Positions 1-64,000 of a stretch of 64,000 bases of DNA are shown in pieces. Origin of the DNA: Setoptus koraiensis (Eukaryota; Animalia; Arthropoda); contig CM106585.1 of NCBI GenBank assembly GCA_048013815.1, positions 5,456,001 to 5,520,000 on the forward strand. Direction: 5' to 3'. The position numbers and the translations under genes were made by a program. How positions within the stretch are numbered: position 1 is the stretch's first letter; each line of letters opens with the position of its first letter. The notes below the pieces were generated by a model that saw only the letters and a program-made list of their open reading frames with translations, had not been told where the DNA came from and did no database searches.

Positions 1-2389
1 CCGGCGAGCACAGCGGCCAATAATAAATATATAACGGGCGACAATGGTTACCGATAATTGGTCGGCCTGTTGGGCGCCACTAGCAGTTATGTAACGCCAA
101 CAGACTGCCAGCCGCTATTATGATTTGATTTGGCAACTGGCTTTTGGGGGGGGGGGGCGGGGGAGGGGCGCCGTGGTAGTAACTGTAACTAACTAACTGA
201 CGTTGTTTCATTTGTGGCCAAGCGTGGCGATCATTAGCCGATACACACTCACAGTTGATTCGTCTGGCTTTCAGTTGATTCATGGGGCCCCGGCCAGCCA
301 GCCAGTGAGGCCCCCAGTGAGCGTGCAGTTGGCAGCAGTTTGCGGCAGTTTGGGCAGTTTGGGCAGTGCAGCGCCATTTGGCAGGCCAGACATTCAGAGC
401 AAGAGAGAGAGAGAGAGAGAGCGAGCGAGTGAAACATTGGGGCCGCGGCGACATTTGTCGCAGCCATGTATGCAGAGGATAATATCATTAAGAGCAGTCG
501 CCGGTTACATAATCACAGATACATAATCAGACATAATGAGGGGGCGCTGACTTTTCAAACAAGTGCGCGCCGTCGTTTAGCGGCCCTGGCCGCCAGGGCT
601 GGCGAGGGGCGCACAGAGTGGCGAGCGGCGGGCCGGGCCGGCGCGTTTTAAACTGTTTTAGTCGATCGGATCGGATTAGCCGATGAGCCGAGCCGATGCA
701 GCGCTGACAAGCTGCGTCTGTCACGGGCTGCCGGGCTGGCTGGCAAGCTCGACTGGAGGCCCCCATCGGGCGGGAATACATTAATTTGGCGCGCACACGC
801 CAGAGAGGACTGGTGCTCATTTGTATGCAGTCATACTTGACTGGTCGCTTGCGCGACCGCAGCGCCGCCGGGCAGCATCATAATTGACCGGTAGCCACTG
901 GCGACAGAGGAGCGCGAAGCCCGCGCGCTCTTGAGACGGGCGCCACGGCGCATGATCGGCCCCCGCCCCCCCTCGGCTGCTGCGAGGCCAGCGACTGCAA
1001 ATTGCAACTAGGCACAAAAAGCCTCGGCCGCCAACTGGGCCCAATTGGGGCCACTGGGTCCGACTGGGGCCCCACTGGGGCCCGCGCATCCGGGCCACCT
1101 GTCATCTGGCTCACTGAGCAACACAAAGTCGGCGCTGAGCAACACAAAGTCGGCGCTGAGCGGCCGGCCGGGCCAACATCTTCGAGACGCACTCTGTATA
1201 TATTTTGTGTGTGCGTGTGTTTTTACGTTTTGGGGCGCTTTAAACTGCCTTTATCCGATTGAACAATGGCCCGCGCGGCGGGCCGAAAATGCCCGCGCGG
1301 CGGCCCGATGCCCGAACGGGGCCCGATGCTCGAGAATAACTCAAACGTTCTTGCGAATGTTGCCATGCGGCGCGCATTGTGAGCAATGGCGATGATTTAT
1401 TATTATGTCGCCAGTGTAGCGGCGCCCGCGATATTATCTATGGCGCGCGCCGGCGATAATGAAACCCTATGACGCCCTCACGCCATATCCGCGCGATGAT
1501 GTAATGCGATATGATCGCACTTTGACATTTTGTGTCTGAGAGTGGCTCTAATGTTTTTTGTTGTGTTGTTGCTATTCCGAGTGCCGCCGACTAAACGAAC
1601 GTTCGACAAATTCGCATTTGTCTGACATTTGTCGATGCACACATACTCTGGCTGATACTGATTTCATAATGGGATATCTGCCTGTGTGTTCGCGTGTATC
1701 CGCATGTACCCGTATATATCCGCATGTATCCGAGCGGAGCTATTTGCGCGCCACCGGCCCCCCCCCCCGCAAACAAACACAAAAAGTAAATTAGATCATT
1801 TGGAGCGGGCGCCGCCAGAGAGCGCTAAGCCAGCGCCCTCTCGCAGCGGGTCTCACTGTGGCCAGCATCATCCATCACTCCAACTGGTGCCACTGGTGTG
1901 TCTGTTTGCATTTATTTGCTGCTGGCGCGAGATTTATTTAACTCGTGCCACCACCACGGCGGCGATGCGCCGGCGAGCGCGCCAAAAACCGGGCCGCCCG
2001 GGCGATACCCGCGACACCAATCCGCATGTTAATGCGAAGCCACACTCGTCGAGCCCGCGACCAATTTGCTGTGAGAGCAAAACAACATGAGACAGGGCGA
2101 GTGGCCCCACGAGTGGCTCGCACTGGCCCCGACTTCTCGGGTCTCAACTGCTCGGGCCCCAACTCCTTGGGCCTCGACTGGTGCGCGCGACGAGAATCGA
2201 GCGACGGGGCGCGAAATTGAATTGAATTGAATTGTATCATTAAACTGAACAATGCCCATACCTAATAGCAATACCCGAGCGCCGGCAAACCAAAAACAAT
2301 ACCCACAATAACGCGTGACACGTAATGATGCAGCACCAACCGGTGCGCCCGGGTCGCCGAGCCGTTGGCCCGGAGGTGCCTCAACAACA

Positions 2390-2493
2390 CACAGCAACAA
2401 CATGCAGCAACAACATGCAACAACATGCAGCAACAACATGCAACAACATGCAGCAACAACATGCAACAACATACAGCAACAACATGCAACAAC
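2390..2493. repeat. ~10-bp degenerate tandem repeat (GCAACAACAT)
   Basis: Direct tandem units with small indels. Confidence 0.85.
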
Positions 2494-5214
2494 AACGCGC
2501 GCACATCTGCCGCTACGAGGCAGGCATTATGCAGCGATGAGCAGCGAGGCGCCAGCACGGACGCCAATTTGCAAGTCGCAGTTACATAACAGTGTTACGT
2601 AACCGTGGCGACAAGTTGCGCACAGTCGCGGGTCCCGAATAACGGTGACAAACGGAGCCCAAGAGATGAATATAAATTGATACTCGATCTTGTCTGCGCG
2701 CGGGCCGTTGCCGTTGTCATTGCCGGTGTCGTCGTTGTCGTCGTTGTCGCTGTTGTCGCTGTTGTCGCCGTTGCTGCCGCTGTCGTTGCCGCTGTGGTTG
2801 TTGTCGTTGTTGCCGGTGATGGCGGTGGCTGTCGATACGTGTTTGCAGCGCGTCCATCTCATTAGATTATCGTGTCACTGCATTGGGGCGCAATCACTGT
2901 CGCGACGACAATGGCTCGCCAGTGGCGACAATAATGTTATCATAAATGAATTGTTGAGTCGGTGACACTGGCGGCTCGACACGCAAATGGGGATCACGGC
3001 GCCCCAAATCAGCCATGCACAATCTCGCTGAATTGGGGCGCCCAAACGGGATCGCAACAACGACAAACGCACCAAAACAAATGGAAACAAACGAAACGGA
3101 ATCGGCCCGAAACGAAGCCAGACGAAACGAATCGAATCGGATCAGCGATGCCACTGCCAATTGTGCCCCAATGAGGCCAACAATGAGCCGCCGCTCGGGC
3201 CACTTCCTGCCGAGCGACACACATACGCGAGACAGCGACTGGGCGACGAGTTGCGCCACGCTGAGCATGCACTCGCCAAGACGGCGCCGCCCGCTCCCAT
3301 CCGCTGTTTTATCCGCTATTTTATCCGCTATTTTATCCGCGCTCCTATTCGCGCTTTTGTGCGGCCGCCAGTGGCCGGCCGGATAAAAGCCGGGAACGAG
3401 CCGGCGGGACACACGCCAGCGCACCGACCACTGCGACCGGTGAGCCGATCATGAGCGGCCCGCTCGCCGTCTCGCCGTCTCGTTGTTTCGCTGTCCCGCT
3501 GTCGCGATGCACATCACGAACTCACCGGTATCCGGCGGTTCGGCGAGCGCGCACCCCGCGCCAATTGCGAGCCCGGCCGCACACCCTCGGGCCGCCATTG
3601 TGCCGGGCCGGTCGCCCTCAATCGCGACTGCATTCTGTGCAATTGTAGTATCATCCTGCGCACTGAGCAATGGGCTGGCATCGTTGGAGGGGGCCAAATT
3701 TGAATTGGATCACGATGACACATCGCTGTGGCGTTTCATTTTGTTTTAATGGCTGAGTAATTTCGGGCGTCTTGGCCAAATGCATTTATAAACGTGCCGG
3801 CCCGGCTGGGGCGCCCGCTCTAACACACGCACATTTGTGCGCTGTCTCGGCGCTGGCCTCGTGCCACCGCTCCGCTTGTGTCGTGCCATGTCAACTGTCA
3901 AGCGGGCCCCAATTCTAGGCCAGCGTATGGAGCCGGCCCGGCGACAATTCAATTCGCGTTCAATGGCCCCATTTGCAGCAAACCCGCGCCGGCGGTCGGC
4001 CAATGGCTGAGGCCGCAGTTGACAAGCCGCGCCAGCCGTTGGCCATGCGGCCCGCAGCGGGCCGACAAGACGCAGAAGTGTCGACTGGCCGACAGTGGGG
4101 CCTCGTTTGCGCCGCCCGTGAATTGAATAAATGACCCTGCGGCCAAGTGATCGTTAAATTAGCTCAACAGGGCTCCTTATTAGCTGCCGGCTCATTAGCG
4201 AAATCGCTGACGAGGCCGGTTTTTCCTTTCGGTGCGGGCGCCCGTTTTTCGGCCAGTCAACCGCAAGCGAGCGGTCGCCGGCTTGCGGCGTCGCCCGTTG
4301 CTCAGCTCGGTCATTTCCTAGATCGACCATCAGTGTTTCCAGAGAGATTTCCGGCTGACCGCCAGCGCGCCCCATACGAGCGACGCGCATAATTGGCAGC
4401 GGGCCCCTGTCGAAGAGGCCCACTCGCCGGCTGAATGGGCGCGCAACAATGGTCAAAGTAGGTCGGACCGGCGCGGGCCGGACTCGGACGGGCGCTGGGC
4501 CTGGCCCGGACGACAGCGAGCCGCCGTGCGGCAACGGCCATTGTGCCGCGGACTAGTCGGGCCATTATGCCGAGCGTTCGCCCCGTCGGGTGTGTGAGTG
4601 GCCGCCCATTCCCCGAGTGCGCGGTTATTTTGTTGGCGGCGCGAACTTCGTTAGAATCGGGCTGGCGAGATATTCTCAGCCACGAATGGTGGCCCGCGAT
4701 TGTTTCTGTCGCGAGCGCTGCATGTGGGCGCGCGCCGAGTCGCGGTCTCTGATTTACATAATTTCGAGCGCCGGTCGGGCAAGCGTTTTGCCCGACGACA
4801 AGTGGCGAGTTGGCAGCTCAAGTGGCGACGGGGCGCCCGATGAGGTGTCGCCAAAAACAAGAACTGGCAGCGTGTCGCTGTCACGCTGGCCACCGGGCAC
4901 GCGAGCGCCCGGGGCGCAGTTGGCGGGCGCCCGATTCGCGCTCCACGGGCCACGGGCCGCGTGCAGGGCGAGCGGCGGGCCCCACGTTGTCGTGGGGCCC
5001 ACGAGAAAAATTCAAATTTTGCGAGTTGGTGAGTTGAGATGAGTGAGTTGAGCTTGGCGAGTTTGTGCGCCCGATTGGGTTGGGATTGCCAGTCGGGCCG
5101 GCAAAAATTTGCTGGCCCGCAAAGCGCTGGCCGGCAAAAAGCCAGCCTCTGGCCCCTGGCGGCTGTGTGTGGGGGGGGGGCGTCGCTTACACCCGGCGGC
5201 GACGCGGTACATAC

Positions 5215-7345
5215 CAGACGGCGACCTTGATGCATTCGGGCACGGGCACGTCGGACTTGTTGTGCAAGTTGTCCCAAAAGGAGAATCGCTGCTGGCCCTG
5301 CTGGCCAAGCGCGGACGCGCTGAACGTTCGCGCAATCTGGCCGCTCGAGCACGAGGGCGCCATCACGTTCTTGGCCGCGCACATTAAGTGGCGCCCCCCG
5401 AACACTTGGCTGGCCTGATCACTGGGGGGCGCCACCGACGCGTCGGTGATTTGTCGTCGCGATTTGTCGCTGTTGCTGTTGTTGTTGCTGTTGTCGTTGT
5501 TGTTGCCGGTGTTGTCGGCCTGATTGATTGGTTGCTGCTGCTTGCCCGTCGACGACACTTGAGCTTGCTGTTGCTGTTGCTGCGGTTGTTGCTGTTGCTG
5601 CGGTTGTTGCTGGTCGGAAGGGGCCCCATTAGCGTAATTGCTGTTGGCGGTCACCGTCACCTTGGGCAGGCTCACCAGGCAGCAGGTGCTGCGGTTCCTG
5701 TTGGTGCGCAACTGGCTTGCCGCTTGCATGCAATCAATGGCGTCCGTCTCCACGAGCCCGTTGTGCCGCAACGCGTGCATTATGGACGCCGAGCGATTAT
5801 TATGTAATCTGGTGGCCAGACACTCGCTGCTGTTGGCCACCAGGCACTCGCCGTTTGACATAGAGGGCGCGAGCGCCGCTGCACGTGGCTGCTGCTGCTG
5901 CTGCAACTTGTCACTTCCGGTGTAGCTGCTGCCCGTTGTGCTGCTGGTGCTGGCGTTCAATTGACGATTTGAGGACAGTATCGATATTCGCTGCTGCGAC
6001 CTATTGATGTAGTGCGAATGTTTCATCGATTGGCATTGTAAGTAGACGCAACTGGAATTTGAGCAACAACTGCCCACTGTGGCGATGCCCGCCGCGGCCG
6101 AAGCCGCCGAAGCGGCCGAATTGGCAGCGCCACCAGCGCTGGTGTTTGCCGAGCCCGACGACGACACACTGGCCAGCCGGGAGCGCGCCCTGTCGGCCAT
6201 TTCGGCGCCATTGTTGGTGCCCGTCTGTTGTTGATGGTGCGGCACTAGCGGCATTAAATTATTCTGATTGTACTGCTGCTGACATTGAATGGGGCCCGCT
6301 GCCGGTAGCAGCAACTGCTGCTGATGCTGATGCTGCTGCAAATGATGCAATTGGTGCAATTGAAACAAATTGCTCGACGAGTTCGATTGGATCTTTCTAA
6401 AGGACAACTTTTGATTATTGATATTGGTTTGATTATTACTGTACAACGGCGACATGTTGCTGCCGTAAATGAGCGACCTCTGGCTGGTGCGCAAATTGCA
6501 CATGGACCTGTCGTGCGACCCGAACAATCCCGCCGCCGGCCCGGCCGCGGCCGACAACAACATTTTCTGCTTGCCAGCACCGTCGGGCGGCTCGGCGCAG
6601 CTTCCGGTGAGCGCGTCAGGCGGCTGGCCCGCTGCGTGCGAGCCAGTTGTGGGCGAAATCTGGTAGTTGATGCCCGGTTCAAGCTGGCAAGCCAGCCGGC
6701 CGCCAGAGCGCTCACTTCCGGTGCTCATAACGCTGCCGCTTAGGGTGCCCATATGCGACGACAGCGAGCTGGTCAGTTTGCTGGTGGCGGCGCTGCACGG
6801 GCTGGCCGGCTCAAGTGTTTGCATGGGGCCCAGCGGCGCGTTGACGGCCGCAAGCGTCGAGGTGAAACTTTTAACTCTGTCCCTCATTATGGCCACCACT
6901 TGATGCCGTTGATTGCGGCTGTTGTTGCCGTTGTTGTTGTTGTCGATGTTGTTGCTGCTGTTGTTGTTGGTGCTGCTGCTGTTGCTGCGGTTGTTGTTGT
7001 CGGCCGTATGGGGCGCTTCGTCGTTGAGTTGGGCCGTTTGGTCAATTGCGTCAGTCGAAATTATTGCGCCGCTGGCGCCCGTCTGGTGGACGTACTGGCA
7101 AGCTCGTGGCTGGGTGGGGGCCGACGATGCATTATTCATCGGCGATTCATTGCGAGTTTCGGCCGTTATTCGGCTGTCTATATCGCCGGTTGTGTTTCGC
7201 CGAGTCACCACTATAGTGGTGTCGTCATCGTCCGCTTGGGCGCCGCACTCAGCGGACGATTGCTGCTGGACACTGCGGCCACGCTCACGACGACAGGTGT
7301 CGCTGGCGCAATCATTCGTTGGGGCCGTGCCACTTGAAACAGTGG

Positions 7346-7380
<35 letters not shown>

Positions 7381-8498
7381 GCTACTGTGACGGTTGCAAA
7401 TTGGTGGGGCGACTTGGTGCCGCTTTCAAGAGCGCTCAATTGCGCAATTTGCGACTTTTGAGCCTGCGAGCTCGGTCTGGGCAGGGCGCCCTGCTCGGCA
7501 GCGGACCCACTGTGCGAACAAACGGACAATATGTCGCAATTGGAATTTGATGACCAGGCCGACCAGTCGGCGGACGACACCGAGCAGTTCGAGTTTGAGC
7601 TGCTCGACACGGAGGCGCCGCCGCGCGACGATTGGCTGGCAACGGATAAAAGGACGTTGTTGAGGGCCGTGGTTGAGCTCGTCTGTTGTTGTCTGGCTTG
7701 TTGGCCGCTCTTGCGTCTGCCCGCGACCGTCCGCTCGGGCTGTTCGCCGCACTGATTTTGTGCTGCGGCCCGGCGCAGCGGCCCGTCGGATTGCCCGTGG
7801 GCGTCCGTTCTAGTGGCGCCGGATATGGTCAAAAGGTGAGTTGCTGCGTGCTTTTCTTGCTGGCGCCGCTGCTGCGACTGTTGTGCGTCGTCCTGAGGGC
7901 GCTGCTGTCGCCTGCAACAACAACAACAGTTTGCGACCAATAATTGATCCGTTATTTCCGCTTTTTTGCGCTTCTCGTTGGCCGCCGCCGCGCTTCTGGT
8001 CACTAAAATTGTGCCCGTGCCGCCGGCCGTGCCCAGCTGACGGGCCGCATGGGCCGCTTGGGCCGCTTGGGCAGATTTGGCGGCCCGAGCGGTTTGTTTG
8101 TTGCTGTGGTGGCGCTGCTGTCCGGCGCTGGGGCTCGACATGGAACTGGAACTGGTGCCCAGGCTGGAGCTGGGCGTGGGCACATGGTCGTCGGTTGTCG
8201 CGGTCTGTTTGCCGCTGGCCGCTGTCCACAACAGGGGCGACAACAGGAAGCGCCTCTTTGTTTGTTTCTGCTGTTGGCTTTTGGCGGCCAAACGCCACTT
8301 GTTAATCAGCTTGCATTTACCTGGTGCGGGTGCCGCTGTCTTGCTGATGTCGCTGTTGTCGCTGTTGCCATAAACATTGTTGGCCGGTTCGGTGAGCGTG
8401 ATACTAACCAGCGCCCCCGTTTGTTTGCTGTTGGCACTATTTTTTTTCACCTGTTTTGCCTGCCTATTTACCTGGTGTTCGCTGCCGCCCAAATCCAT
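5215..8498 (-). CDS. probable dunce alternative first coding exon D (1094 codons, Q/N/S/T/A-rich, ends ...FSFWDNLHNKSDVPVPECIKVAV)
   Basis: Longest ORF in the window (3.3 kb). Phase-2 donor TG|GTATGT at 5215 and a second phase-2 donor GT|GTAAGC at 5191. The frame stays open 60 codons upstream of ATG 8498 (to 8678), so the 5' end is uncertain. Confidence 0.62.
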
Positions 8499-9999
8499 GG
8501 CCGTGCATGTTGTTGCGTTGATTGTTGCGGCCCCTTCGTTGTTGACAATGCAAGGGGGGCCCGCTGGCTCGGGCCTCTTCTTTTTCTCGTTTGGGGCTGC
8601 TGCTGTTTGGGGCTCTGACTTGGGCGCTTCACAAGCTTCACAAGGTTTGCAGTGTGAGCGTCGTCTTATTATGTTTTGCTATTTATCTTTTTATTTGTCT
8701 TATTAGTTGTCGCATTGTTTGTCGTATTTGTTATCTATTGTTTGTTGTTGTTGGTCGTCGTCGTCGTATTTATCTACTGTTTGTTGCCTAGTTTGTATTT
8801 ATTTGTCTAGCTGTGTGTCGATGTGGCTTGGGCGGGCACGCGCTGCGCTCTGACGGGGGCGCACACGGATAAAACTCTGATAAGACTCTGGTCGCACTCA
8901 TTTGCTCAACAGCATCGCTAAATGACAAAAAAAAAACAGCAACAACAGCAAACACTATGAAGTTGGCACAGGTAAACAGTGGCGCCAATCAATCAATTGT
9001 CCTCAGTGCTGCCAGTTGCGTAACGTTCACGTTCTTCACGTGCTGCGTGCGTGTGCGTGTGCCACTCACTTATTTTGGCTGTCGATTGTGTGTTTGTTTT
9101 AACTGACTTTTCTGACTGCTGCTGCTGCTGCTGTGTGCTCAGATGGTGACATCATTAGGCCCAATGGCAGGTTGTTGCCGGCGCCCAAATGTTGGGGGCG
9201 CCACGACAGCAGCAGCGCCAAGGTGACAGCAACAATCGCGCAATGTCAGACAATGGCGGCGCCTAGCGACATTGCGCACTCTCGTCGCCCCCCGTTTGCC
9301 AAATCAAGCGCATATTTAAGCCGGCCAGCTCGACAACGGTGAGCTTGCCAGTGCCGCCAGGGCGCCCCAGCGACCGGGCAAACAAACAAACGGCCAACAA
9401 CAAATAACAAACAAACAAACTGCCAGCGACCAGCAAACAAACAGCCAGCTCAATGGGGCCACCGGGACCGCACCGACAATAATCCGGGCCGCGCGCGCGC
9501 GCATCTCGAGACGGCTCGCCAGCTACAGCCCGCGCAATATCTTGCTGCTGTAGCTGGCGACACTCGAGTGGCCGCGTCGTGCCAGTGAGACTCGGATGCG
9601 TCGACGCCGGGATGCGTCGATCGCCAGCGCTCGACGGGCGCTGCCGGGCACCTTGGGGCACCTGGGGCGCTCTTGGGCACTTCTGGGCACTTTTGGGCAC
9701 GTTTGGGCACTTTTGGGCACTTTGAACGAAAATATGCTCGCATGGGCGCCAATGCGGCCGAGTCTTGCCACCAGCAACACTGCGGGCCGCTCGGGCCATA
9801 AATAAAAGCGTCGGCGGTGCCCGGCTTCGCGCTGCATGTGCACATTGTATAAGCGCTTGCTCGCCAATGCAATCGCAACAACTTGGATAAATCAAGATTT
9901 ATCCATTGTGTCGGCGCTGCAAACAGACACAAACTTTAATCACAACCTCCGCTAATGATTGGGCGATTTGTTACGTAACGTATCGCCGCGTTTTGAGAC

Positions 10000-12120
10000 A
10001 ACGCGCTCAATGACTCAACCATAGACCATGAGAGGCCCATTTTCAACTCTATCCGCCAATTCTGCATGCTGCGCCCCAATCGGCCAATCCGCTCTCTCAT
10101 CGATAGGCCGACTGACTTTTGCCGGACAAAAAGCACCAGCGCTCCGACACAGCTAACGCCATGACAGAGACAGTCGGACAGACAAAACAACCCTTTGCAG
10201 TTGGCTAAACACACTTGATTGATTTCGGGCATATTTTTGGTCTCGATCAAGGTGATCCAGTAATAAATATGATCCTCTCGTGCAGCTTGCATCAGCCTTG
10301 AGACGGCCCCATTCGCGAGCCCGATATTAAATTAAGTGCGGCCTCTTCGCCCCATTAGCTCACCATCGGCTCGCTCGCCGTCACTATTTGAGACGTTTAT
10401 GGCCGTCGCTGGGCCTATTTTTTGTGATAGCCCATTCCGTTATCATAGTTGCGGCAGCACTGCAAGTCAGCAGAAGAAAATTGTTTGCACGAAACATTTT
10501 TTTGTTACTTTTTTCGATTTCGAGATTCAAACTAGATACTGGCCATGCTTATTGGTATGCGATTCAAGGTTATTCGGATCGGTTGAAAATTTCTAAGAGT
10601 ATTCAGAAATGTTATGCTTTTTCCCCGGACAAATTCTCGCATCAACTTCATGCTCAAATTTGGTTTTTCCAGATCCAGGCGTCGGAATTTCCGATTTTTT
10701 CGATTTTTGCCGGTCAGAATGAGTTTTAGAAATTAGAAAAACCAGCAAAGCAGCCCAGAGGAAGACCTCCCGGGCGTAAGAAAGTTGGAGGTGGCGGCTC
10801 CACGGGGGGGGGGCGACCCCTACACCACCCGAAAATTCACGAATCGACTCGTTTTCTTGTTGAAACTTGTTATGGGGGAATTCGTGGAAAAATGCTTCAT
10901 TTTTCAATTGGTGACAGAGAAGGTCGCAATCGGTGTTATCGATGGAAACAAATAGCACTCAAGAGACGTATCTAGGCAGGTCTGGCTCGAGTATGAAGTT
11001 TCAAAGTCTTGCCATCAACTGAAAAATTCGGTTATCAACCGATTCTGTTATCCCTGGTTATTCTATTGGTTATCCTAGAACATAGCAATGGCGGATATCA
11101 AATGACCTAGCGGGACTTGTGCTGGTGCGATATGAAAAGGGCAGCAAACTAGCCAGCAGTGCATTTCAAGCGGCCCAAGAGGCCCAAGCGAGCTCGAAAT
11201 TGAATGATCATTTGATAGATTACCTGCCTTTATTTTGTGACGTTTAAACAAAACTGGCAGCCGGAAATCTCGGCCGTGAAAAATTGATAATGTAGTTTCC
11301 CGGCTACCGAATACTGTTTTTCGGATCGTATCCGGCCGAAATATCCGAGAAAATAGGCGACTATCCGTGAATATCCATGTGAGCTTGATATTCACGCAGA
11401 GAGCAGCAGCAATTTTCCAAGCGCACTAATTTGGGAAAAACCTGTTCCAGTTGCATTGAGATTTCACAAATTGACTCATTTCGGATATCCGTGTTTGTCT
11501 GGATAACCGGTGGCTGGACCGTTGGTCTATTTTCTATCCATGCTTGCAGATGGATACAAAATTGCTTGCTCTAATGCGAATATCGTAACATACTTTCAAG
11601 ATGCAATTAAATCTGATTTTTGTCCATATGCCATGCACGAGATTTTTTTGACAAACGATAGCCACTCAATGAGCAAAAAGCCCTTGGTGACTTGCTGAAT
11701 TTTTAAATGTTACGTCCGCTCATTTTGGATGCAAATCAGTCGCCAAACAGGCACGATTGCGGAACTGGGAAAACTTTCGGGTGACCAAACTGGGCTGTCG
11801 ATGCGGAGCTTTCTTCCGAAATAGCTTTCTTCCGTAATTTTCGTACATGTTTTAAAGGGATTCGCAGCATACATTGATGAGCAATTAGCGGTAATCATGG
11901 CCGAAACATGCAAGTGAGTGCAGTGACTCACTGTCAGTGAGATATGCAAAAGGGGATATTGCAATTTCGGGCGGACAAGCACGAATCGCAGATTTGCTGG
12001 CACCATTATCAACTTGAGAGGCCCAATTATAACATATGGTGCGATGGTGTTCGGGCAGGGGCGCCCCACAACGAGATCATTCATTGGCACGGATAACAAT
12101 ATGACATAACGGCAAACAAT
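10000..12120. mobile_element. compositionally distinct island, probable decayed DNA-transposon sequence (boundaries approximate)
   Basis: Loses the CAA and GGGCCC texture of the flanks, has A/T runs (aattt, gaaaaa) and recurrent TATCCG/TCGGAT(A) motifs at 11310-11510, and has stop-interrupted frames. No transposase motif, TIR pair or TSD identified. Confidence 0.4.
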
Positions 12121-15100
12121 ATGAAGCGATCACTCATGGGGGCGCTGTGGCGGAATGATTGGCACCATCATTACTGGCCGCGCGCTGTTGGCGCGCTGAG
12201 AAACCGACGTAAATAAATAAATAACGAATATTGTGTTATGTGGCCAAGCAGACAGATTTACTTTCTAATATTTCGTGTAAGTATCGTGTAAGTGTTAGCG
12301 AGCAAGTGTATTCGTGTGGCCCCTCACCGGACCGGCACCGGGGCCCCGTGCGAGGGGCCCCGGAATAGCTGGCCCGCGAATAATCATCGCGCAAGCAAAA
12401 AAATAATGACGAGCTCTTATTATCATTATCTGTTCACTATCAGGCCATTTCCACATGATTGCCATCTTGCCGCTGGAGCTGCTGAGCGACAGGCAATGGC
12501 CAGAAAAAGATGGCGAGATAACGAGGCCAGAAGGGGCCCAATGCAACGATTTCCAACGATTTAATCTTGCCAATAACAGAGGCTTAGTCCAAGGACAACA
12601 GCGACTGCTGCTGTTGCTGTTGTCGTTTATGATGAATCAGCAAGATAACGCGGCGACTTGAATAGCTGGTCGAATCACACGTCGGTGCCTTTCAACGATG
12701 GCTGCGTCGTTGGCGCCTCTTCGGGCCCCGCTCGGCACTCGGCTCGCGGCTTGCGGGCCCCAAACGCGCTGGCTGCAGTTGCTGTGCACTGGTCGCCTTG
12801 AGGGGCTTGCGAGCAGAGGCAAGCCACTGTCAGATGCACCTGTATTTGAAAGTTGGCGCCACTCGCAACGGGCGCGCTGGGGCCCGCCGAACTGGCGTCG
12901 CGCGCTCTTCGCTCGGGCCCATTAACTGATCCGCTTCTGCCGGATTCAGCATGCAGCTTAGCGGGCTCGGACAGACGCGGCGGCCCGGTGGGCAGACCGG
13001 TTAACTGGTGTGTTAATTTTACTTCTCGATTGCTTGTACGTTTGTTTGTGGCATTGTTGCTGCTGTTGTTGTTGTTGCTGTTGTTGCTGACCACTGTCCG
13101 TGCGGCGGCCAACAATCGCTCGGATAATCGGCTCACTCGATCGCTTTGCGTCCTCTCGGCGGGCCGAACACAATGCGCTTGCTTGGGGGCCCTTTCGGGG
13201 GGCGCTTGGCACAACCGCAATTTCAACCGCAACCGGCGCTCAGATGGCGCCCCGTTCACACAAACAAACTGCCGCTGTACAACTGCGAGCACACGATACA
13301 AATCAATGATGAACAAGGTCACGAACAATGACGCCAACAAAGGATCCAAATGAAATTAGGAATGATGACTCGGATAACTCGGTAACCGGCCGCCAGTCGA
13401 CAACAATGCACAACAGCTAGCTGGCCGACAATCGATCATGAGACGATTTGCGAGCGAATTCTCGCTCGTGCAAATCGCAAAAGAATCGCTCATTGCGCTC
13501 GATTCTTTTGAATATTCGTCTCGCCAGTCTCCCCATTACATAATACCGCTGTATGGTCCGTGCACCACTGTCCGTGTTGTATAAACCCACATACGGGTTT
13601 ATACACAAGTATTCGGGTTTATACACAAGCGCGCGTATGCCGCGGACGGGCCGCGCTGACGCAACACGCGCATAATAACAGTGGCCCCAATTTTTATGGC
13701 TTCTTTTGTCGCAAACACATATGCTGCCTCGGTCGCTCGGTCGCTATGCCGCTCCGCCGGTCGGTCGCCATGCCGGTCGGTCGCTCGGTCGCTCTGCCGG
13801 TCGCTCGGGCGGCGTCCCGGCGCGTCGGCGAGCCAAGTGGGAGTTTCTGTTTGCTGCGCTCGTTTGAGTGTCATCATTGCATAACATCGAGCTCGCCAAT
13901 CAAGGTCGCCGCCATCAAGGCAGCCATTGAGCTGGGCCCCTTGTGCACAAGCGCCAGCGTTATAATTTATGTTAAAAATAAGCCCGGCGCGCTCGTTAAT
14001 GAATCGTCATCGCGCTGTCTAAAATCTAATTAGGTCACACAATTAGTGTGCAATCATTGTGTTGGGCCCGACACATTTCGCGTGCGCCGGCGCGCCCTCC
14101 CATCGGCTCCCATGGTTTGTGGCTGTGAGTGCCGACAATATTCCAGTTGTTGCGCACATCTCAATGGGCTCCGCGGGCTCAACGGGTTGGCCGGGTGGGC
14201 CGGGTTGGCCGCAATGCTCGCCAGTTGCAGCGAGCCATCATTAAATTGACAACAACGCTGGCCCCAAACAAGCGATAAAAGCGGGCGGCGGGCCGAATAA
14301 GGGCTTTGTTTTCTTGACACCGAGCGGCCGAGCCGGCCGAACGGGTTCAGCATCAAAACACTGGCACAAGCTGGCTGCCAATTGGCGCCCATTGGCAAGG
14401 TGATGCGGCGCTGTTGTCGGCTGCACAGTTTATTGGTTAATTAATGCTAACCAGTCATCAAAAAGTGCCCTGTGTGCCACGTGCCTCGTGGCGCCACTCA
14501 ACATTGCGGATGCATCTCAACAAATTTAAGTCTGTCTGTCAAGTCGGCTGGCCAGTGTTACGCAATATGCGCACTCCAAGTTTACGCACTGAATACATCG
14601 CCCACATTGGGCCATGTGCTGGCCTGTATCATGCACACTGACAGCGTCGCCGTATCTGGGGCCCCAGCCTCGTGTTACATTTTGTGTCTGAATTGGCAAG
14701 ACCGATTTTTCGCAGCGACAGCAGCTCTTGTTGTTGCTGCTGAGCGAATTTAGTGCCCCGGCCCAGACAACCAAACAATCGCCATAAATGCACACAAATT
14801 TGGGCCCTTTGGGCAGCATTCGTCCCGAAATGGGGCACGCAAATGCCCCAATTCGGGACGAATGGCGCGCTCGGTGAGTTGCAGTGTCTGCTGGCTGGCT
14901 GGCTGTTGTCGCAAACAGATTATAATGCGCCGACAGATAATAATGATTGCCCAGTTTATCGTCACACAACTGGCTGTGGCTGGCGTGTGGCGTTTTTGCT
15001 TTTGTGGGGGGGCCCCTTCCCGCTTGCAGTCAGTATTAATCACACGGCGGCTAAACAGTGTTGGTTGTGTTTTTTCCTTTTGGGCCCCGTTCTTTCGGGC

Positions 15101-15633
15101 CCCGTTCTTTCGGGCCCCGTTCTTCTGGGCCCGCGCTCTTTCTGGCTCCGGCGTGGGTGCATCGTTGATTGACTGGCGCGTTTACTTCCTCTCGATGGAG
15201 CGGCCCGGTCTCGGTGCAGTCGGCAGCCCGCTCTGGTGCGCCCAGAAATAATAATAACAACGGCCTGTTAATTAAGGGCGCATCTAATCGGGCCGTCGGC
15301 AAACAATGGCCGTGGTTTGTATCAAATCCAGCACACACACACCCAATTGTATCGTTACCCGAGCGCCACAAATGCCGCTGTCCGACAAATTTGAGTGCAT
15401 TTCCACTGACGACAACAGCACCTATATATCAACACGCAGCAGCCGAAAACAAACTGGGGCCCCGCCAGGCCAGCATATCCAGTTACAAACACATTAACAT
15501 TGTTTTTTGCCCACTGCATGTAAAACTGTATGTAATAATTCATCATTCAGACGGCCAATCCGTCAAAATTATTTCATTTCGTTGTGATTGTGTCAACATT
15601 GTTTGCACTTGATTCGCGCCCCAGCGCGCTCCA

Positions 15634-15738
15634 TACCCAACAATACTGTACAGTACATACCCAACAATACTGTACAGTACATACCCAACAGTGCATACCC
15701 AACAATACATAGCCGACAATACATACCCAACAATACAT
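15634..15738. repeat. 24-bp/15-bp tandem repeat built on CATACCCAACAATAC
   Basis: Two 24-bp units followed by shorter degenerate copies. Confidence 0.8.
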
Positions 15739-17634
15739 GGCCGACATTACGACACACGGGTGGTATACCCTGGTGGCGATGGGGCCGGGCCGGGCCGACA
15801 AATGTGAGGCTCACATTTGGAGCTTGTGTCGCCATCTCGCGGCGCCGATCACAGTTGCCAGTTGTTGTTGTTGTTGATGTTGCTGGCAGTTGGCGGGGGC
15901 CTAATTAGCGTCAGTTAATTATTGGTGCTGTTGCACAACACGTATTGGTATTATGGATAATGCCAAGTGTAATTCTATAATACACATAACGCACGCACCG
16001 ATAGACAGATTGAAGAAGGTATTATAGCCATAGTATTGCCAGTGGCTGATGGCAGCGATATGGGCGCTATGGTTGATCGATAGTCGTAATTGGTCGACGA
16101 GAGTGACGGTAAATTTGTTTTGTATTTGTGCAACAACGACGACGACGACAACAACAACAACAGCGACAACAACAACAACAACAACAGCGACAACAACAAC
16201 AACAACAACAGCGACAACAACAACAGCGGCAGAGTTGTGCTGAGTCGACTGTATGCGATTGATAGAATTACAGCCGGGATATAAATGAATTGCAGGGGCG
16301 CCTGTTGGGCAATATTGCACGACTCGCATGTATGGATCGGGGATAATTGGGTTGCGCGAATGGGCGCGAGGGCGCCTCGAGAAGGCTGGCCGGCGCGCGA
16401 GACCGACGAGCACGCCCGACACGGGCCAAAGCGAGATTTCGAGCGGCGAATCACGTGAGCTCGTTACATCACCGACTGGCCGATATTATATAACCGATAT
16501 ATAAGTATTCACAGTGCCGTGCGACTGGCAATCGTGAATACACGCCGTAGATAGAGGACGCGCGCTTTAGACGGTAGATAGCGCGTATAGACAAAGATAA
16601 TTGCAATTTATAAAGTTATCTTAATCTAACTGCGAGCTGACAGCGAGCTCGCGAGTTGCCGTCGCGAGACGCGGCCAGACGGCGCCCGAGTCTCGGAGTG
16701 GGCAAATGTGTGTGCTCAGCGTTTTAATTGGATGTAACAAAAGGCGCAAAGTATCTGTCAAGATGTGACTTAGGTGAATTCGGTGGGCTCTTCTGGGCTC
16801 TCGTTGGGGCTCGCCGGCGCTCGAGTCAAATTCGTGCCCAGTGACATAACAGTGTTTGCCGAGCAGCTAGCTGGGTAAACAACGACGACGACGACGCAAC
16901 GATGAGTCAGTTCACGACAAATGAAATTCACGCGAAGGCGCACATTTTGTCAAGATATTTTATGGCCAACTGCCAATGCCGGCGCACACCGACACGCACA
17001 CATGACATAAATGGCACGCTTGTTGCCGTCTTGTGCCGTCTTGTGCCGTCGCACACGCACATCGCGTCGGGGATGAATTTTTCATGAGGCCCACGTAAGT
17101 TGCAAAGTCAATTATAGTGTGCACATACTATTATGATAGCAACGACAGCGACAGCAACAGCGACGACAACAACAGCGAATAGCAGCAAATATTCGCAGGT
17201 GAATAGTTGCCGCGCAGTTGCGCAAGAATGGCGCTCACTTCCGGAAGTGGCTGCCAATGGGTCGCAAACAAGCGCGAGGGGCGCAAACAAGCGCCACGCA
17301 AAGTGCAACGGTCCACCCAGTGAACGGGACCCAGTTAGCACAAGCGTCGAGCTTGCGGACCTGTCTAAACGGGGCCCATTGTTTTGGCAGTTTGAGCGAC
17401 ACTTGGCGCCGGGCCGGCTGAAAAAGTGACTTGTGAGAAAAAGAGACACAAAAACAATGTGTGCATATGATAATTGTCAGATGTGTTCTCGGAAGTAGTT
17501 AGTGCTTGTGTCGGCCGCGACGCTCACCAGTTGGCACTCACATAATCGTTACAATAGCCGAATAATACACAATATATGTATATATTATATTAGATCGCGA
17601 TAGCTGTTGTCATGTCACTGTCATGCTGCTAGAT

Positions 17635-17824
17635 ATTACATAATATGCTAAATGTGCAATTTGAAAATTTCTAGCGGCCCAACGCTCGATTGCTGGCGAG
17701 TCACACGCATCGGGCGCAAGCCTGGGGCCGGCAACAAATACGACGACTGTTACATAATAATGTTGATGTAGTTACATAATAACACTGTTGCAGTAACATA
17801 ACAACGCTGTTGTAGTTACATAAT
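17635..17824. promoter_or_regulatory. cluster of four PAR-bZIP/NFIL3-type sites (RTTACATAAT)
   Basis: Exact matches at 17635, 17749, 17771 and 17815. RTTAYGTAAY is the known consensus for Pdp1/Vrille/Giant-class bZIP factors. Function untested. Confidence 0.5.
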
Positions 17825-18045
17825 GACGTTGATGCAGTTGCTTATCACGGTGCACACGCTCTAATATTGAGTGATCGGCGATATCAGTGGCTAATGTAGC
17901 GGTCAATTTGGTCGCAATAATGGCTCAACAAGCCTGATTGCTCTCGCAGCAGAACAGTCAGGGACATCGCTGGCAAGTCACTCAATAATGGATCATTTGC
18001 CACTGCTAGTCTCGTCATTTTTGGCACGGGCCGCTCTGAACAAAC

Positions 18046-18184
18046 TCCAGCGAATATCCAGCGAATATCCAGTGAATATCCAGCGAATATCCAGCGAATA
18101 TCCAGTGAATATCCAGTGAATATCCGGTGAATATCCAGTGAATATCCAGTGAATATCCAGTGAATATCCAGTGAATATCCGGTG
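18046..18184. repeat. 11-bp minisatellite (GAATATCCAGY), ~12 copies
   Basis: Direct tandem units with no spacers. Confidence 0.92.
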
Positions 18185-19575
18185 ATTTCCACCTCAACAC
18201 TTCTGTCATTCATGATTTATCGCTGGATCATCGTTTCAGCGAGATACGAGCAATATTTACATGCGAGACTGGACAGTTGTTGCTGCAATTATCGCCTCAC
18301 CGACTGAACCGACAAACCGACAAACCGATTGTGAACCGATCGAAGGGCTGACTGGCGGCGAGAAATCTCTCGAGCCGACGCTGGTCACGAGATTGACTGT
18401 AATTGTGGCGCAATTAAGCGCAACAACAGGCGCCGGTCAGTCGATCAACATTCACACGCGAGGCATCGTCTGGCGTGCCGAGATCCGACGAGTAGCGCGT
18501 GCGATTCGAATCGCATCGTCTGGCCGACACGAGTCGCATCGAGCTCGAACTGGGGGCCGACCGTTCGGCTGGCACCGACGATTGTATATGGGTTTGCGTT
18601 GGGGCGCCGCTGTGCGCGTCGGTCAGTCGCCGCGGACGATCGACTCGATTGAGTGGATAGGCACGGATATTCGCAATAGCAACATTCATAATGGTGGTAA
18701 TATTCGTAATATCAGTATTCACGATATCAGTAATGTTCACAATATCAGTAATATTCACAATGTCAGTATTCACAATGTCGGTATTCACAATATTGGCATC
18801 TTTAGTACGTCTGTGCGCCCCGAACCGAACAACCGGCAACGATAATAAGTGGACGGCAGTGCGTGCCGCAACACGAGCAGACAAAACACGCGCTCGTGAA
18901 TAATGTGTGAATATCAATTATATTTAGCTTGCCGGATGATTGGTTGGGCGCTGCAGTCGCATTTGGATTGCGCGATTCGCAACGAAGCGCCCCCTCAGAT
19001 TATCTGGCATTGCGAAATGGACGACAGTTGCTTGTCGGCAGTGGCCGGCGAGCATTTTCAAATCGGTCGGTTGTCGCACAATAAATCACGGGCTTACCAC
19101 CGGACACACAGGAACAGAGTATTAAAATTCACATTTTGATGTGATTCGTGCACGCGCCCGCCAGTCGCACCATCTCGCCGGCACGTAACACGTGCCGGCG
19201 AGTAGTATTTCATAATGGTCGACGGCGTTGACACAAACTGTTGGCTTGACATTGTCGCCTCAATTGATCGGTTGTTCGCGTTGCTCGGCCGACAAGTCGC
19301 CGCTTGTCTTAGGCGGCCTAAGTTGGGCCGCCGCAATTTTATAACTTGTTTTGTAAGCGGCCCATGCATGCACGATTTCCGCCGCTCCACTTCCGGCTAC
19401 ACCTATCCGCGGGCGTGCGTGCCGCCGGCCAGCCGACCATTTGGCCGACCGACTGTTCGACCGACTGGCCGACCGACTGTTCGACCGACTGACCGACCGA
19501 CGGACACGAAAATGGAAACTGTTTGATGCGAGCGACGGCCCCAAAATAAGCTGTGTGTTTGTGGCGGGCGCCACA

Positions 19576-19650
19576 TGAGCGATATGGGCGACATGGGCGA
19601 CGAGGGCGACATGGGCGACATGGGCGACATGGGCGACGAGGGCGACATGA
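19576..19650. repeat. 9-bp tandem repeat (ATGGGCGAC/GAGGGCGAC)
   Basis: Direct tandem units. Confidence 0.85.
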
Positions 19651-21725
19651 GCGTGCAAATGCAAAGCAAACATGACCGACGAGCGCCGCTTGTCGGGGCC
19701 CATTTGGGGCCCGATTAATTTATCGTGTGCGGCGATTGTGTAATCATTGTGTGCGGGTCAAGCTCGGCCGGCCAGTTTGTGGTCTGTGTATCTGTCATCG
19801 ATGTCGCGCACGAGCCTCATCGCGGGCCCCAAAATTGATGGCTGTCTTGTCGGGCCGGCGCGCGCGCTCGTTGAGCGAACCCGTTGCCAGGGCAAACATA
19901 AACAACGATTTATCTGGACGGCTAACCGCTCGCCAGCCAGCCAGCGGCGCGCGACAGCCAGCGGCACGCGATTGCCCGTGCCTCGCCGGAGTAACGATAA
20001 ATTGATGATACTTGTCTGGCGCTCGCTGGCCCCTTTGGCCCCCTGGCCCCGTTCGGGCCCGCGGCTGGCCGGTCGCTCACGCTGGTCGGCTGCCGACCGC
20101 ACACCGGCCAGCGGGGCACTTTCGCCAGCGACACACACAAGCGGGCTCAACGCAATAGCAAGCGGCCACCGCGATCAGTAGTTACATAATGTCGATTGCG
20201 CTCGAAAGTGGGCCCCGTCGGCAGCACTGCACGACCGGTCGACGGCGAGCTTGGCCAGTTCCGCCAGTTCCGCCAGTTTGGCCAGTTTGGCCGGTTTGGC
20301 AAACTTGGCGAGCCGTTTGGCGGCCCGACCGGGCGCTCATAAAGAGCCGATCAAGTCGATGCCGGCTTGCGACTGCGAATCTGCGTCCGGCCCGTTCATT
20401 TCATAACTGGCCAGCCCCTTTGCTCCCGTGAGCGATGTGACTCAAAAAACGTTCATCTAGTTGATCAAGAAAGTGGTTCGCTGCTGACGCCCGCAAAATC
20501 GTTGCGAGCGCGGACAAACTCGCCCATACGCTGCGGTCAAACCGGGCCGGCGGCAACTTGTTATGGTCGCAACAAAAAGTGCGCACCGGCCCGACGATAT
20601 GCTGACTGGCCTAGACTGGTCGTTTGTTTCGAGCGGTGGGCGCCATCGCGGCCCGAAATGCACGTGTGTTTGGCACACAAATAAGACACACAAATTGGCA
20701 CACAAACAACAAATCACCAGCGCTGCGCCACAAATGCGCCCCAAAACAAATCAGTGAATAGCCCAAATGAGTGGGGCCCGACAAGCGTGCACGCGATCGC
20801 GGCGAACAGTTTTGGAATGGTTGCGAAATACTCTGGCATGGTTGCGAAATACTTTTGGAATTGACATTTCACGCCATGCGATAGTTGGTATAAATACAAA
20901 AATGATCAAAAGGTTTGTCGCGCTCAGCTGATTCCGACGGTCACGTCTGGTGGCGTTGCGAGACGGTCTGGCCTCGAAACGGAGTCGCCCCAAATGTGCG
21001 CGTCTGGCAATTGATTTGATGCGTCCGAATGCCTCGGATTTGTTCATCTGTGCACAATTAGAACGTGCAGGTTCGGCGCGGTGCGCGCTCTCAGACAATT
21101 GGCGCGCCCGACTATAGCGACGTTCGCGACTATGGCGACTAAAGCGACTATGGCGACTCTCGCGACTCGCCACTCGAGGGCCACTTGTCGAGCCACAAGC
21201 GGCGACGGGCCGCTGAAACGAGCGATTAGTGGCAATTTGGAGCGGGCCCAACGAGACGCGAGACAGAGTCGTCACGGGCCGTATCAGTGGCTGGCACCAT
21301 GATAACAACAACAAATTAGATCGAGTTAACAGTCTCGTCTGGCTCGTCGGGTTTGACGGGGCGACGGCTTAGCGCGAACGGCTCACCGAGCCGATTGGAA
21401 ATGACGCGCCCACTGTGTGGCTCGGCGCGAGACGCGGCCGCTTTAATTGCGAGGCTGCCATTTTTTGGGGCCCGCGCGAGCACCTATGCACGCGCCGGCC
21501 CGTGTGTTGCAAATGGCAGTTACAATGGCAGTTTGTGTGTCTAGCCGGTCGGCTAGACACACCTTGTGTCGCTACAATAATCGTGTGCCAGAATCGTCGC
21601 GTGTAGCAGTCGTCGGCGGCCGGCGGAAACCAATGGCTTCCCGATGCCGGCACGCGGATATTGGCGGATATTGATGGGATGAGGTATTGACGTGCCGCGT
21701 CAACGCGGCGCTGACTGTGACTTAC

Positions 21726-22416
21726 CCGCCAAAATTGAATCGCGACGGCGAATGGGAGCCCGACTTGCGCGGGCTTATCCTGCCGGCCCCGCCGGCGCTG
21801 CTCAATTGGTGCTGCTCGTGTTGATGCGGATGTTGTTGCTGTTGTTGTTGTTGCTGTTGTTGCTGCTGTTGTTGCTGTTGTTGCTGTTGTTGTTGGTGCT
21901 GCTGTTGCCGATGCGGGCCCGCACTTGATTGATGCCTAACTAATGATCTGTGCAGGCTGCACGTCATTTGCTCCAGTTGTGCCGCGTCTCGGCCGGCCGG
22001 CCCGCCGCCCGTCCGGCAAGACACTTTGGCCGGGTCGGGGTGCTCGTCGCAAACGTTCGTGATAGATATGGAGCACCTGGGCCGGCGCTGGGTGTGCTCG
22101 TCCGTGGGCGCCGCCGTTTCGCTTGTTTGCGCTTCTTTCGGGGCGCCCGTTGCCCGTTGTTCGCCGGGCCGCCGGCTCGTCGAATCCGCGTCGCCGTCCG
22201 CTGGCTGTTGCCGGTCCGCTGGCCACTGCGAGCCGGCCGCCCTGTTCCCGTGAGTGACCTCGCCCGAACTCTGCTGCACAGAGCACACCACTGATTTGAT
22301 GGCCCCGTCACACTGATCAGTCTGGTCGCAGCACAACAACTGCGTCACCTGGCCGGCTGGTGTCGCTGCGTCGGGCTCGTGCTCGACAATCGGTGCAATA
22401 CTGCTGTTTTGCGCGT

Positions 22417-22454
<38 letters not shown>

Positions 22455-23371
22455 GCAACCACCTCTGAACAACAACAACCGCTGACGGCCAGCAGGTCTG
22501 TTTGTGACACGGCACAGCTAGGGGCGGGTGTCGCGGGCTTGCCGCTCAATTGCTCGTCGCTGCCCGTCGCTTGATCGCCGGCCGGCGCAAGCGGAACCCG
22601 GAAAATATTATTATCACTGATTGTCAACGGAAACGGGCCGGCGCCGCCACAGCCCGGACTCGTGGGCGTGCTACTCAGCGACTGGGCGCCGCTGTAACAC
22701 TGCTGCTGCTGCGGCTGCTGGCCGTTAGGGCGCGCAGCCATTCTAAATCTAAAAAAGCACATAGGGTCGGAACAGACGGGCGTGGTCGCTAGGCACTGTT
22801 GTCGCTTTAGGTTGTTCGGGTTGGTGTCGCCGCTGTCCAGCTCCAACTGCAATCTCGGCTCGTCCCGGTAGGCGGCGCTGGCGCTAACGGTGGCGTTGGT
22901 GGAGCTGGTGTCGGTGTCGGTGTCGTCGGCGTTGCTGCTGCTGCTGTCGTCGAGCTGACCGAGCTGTTCTCTCATTTTGGACTGTTGCTGTTGCTGGTAA
23001 AGCTGCTGACAGAGGGCACAATCCGCTCGGGCAAAGGTGGTGCCACTATCGAAATCCTCGTGACTATTCGCACTGTTCCGGTTGTGCGCCCCGAACAGCT
23101 GACCAGAGGAATACCTGTCGTGGTTGTTGGCGGCCCCGACCAGGCCCGTGCCGCTCGACGAGCGCTGGTATTTGTAGCCGCACATGGGCGCGTCCAGGCC
23201 GCCGCCGCTGCTGCTGCCCAGGGTATTTGTGGTGCGAAATCTGATTGGCGAGTGCTGTCTAGCGCGGTGGCTACTGGCAAAAGGACTGGTTGCGTCATTT
23301 AGGCCGCCGCCGCACTGCAACTGATTGTGGCCGCCCGAGCTGGCGCTAGCGCTGGCCCGCCTCCTAAACAT
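21726..23371 (-). CDS. probable dunce alternative first coding exon C (548 codons, MFRRRASAS..., polyQ, ends ...SHSPSRFNFG)
   Basis: gccATG with an in-frame TAG five codons upstream. Perfect donor GG|GTAAGT, phase 2, the same phase as the UCR1 exon donor. No recognisable domain, so gene assignment is inference. Confidence 0.62.
21830..21910 (-). repeat. CAA/CAG trinucleotide tract encoding polyglutamine in exon C (one of many coding polyQ/N/T tracts in exons A-D)
   Basis: Translates to a Q run of about 20 residues in the exon frame. Confidence 0.85.
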
Positions 23372-25010
23372 GGCGCTACCTCTCCACTAGAGAGTCTTCA
23401 GTGCCCTGCCTGTGGCGTGTCTGATGCCCCTCTGCCGGGCCGGTACCCCTCTCTGTCTCTCTCTCTATATATATATATCTTAATCTGGTAGTGAAAAGTG
23501 GTTGCTGGCGAGCGTGAGTTTGCACTTAATTGGGCAGGAGGGGGCGCCAATTGGCCAATTCGAGCCAGATATTGGCCCCGTTAAATCGATGGCGAGTTAG
23601 CGCGAAATGCGCCTGTAAGTTGTGTGACGCAATGCGCTGTTGTGATTGTTGTTTTGATCGCTAGGTGCCCCAAACGGGGCCAAGATGTGCCATTTGAGTT
23701 GTTGCTTGGATGCTGCTGCTGTTGTTGTTGGCGCACGTTGTTGCTATTGTTGCACTTGTTTGCTGCACTTGAAAGCCGTTGCCGTTGCGCAATCTAAAGA
23801 TTATCCATCATTACCCGGGCCCCTGGCGAGCGTTTATTTCTCTGGCTGTATATCTGTGCGCGTTTCCCTGTAATTTCTTTGCGCGTTCAATCTTGTTTTT
23901 CTCGGTTCTTCGTTGTTCAATCTTGTTTTCGCTGTTCTTCTTTGTTCAGTCTTCGCTTCTTGTTGTTCACATTGAGTTCGCATTGAGTTCGCATTGAGTT
24001 CGCATCGGTTCACATTCGGTTCGCGTCGGTTCGCGTCGGTTCGCAGTGAGTTCATCAGAAGGGATAATTGTTAAACTGCTGGCGCGCGCCCACAAGCACG
24101 CTCTCTAGGTGGCGCTATGGCGCGGAATTGCTGCGAATTCTCGCTCGTCTTTTTTACGGGCCCCTCTTTTGTGTGTGTGTTATGATTGTTGTTGATTCAC
24201 TTGGCCACTTTTTGGTTTGTCGTTGCGTCGCAGTGTCTTGGCCGATAATCTGATAATCGCAGTTTCGCCAGTTGCCGAGCGGGCGAGTTGCGAGTTGTTT
24301 AAAATTGGCGAGCTCTTGTTTTCATTTCTATCAACTGCTGGCGTCGCTCGTTTGGCTCGCTTGGCTCGTTTGGCTCGCTTGGCTCGCTTGGCGCCCTAGC
24401 GGCCGCTCTCTCGACGTCTGCGGTGCGTCAAGACGCTCACTTAGACGTTTAGCCGCCGCTTTATTTATTTAGACACTGTTTATCTGTTTGCGAGACACGC
24501 CGTCATGGTGCGAGTCGTCATGTGATACAAACTTGCCAACTTGCACTGTTGCCGCTCACTTATGTATTATGTATGTTTCATGTGTGTGTGTGTGTACGTT
24601 GCGTAACTGGCAAGCTAGCCGCGGCGGCTACAGCAGCAGCGATATAAATGGATTGAGGTTACGCAACTGGCTGGCTGGCTGACAACATGCAACTAGAGAG
24701 CTGTGAGAGTCGGCTCAAGTGGGCCCGCCAGTGAGTGTGCGCCCCGTAGAGCGCGGTTACAAGTCGCGAACGGCCGCTAGGCGCAGCGCGCCATGTTGCT
24801 GCGCATAGCGGCGTACGGGCCGCCGCGGCGCGGCGGTAACGCTAAACGATACCAACGGCGATAACATCATCATCGTCGAGCATCATTAGCAACACATAGA
24901 TACGTTCATATATACGCTCATATATACGCTCACATATACGTTCACATATATGTTTATATATAAGTGCGTCCCGACTGGGCCCATTTTCCATCTTTTCCAC
25001 TCGCGGCTCC

Positions 25011-25094
25011 CATATCCCGTCGCACATCCAGTCGCGTATCCCGTCGCATATCCCGTCGCATATCCAGTCGCGTATCCCGTCGCATATCCAGTCG
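25011..25094. repeat. 12-bp tandem repeat (ATCCCGTCGCAT)
   Basis: About seven degenerate units. Confidence 0.85.
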
Positions 25095-27353
25095 CCTGGC
25101 GCCTCACGCGCCGTGAGCGCCCTCCGTCTCGCCGCCGTCGATCTCGGCGCGCTGCTAAGCTCGGCGCTGCAGTTGTTGTTTCGTTGTTGCTGCAGTTGTT
25201 GCTGCAGTTGTTGCTGCAGTTGCTGCTGCTGTTGTTGTTGTCGTTGTTGCTGCTGTTGTTGTTGTCGCTGCGGCAGTTGTTGTTGATTTTGTCGTTGTTG
25301 TCGGTCGGCCGGGCCGGGCCGCGCCGCGCCGCCCGACCGTACACACAATAAACTAAACGCAATAAAATAAACGAGTGCTCGACAACGGATGAGCGGAGCC
25401 GCGAACTCAATGAGCAGTGACTAACATCCATGCACTTGTCGCAACCGAGCAAATGGAAAAGCCCGACAAGTGCACGGTGCGACTTTCACCTGACGCGCTG
25501 CTCACTTGATGACTTTGCACGCCAAACCGCTCTCGCCTTGCACCAAACGGAGCCGCACTAAACGGAGCTGCACCAAGCGGAGCTGCACCGAACGGAGCTG
25601 CACCTAACGGAGCCCATGCAAAGCGAGCCGAGCGAGCAAAGTTGCCCGTTGTCAAAGTGTGACTTTGGGGCCGCTCCGTTGCCACAAAGTCGCCAGCTCG
25701 ACAAACAACGGCTCGCCGATTGCGCAACTTGCGTTTAGGGGGCCGCAAAAAATTGCACCATCACTAAGTAAATATGTGCCGACAACAACAGACAGCGCGG
25801 TCGTTTGCGCCCCCGTTTGCGCCATCATCGGCCGCATCTGTGCGCTCTGCGCCACTCTGCGCCACTCGGCGCCACGAGATGATTTAGCGACAGGCGGACC
25901 TAGCGACTGGCGCAGCCAGCGACTAGACGATCCGGAGGCACGGAGCGAGGGCGCAGAGCGAGGGGCACAGAACGGAGGGCGCAGAACGAGGGGCCCGCGA
26001 CTGTCTCGCCTTGTTGCGCTCGGGGCTCGATCGAACGGCTCGATCGCTCAATTGCCCGGCCGCTCGTTTGACGGGCGCACACAAATGGCACCGCGCGACC
26101 GCGTCGGGCGCGAGGCGTATGCCGGGCGCCGGGGGTGGCCGACCGACAGCTCGGCGGCCCACAAACTGTCGCCGGGTCTGTCTACGGGCGGCTGCACCAT
26201 TAGCGCTAGCGACAAACGAGACGCGAATCACTTATGCGGCCCATATTCATGCATGGGGTTACACATTGAGGGCCGCACTGCAAAATCGCGCAACATTGTC
26301 TCGACAAATGATGATTCATTGCGTCATAGCTTGTGTCACGTCAAGACGTTTTCGGCGCTTTAAACTGTGTGCTAAACTTGAGACTCTCACAAACTGTAAA
26401 ACACCTTGTTGTGATGTTCGGTTTGTGTGCACAATTGTTGTCAATGACGACGACTGTACTGACGCAATAATTTATCGCTAATAGACAAACGAAAGCGCCA
26501 AAAGCCGAGCAAATCCAGACACCCCAGCGGCATAATTAATTTGCGCGCGGCACAAGCCGCCGATGCTAATAAATAATGACGGCGCCCGGCGCTCACGGTT
26601 GCATAATGACACATAATAATAATGTGATGCTCGCTAATGATCGCCGCGTACGACATGATACGCAACGCAATGTGACGTAATCTGACGTAATGTGGTGCGC
26701 GATTGCGCCGCCAGTTGCCACAAGCGCGACATTATCGGCACAACCGATCGACTTGTGTCAGTGCGGCTGGCGGGGCAGCGTCACTGTCGCCACTCATGGC
26801 CGACTTGTCGGCCGAGAAACCGGGGCCCGCCGACCGGAAGTGCGGCCGACCCGATGCACGGCCAACCGGAAGCAGACGGGCAGCGCGAAACGCAGACCGA
26901 GAACAAAACAAAGCGCGTCACAGGTGCACGCTGAAAGGGCCGAGAGAGGGCGCACAGCGAGCGAATAACAAGTTGAACGGGTTTAGACGGGCGTAGAGTT
27001 AGCTTTTTAGTGTGATTTTGGTTTGACAGTTATTTGTGTCGGCGCAATACGCCAGTCGCGTTGGTGTGTAAACCTCACCACTAACAAGATTTTAGCTTGT
27101 AAGATTTGTCCGCTAGGTGACGGTGAAAACAGAAAAAAAAACGGCCGCTCCGATGCGGCAAATATGATGAATGGTGAGTGAAGCGTCGGAATGACCGGAT
27201 AAAACTAGATTTTGTCCGGCCAACTTGTTAGCCATTGCTGAAATAGGCGATAGGGGGCGCGTCGTCGGTTGTGTGCAATTGATCCCTGTGTATCAAGTGT
27301 GTGTGTGCCATTAGGCGCCTGTCACTAATGGTGTTAGTGTGTCACTAATGTGG

Positions 27354-28250
27354 TCACTTGTTGTCTGGCGGCTTGTCGGCTAGGCGGCGCTGCTCTAATT
27401 CGCGTTTGTAATTGGTCAAGAAAATATCACAATATTTTGGTGGCTCCTCCAGCTGCTGATAGAGGTCGCTGGTGGCGGCGCCGCTGAATGTGTCCTGCTG
27501 CAATTGTTTGGCATTCAGCGTCACAAACTGGGCACCGGCCGTTGTTGTGTTTGCAGTGGTTGTTGTTGTGGTTGTTGGGGTTGTTGGGTTGGTTGTGGTG
27601 GCGCTGCTGTTGCTGCAATATCCGGCCGGCCACAAGTGACAAGTGGCCTGGCTGGCCATGTGACTAGTGCTACTTCCGGCGTTGCAAGGATGCAACAGGA
27701 GCCAGGCGAGCGGACTCTTGGTGAGCGCCTCATCGTAATTGGGCGGCTTGTCCTCCATTGAGAACGATATGGAGCATATGCTTGGCGTTCTTGCCAGTCG
27801 GCGGTTGCCAGCTGCTTGTTGGCCCACTTCCGGTGCAGCAAGTTGACTAGCGTTTATGTGGTTATTATTGTTTGTTGTTGCACCATTATTGGCGGCATGG
27901 TGCAAGCTGCGATGATGCTGCTGCTGCTGCTGGTGAGTGCGGCGCAAATTAATTCTAAACTCGTTTGCGGTGGCCTGTAAATGCTGATTCAGATCGAGCT
28001 GACCGTTGTGGCCGGAGTCGAGCGGGTCGCTATAGTCGGTGTCGTCATAGTTGGTGTTGTTGTTCTTGAATTTTCGCTCTTGCAACAGCCACACAACGCT
28101 CAATAGGAGACACGATGTGGTGAAGCCAAACAAAACGGACAAAAACGCTTTCACTTCGTTCAAAAGCAATGTATTTAAATGGCTACTACACAGACCGAGC
28201 GCGATCAATACGTAGGCTAAAACAATTGCACTTGTCCATGTCAGATTCAT
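27354..28250 (-). CDS. nested single-exon gene: predicted membrane protein (N-terminal hydrophobic segment, TM helix, cytoplasmic tail with PPNY and PPKY motifs), 298 aa
   Basis: In-frame TAG upstream of ATG, with A at -3. Hydrophobic segments SAIVLAYVLIALGLCS and FLSVLFGFTTSCLLLSVVWLL are followed by basic QERKFK. PY motifs are EDKPPNYDEAL and EEPPKYCDIF. The ORF has its own TGA. Confidence 0.68.
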   Translation of the reverse strand: MNLTWTSAIVLAYVLIALGLCSSHLNTLLLNEVKAFLSVLFGFTTSCLLLSVVWLLQERKFKNNNTNYDDTDYSDPLDSGHNGQLDLNQHLQATANEFRINLRRTHQQQQQHHRSLHHAANNGATTNNNNHINASQLAAPEVGQQAAGNRRLARTPSICSISFSMEDKPPNYDEALTKSPLAWLLLHPCNAGSSTSHMASQATCHLWPAGYCSNSSATTTNPTTPTTTTTTTANTTTAGAQFVTLNAKQLQQDTFSGAATSDLYQQLEEPPKYCDIFLTNYKRELEQRRLADKPPDNK

Positions 28251-29096
28251 TATCCGCTACTGGGCCAACACTGAGCAAACTCGCCATAAACCGATCGGCC
28301 CCGACAGGCATTTGTCGCTGTTGTCGCTGTTGTTGTTCAGTGTTGTTCAGTGTTGTTGTTGCTGCTGTTGTTGTTGCTGTTCAATGTCGCTGTTGTTGCT
28401 GTTCAGTGTCGCTGTTGTTGTTGTTCAGTGTCGCTGTTGTTGCTGTTCAGGGTCGCTGTTGTTGTTGTTCAGTGTTGTTGTTGTTGCCGAACACCGACGG
28501 GTCTATCGATCAATTGGCTGCTCTCGATTAATTGCAAATCTCATCTGTTTGCCGAGCGCACAGATTTTCAGCGTCTGACAATTTATTCATTATCGCCACT
28601 TTATTATCATGCACACGGTGCATCATGAGCCGTGTGGTTATAGGCAGCGCGCACAAACGAACGTCGGCTGCTAATTAGTTGGCAGTTGGCAAATATCGCC
28701 CGTCGTCGTTCGTCCGCCCGCAAACCACAGCGCCAACAACCGCCGAGCAACAACCGCCGAGCAACAACCGCCGAGCAACAACCGCCGAGCAACAACAGCC
28801 AAATCACAGCAGAGCAAGCATGAGATGACGTTGCACGTTGGGAAAATCAGCGTAACTCGCTGCTAGTAACATAATCGCTCGGCTAATGCCGCACTAATGA
28901 CATGGATTACATCATTGAAATAATTGTAAATGATTATACAATTGTATCACACAATTTCTATGCACGCCAGCCAGCCAGCCAGCCAACTGTGTGCCCATTC
29001 GCGTACAGTGCGCAGTTGCCAACATGATGTCGATTAACGTCGAGCCGGCAGATATTTCGTGTTACGCCGCTCTCGCCGCCAGGTACACACACACAC

Positions 29097-29251
29097 ATTA
29101 CATAATGTTGGCTGTTACATAATGAAGCTGCGATCAGTGCTGCTGTCACATGCAACTTGAGCCGTCTGCTGGTTGCTGCACGATGCAACAATGATAAATT
29201 GCTCTGCTCATAATTATTACAACTAACGCGATTATTATTACATTATGTAAC
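29097..29251. promoter_or_regulatory. cluster of three PAR-bZIP-type sites upstream of the nested membrane-protein ORF
   Basis: ATTACATAAT at 29097, GTTACATAAT at 29114 and ATTATGTAAC at 29242. Confidence 0.45.
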
Positions 29252-30191
29252 AATTATTATTATTATTACTATTATAGTTATTGCCATCATTATTATTACT
29301 ATTGCCATTATTGCCATTATTGTGCGCCGATGACCATGAGCGCGTTGCATGCTGTTGTCTTGTTGACTCTGTCTATTACTTGTTGGTATTAGGTGCGATA
29401 TGGCTACACCGAGATACGGCCATCGAAGCCATCGAAACGCGCACTCAAAAAAGTCACTCTAAATCTAAATTAGCAGTGAGTGTCTAATGAGCAGTGTGAC
29501 AGCCAATTAGTAGCTACTGATGATTGGCGCCGATTGGCAACGGCACCAATGATGCCAGTTACCATTAACAGTGCACGTTGTTGTTGGCAATGGCAACAGC
29601 GCGATAACAACAACAACACATCTTACGTAATAGGCACCCTAATCGCCAGTAAGCCCTGGCCTCAGCTCGCACGCTGAGTGCAGCGTTTATTGCGAGCGAG
29701 CTGCAATCATTATGACAAATTAAGATAAATAAGACAAATGAGGATAAACAATCATCGCGATGCAGCTACCACCGAACAACAGAACAAGCCCACACAAGTC
29801 GCCGGCTGACAACAACAACGACCACAGCGACGACGACGACAACATCGACGACGACAGCAACAACAACGACAAACAGCAACAACAACGACAAACAGCAACA
29901 ACAATACGTCACGTTGCGCAATAGCTCATTAGCGACGCTGTCGTAATTGTTTGTCGACGATACCGGCCGGCGATGTTGCTGTCAGTGGCCTGCGCGTAAC
30001 GTGCACGAATGTCTAAATTGCAATTGTCAACATGCCGCCATTTAGACACAAATGGATCGAATTTATCGTTGCCGTGATAATAAAAAACAAATTGAATTGG
30101 CCGGAAATCAATCAACTGGGCGCGCGACGTAGCGTCGATTTGCGGATATCCGACGGGCTGATTTCATTCTGGCAGAGCTATAAATAGACAC

Positions 30192-30249
30192 ATCGCATAA
30201 ATATCGCATAAATATCGCATAAATATCGCATAAATATCGCATAAATATC
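30192..30249. repeat. 11-bp tandem repeat (AAATATCGCAT), ~5 copies
   Basis: Direct tandem units. Confidence 0.9.
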
Positions 30250-32225
30250 ACACAACTAAATCAGCGCGCCATCTGAACAATCGGCTCAATCGGCTGGCTG
30301 ATCGGCACATCGGCACGCGGCGACGGCGTGCGATAAAGTTGGTTTTACTGTGTGGCGCGCAGGTAACTAATTACTTAATTACTAATTAACTTTGCCACAA
30401 ACAACACAATGGACACAACAGCTGACAAAGGAAATCACTGCATGTGTTTGTGTTATTGCAAGCGCAACACAAAATCAACATCAACAACAGCAGAACAAAA
30501 TTGATTGATTGCACAACAAATCTCACACAGCGAGCTAAATTCTGGCCCAATTCAGAGGCCCCATTCTGGCTGACAATTGTGACCGGCCGTGTTGCCGGCT
30601 ATCACGTGAATTAATCAATGGACCACCAGCAATTATTGCTGGCATTTGCTGAGCCAAAATGGCAAACAAATAGGCCGCTACATGCGTGGGCGTACAGTGT
30701 GCAGGGCCGCACAGTAGTGACTGATTGGCCAGAGATTAGGTCTTGACATTGGTGTCCGTTGGGCGCCGCGAAAAACACCGCCCATCGATTGATGCGATTA
30801 ATCTCATTGTTCGTCTGTCTTATTGTTGCACTGGCTTCGTTTGGCGTTGCTGCTGGCCAATCTGATCGTCGAGCTCGTCGCTGCCCTCACATAACCAGCG
30901 TCCAATAACCCGTTTTACCTGTGTGTCAGCCGTCGGTATTTGGTCAGTCATTTTGTAACATGATCGCGGCGTTATATACCAAGACGGGAAAAAGCTATAT
31001 GATATGTTGTCAGCAGTCTGTTACGTAATTATTATTGCGTTGCGAGCATAGTGGCATAAAGCGTGTGACATAAACAACTAACGCAATTTGGGCGCCACTT
31101 TTAATTAGAAAGATAAAATTAGAAAGCTGACAACTGCCCGTTATATATACATATACTATTTATAACAATATTGCAGCCTTAATGGCCCACAGCGGGCCCC
31201 AATTTCCGGCGCGGCTCGCTGTCTGCAGGCACCATCGACCTGCTAACTGGCGACTGGCAACTGGCAACTGGTAAGCGTAACTTTAGCTCACGAGCTGTCC
31301 TAATTGTGTGAGAGCTAGTGACCAAACGACCAAGCGAACAACTGTGACGTAACAGTTGCGTGGTTTAAATGATACACATGTTACACGTGCAATCCGTTAT
31401 TCGTTGCATTCCCGTCGGCTTGCGATCGCGCCCAACCAGATGGCGCCACACACTCGCATTGTCGACAGTCACTGTCGGACAGTGTCGGTTGCCGCAACGG
31501 CCTCGCCATTTTGCCGAGGCCTCAATCCGTTTGTTGCGCAACATTTGCGCCTCATTTAATGGGGTCGCTCGTTTGAGCGAAATTGCTTGCGTATGCGAAC
31601 AACATTTTTTCCTTGGTGAATTTGACTCAATTTGATAATGGCGACAAACAAAACAATCTCGCTAGCCGCTCGAGCGACCGATCTCGCCCGATCGAGCCGG
31701 CGAAAAACAAGCAAAGTGTCGCTTTTCTGTCGGCGACGAGCCTCTCAATATCACGTGCCTGGTATCATGGTATTTTGGTATTTTGATATTTTGGTATTTT
31801 GGTATTTTGGTATTTTGGTGGGGCCGATTCGTTTGTTTGCGAATCGGCGACAAGTTGTTGTGTTACTCAAGTATTGCTTTCTGTGATCATTGGCGCCCGA
31901 TAGAGGCCAATGAAACAAATATCATGTAAATAAAAATATACCCTGTAAATATTATACCCTGACTTTGGCTAATTCAAGGCCACATGAGCGCCATCTGTCG
32001 GCGCGAAATGAAGTGCGCCGGGGCCCCAGTGGGGCGGCCGGCCACCATGTGACCGAATGAAGAATTGCATGCAGAAACAACCGGCTGTCAACTGTCACCG
32101 TTGACACTGTCACCGTTGACGGCAGCTGCTTGTAATTGGCCGGTGACAGTTGGCGACAAGTGGCAATAATGAAAAAAAAAATTGGGGCCAGATATGAGAG
32201 ATAATTCAATTTTGGGTTCACTTAC

Positions 32226-32414
32226 CATTCGCTTCCTATTGAGGAGTGGCGCGATACGGTCTTTGGCGATGTCTCAAAATCGTTGTCGCTTCTGTAAAGG
32301 AATGACTCGCGCCTCGTCTGTGGCTCGCGCAATATCAATCCGGTGGAGGGACTTCCTGTTGCGTCGAGCATGTTTGCTCTGTTTTGTTGATTGTGCGGAT
32401 TATCACTGTCCAAG
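32226..32414 (-). CDS. dnc: PDE4/dunce internal exon encoding N-terminal UCR1 with the PKA site (LDSDN...SPSTGLILREPQTRRESFLYRSDNDFETSPKTVSRHSSIGSE)
   Basis: Close match to the PDE4 consensus FDVxNG...SPxxGLxL...RRESFLYRSDSDxxxSPKxMSRNSS. Acceptor ...accgcag|C at 32414 and donor TG|GTAAG at 32226. Length 189 nt, phase 2-2. The polypyrimidine tract is weak. Confidence 0.93.
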
Positions 32415-33727
32415 CTGCGGTTGCGGTTGCGGTTGGCACACACCAAATTGTAAATATAAGTATATATAAATATAAATATGTAATCGTCAATCATTTCACG
32501 TATTAGTGCGTGCATCATTTGCATAATTGTTTGTGTTGTGTCCATCATTATTGTTGCGCAAGTTGGTTGGCGCGATTTATTTTGCGCGGCGAGGCCCCAA
32601 ACGCGTAATAACGATAATAACGGTTGAACAGCGCCGATAATGACGGTTGAACAACAACAGTTGAAAACACGGGACAAAAGAGAGGGCAAACAGATTAGAT
32701 TGGATCGGATCGCATTAATCGTTGATTAGCTATTGTGCGCGGCTGCCGCGATATGTCTCGACAACTAATTTATGGGCTCCGTTCTCGTCGTGTGAATCGC
32801 CCAACGGAACTGGCAAGATTGCAAATCAAAGGGAACGAAGCGAATTCGCATTTACATTTTCGCGCAAATTTGCCAGCAGCCATTCAGTGCAATCAAATAG
32901 GAGTAGAAATAGAAATTACAATGCCGACTCGCCAAGCGGCCATTCGCTAAAATACAAATTGACTGTTTTAAATTAAGCCTGGCGGCTTCAGCCATGTGTA
33001 AGAACAACATTACTCAGATTGACAGCTCAACTGACATGTTGTGCTGCTGCTGCCAGCGGCCCCTGTCGGTGGCTGGCTCCACCGATGGGTGACCTAATCG
33101 GCGGACACGAATCGGGATGAGTCGCCAGGGCTGTCGCAATCGGCTTGCGACAACTAGATGCGGTAGCTCGGGCAAAAAGCGCCCCAAGATGATGCGCTTT
33201 TGGTAGCCAATCTTGAGCTAGGGCAATGCCCAAATGAAAAATGAACGCTGCCATTTTCCGGCCCGACAGTTGACCGGCCGCTCAACTCGGGCCGGCCGAA
33301 AAGGGGTGCTCGCAAAGCGTTTAGGCAAGCATGTCGGCTCGTGCAACTGATCGTGCAACTGATCGTGCAATTGATCGTGCAGTTTAGCTCGCGAGGCGAT
33401 CATCGCGCGAGCTGGCCGTGACAATATCTTAAAAAAAATAATTTGAATATCCCTACTGCTGGCGCCGTATTGGCCGATGCGAATTTTGCTGCTGTTGGCA
33501 CACAACAAAACAATTGACAACAATTGAATTATCAATCGTTAAATTGTCCAATTCTGAGCGATTTGAATTGTGCGATTGTGTCGCGCGGACCGACGCATCG
33601 GGGGCCCGATCAGGCGACAAGCGCAAAAAGAAAACATGTCGCTGAGGCCGGAAATAAGTGTCGATAAGTATGACACCATTTAGGTAAAACGGTCGGCCCG
33701 AACTGTCAGCGCCGGTGAATTCATTAC

Positions 33728-34479
33728 CCTAATTGTAGTCGCAAGGTGTGATGAGTCAATTTTCGCACAGGTAAAGAATTTTGTTGTTGACTAGGCGACG
33801 GTTGTTGCACGTGAGCGCATATCGTGGGCGTTGGCGATGACGTGGGCGAGGTTATTGTGAGCTTGCCAACGAGCTTGGTGGCTGTGGTTGCGGTTGTTGT
33901 GGTTGTTGCGGTTGTTGGTGGTGTTGTTGTTGAGCTCGACGACGAGTCCATTGGCGACTCGTGTTTCTGTTTCAGCTTCAGCATCAATTGTTGCGACTTT
34001 TGATGCTGTTGTTGCTGTTGCTGCTGATGCTGCAAATCGAGCTGCATCTGGCCGCTCTGACCGGAAGTTGGTGCGCACGTGGTCAGCTGAGTGCGCGGCT
34101 GTTGCAGTTGTTGTTGTGTCAGTGGTTGTTGTTGTGGTGGTTGCTTTTGCTGTTGATGGAGTTGTTGTTGTTGTTGCTGTTGCTGACAGGTTGAACTGGC
34201 GTAACTGAATATTGATGGGCGCTGCTGGGCCCGCTCGAGCTGGCCCGTCGCCGCACAAGTCGCTGCACAAGTCGCCGCACAAGTCGCCGCACAAGTCGAC
34301 CCCAGCAGACCGCTGCCGCAAGTGGGCGGCGCTCCCGTGGCGGGCGGCAAAAAAGCCGCGCTCGCCCGGGGTGACGTAACTCGGGGCACCCTGCCCAGTA
34401 TAATGGGCGATCGTGCACCCTGCGCGGCTTGCGGTGCCGGCGACTGTTGCGGGTTGGCGCCTTGCTGCTGCATGGTCAT
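33728..34479 (-). CDS. dnc: dunce alternative first coding exon B (250 codons, Q/T/S/P-rich, ends ...VRKLTHHTLRLQLG)
   Basis: In-frame TAA upstream and first ATG at 34479. The ORF ends in donor GG|GTAATG (phase 2), 1.3 kb upstream of the phase-2 acceptor at 32414. Confidence 0.72.
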
Positions 34480-37400
34480 TGCTTGCAAGTCATCTGATTA
34501 GGGCGCTAATTTTGCGCGATGTCGCTCGCGTTGTTTGATTTGATATTTGACTGGTAACTCTTGTTTGTCGCTGCTCGATTTCACTGTTCAATTTTTATCT
34601 TTTTGATTCACTATTGCGGCCGATAACTGTCGTTGTTGTTGTTGTTGCAATTGTAACTGTTTCGATTCACTGTCATTTTTATCCGTTCGCTCGTTTATTT
34701 TCGGTTCGTTCGCTCGTTTGCTCGTTCGCTGGTTTATTCGTTCGCTGGTTTATTGGCTCATTCGCTGATTGGTTTATTGGCGCGGTAATTAGTGCGAACG
34801 GTACGGCGGTGTGAATCCCGCTAAAACAAACGTTTGAAACGCGCTCGAAATGCGACGAGCATGACGGCAAACGCGACGGCCGACACCAATTAAACTGATT
34901 GACAGCCGCCGCTGCCGCGTCTAGACACACTGCGCGCCGTATCTGTCACTGTCAGCCGATGCCTATTTGTGTGCCATTTGATGCCCGGCAAAACGCAATG
35001 ACAGAGCCAGCTCGCTGCGTGAGTTATGGGCTATGATGTGCGGCTGCAAATACGGCACGTTACGTTACGTTACGTAACAGCCAACTGACTACTAACAGGC
35101 TAACGTAACAGGCGCTTCGATTAGCGTTGATTTTGCGCTGATTTGCGTTGTCGCATCTTGTCGCTCATCCGTTCAATCGGCTGTGTTTCTGCTTCTAAAT
35201 TATTATTATTTTCGTATTATTCGCGTCGTATTATTCGCGTCGTATTATTCGTGTCGTGGCGCAGTTGGCTGGGCGCTCAATGTCGCCGGCGGGTGTTTAT
35301 CGCGATGCTGGCGCTGATCTCGTTTTGCGTAGCGGCGCGCTGGCCGATTATTCGCGCTTTTATGATAAAAGTTTTATTATTATGAGCAGTCGTCGCATAA
35401 CTTGTATCTTGACGTAACTTGTTCTCGCTCGGGCCGCCAACTCGGGCTGGTCGCTGCAATCGCGGCAGCGGCGCCGGCGCCGGCAAATCGGGCCGGCGAG
35501 CGATCAGCGACGGCACTGATCAGGCGCACAATTATGCTGATGTCGCAGTTATGTTGTCGTCGCAATTATGTGTCGCTGCGTCGGGCCGGTCGGGCGGACT
35601 CCGCCTCTCTCATTGTGTCGTCGTCGTCGTCGTCGTCGTGTCGTCGTCGTCGTGTCGTCGTCGTCGTGTCGTCGTCGCCGTGGCTGTCGGCGAATTTCTC
35701 ACGTTATTTAAGGTTACAAATTTCGGCGACACAATGACTCGCTTATTATTCAAACGCTCGCTTTGTTTTTGTTCTCGCTGGGCTCGCTCGGCGTCGCCGG
35801 ATTGTCTCGGCCGCGAGTTATCTGTGTCGCCGCCGAGACGCTCCACAAGCGCAGACCCGACAAACTCACACAGATAAACAAATTTTGTGTCGCGACTCGC
35901 GATTCGCGCGACAACTTTCGCTGCTGCGCTGACACTTGAGTGTGTCAGCCGGCGCGACAATTGCGAGGCCCGCAAGCTGCCAAGACGCAACCGTGGCCTG
36001 TCAGCGTCGCTCCAAATTGCTGGCCTCTCGTCGGCTTCTCGCGTCTGTTCTTCCGCCTGTTCGCGGCTTCTTCGCTTCTTCGTCGCTTCTTCGCTTGTTC
36101 GTCGCTTCCTCGGCGCTTGTTGGGCGCTTGTTCGTCGCTTGTTCGGCGCTTGTTCGCAAACTCGTTTGTTTGTTTGCGGGCAACTGCGCCCGCTAGGTGA
36201 AAGTCGCGGTTTGACGCGCGCCGCTCCGCTCTTGTCACTGTTACTCGCCCGACAAGCCAAGTGTCACCGATCACACACTCACCGACGCCGCTACTGGCTA
36301 CTGACGCAACTAGCCAGACAATTTTGGCGAGACACAAATAGCGCCCGGCCAGCCCGCACAGATGCCATTTGCATTTGGCCGGCCCGTACGGGCCGGGCCG
36401 GCGCGTTGCATGCGCGCAGCCAGCTCGTTTCGTCGGGCGCCCGCGGACGACGCAACCGGGCAGCCGGACAACAACAACCTAACGCAACTCGCGGCAATTC
36501 GGGCACCGCGCAGCCGCACACCAAACTGGCGCCCCAATTGGCGCTCGCGACGCCACACAATTGGCTTCTCGATTCATTTCATTGTGGTTGCTGCGCAATT
36601 GGCGCGACCGGCGCCCGAGCGACGGTGCCCGAGCGGCTGGCGCCCTAGCGACCGGGCCATCGGCACTCTGTCGGCACAGGGGACAGAGGCAAACAAGGGT
36701 TTGCGTCACTCGAGTCCGCCCCCAATTCGGGCCGCCGCCGACACTCCGTTCGGGCCGCCGCCGACGCCCAACTCGGGCCGACCCGTGTCGTGCGGGCGGC
36801 GAGCGGCCGCCGAGCAGCGCTGCGCCCCAAACGTCAGCGTCGGCTGGCTCCGATGACACGAGACAACGACGCCGGGCGCACAACCTTTCGGCAGCTCATA
36901 AGTCACCCGACAGACACACAAACGCCATCAATGCCAATACTATTGTGCGTACAGTTACATAATTGAAATATCGAGCCAATTTCCAGTGGCCGTTGAGTCG
37001 CCGGCGGAGTGGGCGACTGGCGCGCTGACAATGACAACTGGTCGCCGCAAATGGCTGCTGTCGGCCCGTCGGCCCGTAGGCTAGACTTTTGGCCCGGCAA
37101 ACAGCGCCGACCCGACGGACGCCGGCGACCGGGCCATCGGCGGCTTGATTGCCGGCGGAGAGTCGCTTGATTACGGGCGAGTCGGGCGAGCCGAGTGCAC
37201 CTCGGCTGCGAGTGCAATGAATAAAACGAATGGCTGAAAACAAAACAAACTAAATGGATTATCCTTATATTTATTGCAGCCATTATTATGCCGTGGCATT
37301 ATCATATTATGCCACTGCTGCCACCGGGCGCCGTCAGCTCGCCTGGCAGCCGCAATTATTTAGCTTATTTAGCTAGTTGTTGCTGGCTGTTGTTGGATTG

Positions 37401-38759
37401 CTGTAATATATAGCAGCGTATAGTGATATAGCAGCCGTCGACGGCATGTCAGTTGCGTAACATTTGGCACGGCACTCAAACAGAGACATAAATAGTTAGA
37501 TAAACACGAAATGAAACATGAATGAATTAGCCGATCGCGGCTGATTTATGTTTTCAGTTATTGTTTTTATTGGTTGCGCCATCGACGCCGCCGTCAGTGT
37601 CAGCAACCGAGTTGCGCAACCGACGCCAGCAACAACAATATGTCGACTTGCTCGCAAACTGCACAACAAACACCGCGAGCGGGGCCCGACGAGCAGCCCG
37701 ACAAGAGCAGCTCGACAAGAGCAGCTCGACAAGAGCAGCTCGACAAGAGTAGCTCGGCAAAAGCAGCTCGGCAAACAAGCTCGGGGCTCTTTGCGCCACC
37801 GATGATTGGTATTATCGGGATGGGCCGCTTTGTAAGTTGATCGAGACAACACAATGCGCGCCGTGGCAGCGGGGCGCCCCCAGCTCGCGACCAACTGGCA
37901 ACACAATGAAAAAACTGGCAACACAATGCCAAAAACTGGCAACAAGAGCGCCCATTTGGGTCGCATTTTCTCTCGATCTCGCTCTAGCCGTTCGCGAGCC
38001 GTTTGTATCTGGGGCGCATCCATTCAGTATCATATGGCTCACAGCAGAGTTTATATCTCGCTGGCCGGCTGGCCGGCTGACTGGCTCACCGACAGCGGTA
38101 GTTGGATATTCCGGTCACGACGATAATGAAGCCTAATGATGGCTAGTGGCGCCAACTAGCGACCACTGCCGCCCGCCGCCGCCCGCCATCGGGCCCCAGT
38201 GCGCAGCATGCAGCGCCGCTGGCAACGCGCCATAAGCCAGTGTCAACACACTGGCCAAGTGGCCACTTCCGTTTCTACTTTCGTCCCTCGCCAGCCAGAC
38301 GGTTAAACAATTGATGCGACCAGATTTGATTGTGTGCGCCGGCCCCACCGCTCGCCAAATGAAACTGCCAGCTTATGGCCGAAATTAATGGACTTGCGTG
38401 TGGCCCACGCTGCTGAGATTCACCGCACTTTCCAATCGCATCCACAACAGCAACAGCAGCAGCAACAACGACAGCAACAACAACAGCAACGACGACAACA
38501 ACAACAGCGGCAACAACAACAAATCACAACAAATCCAGTCGCATGATTCACGCACTTCCGCTCAAATTGGCTTAGTTGGCGCACGACGAGGACCACGCCA
38601 GCCCCTCCTAATCCCACTAAGACTTAATCGTGTCGGCCGACACACAGGTGACTCGCGCAATAGTCGCAATAGGCCTATTTGGCTAAATGGCAAGCTAAAT
38701 CAACACAACAACTGACATGTTTATTGAGGCAACTTGAGCACCACCTATGCGCGCCCGTG

Positions 38760-41700
38760 AGCGGCTTTTGAGAAATCGGGCGCGCATTCGGAAGCTATTC
38801 GGATACTTCCTAAACTATCCGAATAGCATACCCGAGCGGGTTGTCACCGTGGGCCGGTACAGGGCCCGCGACACACAGTAGGGCATAACGGGTGGACCGG
38901 TATGTGGCCTTAATGATTTTTCAGCGAAGAGAGAGTGAGAGAGTTTTGTCACAAGTTCTCGCTCGGTCGAAAATTGCGTTATTCACGAGTGAATAGCTGA
39001 CTCGCGGCTGGATTCGCATTTCGCAGTTGGAGAGCCCGGTTGAGTGGACCATGCAGCTACAAAACTGTTCTGAAACTAAAATGGGTAGCTACGAAAATGA
39101 AAATCCGCTCGCAGTACCCGAAAACAGCCGCAGCAATGGACCCGTTAGAACCACGTCGAAAGGAGGCAAAAACGGGTTACCCGCTGGCCGATGAGGGCAA
39201 ATTCTGTTCGTGGCCCGATTTGTCGGCCGGTTTTTCATTGCGCAACAATCAGCTCGGGTGTCTGCCGACAGCTCAACTCCCCCGACGGTGATGAAGTTGC
39301 GGGACACGAATGTTTGAGCGCCAGCTATTGCCACGGCGACCTCGTTGTTCGGCTCCTCGACAGAATATGAAGTCTGGTTTTTTACTCAGCTCGTGTTCAT
39401 CAGATGCACAACTCAAGCGCAATATATTAAAGATTATGTATTCATGGCGAAGAGGGGCCGTCTTGAGGCAGCTGAGACTGACACCGAAAATCGGCTTCAA
39501 CCTAAAAAGAAAGTCGACCATTGGGCTACTCAATCGTTTGATGAGTCAGATTCTTTCCTGTGCAAACACTGTGATGACCTCGTTGGCTTCCGATGAATAT
39601 GTCAGATACATGTAATTTTCTGCGGTTAATTGTAAGCCGAATAATCGCTTCGAAAAAGCCCACGATATGCATATTCGTACGAATGACATCACGAATGTAC
39701 AGAATGTCGACGTGCGAGATCTCGCTGAAGTCATATTTTGATCAGCATGCATGGTGGCGATATGTTGACGATATTTCGGAGTAGGTCCCAGTTGAGTGTG
39801 ATCGTTGATTTTCATTCCAGATGCATAGTTTGGCTGATTGTCGGTTTTTTGATGCGACACATACACTCGAAAGCATTGTTTGCACGCAGCTTCGTCTAAA
39901 TTTCGTACTGTCGACATATCCACAAACTCAGACTCACACACATATTCACAGCGTACAGAAAAAACCAAGTACAGGTAGCGATAATCCAGTGATGCCAATT
40001 AAAAGAAAATAGTCTAATCAATTAGCGGTGTATCTCGTTTCTAGCTAACTATGTCAGCCCCCAGTGGTTGTAATGTAGCTACTAAATGCCAATTATCTAA
40101 CCGTGCCTAGTACATGTAAACATTGCCAGCAATTGTGAAGCGAACAGGCAACAATGTTTTGAGTTCATGTGAGATCGTCAAATCTCTGGAAAAAAACTAA
40201 CTTACCGACTACTAACATTACTCATACATGAGGTATTACATTATAGCATCACACGTTACATAGAACTCAAAAAAAACACAACAATGATAGGCTAATCTGT
40301 ATAATCTGATCTATCAAGCTTACAAGGTCGATGATATTACGCATCGATTGCATTGACTCTATTTCGAGCCACCATTGTTCTATGGCTCTTGTTTGTTTGA
40401 GCGCTCGATTCTCAATTGGCTTATATCTGTGGCAGTCCGCCGGATAGAATAGTATAATAAATAAATGATAGATGATCATGAGAAACAACCATATCGGGGC
40501 CGATGATTTGATGATTTCGGTGAAAACTGAATTTTTCGGTAAAAACCCGATTTCGCCAAAAATTAAGGAAAAAATCCGCAGGCCCGAATTTTTTCGAGAA
40601 AAAATCCGCCGAAAAATTGCACGGTGACTTTTTTCACAGCGACAACACCTAAAGCTCGAAAATTGTTCGGCGAAAACGGTGAAAATATATAGTATTTGAG
40701 ACGCTCCAGATAAGCAGAGGTGGATTGTGTGAAAATCAGCTACATCGCTCCACTAACCAAAGAGCAGTAGTTACCTAATGATCATTTATCATTGATTTAT
40801 CGCTGGCCTGCCATCTATCGTGACAAGTTGCGTAGAAGACGATACAAATCATGATTTATTGCTCCGACAGTCATTTGACTCTCTGTGGATAGTCAAATGA
40901 CCTTGCCCTGACGGGTCTTTTGTTTTTCATTTCGTTAATCTCTGAATCGTTCATCTCGGAGTTGAACGAGAAAAAAGGCTCAAAAAGAAAAGAAGAAATA
41001 ACTTCCCTAGAAACGAAGCCTAATAATCTGATTTCGTTGGCCTCTTATCGCGTCCACATTCACCTCTCGGGTGGGCCGGCGTCTGGCCTCAAACGAGCCG
41101 ACCAATTGGATGGCTGCAGTCAGGAGTGAATGCTTGCGTTCAACTGTATATTTTCCATCACTCAGTGTAAATTTCTGTGAGATCTCTGGAAATTCTACAA
41201 TACATTGAGAACTGTGAGTTGCTACACGTAATTTTTTTTCTCGGATGTGCAGCAAACTAGCGGCAGGACCAGAAAAACAGTATACTTTGTATGCGGATCC
41301 CTATCCGTTCTGGCAGCCCGAAAAAGCTCATGACCTTTGCCCGAAATGTTTGACAGGGGCCAACAAGGTGCGAACTTTCTCTGGAGGTGGTTTTTCCACG
41401 GCTTTGTTTATTTGTGCTATACGGCTTGCCTATCGACACGTTTCGACAAATTTGAGCGCCAGCCTTGCCGAGTGGCTAGCCGATGAAGCCCCATAAACAC
41501 CGGGCAAGTAAATATCACAATTGCAGCAATTGCACGCACACATACACATGAAGTAAAGGATTATATTCGAGTGAGCGAAGAGGTTTAGTCGGGAATTAGG
41601 CCCCAATTGCACCCATGTTGCTCTCTGTGGCTCCGTTCTGCCGGAGTTGAGTCCGAAAGATTGCGTTCGATGACGTTCAATTGGGCCAAATTGCGTTCGC

Positions 41701-44700
41701 TCTAGATTAGCAACACCGAGCAGGAATGTTGCGAGTGTTATTGTTGCAACGGGAGCCTGAATCAAGCCATTGTTGCCGGCCTCCATCGGTCGTGCTCCAG
41801 AAAAAGCAGCAACAAACTGCCGATGGGGTCCGCCCTGCCGCTTGGCTATTGGCGGATTGAGTAACAACAATGGCGTTGAAACTCCGACACATTAGACAGG
41901 TATTAACACATCATGATCAAGTTTGGCCAATTGTCGCCGTTAATTTTCTTTTATAAGTTGTTGGGCCCCAGCGCAACAACGGCGCTGCCCGTCCAAACTC
42001 GGCTGGCCGTCAAAATTGTGTCGAGTGGCCGCATGAAAGAGAGAGAGAGAGAGAAAGAAATAAGCTTCTTATTGCGGCTCTATTCGTTTTGCGATTCTTT
42101 TGATTTGTTTGATTCGTCTGATTCGCATGGTGATGACGACAGGCTTGTCGTAAATATCGCCGGCGCTCATTAATGAGCGCCGTTTGTCTGGACCGAAGCT
42201 CGGACTGTTCACAATGAGTAACGTGTCTTTGAATGGCCTCTGATTTGATTAGATTTGTATCGCGATGCGATTTGGTTTGCCAATTTTATTGTTTCACCAA
42301 TGGCCAGCGGCATATAAATTTTGTTGGTCTGCTCGTGCGGGGTTGTTGCGCTCACACGTGGTTGTGCTGGACCTAGCGCACCGGACAAATTGACTCTCAT
42401 GTAGTTGTACCTGACTCGCAAGCCAGATATAATAATATCTAGTCGTTTTTGCAGTTCGTTTCGGATATTCCAGGGACCGTTCGCGGAACGGAGCCCAATT
42501 GGCAGTTGGTTGTCTTTGGGCCGCTTTTCATTGTTGCAACTTGTGCAACTGAATCCAATTGGTCGCTGCCACGTGCAATGGCTCTTAGTTTCGTTCTTTG
42601 GTGCACAAGTTTGACAGAGGAAGATGGCGTCATTGGTGCAATTGTCTTTGTAGTTTTACACTCGCGTGCACTCAAATAGAAGCGATTGGAACTCGATTTA
42701 CAACTCGATCCACAGCGAAATTTCGCCTCGATATAACAAGAAATTGCAAGATGGCAGCACGTCGGAGCGGCCCCACTACTTCGTATACGCACATTATGTG
42801 ATGCGGGTACATGTACATACATATATGGGTATATATATCAGGGGTCAAGTGGGTGGCTTTTGCGTATGTGCAAATATAGCAGATTACGATGGTTAAACAA
42901 ATCATGGTCCTAAAATGGTTGATAGAGGGCAATTTGAATGGAAATTCTATAGATAGCGGCTCGAGAAAAATGCACAAGTGCAAGGACCTCTCGACAATAC
43001 AACCATATATTTATGTAATTTATATTTAGTAGTTTATCATGGAATGAATGAACCCAGCCGACAAGCGAAATAAATAAATAAATAAAAAATGTCTAGACAA
43101 TAATATAATTCATAATTGGTTGTGATGCAACTAGACAAGCGTGACTCGCTGACAGTGCCCACATAACCCGCAATGTGTTCCAAGTTGGAACTTGCAACCG
43201 AAAAAATATAGAGGGTCACACTGGTTCAGACGTAGATAATGATGAAGAAGGAAAAAGGCAATTTTTCCTAGTTGCTGTTGGCAACAATGAATTATCTGTT
43301 GAGAACGTGCTTGGTGGGACCGATTTTTTTGGTTTTGTTGCTGACACTCGGCGGCACTCTGTCGCTTTCAAGTCCCACTGGCGAAAAATACACAGCGAAA
43401 AATTTATTACAGCAAGCCGATGGATGGATTACTAATCGAGGCGAAAGGAAAAAAAAAGAATCTATCATCGCGAAAATATCGCGCGTATAATTCGTATAAT
43501 TTTTCTGGCTGCAGCAGTTAAGTTGCATCATATATCTATTATATCTAGTACATTTCGCCAAGAAGCAATTGTGTGGGGCCGGCCGAATAGATATATCTGA
43601 TAGCGTTACAAGAGAAGTCGCTCCACTCAGATTCTGAGTCTCACAACAACAGTGAGAACAACAGTGCCGGCTCTGTGTCACCGTTGATATGGCAAGTTTG
43701 CGCGGGCGCTCGGCTTCATTTCAGCCATTTATAGCTGACTGTGGGGCCCAGAGTCTGGGCCCCGAGATCGACAAAATCGTGGCCCGGCCAGCAGCGCTTG
43801 ACACCTGAAGTTTACCAGCGACGTTTTGCGGATCTGTGTGCCACTGACTTTCAAGGTGACTGATCGCTTTCGTTTGCCGTCGCTCGGGTTTGAATTTATT
43901 CAAAATGGTTTGTCCGTTCGAGGAGCAGCATGCAGTTCGAGCGACGGTCGGCGTCGCTCATTTTTGCCCGCCGCGTAATAGTTGTTTGCTGTGTGAGGCG
44001 GCCATTGTTTAACTCGGGCGCCCACTGGCCGTCAAAACGAACTGCCTGCCACCTGTCTACTTTCAAACGGCGACAGTTTGAACAAACGAAACTAACGGCA
44101 TTTCGGGGCCCCGACAGTGAAAATGTCTGCAGAAACACATGACGCGCTGTGTGCTGTATTATTTGCGGCAATAACGTTATCCACCATTGTCAGTCTGTTT
44201 CCATTGAGTGGCCCCCACTCACAATGGACTTGTCTCGGCAACCACTTGTCAGAAATATACCAACAAATAATAACAAATAGGGCCCAGATAACAATATCCA
44301 GTCCAATGCACGGTTCGGGCGCCCTCGGCAGACTGGCGCCCGCTTGCAACGGAACAGTTTGCGCGAGCATTGTTGTCGTGTCATCTGGCCAAGATGAAAA
44401 AGATTTCGCACGCTTGATAGGTCCCCGTCGCCGTCTCAATCTCGAGCCACGAGTGTGCGCCAGAAATCATTTATCATATATATATAAATGTAATATTCCA
44501 AAAGGAATCTATCTTCCCTTTGCGTCCCATTGCCAAAACTGGGCCCTCTTGGGCACTCTCATTTTCGGCCCCAGCCAACTCAATCATCCCGACCAAGATT
44601 GACGGACTGATCCGCTGCAGCGCCTCCAGCGAATCAGGTGGGTCGCAGCTGAACTCTCGCTGTCCGGCGCCCACGGGATCCGATCTGATCAAACGGACTA

Positions 44701-47500
44701 GCTAGAGTTTTTCGGCTCGCCAGACTCACCAGAGCGTGCGGATGCAGATCTTGCTGAATGAACCGCCAACGAAAATGGCCTCCGAAAATTCTTCGGAATG
44801 GCCTCCAGCCGCGAATCAAGTTTTTCGTGGCTGGCGATAAACTGGCGATAAACTCGCTATAAACTGGCGATAAACTTGCGCGAACGGCCCAAAACGGTCA
44901 TTTGAGCGTTTTGCAAGAATGCCTCCTCTATGTTTGCATTTCATTGGTTATTTTGTGATTTTTCGCTCAATCAAAACTATCAAGGACACCGCTCGTCGGG
45001 CGATACTCTGGCCGCCCAAGTAATGGTCTTTTACGAGTCATCAGCTGCAACACCGCAACACCCCGTCGCGCTGTTCCGTAAATCGTCCTCGTGATCGCCG
45101 CCATCTATCCAAACAGACAGCGGATACAATTTCAACGATTTTCACTAACCGACTCGAACTATTTGGAGGGGCCCAGTTCGAGTCAGTTGGGCTCCTAGCT
45201 ACATTTTGAATCCTCACGAATCTCCCAAAATTCAATGTCGCTCCACAAGCAAACGCCAACACACTAGCCAGCATTGAATAAAGTAAACAACTGATTCCAA
45301 ACAGGAAACGGATCGCTGCACAGCTATGAGTTCGACTCGATTTCGAGTGAGATGAGTTGAGCTGTGAGATTTACTGGCATCTCGCGATGCGAAGTGATAT
45401 CACTGTTCCGCTAGACATTAGCCGATAATGTGGCGATCTTTTCAGACGCGCGTATCCGTGTTCATGCAAATGCTTGCCGACGCGAAAAATACCGCTCAAT
45501 GTTTCGCTAAAAATTTTAGCCTAAAATTCAATTTCTACAGCCACCAATCATCGGCACCGGAGGTCAAGTTAAATTGGGTCTGCTCGAACACTGGTGTGGC
45601 ATAACACGACACCTCTTTTGTATAATTTTGACGCATTTCGGACACCCGAATCATGCCTAGGGCCAATAGAATCGGTTATTCAACCATCTATTTATAGTAG
45701 CATGAAGACTCTGGAAATTCGTAGACGAACCAGTCATACATAAACGAGTCCGGTAACTGCCGAAAGGCCGAACTTCACGAGGCCGAATGATCGAAAGGCC
45801 GAAATCATAAGCCCGAAAATTATATCGCCGGAATTACGGCGTCCGATTTTATTAGGGCCGAAATGTTAAAAAGCCGAAAGCTTGAATAGCCGACATCACA
45901 TCGGAATAATGTGAAAATGATCCAGAGAACTATCTCGTGAGATGAATCTCGAGACTCGTTCAGAAAAAAATGTTTTCATCTATCTTTTGTACTTTTTACA
46001 TCTCACGCGCTCGAATATCTCATTCGGTCGACGGCTATTTTACGTTTCGTGCAATTTCGTTTACGGCAATGGCTTAAGTTGTTGGGTACAACTTAAGCCC
46101 GTCGGCTTCCGGTGAAGTTGCTGTAAATTTTTCCAGCAAATATTTGATTCAATATTTTTCGGTTTGTTGATTGATTCAACGAGACAATCTGATGTTGTAT
46201 GTGGGGATGGGGCAGTTTTTTCTGGTGCCAGTTCTGCATGAGCCTGCGCCAGCCGAGAGCTTGAATTCATATAAGAAAGAACAAGAAAGTGTTTGTTTTT
46301 GAATGGTCACGCGAAACGAAGTTTTACTCGTTGACTGGGCCGAATTACGTATGGCTGAGCTAGCCATGTGAGTGGGTGACATTTTTCAAATGAATGCCGT
46401 GCCATGGATTCGGTTGGTCGTGATGAAATGGCGCAACGATGGCGACCAATACTGTTCATTGTTGTCACATACGCTGCCTACTGACTTTGATTGGGCCAAC
46501 TCGCCAAATGCATGGCAACCACTGTGGTAGCCACACATATAGGCAGGCAAAATTAGGCACGAAGCTGGCGAAATTATGTGTGCCCATTATCTGGACCGAG
46601 AGAGAGACAGTTAGAGATGGAGGGACAAAAAGAAACGGTTACGTAAAGTTATCACTCCATGTCATGTCACATGAAAATAGAAATGTCCTTGATTTTGGCG
46701 CATTCGTGTGTTCATAAAACAGCCAATGATGAAGATACCGTGGTGTGTGGCAACAAACGGCGACACTAACGGTGCCCATAAACAACGACAACTTTCACCC
46801 GATGTCGGGCCGGTCATCAGCGGACGGACCGATCCAGATTGAGAGCAGCCTCGGCGTATCACTATTGCTGCCGTGTCCGTCTGCCCATAAATATCACGTA
46901 TGTATACAACAAAAACACAATACACGCAGCCAGTGTGATCTAATCTAGCAAATGACAAAATTTCGGTAAACGGCAGCATAATAATGACAACGACATATCA
47001 CCGTTACTCTAGCTAGGTGTGTATGCCCACGACCTCGACACTAAAACAATAGGTGCGCACTGACGAATGGTGGCGGCCGTCCAATCACTATCATTAATGG
47101 GGTGTCCCCATTAATGATCCGAATGGAAATGGGCCACGCAACATTGCTCGAAACAATGACAGTTGGCCCCTCTAACGGCCCATTCCGGCCCAACTCGGCG
47201 AGCTCGCCAGAATGGAAGCCCGTCCACTGGTTACATTCGTTACATTCGTTGCATTTGTGCCAATTTCGGCCCCTGTCCATAATTGATCTGACCCGATATT
47301 GGCTGGCCATTTCCACTCCGGCGGCACACTTGCTGTTTGGCACTATTTTATTCGCTTTTATCATGTCCATCTATTGTTTCGGATAACTCTCAGATTACTT
47401 ACTGCCACAGGCATGCAAGATGTGCCACTTTTTTCAGCCGCTCCATATAATGTACTGAAATATAATCACACTGCTGCCGCGGGACATCCTATTTAATCTT
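38760..47500. mobile_element. large compositionally distinct island, probably several transposon relics and/or nested gene fragments (boundaries approximate)
   Basis: Few microsatellites and A/T-run-rich segments (40490-40700). CxxC fragments resemble BED fingers (FLCKHC ~39.57 kb +, AACKQC ~39.88 kb -). A spaced GCCGAA array lies at 45757-45892 and a 12-bp hairpin at the left edge. No intact transposase or RT recognised. Confidence 0.4.
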
Positions 47501-49405
47501 GTCGGTCAGTCTAGTCAGTAATCATGCTAATGCACGTCATGAGTCTTGCCAGCGAACCGGTCAGGTGTGGTGGTGGCGCTCGAAGTGGTCGCCATCTATT
47601 GATCGTTTTGGCAAGCGCGGCCCGTTTTGGTCGACCAAGACCGGTCGCTGACAATCGCCAACAACGCTTCGAAAATTGGACAGAAAATTCACCGACGGCG
47701 CAGCGAAACATGGCCATGTGTCAATTTGCGCTCGATCGGGACACGCCGGCATCGGGCGAGCGATTTATTGGATCGGAGAGGACGAAAAGCATAAAAAAAG
47801 AAATATAACACAATAAAATAAAATTATAACTCAAAATCGCCACGACACACACGCTGAGATTACATGTCGTATTTGGCGGACTGGCACGAACGAATCAAAC
47901 GATCACACATGCATGCAATGATATAGGGATGGAAATGGTCGTCAGTGGAGAAATTGTCGCAGCGCAATTTTTTTTTTTCTGTTTGCAATTTTTTGTCAGA
48001 TTGGTTAGTTTGTGGCTCGATTGGGGCGCAATTGTGAGCCGTTGAGAGCGTGTTACTTTGCTGGCGGTTTGGACCTACTTTATTATCACAGGCGAGGCGT
48101 TTTGGAAATGTTTAATGTTTGGCAGTGACCACGACGTAGATGAAAAGGGCATTGTGATTGTGATTTCTCATAACATTGGCCTGTCACTCTGTTGTCATTG
48201 TTGTTGCCGTTGAGCGATGACTCGAACTGACTGTCGAGCTGACATTGTTGACTGCTGTTGTCACTGATTTGAATGGATTAATCTGACTATTCACTTGTGA
48301 TTGTTCTTCGTTAATTGCTAGTTGCGACACCTACACACGAGCACAATATTTACATTTGGCCGAATTGCGATTTTCAGTTGGTGCCTTGATGACTTTACTT
48401 TGGCACCCAATTGATTTGTGTCGACATTTGCTGTCACTCGATTGAACAGCAATTGGCCAGGCAATTTAAAAAACAAAATAAGCTCGTCAGTGCTCAACAA
48501 ATCGAACGGTGGCCGTTTATCATTATCAATTTGTAGCTGTGTGATATATGCTACATGTCTGTTGACATTGATACTAAATTATGTGGTGTGTGCGTGTGTG
48601 TGTATATGTGGTGTGCGTGTGCGTGTGTGTGTCTATGACACAGAGAGATCTATTTGTCACAAGACGGCAGCGAGTGTGTCATCAGTTTTGCACACCAGAC
48701 GAGACTTTGTATCATGAAATTGTGAGATATGGAGCTCGAAAGTGAGCCGCAGTTGATGCAACGACACTGCAACAGTCGGTGTATGACGCAGTCGATGAAT
48801 CTATTATGATGGTGGCAAGACGCGAGCGACGACGAGACGCACAAAATGCATATTCAAAATTATTGTTATTTATGCCTCGTTGTGCAGCTTGTTTTCGAGC
48901 TGCCGCTGCCTCTGCCGCAACAACAACAACGACAACAACATCAACATCAACAAGAGCAACAACGACAACATCAACAGCATGAGCAACAACGACAAAAACA
49001 ACGACAACAACAACATGAGCAGAGATGAACAGCGCCGATAAGAACAACACACGCCAGATAAATGGAATGAGACGAGATTAGAGCGAGTCGCGAGTTTAGT
49101 TCAACGTATCGCAGACGCCAAGACGGCGTGAGGTAAACGGATGATGAATGAAACAGCAGCTCGCACAAAGATATGATATTTTGTATTATGTATTGCACTG
49201 GCTCGGCAGCGAGCATTTGTCGTCGACAGAAACAAATGCTCGCTGACAGTGCTAGTCGCCAGCAACAAATCAAGCTGCTGCCTAGCAAACGCACTTAGAA
49301 AGGCACAGTTCGGGGCCAAACAAATGCGCCAATTTGGCAATTTGGGGCGCTTCTCGTGGGGCTGCAAGGCCCGCGACAAGCGGTTTTCCGACCATCGCTC
49401 GCCGT

Positions 49406-49461
49406 TTTGCCGTTTCGCCGTGGTGCCGTTTCGCCGTGGTGCCGTTTCGCCGTGGTGCCGT
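49406..49461. repeat. 16-bp tandem repeat (GCCGTTTCGCCGTGGT)
   Basis: About three units. Confidence 0.8.
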
Positions 49462-50732
49462 GGTGCCACTTGGCAACCATGCCATAATGCCATTATCGTG
49501 GCATCGTGGCGGATTATGCGCATAGCTGCTGATACAATTATTACATAATAACAAAAAGTGCACAGAAGCTCGGCGGCACCGATTGCGCCGGCCAGGCAGC
49601 AGCAGCGATTTATGCTTGTCAGTATTTACAGTCACAATTGTCAGTGCAGGCCAAGTTGGCAAGCTCATTTTCGCTAGCTCACGATCTATTGCTAATTAGT
49701 AAAATGTAATCACCTGCTCACTCGAAGCGCTTCTAGTTGGTAGTTCAATGTTTGTTTGTGTCGTCGTTGGGCGCTCGTTTGTGTCGTTGGCGCTCGTTTG
49801 TGTCGTTGGCGCAAATGTAACCAACGAGCGACAATGAAAAGTCGCTGTTATTATTATTTCTAATAATGAGATAAGAGGCGAAAAATTATCACACAGACGA
49901 CACGAGACATAACGTGAGTTCAAGCGCACAGACGCAACAGCAGTATTGGCATCATTTGGCCCATCTCATGTATGAGTGATCTCATTTATTTCAAACTAAT
50001 TAACTCTCGATCTTTGCGAGCTCTCTCTCTCTCTCGTCGCTATCACTGTTATTACCATTATTATTATTGTGCAATAATGAGTCATTATTACATGACATTA
50101 TTGCACATTATGCCCATTACGCCGCTGACAATTTGCGCAAATCGAGTGGCGCTCGTTATTGCGGCTCGTTGCTGACAATCAACGTTGCGCACAAATCAAC
50201 GTCGGGTCTCGGCGCCACAACGTTGATTTGTGTCACCGTCAACAAACAATTTCCACAACAATTTGTGTGTGTTTGTGTACTGGAAATTGTGCCTAATTAT
50301 TATAAAAGTCTAATATCATATGTATCTAATACTCTATTAGCCCCCAACAATATCCAGTGACTGGCGACTAGTGATGCAACGCAAATAACAAACTCCACTC
50401 TCACTGATTGACAACGTTAGAGCTGCCACAAAATAACTGAAATAATGTCGCCGCTCGGCAACATTTTCTCTATTTTGTCTCTCTTTTTCCGCATCTTTCC
50501 GCGCAGTCACGCGGCCTCTATGCGTCGTCGTCGTCGTCGCCGTCGTCGCCGTTCATTTATTCGCCAATTGACGCTACAGTGACGTTACAGTGACAGTAAA
50601 CAATCCAACACTGATCGTCGGTTACGCAACCAACCGGCAGCCTACCCAATCATGCAGCAAACTACACCTGTTGCCACTGTTGTTCATCGGCGGCTGTCAG
50701 TGTCGGCTGCAATCGCAATCTAATTAGCAATC

Positions 50733-50772
50733 ATTACGTAACATTGCGTAACATTGCGTAACATTGCGTTAC
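50733..50772. promoter_or_regulatory. tandem 10-bp array of bZIP sites
   Basis: ATTACGTAAC, ATTGCGTAAC, ATTGCGTAAC, ATTGCGTTAC arranged head to tail. Confidence 0.4.
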
Positions 50773-51979
50773 ATTGGCCGCACCACGAGTCGAGCCGCTG
50801 CTCGAGCCTGATGCCGCCATTTTAGCTGTTTGCGATCCATTATAGCCAATCGGTGGGACTGATTAGCTAACTAATCAGAGCCAACTGTGACGAACTGTGT
50901 GCCGATGGGTCCGGCGTTGCATCACAAACACACACACACACAAAATTGTCAGAAAAGTACCAAAAATTAACAACATTATCTGATACGTTATCTGACACAA
51001 ATATCTGACACACATAGCGAATAGATGGCGCCTCCGAGCGGCGCCTCACCTACGGCGACACATTGAGAAAAATGTAAATTCAGCGCACACTCAGCGCCAT
51101 CTACTGGCCGGAATCGAAAGCAGGTCAAGAGAGGCCCTCGCGGCGAGGGGCCTTTCACTGTAAAAGTTTTGCGCATCATACTGCGCGTGATATCATAATA
51201 TATAATAATATTGTATCAACCGTTAATATTCAGTCAGTGTTGTGTCGTCTAGCCAGCAATATCTGGCTTGCAATCTCACAACAATTGTTATGTGATATTG
51301 TGGCCAAATAATGCATACTTCTCTGTGAGTTTCGTGTCATGTTCATGTTGTTTCAACACTGTGTTTGCTACAACAATAACTAAATAGTGATTAATACAAT
51401 AGACAAGGCCGAAGCTGGCCGCCAGAAAATCAGAATTAAATAGATAAATAATGATAATAGTTGGCCAATGTCGCAACTGGCCAGCAGCATTTAATTAAAA
51501 GCAGCAACACACAATTACCGCCCAGGTGAGCCGGTATCCGCCAACAGCGTATACATCCAATTGCGCGTATAAATGGATGTGCGGGAGGGGCCGCCATTGG
51601 GGCCCCGACGCGACCTGTTCGCGTGTCAGAGCGTCCTTTGTTTGGGGTCAAATTGAGATTGTCGGGACTTAATCTTCTCATTGATGTGGCTCATCAATGT
51701 TACAAAGCAGCAGCACACACGCACGCCGTGATTAGATAAGCCGGCCGGTCATTAGCCGTCGATGGGGCCCATTGAGGGCTCTATCAGGGGCCGGTGGCTG
51801 TCAATGGCTGCTCGCACAACGACAACAGGACGTTGTTAGTTGGAACCCTTTGACAGCCTTCGACCGTCAAAGGCCGTCAAAGGGCTCACTTGTGCGCCAA
51901 CGGTTAGGGGGCGCGCAAAAATAGTCACGTAAGCCCCGTCGGTGTGCGCTTTTCCGCCTCGGGCCGGTCATAAATTGTG

Positions 51980-52076
51980 CCCGTTGCGAGTGCCCGTTGC
52001 GAGCGACCGTTGCGAGCGACCGTTGCGAGTGCCCGTTGCGAGTGCCCGTTCCAAGTGACCGTTCCAAGTGACCGTT
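51980..52076. repeat. 12-bp tandem repeat (CCGTTGCGAGYG, drifting to CCGTTCCAAGTG)
   Basis: About eight units with progressive divergence. Confidence 0.85.
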
Positions 52077-52785
52077 AGCCGGCGACCGGGGCCCCGCTCG
52101 CACAATGGCCAGCCAGCGCGCGCTGGCGATCAGTGATTAATGACTAATGATTGTCCAGATGTAATGATAACTGGCACTATCAAGATGCCGGCCAGCATCT
52201 CGCCGCGACAGTCTTGCCGCGCCGGTCTCGCCGCGCAAGACCCGCGCGGCTGTTAGATGGCCCCGGTCGCTGGCGCCATCTAACAGCCAGCTCAATGGGC
52301 CGATCGCTGGCTGTCCACACGACCGCTGGCTGGCGGGTTTCAACGAGCGACATCATGGCCATTGTGCGCACTAACACAGTCGCCATTGGGGCCCCAAAAT
52401 CGTGCAAAATCGTCAAGAGAGAGAGAGCCCTTTGTCACACACGCACAGACAAATGATCGTCATCTCTGGCGGTCGCTCTCTATTAATCTGTTAATCTCAC
52501 TTTGTTGTTCCGTCGGAAATTGTTCCATTTCGGACCGTGTGACGGGCACAGTTTTAGCGTGACAGTGGGGCACAAACGGACACAAAAAATACTACGGTGT
52601 CACTTTTTTGCGCGCCGCGGTGTGCGTTACATAATGATCTTGGCCTTGTCAGTTTCGATTTCGTCTTGGTCGCCAGCGTCGAGACACACGATCCACGTGC
52701 CACACAAATTGCGCCCCCCTCGGCTATTATTATGGCACACGGGTATCCGCTTCAAACGCGCCCGCTACCCGCCAGAACGCGTTAC

Positions 52786-53018
52786 CCGTTCTGACCGGTT
52801 GAGAGGCGAACGCTTCGGCACCGTGCTCGCCCCCACTCAGCGGCCATTCGCGGCTGGTTATTTATGATATTTGTTTCAACTGGGTCGATTTTTACGATTT
52901 GTCGTGTGAAAATCGAGTCGTCTACGGGTTTGCAATTCTCAATGATTCTCAAGATGAGATTCTCAAGTTTTGGGGGCCCTTCGAGCAGCGCCGCCCTAGC
53001 AGATTTTTTCATAAACAT
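52786..53018 (-). CDS. candidate short alternative first exon (MFMKKSARAALLEGPPKLENLILRIIENCKPVDDSIF...STGQNG)
   Basis: Non-repetitive, protein-like ORF whose stop lies in a phase-2 donor GG|GTAACG, upstream of the 32414 acceptor. No homology recognised, and it could be chance. Confidence 0.28.
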
Positions 53019-53185
53019 GCGCACAGTGCTGCTAGAGGACAAAACTGTGCAAACCGAAATACAAACGCGTAGCAGGTATTACCCGTTGCAAAGGCGCGAT
53101 TCGACCGAAAACAGTATAGGTCCACTAGATTCAAGATGCGCATAGGGGCGCAGGCCAGCAGCTGACATGCATCATTATATCATTA

Positions 53186-53223
53186 TTAGTGTTTCTGTGC
53201 GATTACTCGCACAGAAACACTAA
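53186..53223. repeat. perfect 17-bp inverted repeat with 4-nt loop
   Basis: TTAGTGTTTCTGTGCGA-TTAC-TCGCACAGAAACACTAA. Confidence 0.92.
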
Positions 53224-54871
53224 AGAAATAAAGCGGGCTCGCACAATTGCCTGCTCGCGCTGTCTGGTCATTTATTGGTTGCCACGCAACGCGCTGCTAC
53301 TCCGTCATTTGCGCCCATTTCCGGTCCATTGAACGTTCCGGCGTGTGGTTGAGGCTGGTGTGCGAAGCTTGCGAAAAACTTGTTGATCAATTTACCTCGG
53401 CACACGATGGTTTGGCGCGAAACAGAAAGGCGCACAATGATTCGCGTGTGTCGTGTCGTGTCGAGTCAAGCAACTCAATTGGAGCTCGCCAAACCGGAAG
53501 TGCCAGCCCATTTGGGACGCACGCCGGAAACGACGCATACAAACTGACCGATTTTTGTTGCTGTTGGTGTGCACAGTTGCGCACGTTTAGCACGTGCACG
53601 TGGGGCATGAAAAGGAGTTGTCATGCTGAATGTCGGTCATTGTCTATGGAAAACGACAACTATTCTCGGAGCGTGGGGCGCACGTTTGTCACGACAGCAA
53701 GCGGGCAAACAATCTGTGGCGAATGAACAAACTGAATTCATGCGCTAAATGCCAGTTTAACTGACCCATTGGGCGGCTGCCTGCGCCAAACGGGGATTTA
53801 TTCACCATCAATCTATTATTGATGCACCTCGTTGACAGACTGGTTTTCTGGGACACTTTATTCGGACTTTATCCGGACTTTATTCGGGCCTCATTCGGAC
53901 CTTTTCGGACTCGATTAAGACTCGATTCTGACTCGAATCGGACGCGATTCGGGCGCGATTCGGACAGGTAGCGACGCAGCAGATGAGCGAGAGGCGAGGC
54001 AACAACATTATTGCGCAATGTTCTTTTTATCATTGGGCGACCGGGGAAAAAATTGGCTTTTTTCGCCAGTTACGCCATTACGCAACGCATACACACGTTA
54101 GATTAGTGTTTATTGGCATGTTATATCCGAGCGGAAGGCAGCAAGCTAATGAGCACATCTAGTCCGGCAAATGATTGATTGCTGGCCTCTCGTCACTGCA
54201 CCCACCGGCAAGTGCGATCCGGCCACGGGCTTGTGTGTCGCTGCCCGATGGAAAAGCCCGATCAAAAGTGCGCCAGTGTCCGCCCTTGATCGTTTGGTCA
54301 CCGCTCGGTCACAACGGGCCCATTCTGACTGTGTCATTTCTCATGTCGTTATTGCGTCACCGTTCCGTTATCTAGTGCGTTTTTATCTCATCCGTTTTCA
54401 GTGTGTGTGTTGCGTAACTGGCTTGCGCAACACACACACACACACACTAAAAACGTATCAATCTTTCGTGGCGCGTGAGGCCGAAATCGCGAGGAATGAG
54501 CCGCTCGAAATTAATCGCTCGAGTGGGCCCGCTAATGCACACATTTCAGCGCATCATTGAGAAATTTCTCTGAAAAGTATATTTCAATAAGCCGAACGAC
54601 TTAGGCGCCCGAATCTCAGCAACGCCTCGGACAGCCGAAATCGGGCCGGCATTCGGGCCGGCATTCGGGCCGAGATTTGGCCGCTTCAACTCGCTGGCCC
54701 GGAGCGCCGGCCGGCGGCGCGGAGTGGCGAGCCCGAATGCGATAACGGCCAAAGCCAAAATATCAAGTCTGAGCCAGTTATGCAAATGGATGCGGCCGGT
54801 CTAGCCAGGGATAATTGGTGTGGTAGCTGGCCGACGAGTGACAGCTCTTATCGCGCCAGCTCAGCACTGAC

Positions 54872-54874
54872 CGC

Positions 54875-54964
<90 letters not shown>
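54872..54964. repeat. (CG)9 followed by a long (TG)n microsatellite; alternating purine-pyrimidine tract
   Basis: About 93 bp of uninterrupted alternation, read directly. Confidence 0.95.
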
Positions 54965-54967
<3 letters not shown>

Positions 54968-57181
54968 CGGAGGCGCCCTCATGCGTAGCGCCATCTCATT
55001 TAATTACGCAAGAGTTGGTCGTAATGGCGATACACTTTTTGCTTGTCAGCGCAACACACACACACACACACATGCAAACACACACAAATATGATGATGAT
55101 ATTTGGAGAATATGCAAATTAGGCCCGTGTGCGCATCGCCCAATTTGGATACGTCACGCGGCGGTGCGCGGCTGTCGTCGCATTTATCAGCGCGCGCGCG
55201 GCTGGGGCGCCCACTTTGGGGGCGCGCTGACGATTTTGCGCTTGTGTGTGTGTGTGCCGGTCGCCTAGCGACGGCAAATAAGCGCGCGCGCGGGCCCACC
55301 AAACAATTGAGCCGCCTCGGCGTGAGCGGTGCGCGGGCCCGGCAAGAGTGGCGGCGGCGGCGGCGCGGGCCTGTTGAGCGGCGCGGGCTCGTTAGCAATT
55401 TGTCGCTAACGAGCCCGCGTCGCCGCCCAGATTGACGCGGCGGCCGAGATTGATGCGGCGGACGCGCCAAGCGACCAGCCAGCCGACAAGTCGCAATCAG
55501 CGCAATCGCCTGCACCTACAGTCTCCAGAGGCCAGAGAGCAGAGGGGTCAGCGAGAACGGGCGCAATTCAAATTCAAATTTATGCAAGAACAAGATAAGT
55601 TGTTGCGCAACGTTTCATTGTTTGCATCACGCGCGACCGCGCTCGCATTACGTAACGTGTTTCACCTGTGCGCTGCTGAGACTGCCTCAAACTGTGCGCT
55701 GTTGAGACTCGCTCAGACTGTGCGCACCGGTAATATGCGATGATAATGTGCAAATTGCAATGTAACTGTTGGCGCTTCCATCTTTCCGGCTGGCCGTGGC
55801 CGTTGTCGCTGTTGTTGTCGCTGCTGTTGTTGCTGCTGCTGTTGTCGCTGTTGTTGCTGTTGTTGATGCTGCTGTCGCTGTTGTTGCTGTTGTTGATGCT
55901 GCCGTCGTGGTTGTTTTCATATTTTGTGTTGTGTTCATTGTATGCAAATCAGACTTGGCCTGCCTGCCAAGGTTACTGCGGCTCACGCTGCGCAAAACAC
56001 TTGTGTTATCACAAGAGTGTATTATTACGCAATGGCACTTTTGTGTAAAGTGCTGCAAACAACAACAGCGCAAACAAACAAACACCGAAAAGCGCGACCA
56101 TCCAGCAAGACGTGCTGTCGCGGTTGTCGCTGTTGTTGCCGTTGTTGCTGTTGTTGCTGCTGCTGTCGCTGTTGTTGGCGTCGCGGTTGTTGCTGTCGAT
56201 GTGGCGGTTGTTGTGGCGGTTGTTGTGGCGGTTGTTGCTGCTGTCGTATATAGGCGCCGCAAGCCAATAATTGTGTTAATTCTATTGATGCTGCCTACTC
56301 GTCGCCGGCGCATTTTATTTCCATTCATTTTATTTTGTTTCGTTGTGTTTTATGTTCTTCCATGTTTCTCGTGTAATAACACACACAAATACACGCTTTT
56401 GTTGCGCTCTCTCTCTCTCTCGGGCTGCGACGAGTCTAGCCGCGACACAGCCAGCCTGTACTCACGCAAACAATGCATGACGAACAACAACATGACATGA
56501 GCTCGACAGCGAAACAATGCCAGCCAATTCGATTGCCAGCCCCAAGGCCGTTCCTTCGGTCTTGCCAGCCTCGCCAGTCTTGCCAGCCTCGCCAGCCTTG
56601 CCGGTGTGTCGCACGATGATCAGTTCGACAGGTGAGCTCGCCATTGGATCACCTGTCGGCGCGGGCCGACATGGGTGCGGGTTGGCTTGCTGGGCGGCCG
56701 CCCGCGACCCGTCGCGGGCCGTCTCGAATCATCTAGACTCCAGACTGTAGATTCGCGAGCCGTCTCGAGCCGTCGCGAGCCGCCGTGAGCCGCCGCCACT
56801 CGCGAGCTACCTGATCCGGCCGCCAGGTTGCTAGTCGTTCATGTTTCACGCTGCGCAGCCATTTGTTTGTGAGCGCCGGCTGTGGCCGTTTGCTGTCAAC
56901 TGACATTACGACTGATATCAACGGCGCGCCAATAACATTATCTAATATTAACGCTACACAAGCGCACACACGCACACCGACACATACGCACACGTACACC
57001 GACACACACGCACACGTACACCGACACCGACACACACGCACACACGACACACTAATCCATATAGATGACCCGATGCGCGCAACGTTGTTACGCAATGCAT
57101 CATCACAAACAACACGGCGGCACGTATTGCGGCGATTAGCGGCGCGACGTTGGCGCGCTGCGCGGCCCACCTGTGCACACC

Positions 57182-57297
57182 AATCATATGTGCACATGGA
57201 TCATATGCGCTAGCGGATCATATGTGCACGTGGATCATATGCGCACGCGGATCATAGGTGCACACGGATCATATGCGCACATGTATTATATGTGCAC
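57182..57297. repeat. ~19-bp degenerate repeat of GGATCATATGYGCAC with internal palindromes
   Basis: About six units containing CATATG and GTGCAC/TGCGCA. Confidence 0.75.
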
Positions 57298-59385
57298 AGG
57301 TGAGGTGCACACAGCGTGCCAGTACACAAACACTGGGTGGCGGGGTGCACTGCCGTTGCCGCACAGACTTGGCACGCCGCACCGCGGCGTTTGGGGCGCG
57401 GACTCGTGCGCCGCCGGCGAGCTCGCCGAGCGGCTGGTCGGCACACGATGCGACGGCTTGTGTCGACCGGCGGCGCGGCGCGCCAAAATCTGGCGCTCTG
57501 TGCCGAAATCTGGTGCGGCGCGCCAAAATCCGGCGAGACCGGCCCGACTGGATGCGACCAGATATGCGGCGAGAGACGCGGCTAGACGCTGGCTGGGTGC
57601 CGACTGGGCGCCGGCTGGATGCTGGCGACGGCAAAGTAAATTTGCCGTTGGTGCTGCCGTTGTTTGAAGTTGTACAAGTTTGAATGATGACGATTTTCGT
57701 TCAGCGATGCTTATTTTTGGTGGCGCCGCTGTTATGTAACTATGCGTATATAATCCGTCAGTGTAAATAAACAATTGATTGATGATGTGTCACGGCACAG
57801 CAACAACAACAACAACAACTTGCAGTTGTTGTTGCAGCCATTTGGTAGCTGCTAACGGCGGCGCGTTAGATGGAAATGTGCATGCCGCGTGAATAGTAGA
57901 AAAGCGCTATGGGCCGCGCAAACTAATATTGTGAGATCATTGATAAAAGCTGCCTGCCCGGCTGACTTATCTATTTAATGGCAAGCTCGCTCGTCTCGTC
58001 TCGCCCTGCTCAGCTCGCTGTGCGCTGTCGGGTTGTGCGAGCTGAGCGAGCCAACTAATGAACAGCAGCCAAGAGCTGGCGAGCGAGCCAAAGCCCCGGC
58101 GGATCGGATCGGATAAACCGGAGCGCGCAAACAAATGCAAGCAAATGCAGCGAATCAACGCACACACACACACGTCGCCGGGTCCCGCAACCGAAAACCC
58201 GGCAGCCAGCTAACGCGCGGCTCTCGGGCTGCCATTAGACGGCGGCCCGAGATTAGCTGTCTGATTTATCTCGCTCCGTTTGACTAATCAAAGTTAGCGG
58301 CTCGGCTGCCGAGTTGCCACGCTGCCAGTTATACTTTGTTGTTGAGTTACACTTTGTTGAGTTACACTTTGGGGGCCAGACGGGCGATGCGGGCTCCGCA
58401 GGCCGCTGCTGGCAGCTAGCTGGCGCTCAAGCCAGCAGCTCAAGATTAGCCCGTTACGTAATGGCGCCCGGTTGGCGCCACCGTTAGCTGGCTGTTTTCA
58501 ACGCGACAGCGGTACAGTGGTGGTTGGCGTGGTTGTTGCCGTTGTTGCCGTTGCTGCCGTTGTTGCCGTTGTTGGCGTTGTTGCCGTTGTTGCCGTTGCT
58601 GCGCCTGTCACGACAGCGCCGACAACAACAGCTGATCACCTGTTGGGATCGTCTGGCAGTTCGCGTGGGCACGCTCAGGTGCCCCAGCACCCAGGTGGCG
58701 CTAGTTGGCGTGTAGGAGCTAGAATGGCAACAATGGCAAACGGGCCCCAGTGCCAGTAATTGGCCGTCTCGCCAACCAACAATCAGCGCGCTCTGTCGGG
58801 CAAATATTTGCCCACGTGGATGAGGGCCCCACTTCCTGTTGGCGGAACGGGCACGCTCGCTGACAGTGTGTGTGTGTGTGTGTGTGTGTGTTAACAATTG
58901 CGCTGTATATGTATAATATATGTACAGCGTCGTATATTATGTAACGCACGACGGTGTACATATAATATGTAATTTGGCGATGGTATTTAGCGATACAGCT
59001 ACACAAAAACAACAGTGGCAGCTTCTTGGCGCCGTTTTTTGTCGGCCGTCGTTTACCTTTCTCGTGGCTGCCAATCACAAATGACGCAATCGCATATATC
59101 GCGCATCTATTGCGCAATAAATGATAAACACACACACACTGCCTCCCTCCCCCCAATGCAATACAATACAATGCAATGTTGTTGTGCAACTCGATTGTTG
59201 TTTGGATTGTTTGGCGATTGAAAAAATCAGTGCCGCCAATGATTGATCACCGCTGATCTATTGCGCACGCAATTATTAGACCACCGGCGGCTCGCTTACC
59301 TGGCCAGCTCAGCTGGCGAGCTTTGGGCTCGCCGTGGGCTCGCCATGGGCTCGTGTTGCTCACGCTGCCCACACGGCAACAACCG

Positions 59386-59497
59386 GCCAACAACCGGCAA
59401 CAACCGGCCAACAACCGGCAACAACCGGCCAACAACCGGCAACAACCGCCAACAACCGGCCAACAACCGAGAAACAACCGAGCAACAACCGGCCAAC
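59386..59497. repeat. 9/12-bp tandem repeat (CAACAACCGGC)
   Basis: Direct tandem units. Confidence 0.85.
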
Positions 59498-60316
59498 AAG
59501 CGCCACATTTGGCCAGGTACCGGCGCTGCGTTACGTCAAGCTGTGTGAGCGATTGGCCCGAACTGTGTGAGAATAAACAAACAAGTGCACAAACAAACAA
59601 ACAAACAAACGAAGCGCCCAGCTCGGCTGGCATTACGACTCAAGGTCAAGCGGCCGGCAGGCCAACAATTACCAGTGGCCGATCTCGGCCCGCAATCTGG
59701 CCGGCAGAGGGCGGCCGGCACTGTTAACCGGCCGCCCGATGCGGCGGAATCAATCAATCGCCGTCAGACTGTGATGAGCAAAGTGCAATCACGGCCACTG
59801 CCCACTTGATTTCGTCTCAAGTTTCCGAAAAGTTGGCGCCGGCACAGCCCGTCATTTGGTGCCCCCATTGGCCTCTTTGCACAGCTTTGTGCGGCTGAAT
59901 CTCGGCCATACACAGCGCAAAAAGGGGCCCCCATAAACAAGGCCGAATCTTGCCAATCTGGGCCCCTTTTATCGGGGCCCAGATTGGGCGCTCTTTTTAT
60001 CGAGGCCAAGATTGGGGCCCGACAATAAAGGGGGGCCAAATGGGCCAATCACGTGCTACACGTGCCGGCCGGTGTTATGTAACTCGACAATTGGGTCTGT
60101 TTGTTTGAACAATGGTGTTTGTCTTGATCGGCGGCTCGAGTGGCTCGCTTCTAGGCTATGTGTGACCACTAGAGTGGCTTGTATAGCTCGTGTGTAACTA
60201 TTGTGTGTGGCCAAAGTGGCCAGACGGCTCTAGATGGGTCTGAATGGGTCTGTATGAGTCTGTATGGGTCTGGATGGGTCTAGATGGGTCTTGATAGACC
60301 GTGGGGGGGTTATTAC

Positions 60317-63183
60317 CTGCAGATCCAGGAGTGTCGCCGACGGGGTATGGTGCAATTGGGCAGACTGAGCAGGATGGCGGAAGTTTTCATTTTTTTCTGA
60401 TTTGTATTTGCCGCCAAAAGCTGCCTCTGATACAATTGGTACGATTGTTTGTTGAAGCATGCGCCCGCAATGGCACCGAGGGCGCTGCTGTCTTGCTGTT
60501 TGGCGTGTTGTTGCTGCTGTTGTTGTTGCTGTTGTTGTTGCTGCTGTTGTTGCTGTTGTTGTTCGGGTTGACACAAGTCTGGCTGCTCATTGGTATGCAT
60601 GACTTTCGGTTGTTGCGGTTGTTGGGGCTGCTCCACGAGCGTGGCTATTGTGCCCTGATTGGTGGTGACGTCGTTACATAAGAGGCATTTCTTCAAGTGA
60701 CAAATGCAAAAGCTGATGCTCTCGCTGCGCACCTTGTTACTTATCGAGCGCTGTGGTTGTTGTTGTTGTTGTTGTTGCTGTTGTTGTTGTTGCTGTTGCA
60801 GGCTAATTTGCATTTTTGTCGCCGATGACGCGGCCGATATGATTTTGGGCGTCACGCCGATGGTCGACTCGATTGCATTAATGAGCGTCGCATTGATTAG
60901 GTCCGGATGATCCAATTGCTGTATTGGGTGGCTGTGTCTCGTCTGCCTTCTGGCCTGGCTGCTCGACGCGCCGCTCGCCGATTGCGAGCTCCACGCCGAC
61001 CGACTGTGCGCCGTCGGGCCGCCACCCGACAATTGCCCGCGACAATGGGCCGCCGATGACGCCACCTCTGACACTTGACAGACTTGATTGTTGCTGTTGT
61101 TGCCGCTGTTGTTGCTCGGCTTGCTGTTGCTGCTGTTGTTGCCGCTGTTGTTGCTGTTGGTGTCGCTGTTGGTGTTGTCTAGTTTGCTGTCGTTGTTGGC
61201 TGTTCGGCTGCTGTTGGCACCGCTGACGTCGTTGTTTGTTTGTTGCTTGCTTGTGGCGTCGGCACGCAATTCCATGCCGCAAGCCGGCATCAGCTCGTCG
61301 TGCCGGCCCGAACAGCTTACATCGGCGCTGCCAACAGCTGTTGCCGGCGTGCCCGTCACGATTACGCAAGCGACACGCTGACCGTCTTGTCCCGCCGCCG
61401 CCGCCGGCGTGCTCGCTCGCTGCCCAACAGCTGATTGGGCGCAGCCAGCCAGTTGGCCTTCTTGGGCTCTGCTTGTCGCCGTTGTTGTCGCTGCGGTTGC
61501 TGTTGTTGCTGCGGGTGCTGTTGTTGCTGCGGGTGCTGTTGTTGCTGCTGTGGTTGTCGCAAGTGTCACACTGCGTCTGCCGTCACTTGTCCGGCAACCG
61601 CTGATCGGGCTCGCCTGATCGTTGTTTGCGCCACGGCCATTTTCGGGCGGGCACGACGGACCGCTTGCGGCCGCTGCGCTGGCCCGCTGTCCGCTCTGGC
61701 TCGGGCCGGCACTTGATTGATCCGTTCTCACTTGATCCGCGCTCGCCATGGCATCTTGCTGTTGTTCGCACGATAGTTGCGCCCCTGTCACCACCGACGA
61801 TGCACGATCTGTATCTGGCCGCTGCTGGCCCCTGTCTGCCGGCTGGCCCGCTGGGGCCCAGCTCACCTGTGCTGGCCGGTGCTGTCGCAGCGGCGCAGTC
61901 GGTCTGTTGGGGGCGTCGCTGCACTGGCTCGCTGACTGTGGCCCCATTTTGTGCGCCCCTAATTGCGCCTCATTATGCGCCGGCCGCCCGACGTTGTCCG
62001 CTAATTGGGGCCGTCGCATCCGCTCTTGTTGTGTCGGTTGTTGTTGCTGCTGTTGCTGATGTTGCTGTTTTTGCTGTTTTTGTTGTTGTTGGGCCGTCTT
62101 GGTGCCGCTCGCTTGTTGACATGCTCCATCATCCCTATTATCTCTATTACCTCTAATACCCCCGCTGTCCGCATCAAGCCCGGCACGCCCATCGCCCCCG
62201 TCGCGGCCACTGTCTCTGTCGGGCTTGTTGGTGTCCGTCGGGGCTGCCGCTACGTTGTGCTGCTTTGTTGTCTTTTGTTTCAATTGGCTCAGTTGCGTCT
62301 TCAACTGTCTCAACTGTTTTGCTGGCGCCAAATTGTTGCATCTGCCGCTCTCAGTCTCACCTGGCGAGCTCGCGGACCCGGCCGGCTGGCCGGCGCCCAA
62401 CTGGCTCAGGATCGCCTTCAGCGGGGACCCGACGAGGGCGTGCCTGGGCTTGGCTTTGGGGCCCGGTGGCGGGCCGGCGCCGCCCGTCTCTTCGGTCATG
62501 GGATTTTGGCTGGCGATTCTTTTCTGCGTGTCGCTGCTTGTATTGTTGTTGCTGCTGTGATTGTTGCTGCGCGTTCGGTTGGCCTCAAAATTGATGGCGT
62601 CGAAACTGGACGACAATTGACTTGCCTGCGTGGCGCCCTCTCTGGCGATGACACTGCTCACACTGTTCGATCGGGCCACTTCTGGCAGCTTGTCGTCGAC
62701 TGGTCGCCGGTGAGCCGAGGGGGCGCCACCGACCGGGCCGGACAAATGCGTCGCTGCGAGCGGTCGCTTGAGGTCGCGTTTCCGTTTTGGTTTGTCGGGT
62801 TGTTGCGGTTTTTCTGTCGGTTTTTCTGTCGGTTTGTCTGTCGGTTTGTGCGTCGGTTTGTGCGTCGGTTTGTCCGTCGGTTTGTCTGTGGGTTTGCGTG
62901 GCGGTTCGCCGAGTTGTGGCTCGATTGGCAAGTTAATTTGAGCGTTTTGCAACTGTTTCGAGTGTTCGTTTGAGTCGTTGTTTTGGAGCGCGAATTGCGC
63001 GTCTTGCACGTTTTGCACATATGCCCGCTTGTCGGGCACAACACTGTTACTGTTTGCTGTGTCTGTTTGGTGACTGTGCTGCGCACTGTGCTGGCGACAA
63101 TGATGCTGCGCCGCGCCAAACTTGTTCATCATCGGCTTCTCTGATGATGATGGCTGCCACAGCTTGCCCATAGCTCCTCCCAT
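60317..63183 (-). CDS. dnc: dunce alternative first coding exon A (955 codons, Q/N/S/T-rich, ends ...SLPNCTIPRRRHSWIC)
   Basis: In-frame TAG just upstream of ATG 63183. RRHSWIC is identical to the end of the human PDE4D3 unique N-terminus. The ORF stop lies inside the donor AG|GTAATA. Phase 2 joins 32414 in frame (..WICS-LDSDN). Confidence 0.85.
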
Positions 63184-63940
63184 CACATACTAGGCATACG
63201 TATTATTATTACTATTACTATTATTGTTGTTATTATTATGTAATATTATATAATATTATGCGATATTATTATGTAATATTACAGTATAATAACAACAAAT
63301 TTGACTGTGCGCAACAAATCACGTAACAACGCTGCGCGTCAAGACGCCGCTCGCGGCTGCTTAATGGCTTAATGGCTGCCGTGCGAAGTCGGCGCTGGCC
63401 GCATTATACGCCGGGCCCGGCGTCGCTTTATGGCGTCTGGATGGCGCTTGTCGGGCGCTAGTCGGGCTAGTCGGGCTCGTCGGGCTCGTCGGGCGCGGAC
63501 ACGGGTCTTAGTCGCAAAGTGAGTGTGACTAATTTAGTTGGCTTGGGGCCGACGATTCGGTCGGCGCTGAAATTGTTGCTGTGTTATTATATTGATATTG
63601 CGTAATAGTTGTGCTATGTTGTTGCGACTATGTCGGCTATTGTGTCGCTATTATGCGCTCATTATTCAACTTGACACAATTGACGACGACATTGCGTAAG
63701 TTGTTGCAAATTGCGCAAATTGTCGCTCTTTACACACACACACACACACACACTCACACACTCGCTGCTCGGCAAGCTAGCTGCTCATTACACACGGCGT
63801 AGCCCGTGGGCGCCATCGGGCCCCCAATGGCAAGGGGCAATTTGCATCCGCTGTCGTATATCCGCCGCTGAGCGTCGGCTGTCGGCTGTTGTGTCACTTT
63901 GTCACTAATATCTGCTCAATATCTGTGATACTGTGATACC

Positions 63941-63947
63941 AACTGAT
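63941..63947 (-). promoter_or_regulatory. candidate arthropod initiator (ATCAGTT) for exon A transcripts
   Basis: Matches the TCAGTY Inr consensus ~760 nt upstream of ATG 63183. The motif is short and weak on its own. Confidence 0.2.
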
Positions 63948-64000
63948 ACTGTGCTGTGATACGCACTGGCGAGCCAATCACTGGCAACGAGATGATTTTC

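Follow-up and report, generated by a model that had tools for sequence, protein, structure and literature searches.

Giant orphan open reading frames as candidate alternative 5′ exons of a dunce-type PDE4 gene in the eriophyoid mite Setoptus koraiensis

The window analysed here is a stretch of 64,000 nt from the eriophyoid mite Setoptus koraiensis (assembly GCA_048013815.1, contig CM106585.1, positions 5,456,001 to 5,520,000) and, judged by its sequence matches, it lies inside the single PDE4 (dunce-type) gene of this mite, encoded on the minus strand. The UCR1b, UCR2 and catalytic exons follow on the same strand and in canonical order 2.5–15 kb past the window start, with the UCR1b acceptor (phase 2) at 2.5 kb and the catalytic exons at 12.7 kb. 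In a PDB search, the catalytic exon matched human PDE4A/B/D with an E value of ~1e-96, compared with 3e-39 for PDE1/PDE1B, and Pfam assigned the PDE4 catalytic region to PF00233 (PDEase_I) at 8.6e-69. The PDE4_UCR profile (PF18100) was recovered on two exons: profile positions 49–118 on the UCR2 exon (1.3e-28) and positions 1–25 on the UCR1b exon (1.4e-8; matching segment HGEDLIVTPFAQILASLRNV). Within the window, the constitutive UCR1a exon (32226..32414, minus strand) is 189 nt long and phase 2 on either side; it contains the PKA site RRESF together with the beginning of UCR1, and includes RRESFLYRSDNDFETSPK. It is bounded by the acceptor ...ccgcag|C and the donor TG|GTAAGT, and its translation is LDSDNPHNQQ...QTRRESFLYRSDNDFETSPKTVSRHSSIGSE. 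By itself, this exon (62 aa) had no Pfam match; the pattern RRESFLYRSD..SPK is what we take to be the PDE4 UCR1 start, from human PDE4D3. The gene combines a PDE4-type catalytic domain, a UCR2 upstream of it and a UCR1 with both the PKA site and the helix, so that the PDE4 gene with a true UCR1 exon proposed in the initial annotation is borne out by the Pfam and PDB matches and by the exon order.

Four long ORFs are found on the same minus strand of the window. ORF A (60317..63183) starts at the ATG at 63183 and runs for 955 codons plus 2 nt to the donor AG|GTAATA. ORF B (33728..34479; ATG at 34479) has 250 codons plus 2 nt and the donor GG|GTAATG, and ORF C (21726..23371; ATG at 23371), which opens with MFRRRASAS, has 548 codons plus 2 nt and the donor GG|GTAAGT. 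ORF D (5215..8498; ATG at 8498), with a CCCCC run at residues 191–195, extends for 1094 codons plus 2 nt to the donor TG|GTATGT, or for 1102 codons plus 2 nt in a longer form (5191..8498) with the donor GT|GTAAGC. Two further ORFs lie just outside the window: ORF E (471 codons), between UCR1b and UCR2, and ORF F (1450 codons), upstream. In every case, the TAA stop of ORFs A–D is formed by bases +2 to +4 of a GTAA donor. All four donors are phase 2, those of A and B fitting the UCR1a acceptor at 32414 and those of C and D the UCR1b acceptor. The four minus-strand ORFs had previously been described with these lengths, with phase-2 donors and with stops inside the donors, and the coordinates and counts proved exact. 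Compared with the constitutive PDE4 donors, which were GTRAGT in the five cases seen, those of A (GTAATA) and B (GTAATG) deviate, and that of C is perfect. The terminus of ORF A, ...KTSAILLSLPNCTIPRRRHSWIC, closes with PRRRHSWIC, and the next exon continues as S-LDSDN. In human PDE4D3, whose unique exon encodes ~15 residues, RRHSW likewise ends residues 1–14 (...FPFRRHSW); like this mammalian isoform, ORF A ends in RRHSW and faces a next exon with the RRESF PKA site.

The ORFs could in principle be independent genes nested in PDE4 introns, encoding stand-alone low-complexity proteins with their own TAA stops, the donor context being coincidental. Drosophila dunce hosts nested genes, and a membrane-protein-like ORF of 298 codons in the window (27354–28250) ends without a donor. 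However, of the 101 open frames that reach 150 codons in the 104 kb around the window, only 6 end in G|TAA, and 5 of these 6 are A–D and E; all five of these long ORFs end in G|GTAA, against ~1 of 96 other open frames. Endings that resemble a donor more loosely are seen in ~10% of open frames, regardless of strand. In addition, all ORFs lie on the PDE4 strand in a phase that matches the next PDE4 exon, ORF A ends in a PDE4-specific motif, and the codon style is that of the PDE4 core rather than that of typical genes of this genome, which makes independent nested genes very improbable.

Whether the ORFs are translated over their full length was approached through stop codons and codon usage. 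The other five frames over A, C and D contain 9–32 stops each. With the stop rate taken from the remaining frames of the same strand, the probability of an open frame comes to 3e-11 for A, 1.5e-7 for C, 2e-14 for D and only 6e-3 for B. With 30 kinase genes and, independently, the PDE4 core as codon references, the ORF frame scored best in 15–17 of 20 codon-model windows for A, in 10 of 11 for C with both models and in 15–22 of 23 for D. For B, the kinase model favoured the ORF frame in 1 of 4 windows, the PDE4-core model in 4 of 4. The synonymous codon style of the ORFs, rich in GC3 and poor in T3, agrees with that of the PDE4 core and the LR2 exon and is unlike that of the introns (46% GC) and the kinase genes. 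Of the 40-residue windows in A, C and D, about half to two thirds show high complexity. An ATG occurs early in several open frames, first at codon 3 in A, codon 7 in B, codon 6 in C and codon 15 in F (combined p ~0.04). From these data, A, C and D look coding over nearly their full length. ORF B is the weakest candidate first exon, and a statistically weak one, given its open-frame probability of 6e-3, a second frame over the same stretch that contains a single stop only, and a codon signal that varies with the reference.

A different reading of the same ORFs is that translation as an N-terminus is confined to a short 3′ segment of each, such as MKTSAILLSLPNCTIPRRRHSWIC in ORF A, the rest being 5′UTR or recently expanded low-complexity DNA, with B maybe non-coding. 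It would agree with the ~15-residue N-terminus specific to human PDE4D3, which ends in the same motif, with the weak statistics of B, with the absence of homologues for A, C and D in the searches described below and with the abundance of trinucleotide low-complexity DNA genome-wide and in introns. However, untranslated DNA is not expected to stay open for 550–1100 codons where the other five frames are interrupted so often, and neither the share of high-complexity windows in A, C and D nor the frame-specific codon signal along the whole length fits such an origin. We consider translation of a short 3′ piece rather unlikely.

Immediately upstream, A, C and D are preceded by A-rich or AT-rich sequence with TATA-like stretches. 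A TATA-like stretch lies ~70 nt upstream of ORF A, and (TA)6 together with a GAGA stretch ~100 nt upstream of ORF C, and the core-promoter motif scan upstream of the ORFs gave nothing clear for B or D. These regions bear on an alternative in which the ORFs belong to PDE4 as exons but some of them lie internally or act as cassettes instead of serving as alternative first exons. Splicing could then run from F to A, or from UCR1a by way of C and/or D to UCR1b, resulting in longer proteins or in insertions within UCR1. Phase 2 is shared by all donors and by the acceptors of UCR1a and UCR1b, and the frame would therefore be kept whether or not an ORF with an in-frame acceptor is included. In D and E, moreover, the open frame extends 60 and 35 codons, respectively, upstream of the first ATG. 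However, in A, B and C the first ATG comes within 3–7 codons of where the open frame begins, the sequence just upstream of A, C and D has no pyrimidine tract with an AG, and in other PDE4 genes exons of this kind serve as first exons. A cassette arrangement thus appears unlikely.

The reading that we favour, with a probability of roughly 0.6, is that A, C and D encode protein as alternative 5′ exons of the PDE4 gene, spliced in frame onto its core, and that the same holds, less surely, for B. Each ORF would most likely have its own promoter and initiator ATG, and ORFs E and F would fit the same first-exon scheme. The donors of A and B are predicted to join the PKA-site exon UCR1a at acceptor 32414, giving long, UCR1-containing isoforms in the case of A, and those of C and D to join the UCR1b exon, skipping the PKA-site exon. 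Because C and D would join UCR1b, their isoforms are expected to lose RRESF but keep the whole Pfam PDE4_UCR module. The scheme thereby predicts an isoform type with the UCR module intact and the PKA site missing. The isoforms as a set would share one catalytic core and differ in long, lineage-specific N-termini rich in Q, S, A, T and N and probably disordered, which, if mammalian PDE4 and Drosophila Dunce are a guide, may set the location and the partners of the enzyme.

PDE4 isoform N-termini are a textbook case of one enzyme sent to different cAMP compartments. The mammalian PDE4A–D enzymes fall into long, short, super-short and dead-short classes, with isoform-specific N-terminal exons spliced onto a single catalytic core that follows UCR1 and UCR2, and unique N-termini other than that of PDE4D3 comprise tens to hundreds of residues. 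In contrast to the mammalian arrangement, the point at which C and D would be joined lies after the exon with the PKA site and before the helix of UCR1, and the predicted isoform that lacks the PKA site and keeps the full PDE4_UCR lies outside the four mammalian classes listed above. In the fly, the longest dunce isoforms have ~1,200 residues in total. Drosophila dunce is expressed from several promoters, and its isoforms fall into five classes that are told apart by their unique N-termini and by whether they contain UCR1/UCR2; these N-termini lead to different subcellular localisation (Qiu & Davis 1993; Ruppert et al. 2017). Like dunce, the mite gene is an arthropod PDE4 with a very long locus, and multiple first exons with their own promoters, a feature of dunce, are a candidate feature in the mite. 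It differs from dunce in the size of the candidate N-terminal ORFs (reaching 955–1094 codons within the window and 1450 close beyond it), in that these have no detectable homologues, and in its host genome, which is streamlined to 48.8 Mb, most of its genes being without introns. Alternative PDE4 first exons are already known from mammals and from Drosophila dunce; novelty is confined to how large the ORFs are, to their orphan status and to the streamlined genome that hosts them.

The initial annotation described the N-termini as mutually unrelated, and indeed no pair of ORFs gave a blastp match better than E = 0.9. No Pfam family matched ORFs A–F, and ten other intronic ORFs were equally blank in Pfam. 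A full phmmer search with ORF D returned zero matches among 1.84 billion representative proteins, and ORF A had no match in the ESM Atlas. Word-indexed searches with the whole of ORF A, with its residues 885–956 and with residues 1–500 of ORF C were also blank, a weak result given low-complexity flooding and the length windows of these searches. Q and N together account for 18–22% of residues in the ORFs, with poly-Q runs of up to 21, and ORF B is of very low complexity (Q 21%, T 14%). Order-promoting residues make up 14–18% of the ORFs compared with 31% of the catalytic domain, and a crude FoldIndex-type score is negative overall. AlphaFold2 gave a mean pLDDT of 34 for A and 31 for D, with nearly all of the chain as coil and few short elements. 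Disorder prediction, one of the checks suggested at the outset, points to a probable lack of structure by composition, FoldIndex-type score and AlphaFold2, the last of these run without an alignment and for that reason weak evidence for disorder.

In their Q+N content, their poly-Q runs, their few order-promoting residues and the near absence of predicted secondary structure, the ORFs resemble Q/N-rich prion-like domains. They differ in being as rich in S, A and T as in Q and N, and similar tracts are common across the mite genome and in the LR2 linker. This constitutive linker of the PDE4 gene is also swollen by poly-Q and low-complexity sequence, and trinucleotide low-complexity patches occur outside the ORFs too. 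Given that poly-Q tracts are common genome-wide in S. koraiensis, the low complexity of the ORFs looks like a habit of the genome. The description of the giant N-termini as unusual consequently stands for their size and orphan status, and is weakened by the unique N-termini already known from dunce and by the genome-wide low complexity.

If the exons are used as we infer, the PDE4 design is taken to an extreme in this mite, with N-termini two to four times the length of the conserved enzyme. Selection would then retain introns of 10–28 kb and multiple promoters at one locus amid an intron-losing lineage; in a related eriophyoid, the median intron is 170 bp. A more far-reaching proposal is that the ~90 kb PDE4 locus has been kept since it encodes six promoter-specific isoforms of ~1,500–2,500 residues, whose orphan Q/N/S/T-rich N-termini direct cAMP hydrolysis to condensates or large scaffolds instead of having it anchored by short docking peptides, and which include a new class from C and D with the full UCR module and no PKA-activation site. 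Taken as a whole, we regard this proposal as improbable, and the placement of cAMP degradation in condensates or scaffolds is pure conjecture. For now, with a low complexity that looks like a genome-wide habit, these candidate exons are an annotation-level curiosity.

Regarding the remaining content of the locus, a transposon or repeat origin of the ORFs was rejected, as the repeats of the window are limited to trinucleotide low-complexity ones and a single 11-nt minisatellite. No structured RNAs or tRNAs were found in the introns. The membrane-protein-like ORF of 298 codons occupies the same intron space as the giant ORFs.

The minus-strand locus is, by the sequence of its conserved exons, a bona fide PDE4 orthologue spanning roughly 90 kb. 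The exons of the model were analysed one at a time rather than as a joined protein. A search of the species' own assembly placed a PDEase_I match 12.7 kb past the window start, on the same strand as the ORFs. The catalytic exons matched PF00233 at 8.6e-69 and, among solved structures, human PDE4A, PDE4B and PDE4D at E ~1e-96, against 3e-39 for PDE1, and the UCR2 exon matched PF18100 (PDE4_UCR) at 1.3e-28. UCR1b, the exon that follows the PKA-site exon (UCR1a), reads HGEDLIVTPFAQILASLRNV...; its phase-2 acceptor is good and rich in pyrimidines, its donor is AG/GTGAGT, and it aligned with positions 1–25 of the Pfam PDE4_UCR profile (1.4e-8). The best-looking UCR2 acceptor (ttcccag/CAA, minus strand, 600-720 of the flanking stretch L011) is phase 0, whereas the donors of UCR1b and of ORF E, a similar ORF outside the window, are phase 2; either the model lacks a small linker exon, or splicing uses a weak acceptor within the CAA/CAG run. 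A constitutive exon of 469 codons (L014:2807-4216, minus strand) encodes the LR2 linker together with the first part of the catalytic domain; about 380 of its residues are linker made of poly-Q, poly-H and poly-T, and the shared PDE4 core is thus itself much enlarged by low complexity. The downstream gene boundary is probably marked by an opposite-strand open frame, similar to a proteasome alpha subunit, immediately after PDE4 on its 3′ side (L014:20-439, plus strand).

Four minus-strand ORFs of 955, 250, 548 and 1,094 codons had been described in the initial annotation, and rereading of the codon counts and coordinates matched these values exactly. From first ATG to donor, ORF A (63183-60317) has 955 codons plus 2 nt and ends at AG/GTAATA, ORF B (34479-33728) has 250 codons plus 2 nt and ends at GG/GTAATG, ORF C (23371-21726) has 548 codons plus 2 nt and ends at GG/GTAAGT, and ORF D (8498-5215) has 1,094 codons plus 2 nt and ends at TG/GTATGT, with a second donor at 5191 (GT/GTAAGC). 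The donor sequences also bear out that each ORF stop falls within a phase-2 GT donor, the second one in the case of D: every stop is a TAA made of bases +2 to +4 of a GTAA donor, the obligatory look of a phase-2 exon followed by GTAA. The true UCR1 exon claimed to lie amid these ORFs is present between B and C (UCR1a, 32226-32414, minus strand), with the acceptor ccgcag/C, the donor TG/GTAAGT and phase 2 at both ends; its product, read from the sequence, is ...QTRRESFLYRSDNDFETSPKTVSRHSSIGSE.

The probability of such open frames, computed from the stop rate in the other two same-strand frames, is 3e-11 for A, 1.5e-7 for C and 2e-14 for D, but only 6e-3 for B, over which one alternative frame has a single stop. 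Each of the five other frames over A, C and D contains 9–32 stops. In the 104 kb around the window there are 101 open frames of at least 150 codons, six of which end in G/TAA, and five of these six are A–D and E. Given that about 10% of open frames, whichever their strand, have a looser donor-like ending, while G/TAA is concentrated in A–E, the enrichment among the longest ORFs is real.

Splice phase is consistent with the ORFs belonging to the PDE4 gene. A and B, upstream of UCR1a, leave the two-base overhang needed by its acceptor; C and D, located between UCR1a and UCR1b, leave an overhang of two bases just as the UCR1a donor does, and the first donor of D remakes the TG+T codon of UCR1a. 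As read from this exon order, isoforms starting at C and D would keep the whole UCR module and lack the PKA-site exon. ORF A ends in ...TIPRRRHSWIC, followed across the junction by S-LDSDN, and human PDE4D3 residues 1–14 are MMHVNNFPFRRHSW; this indicates a PDE4D3-type first exon conserved in position and motif, and therefore links A, at its 3′ end at least, to PDE4.

Codon usage provides a further line of evidence. The conserved PDE4 core is GC3-rich (61%), the gene as a whole, core plus ORFs, has a GC3 of ~61–71%, and the introns of the locus have 46% GC. ORFs A–F favour GGC, AAC, GAC, AGC and CGC, with a T3 of 11–14%, a style common to the PDE4 core and the LR2 exon. Thirty kinase genes of the same genome favour codons ending in A/T, a marked within-genome contrast in codon style with PDE4. 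Frame-specific codon models, with either these kinase genes or just the conserved PDE4 core as the training set, chose the ORF frame in 15–17 of 20 windows for A, 10 of 11 for C and 15–22 of 23 for D; for B, the result was one or all four of four windows, varying with the training reference. The first ATG is codon 3 (A), 7 (B), 6 (C), 61 (D), 36 (E) or 15 (F, another similar ORF outside the window) of the stop-to-stop frame, earlier than expected from random Met placement (combined p ~0.04), which fits initiator codons after a 5′UTR with random stops. The sequence upstream of A, C and D is A-rich or AT-rich, with TATA-like stretches at A and C, and no pyrimidine tract plus AG was found in those stretches. 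The proposal that the ORFs are PDE4 N-terminal exons has good intrinsic support in the case of A, C and D and weak support in the case of B, given its probability of an open frame and its reference-dependent codon signal.

Pairwise comparison of the ORFs gave no similar pair, in agreement with their description as mutually unrelated. Their products had no family match in a Pfam search, and no homologues were found in protein searches for A and C, or for D with phmmer against 1.84 billion representatives. They are rich in Q, S, A, T and N (Q+N 18–22%); poly-Q runs reach 21 and use both CAA and CAG codons, and order-promoting residues account for 14–18%, compared with 31% in the catalytic domain. 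AlphaFold2 without an alignment gave a mean pLDDT of 31 for D and 34 for A, with only a few short helices and one hairpin. These predictions are consistent with disordered products, although they are not strong evidence for disorder. As leads only, the start of A (MGGAMGK) matches a generic N-myristoylation pattern, D contains a CCCCC run and the start of C contains RRRAS. A role for these N-termini in targeting the enzyme, for instance to condensates, is a hypothesis.

The assembly comprises 48,755,295 bp in two sequences, the larger of 24,533,333 bp; the published assembly of Setoptus koraiensis, annotated without RNA-seq, comprises 5,954 genes on two chromosomes and has an N50 of 24.53 Mb. 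Kinase domains lie mostly in uninterrupted open frames, as expected of eriophyoids, which have few introns; Aculops lycopersici has none in 84% of its genes, and its introns have a median length of 170 bp. With introns of 10–28 kb, the PDE4 locus is an outlier for such a genome. There are ~19,000 overlapping matches to (CAR)10 genome-wide, the flanks of kinase domains are S/N/T/Q-rich, and trinucleotide low-complexity patches also occur in PDE4 introns beyond the ORFs; low complexity is therefore a property of the genome and not peculiar to the ORF exons.

Fly dunce isoforms reach ~1,200 residues. Alternative first exons giving unique PDE4 N-termini are established in mammals and in Drosophila dunce. 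Mammalian PDE4s are classed as long, short, super-short and dead-short, and dunce has several promoters and at least eight transcripts, in five isoform classes defined by N-terminus and UCR content that differ in subcellular localization. Compared with these systems, three features of the mite are new: the candidate N-termini are very large, they are orphans, and a streamlined genome has retained them.

The similar ORFs outside the window extend this arrangement. ORF F (window coordinates 70577-74929, L013:577-4929, minus strand), 7–11 kb upstream of the window end, has 1,450 codons (1,461 stop to stop) and a perfect phase-2 donor, CG/GTGAGT. It is low-complexity, bigger than every window ORF and without a Pfam match; among the alternative PDE4 first exons it is probably the one furthest upstream. 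ORF E (L011:2933-4344, minus strand, ~5.7–7.1 kb past the window start; 471 codons, phase-2 donor AG/GTAATG) is flanked by the UCR1b and UCR2 exons and, as a candidate first exon, would give isoforms without UCR1; the intron between UCR1b and E contains a run of N, sequence that is masked or withheld (L011:5700-6200). Within the window, a minus-strand ORF of 298 codons (27354-28250) does not end at a donor and matched no Pfam family; its product has PPNY and PPKY motifs and, close to the N-terminus, two hydrophobic segments. This ORF is possibly a same-strand gene nested in a PDE4 intron. CAA/CAG/GAC-type patches at 2680-2850, 25150-25330 and 55763-56230, outside A–D, contain ORFs of 150–220 codons in the minus-strand sense and could be short extra exons, 5′UTRs or decayed coding sequence. 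A minisatellite of ~18 copies of the 11-nt unit TCCAGYGAATA occupies 18013-18210, in the intron between C and D.
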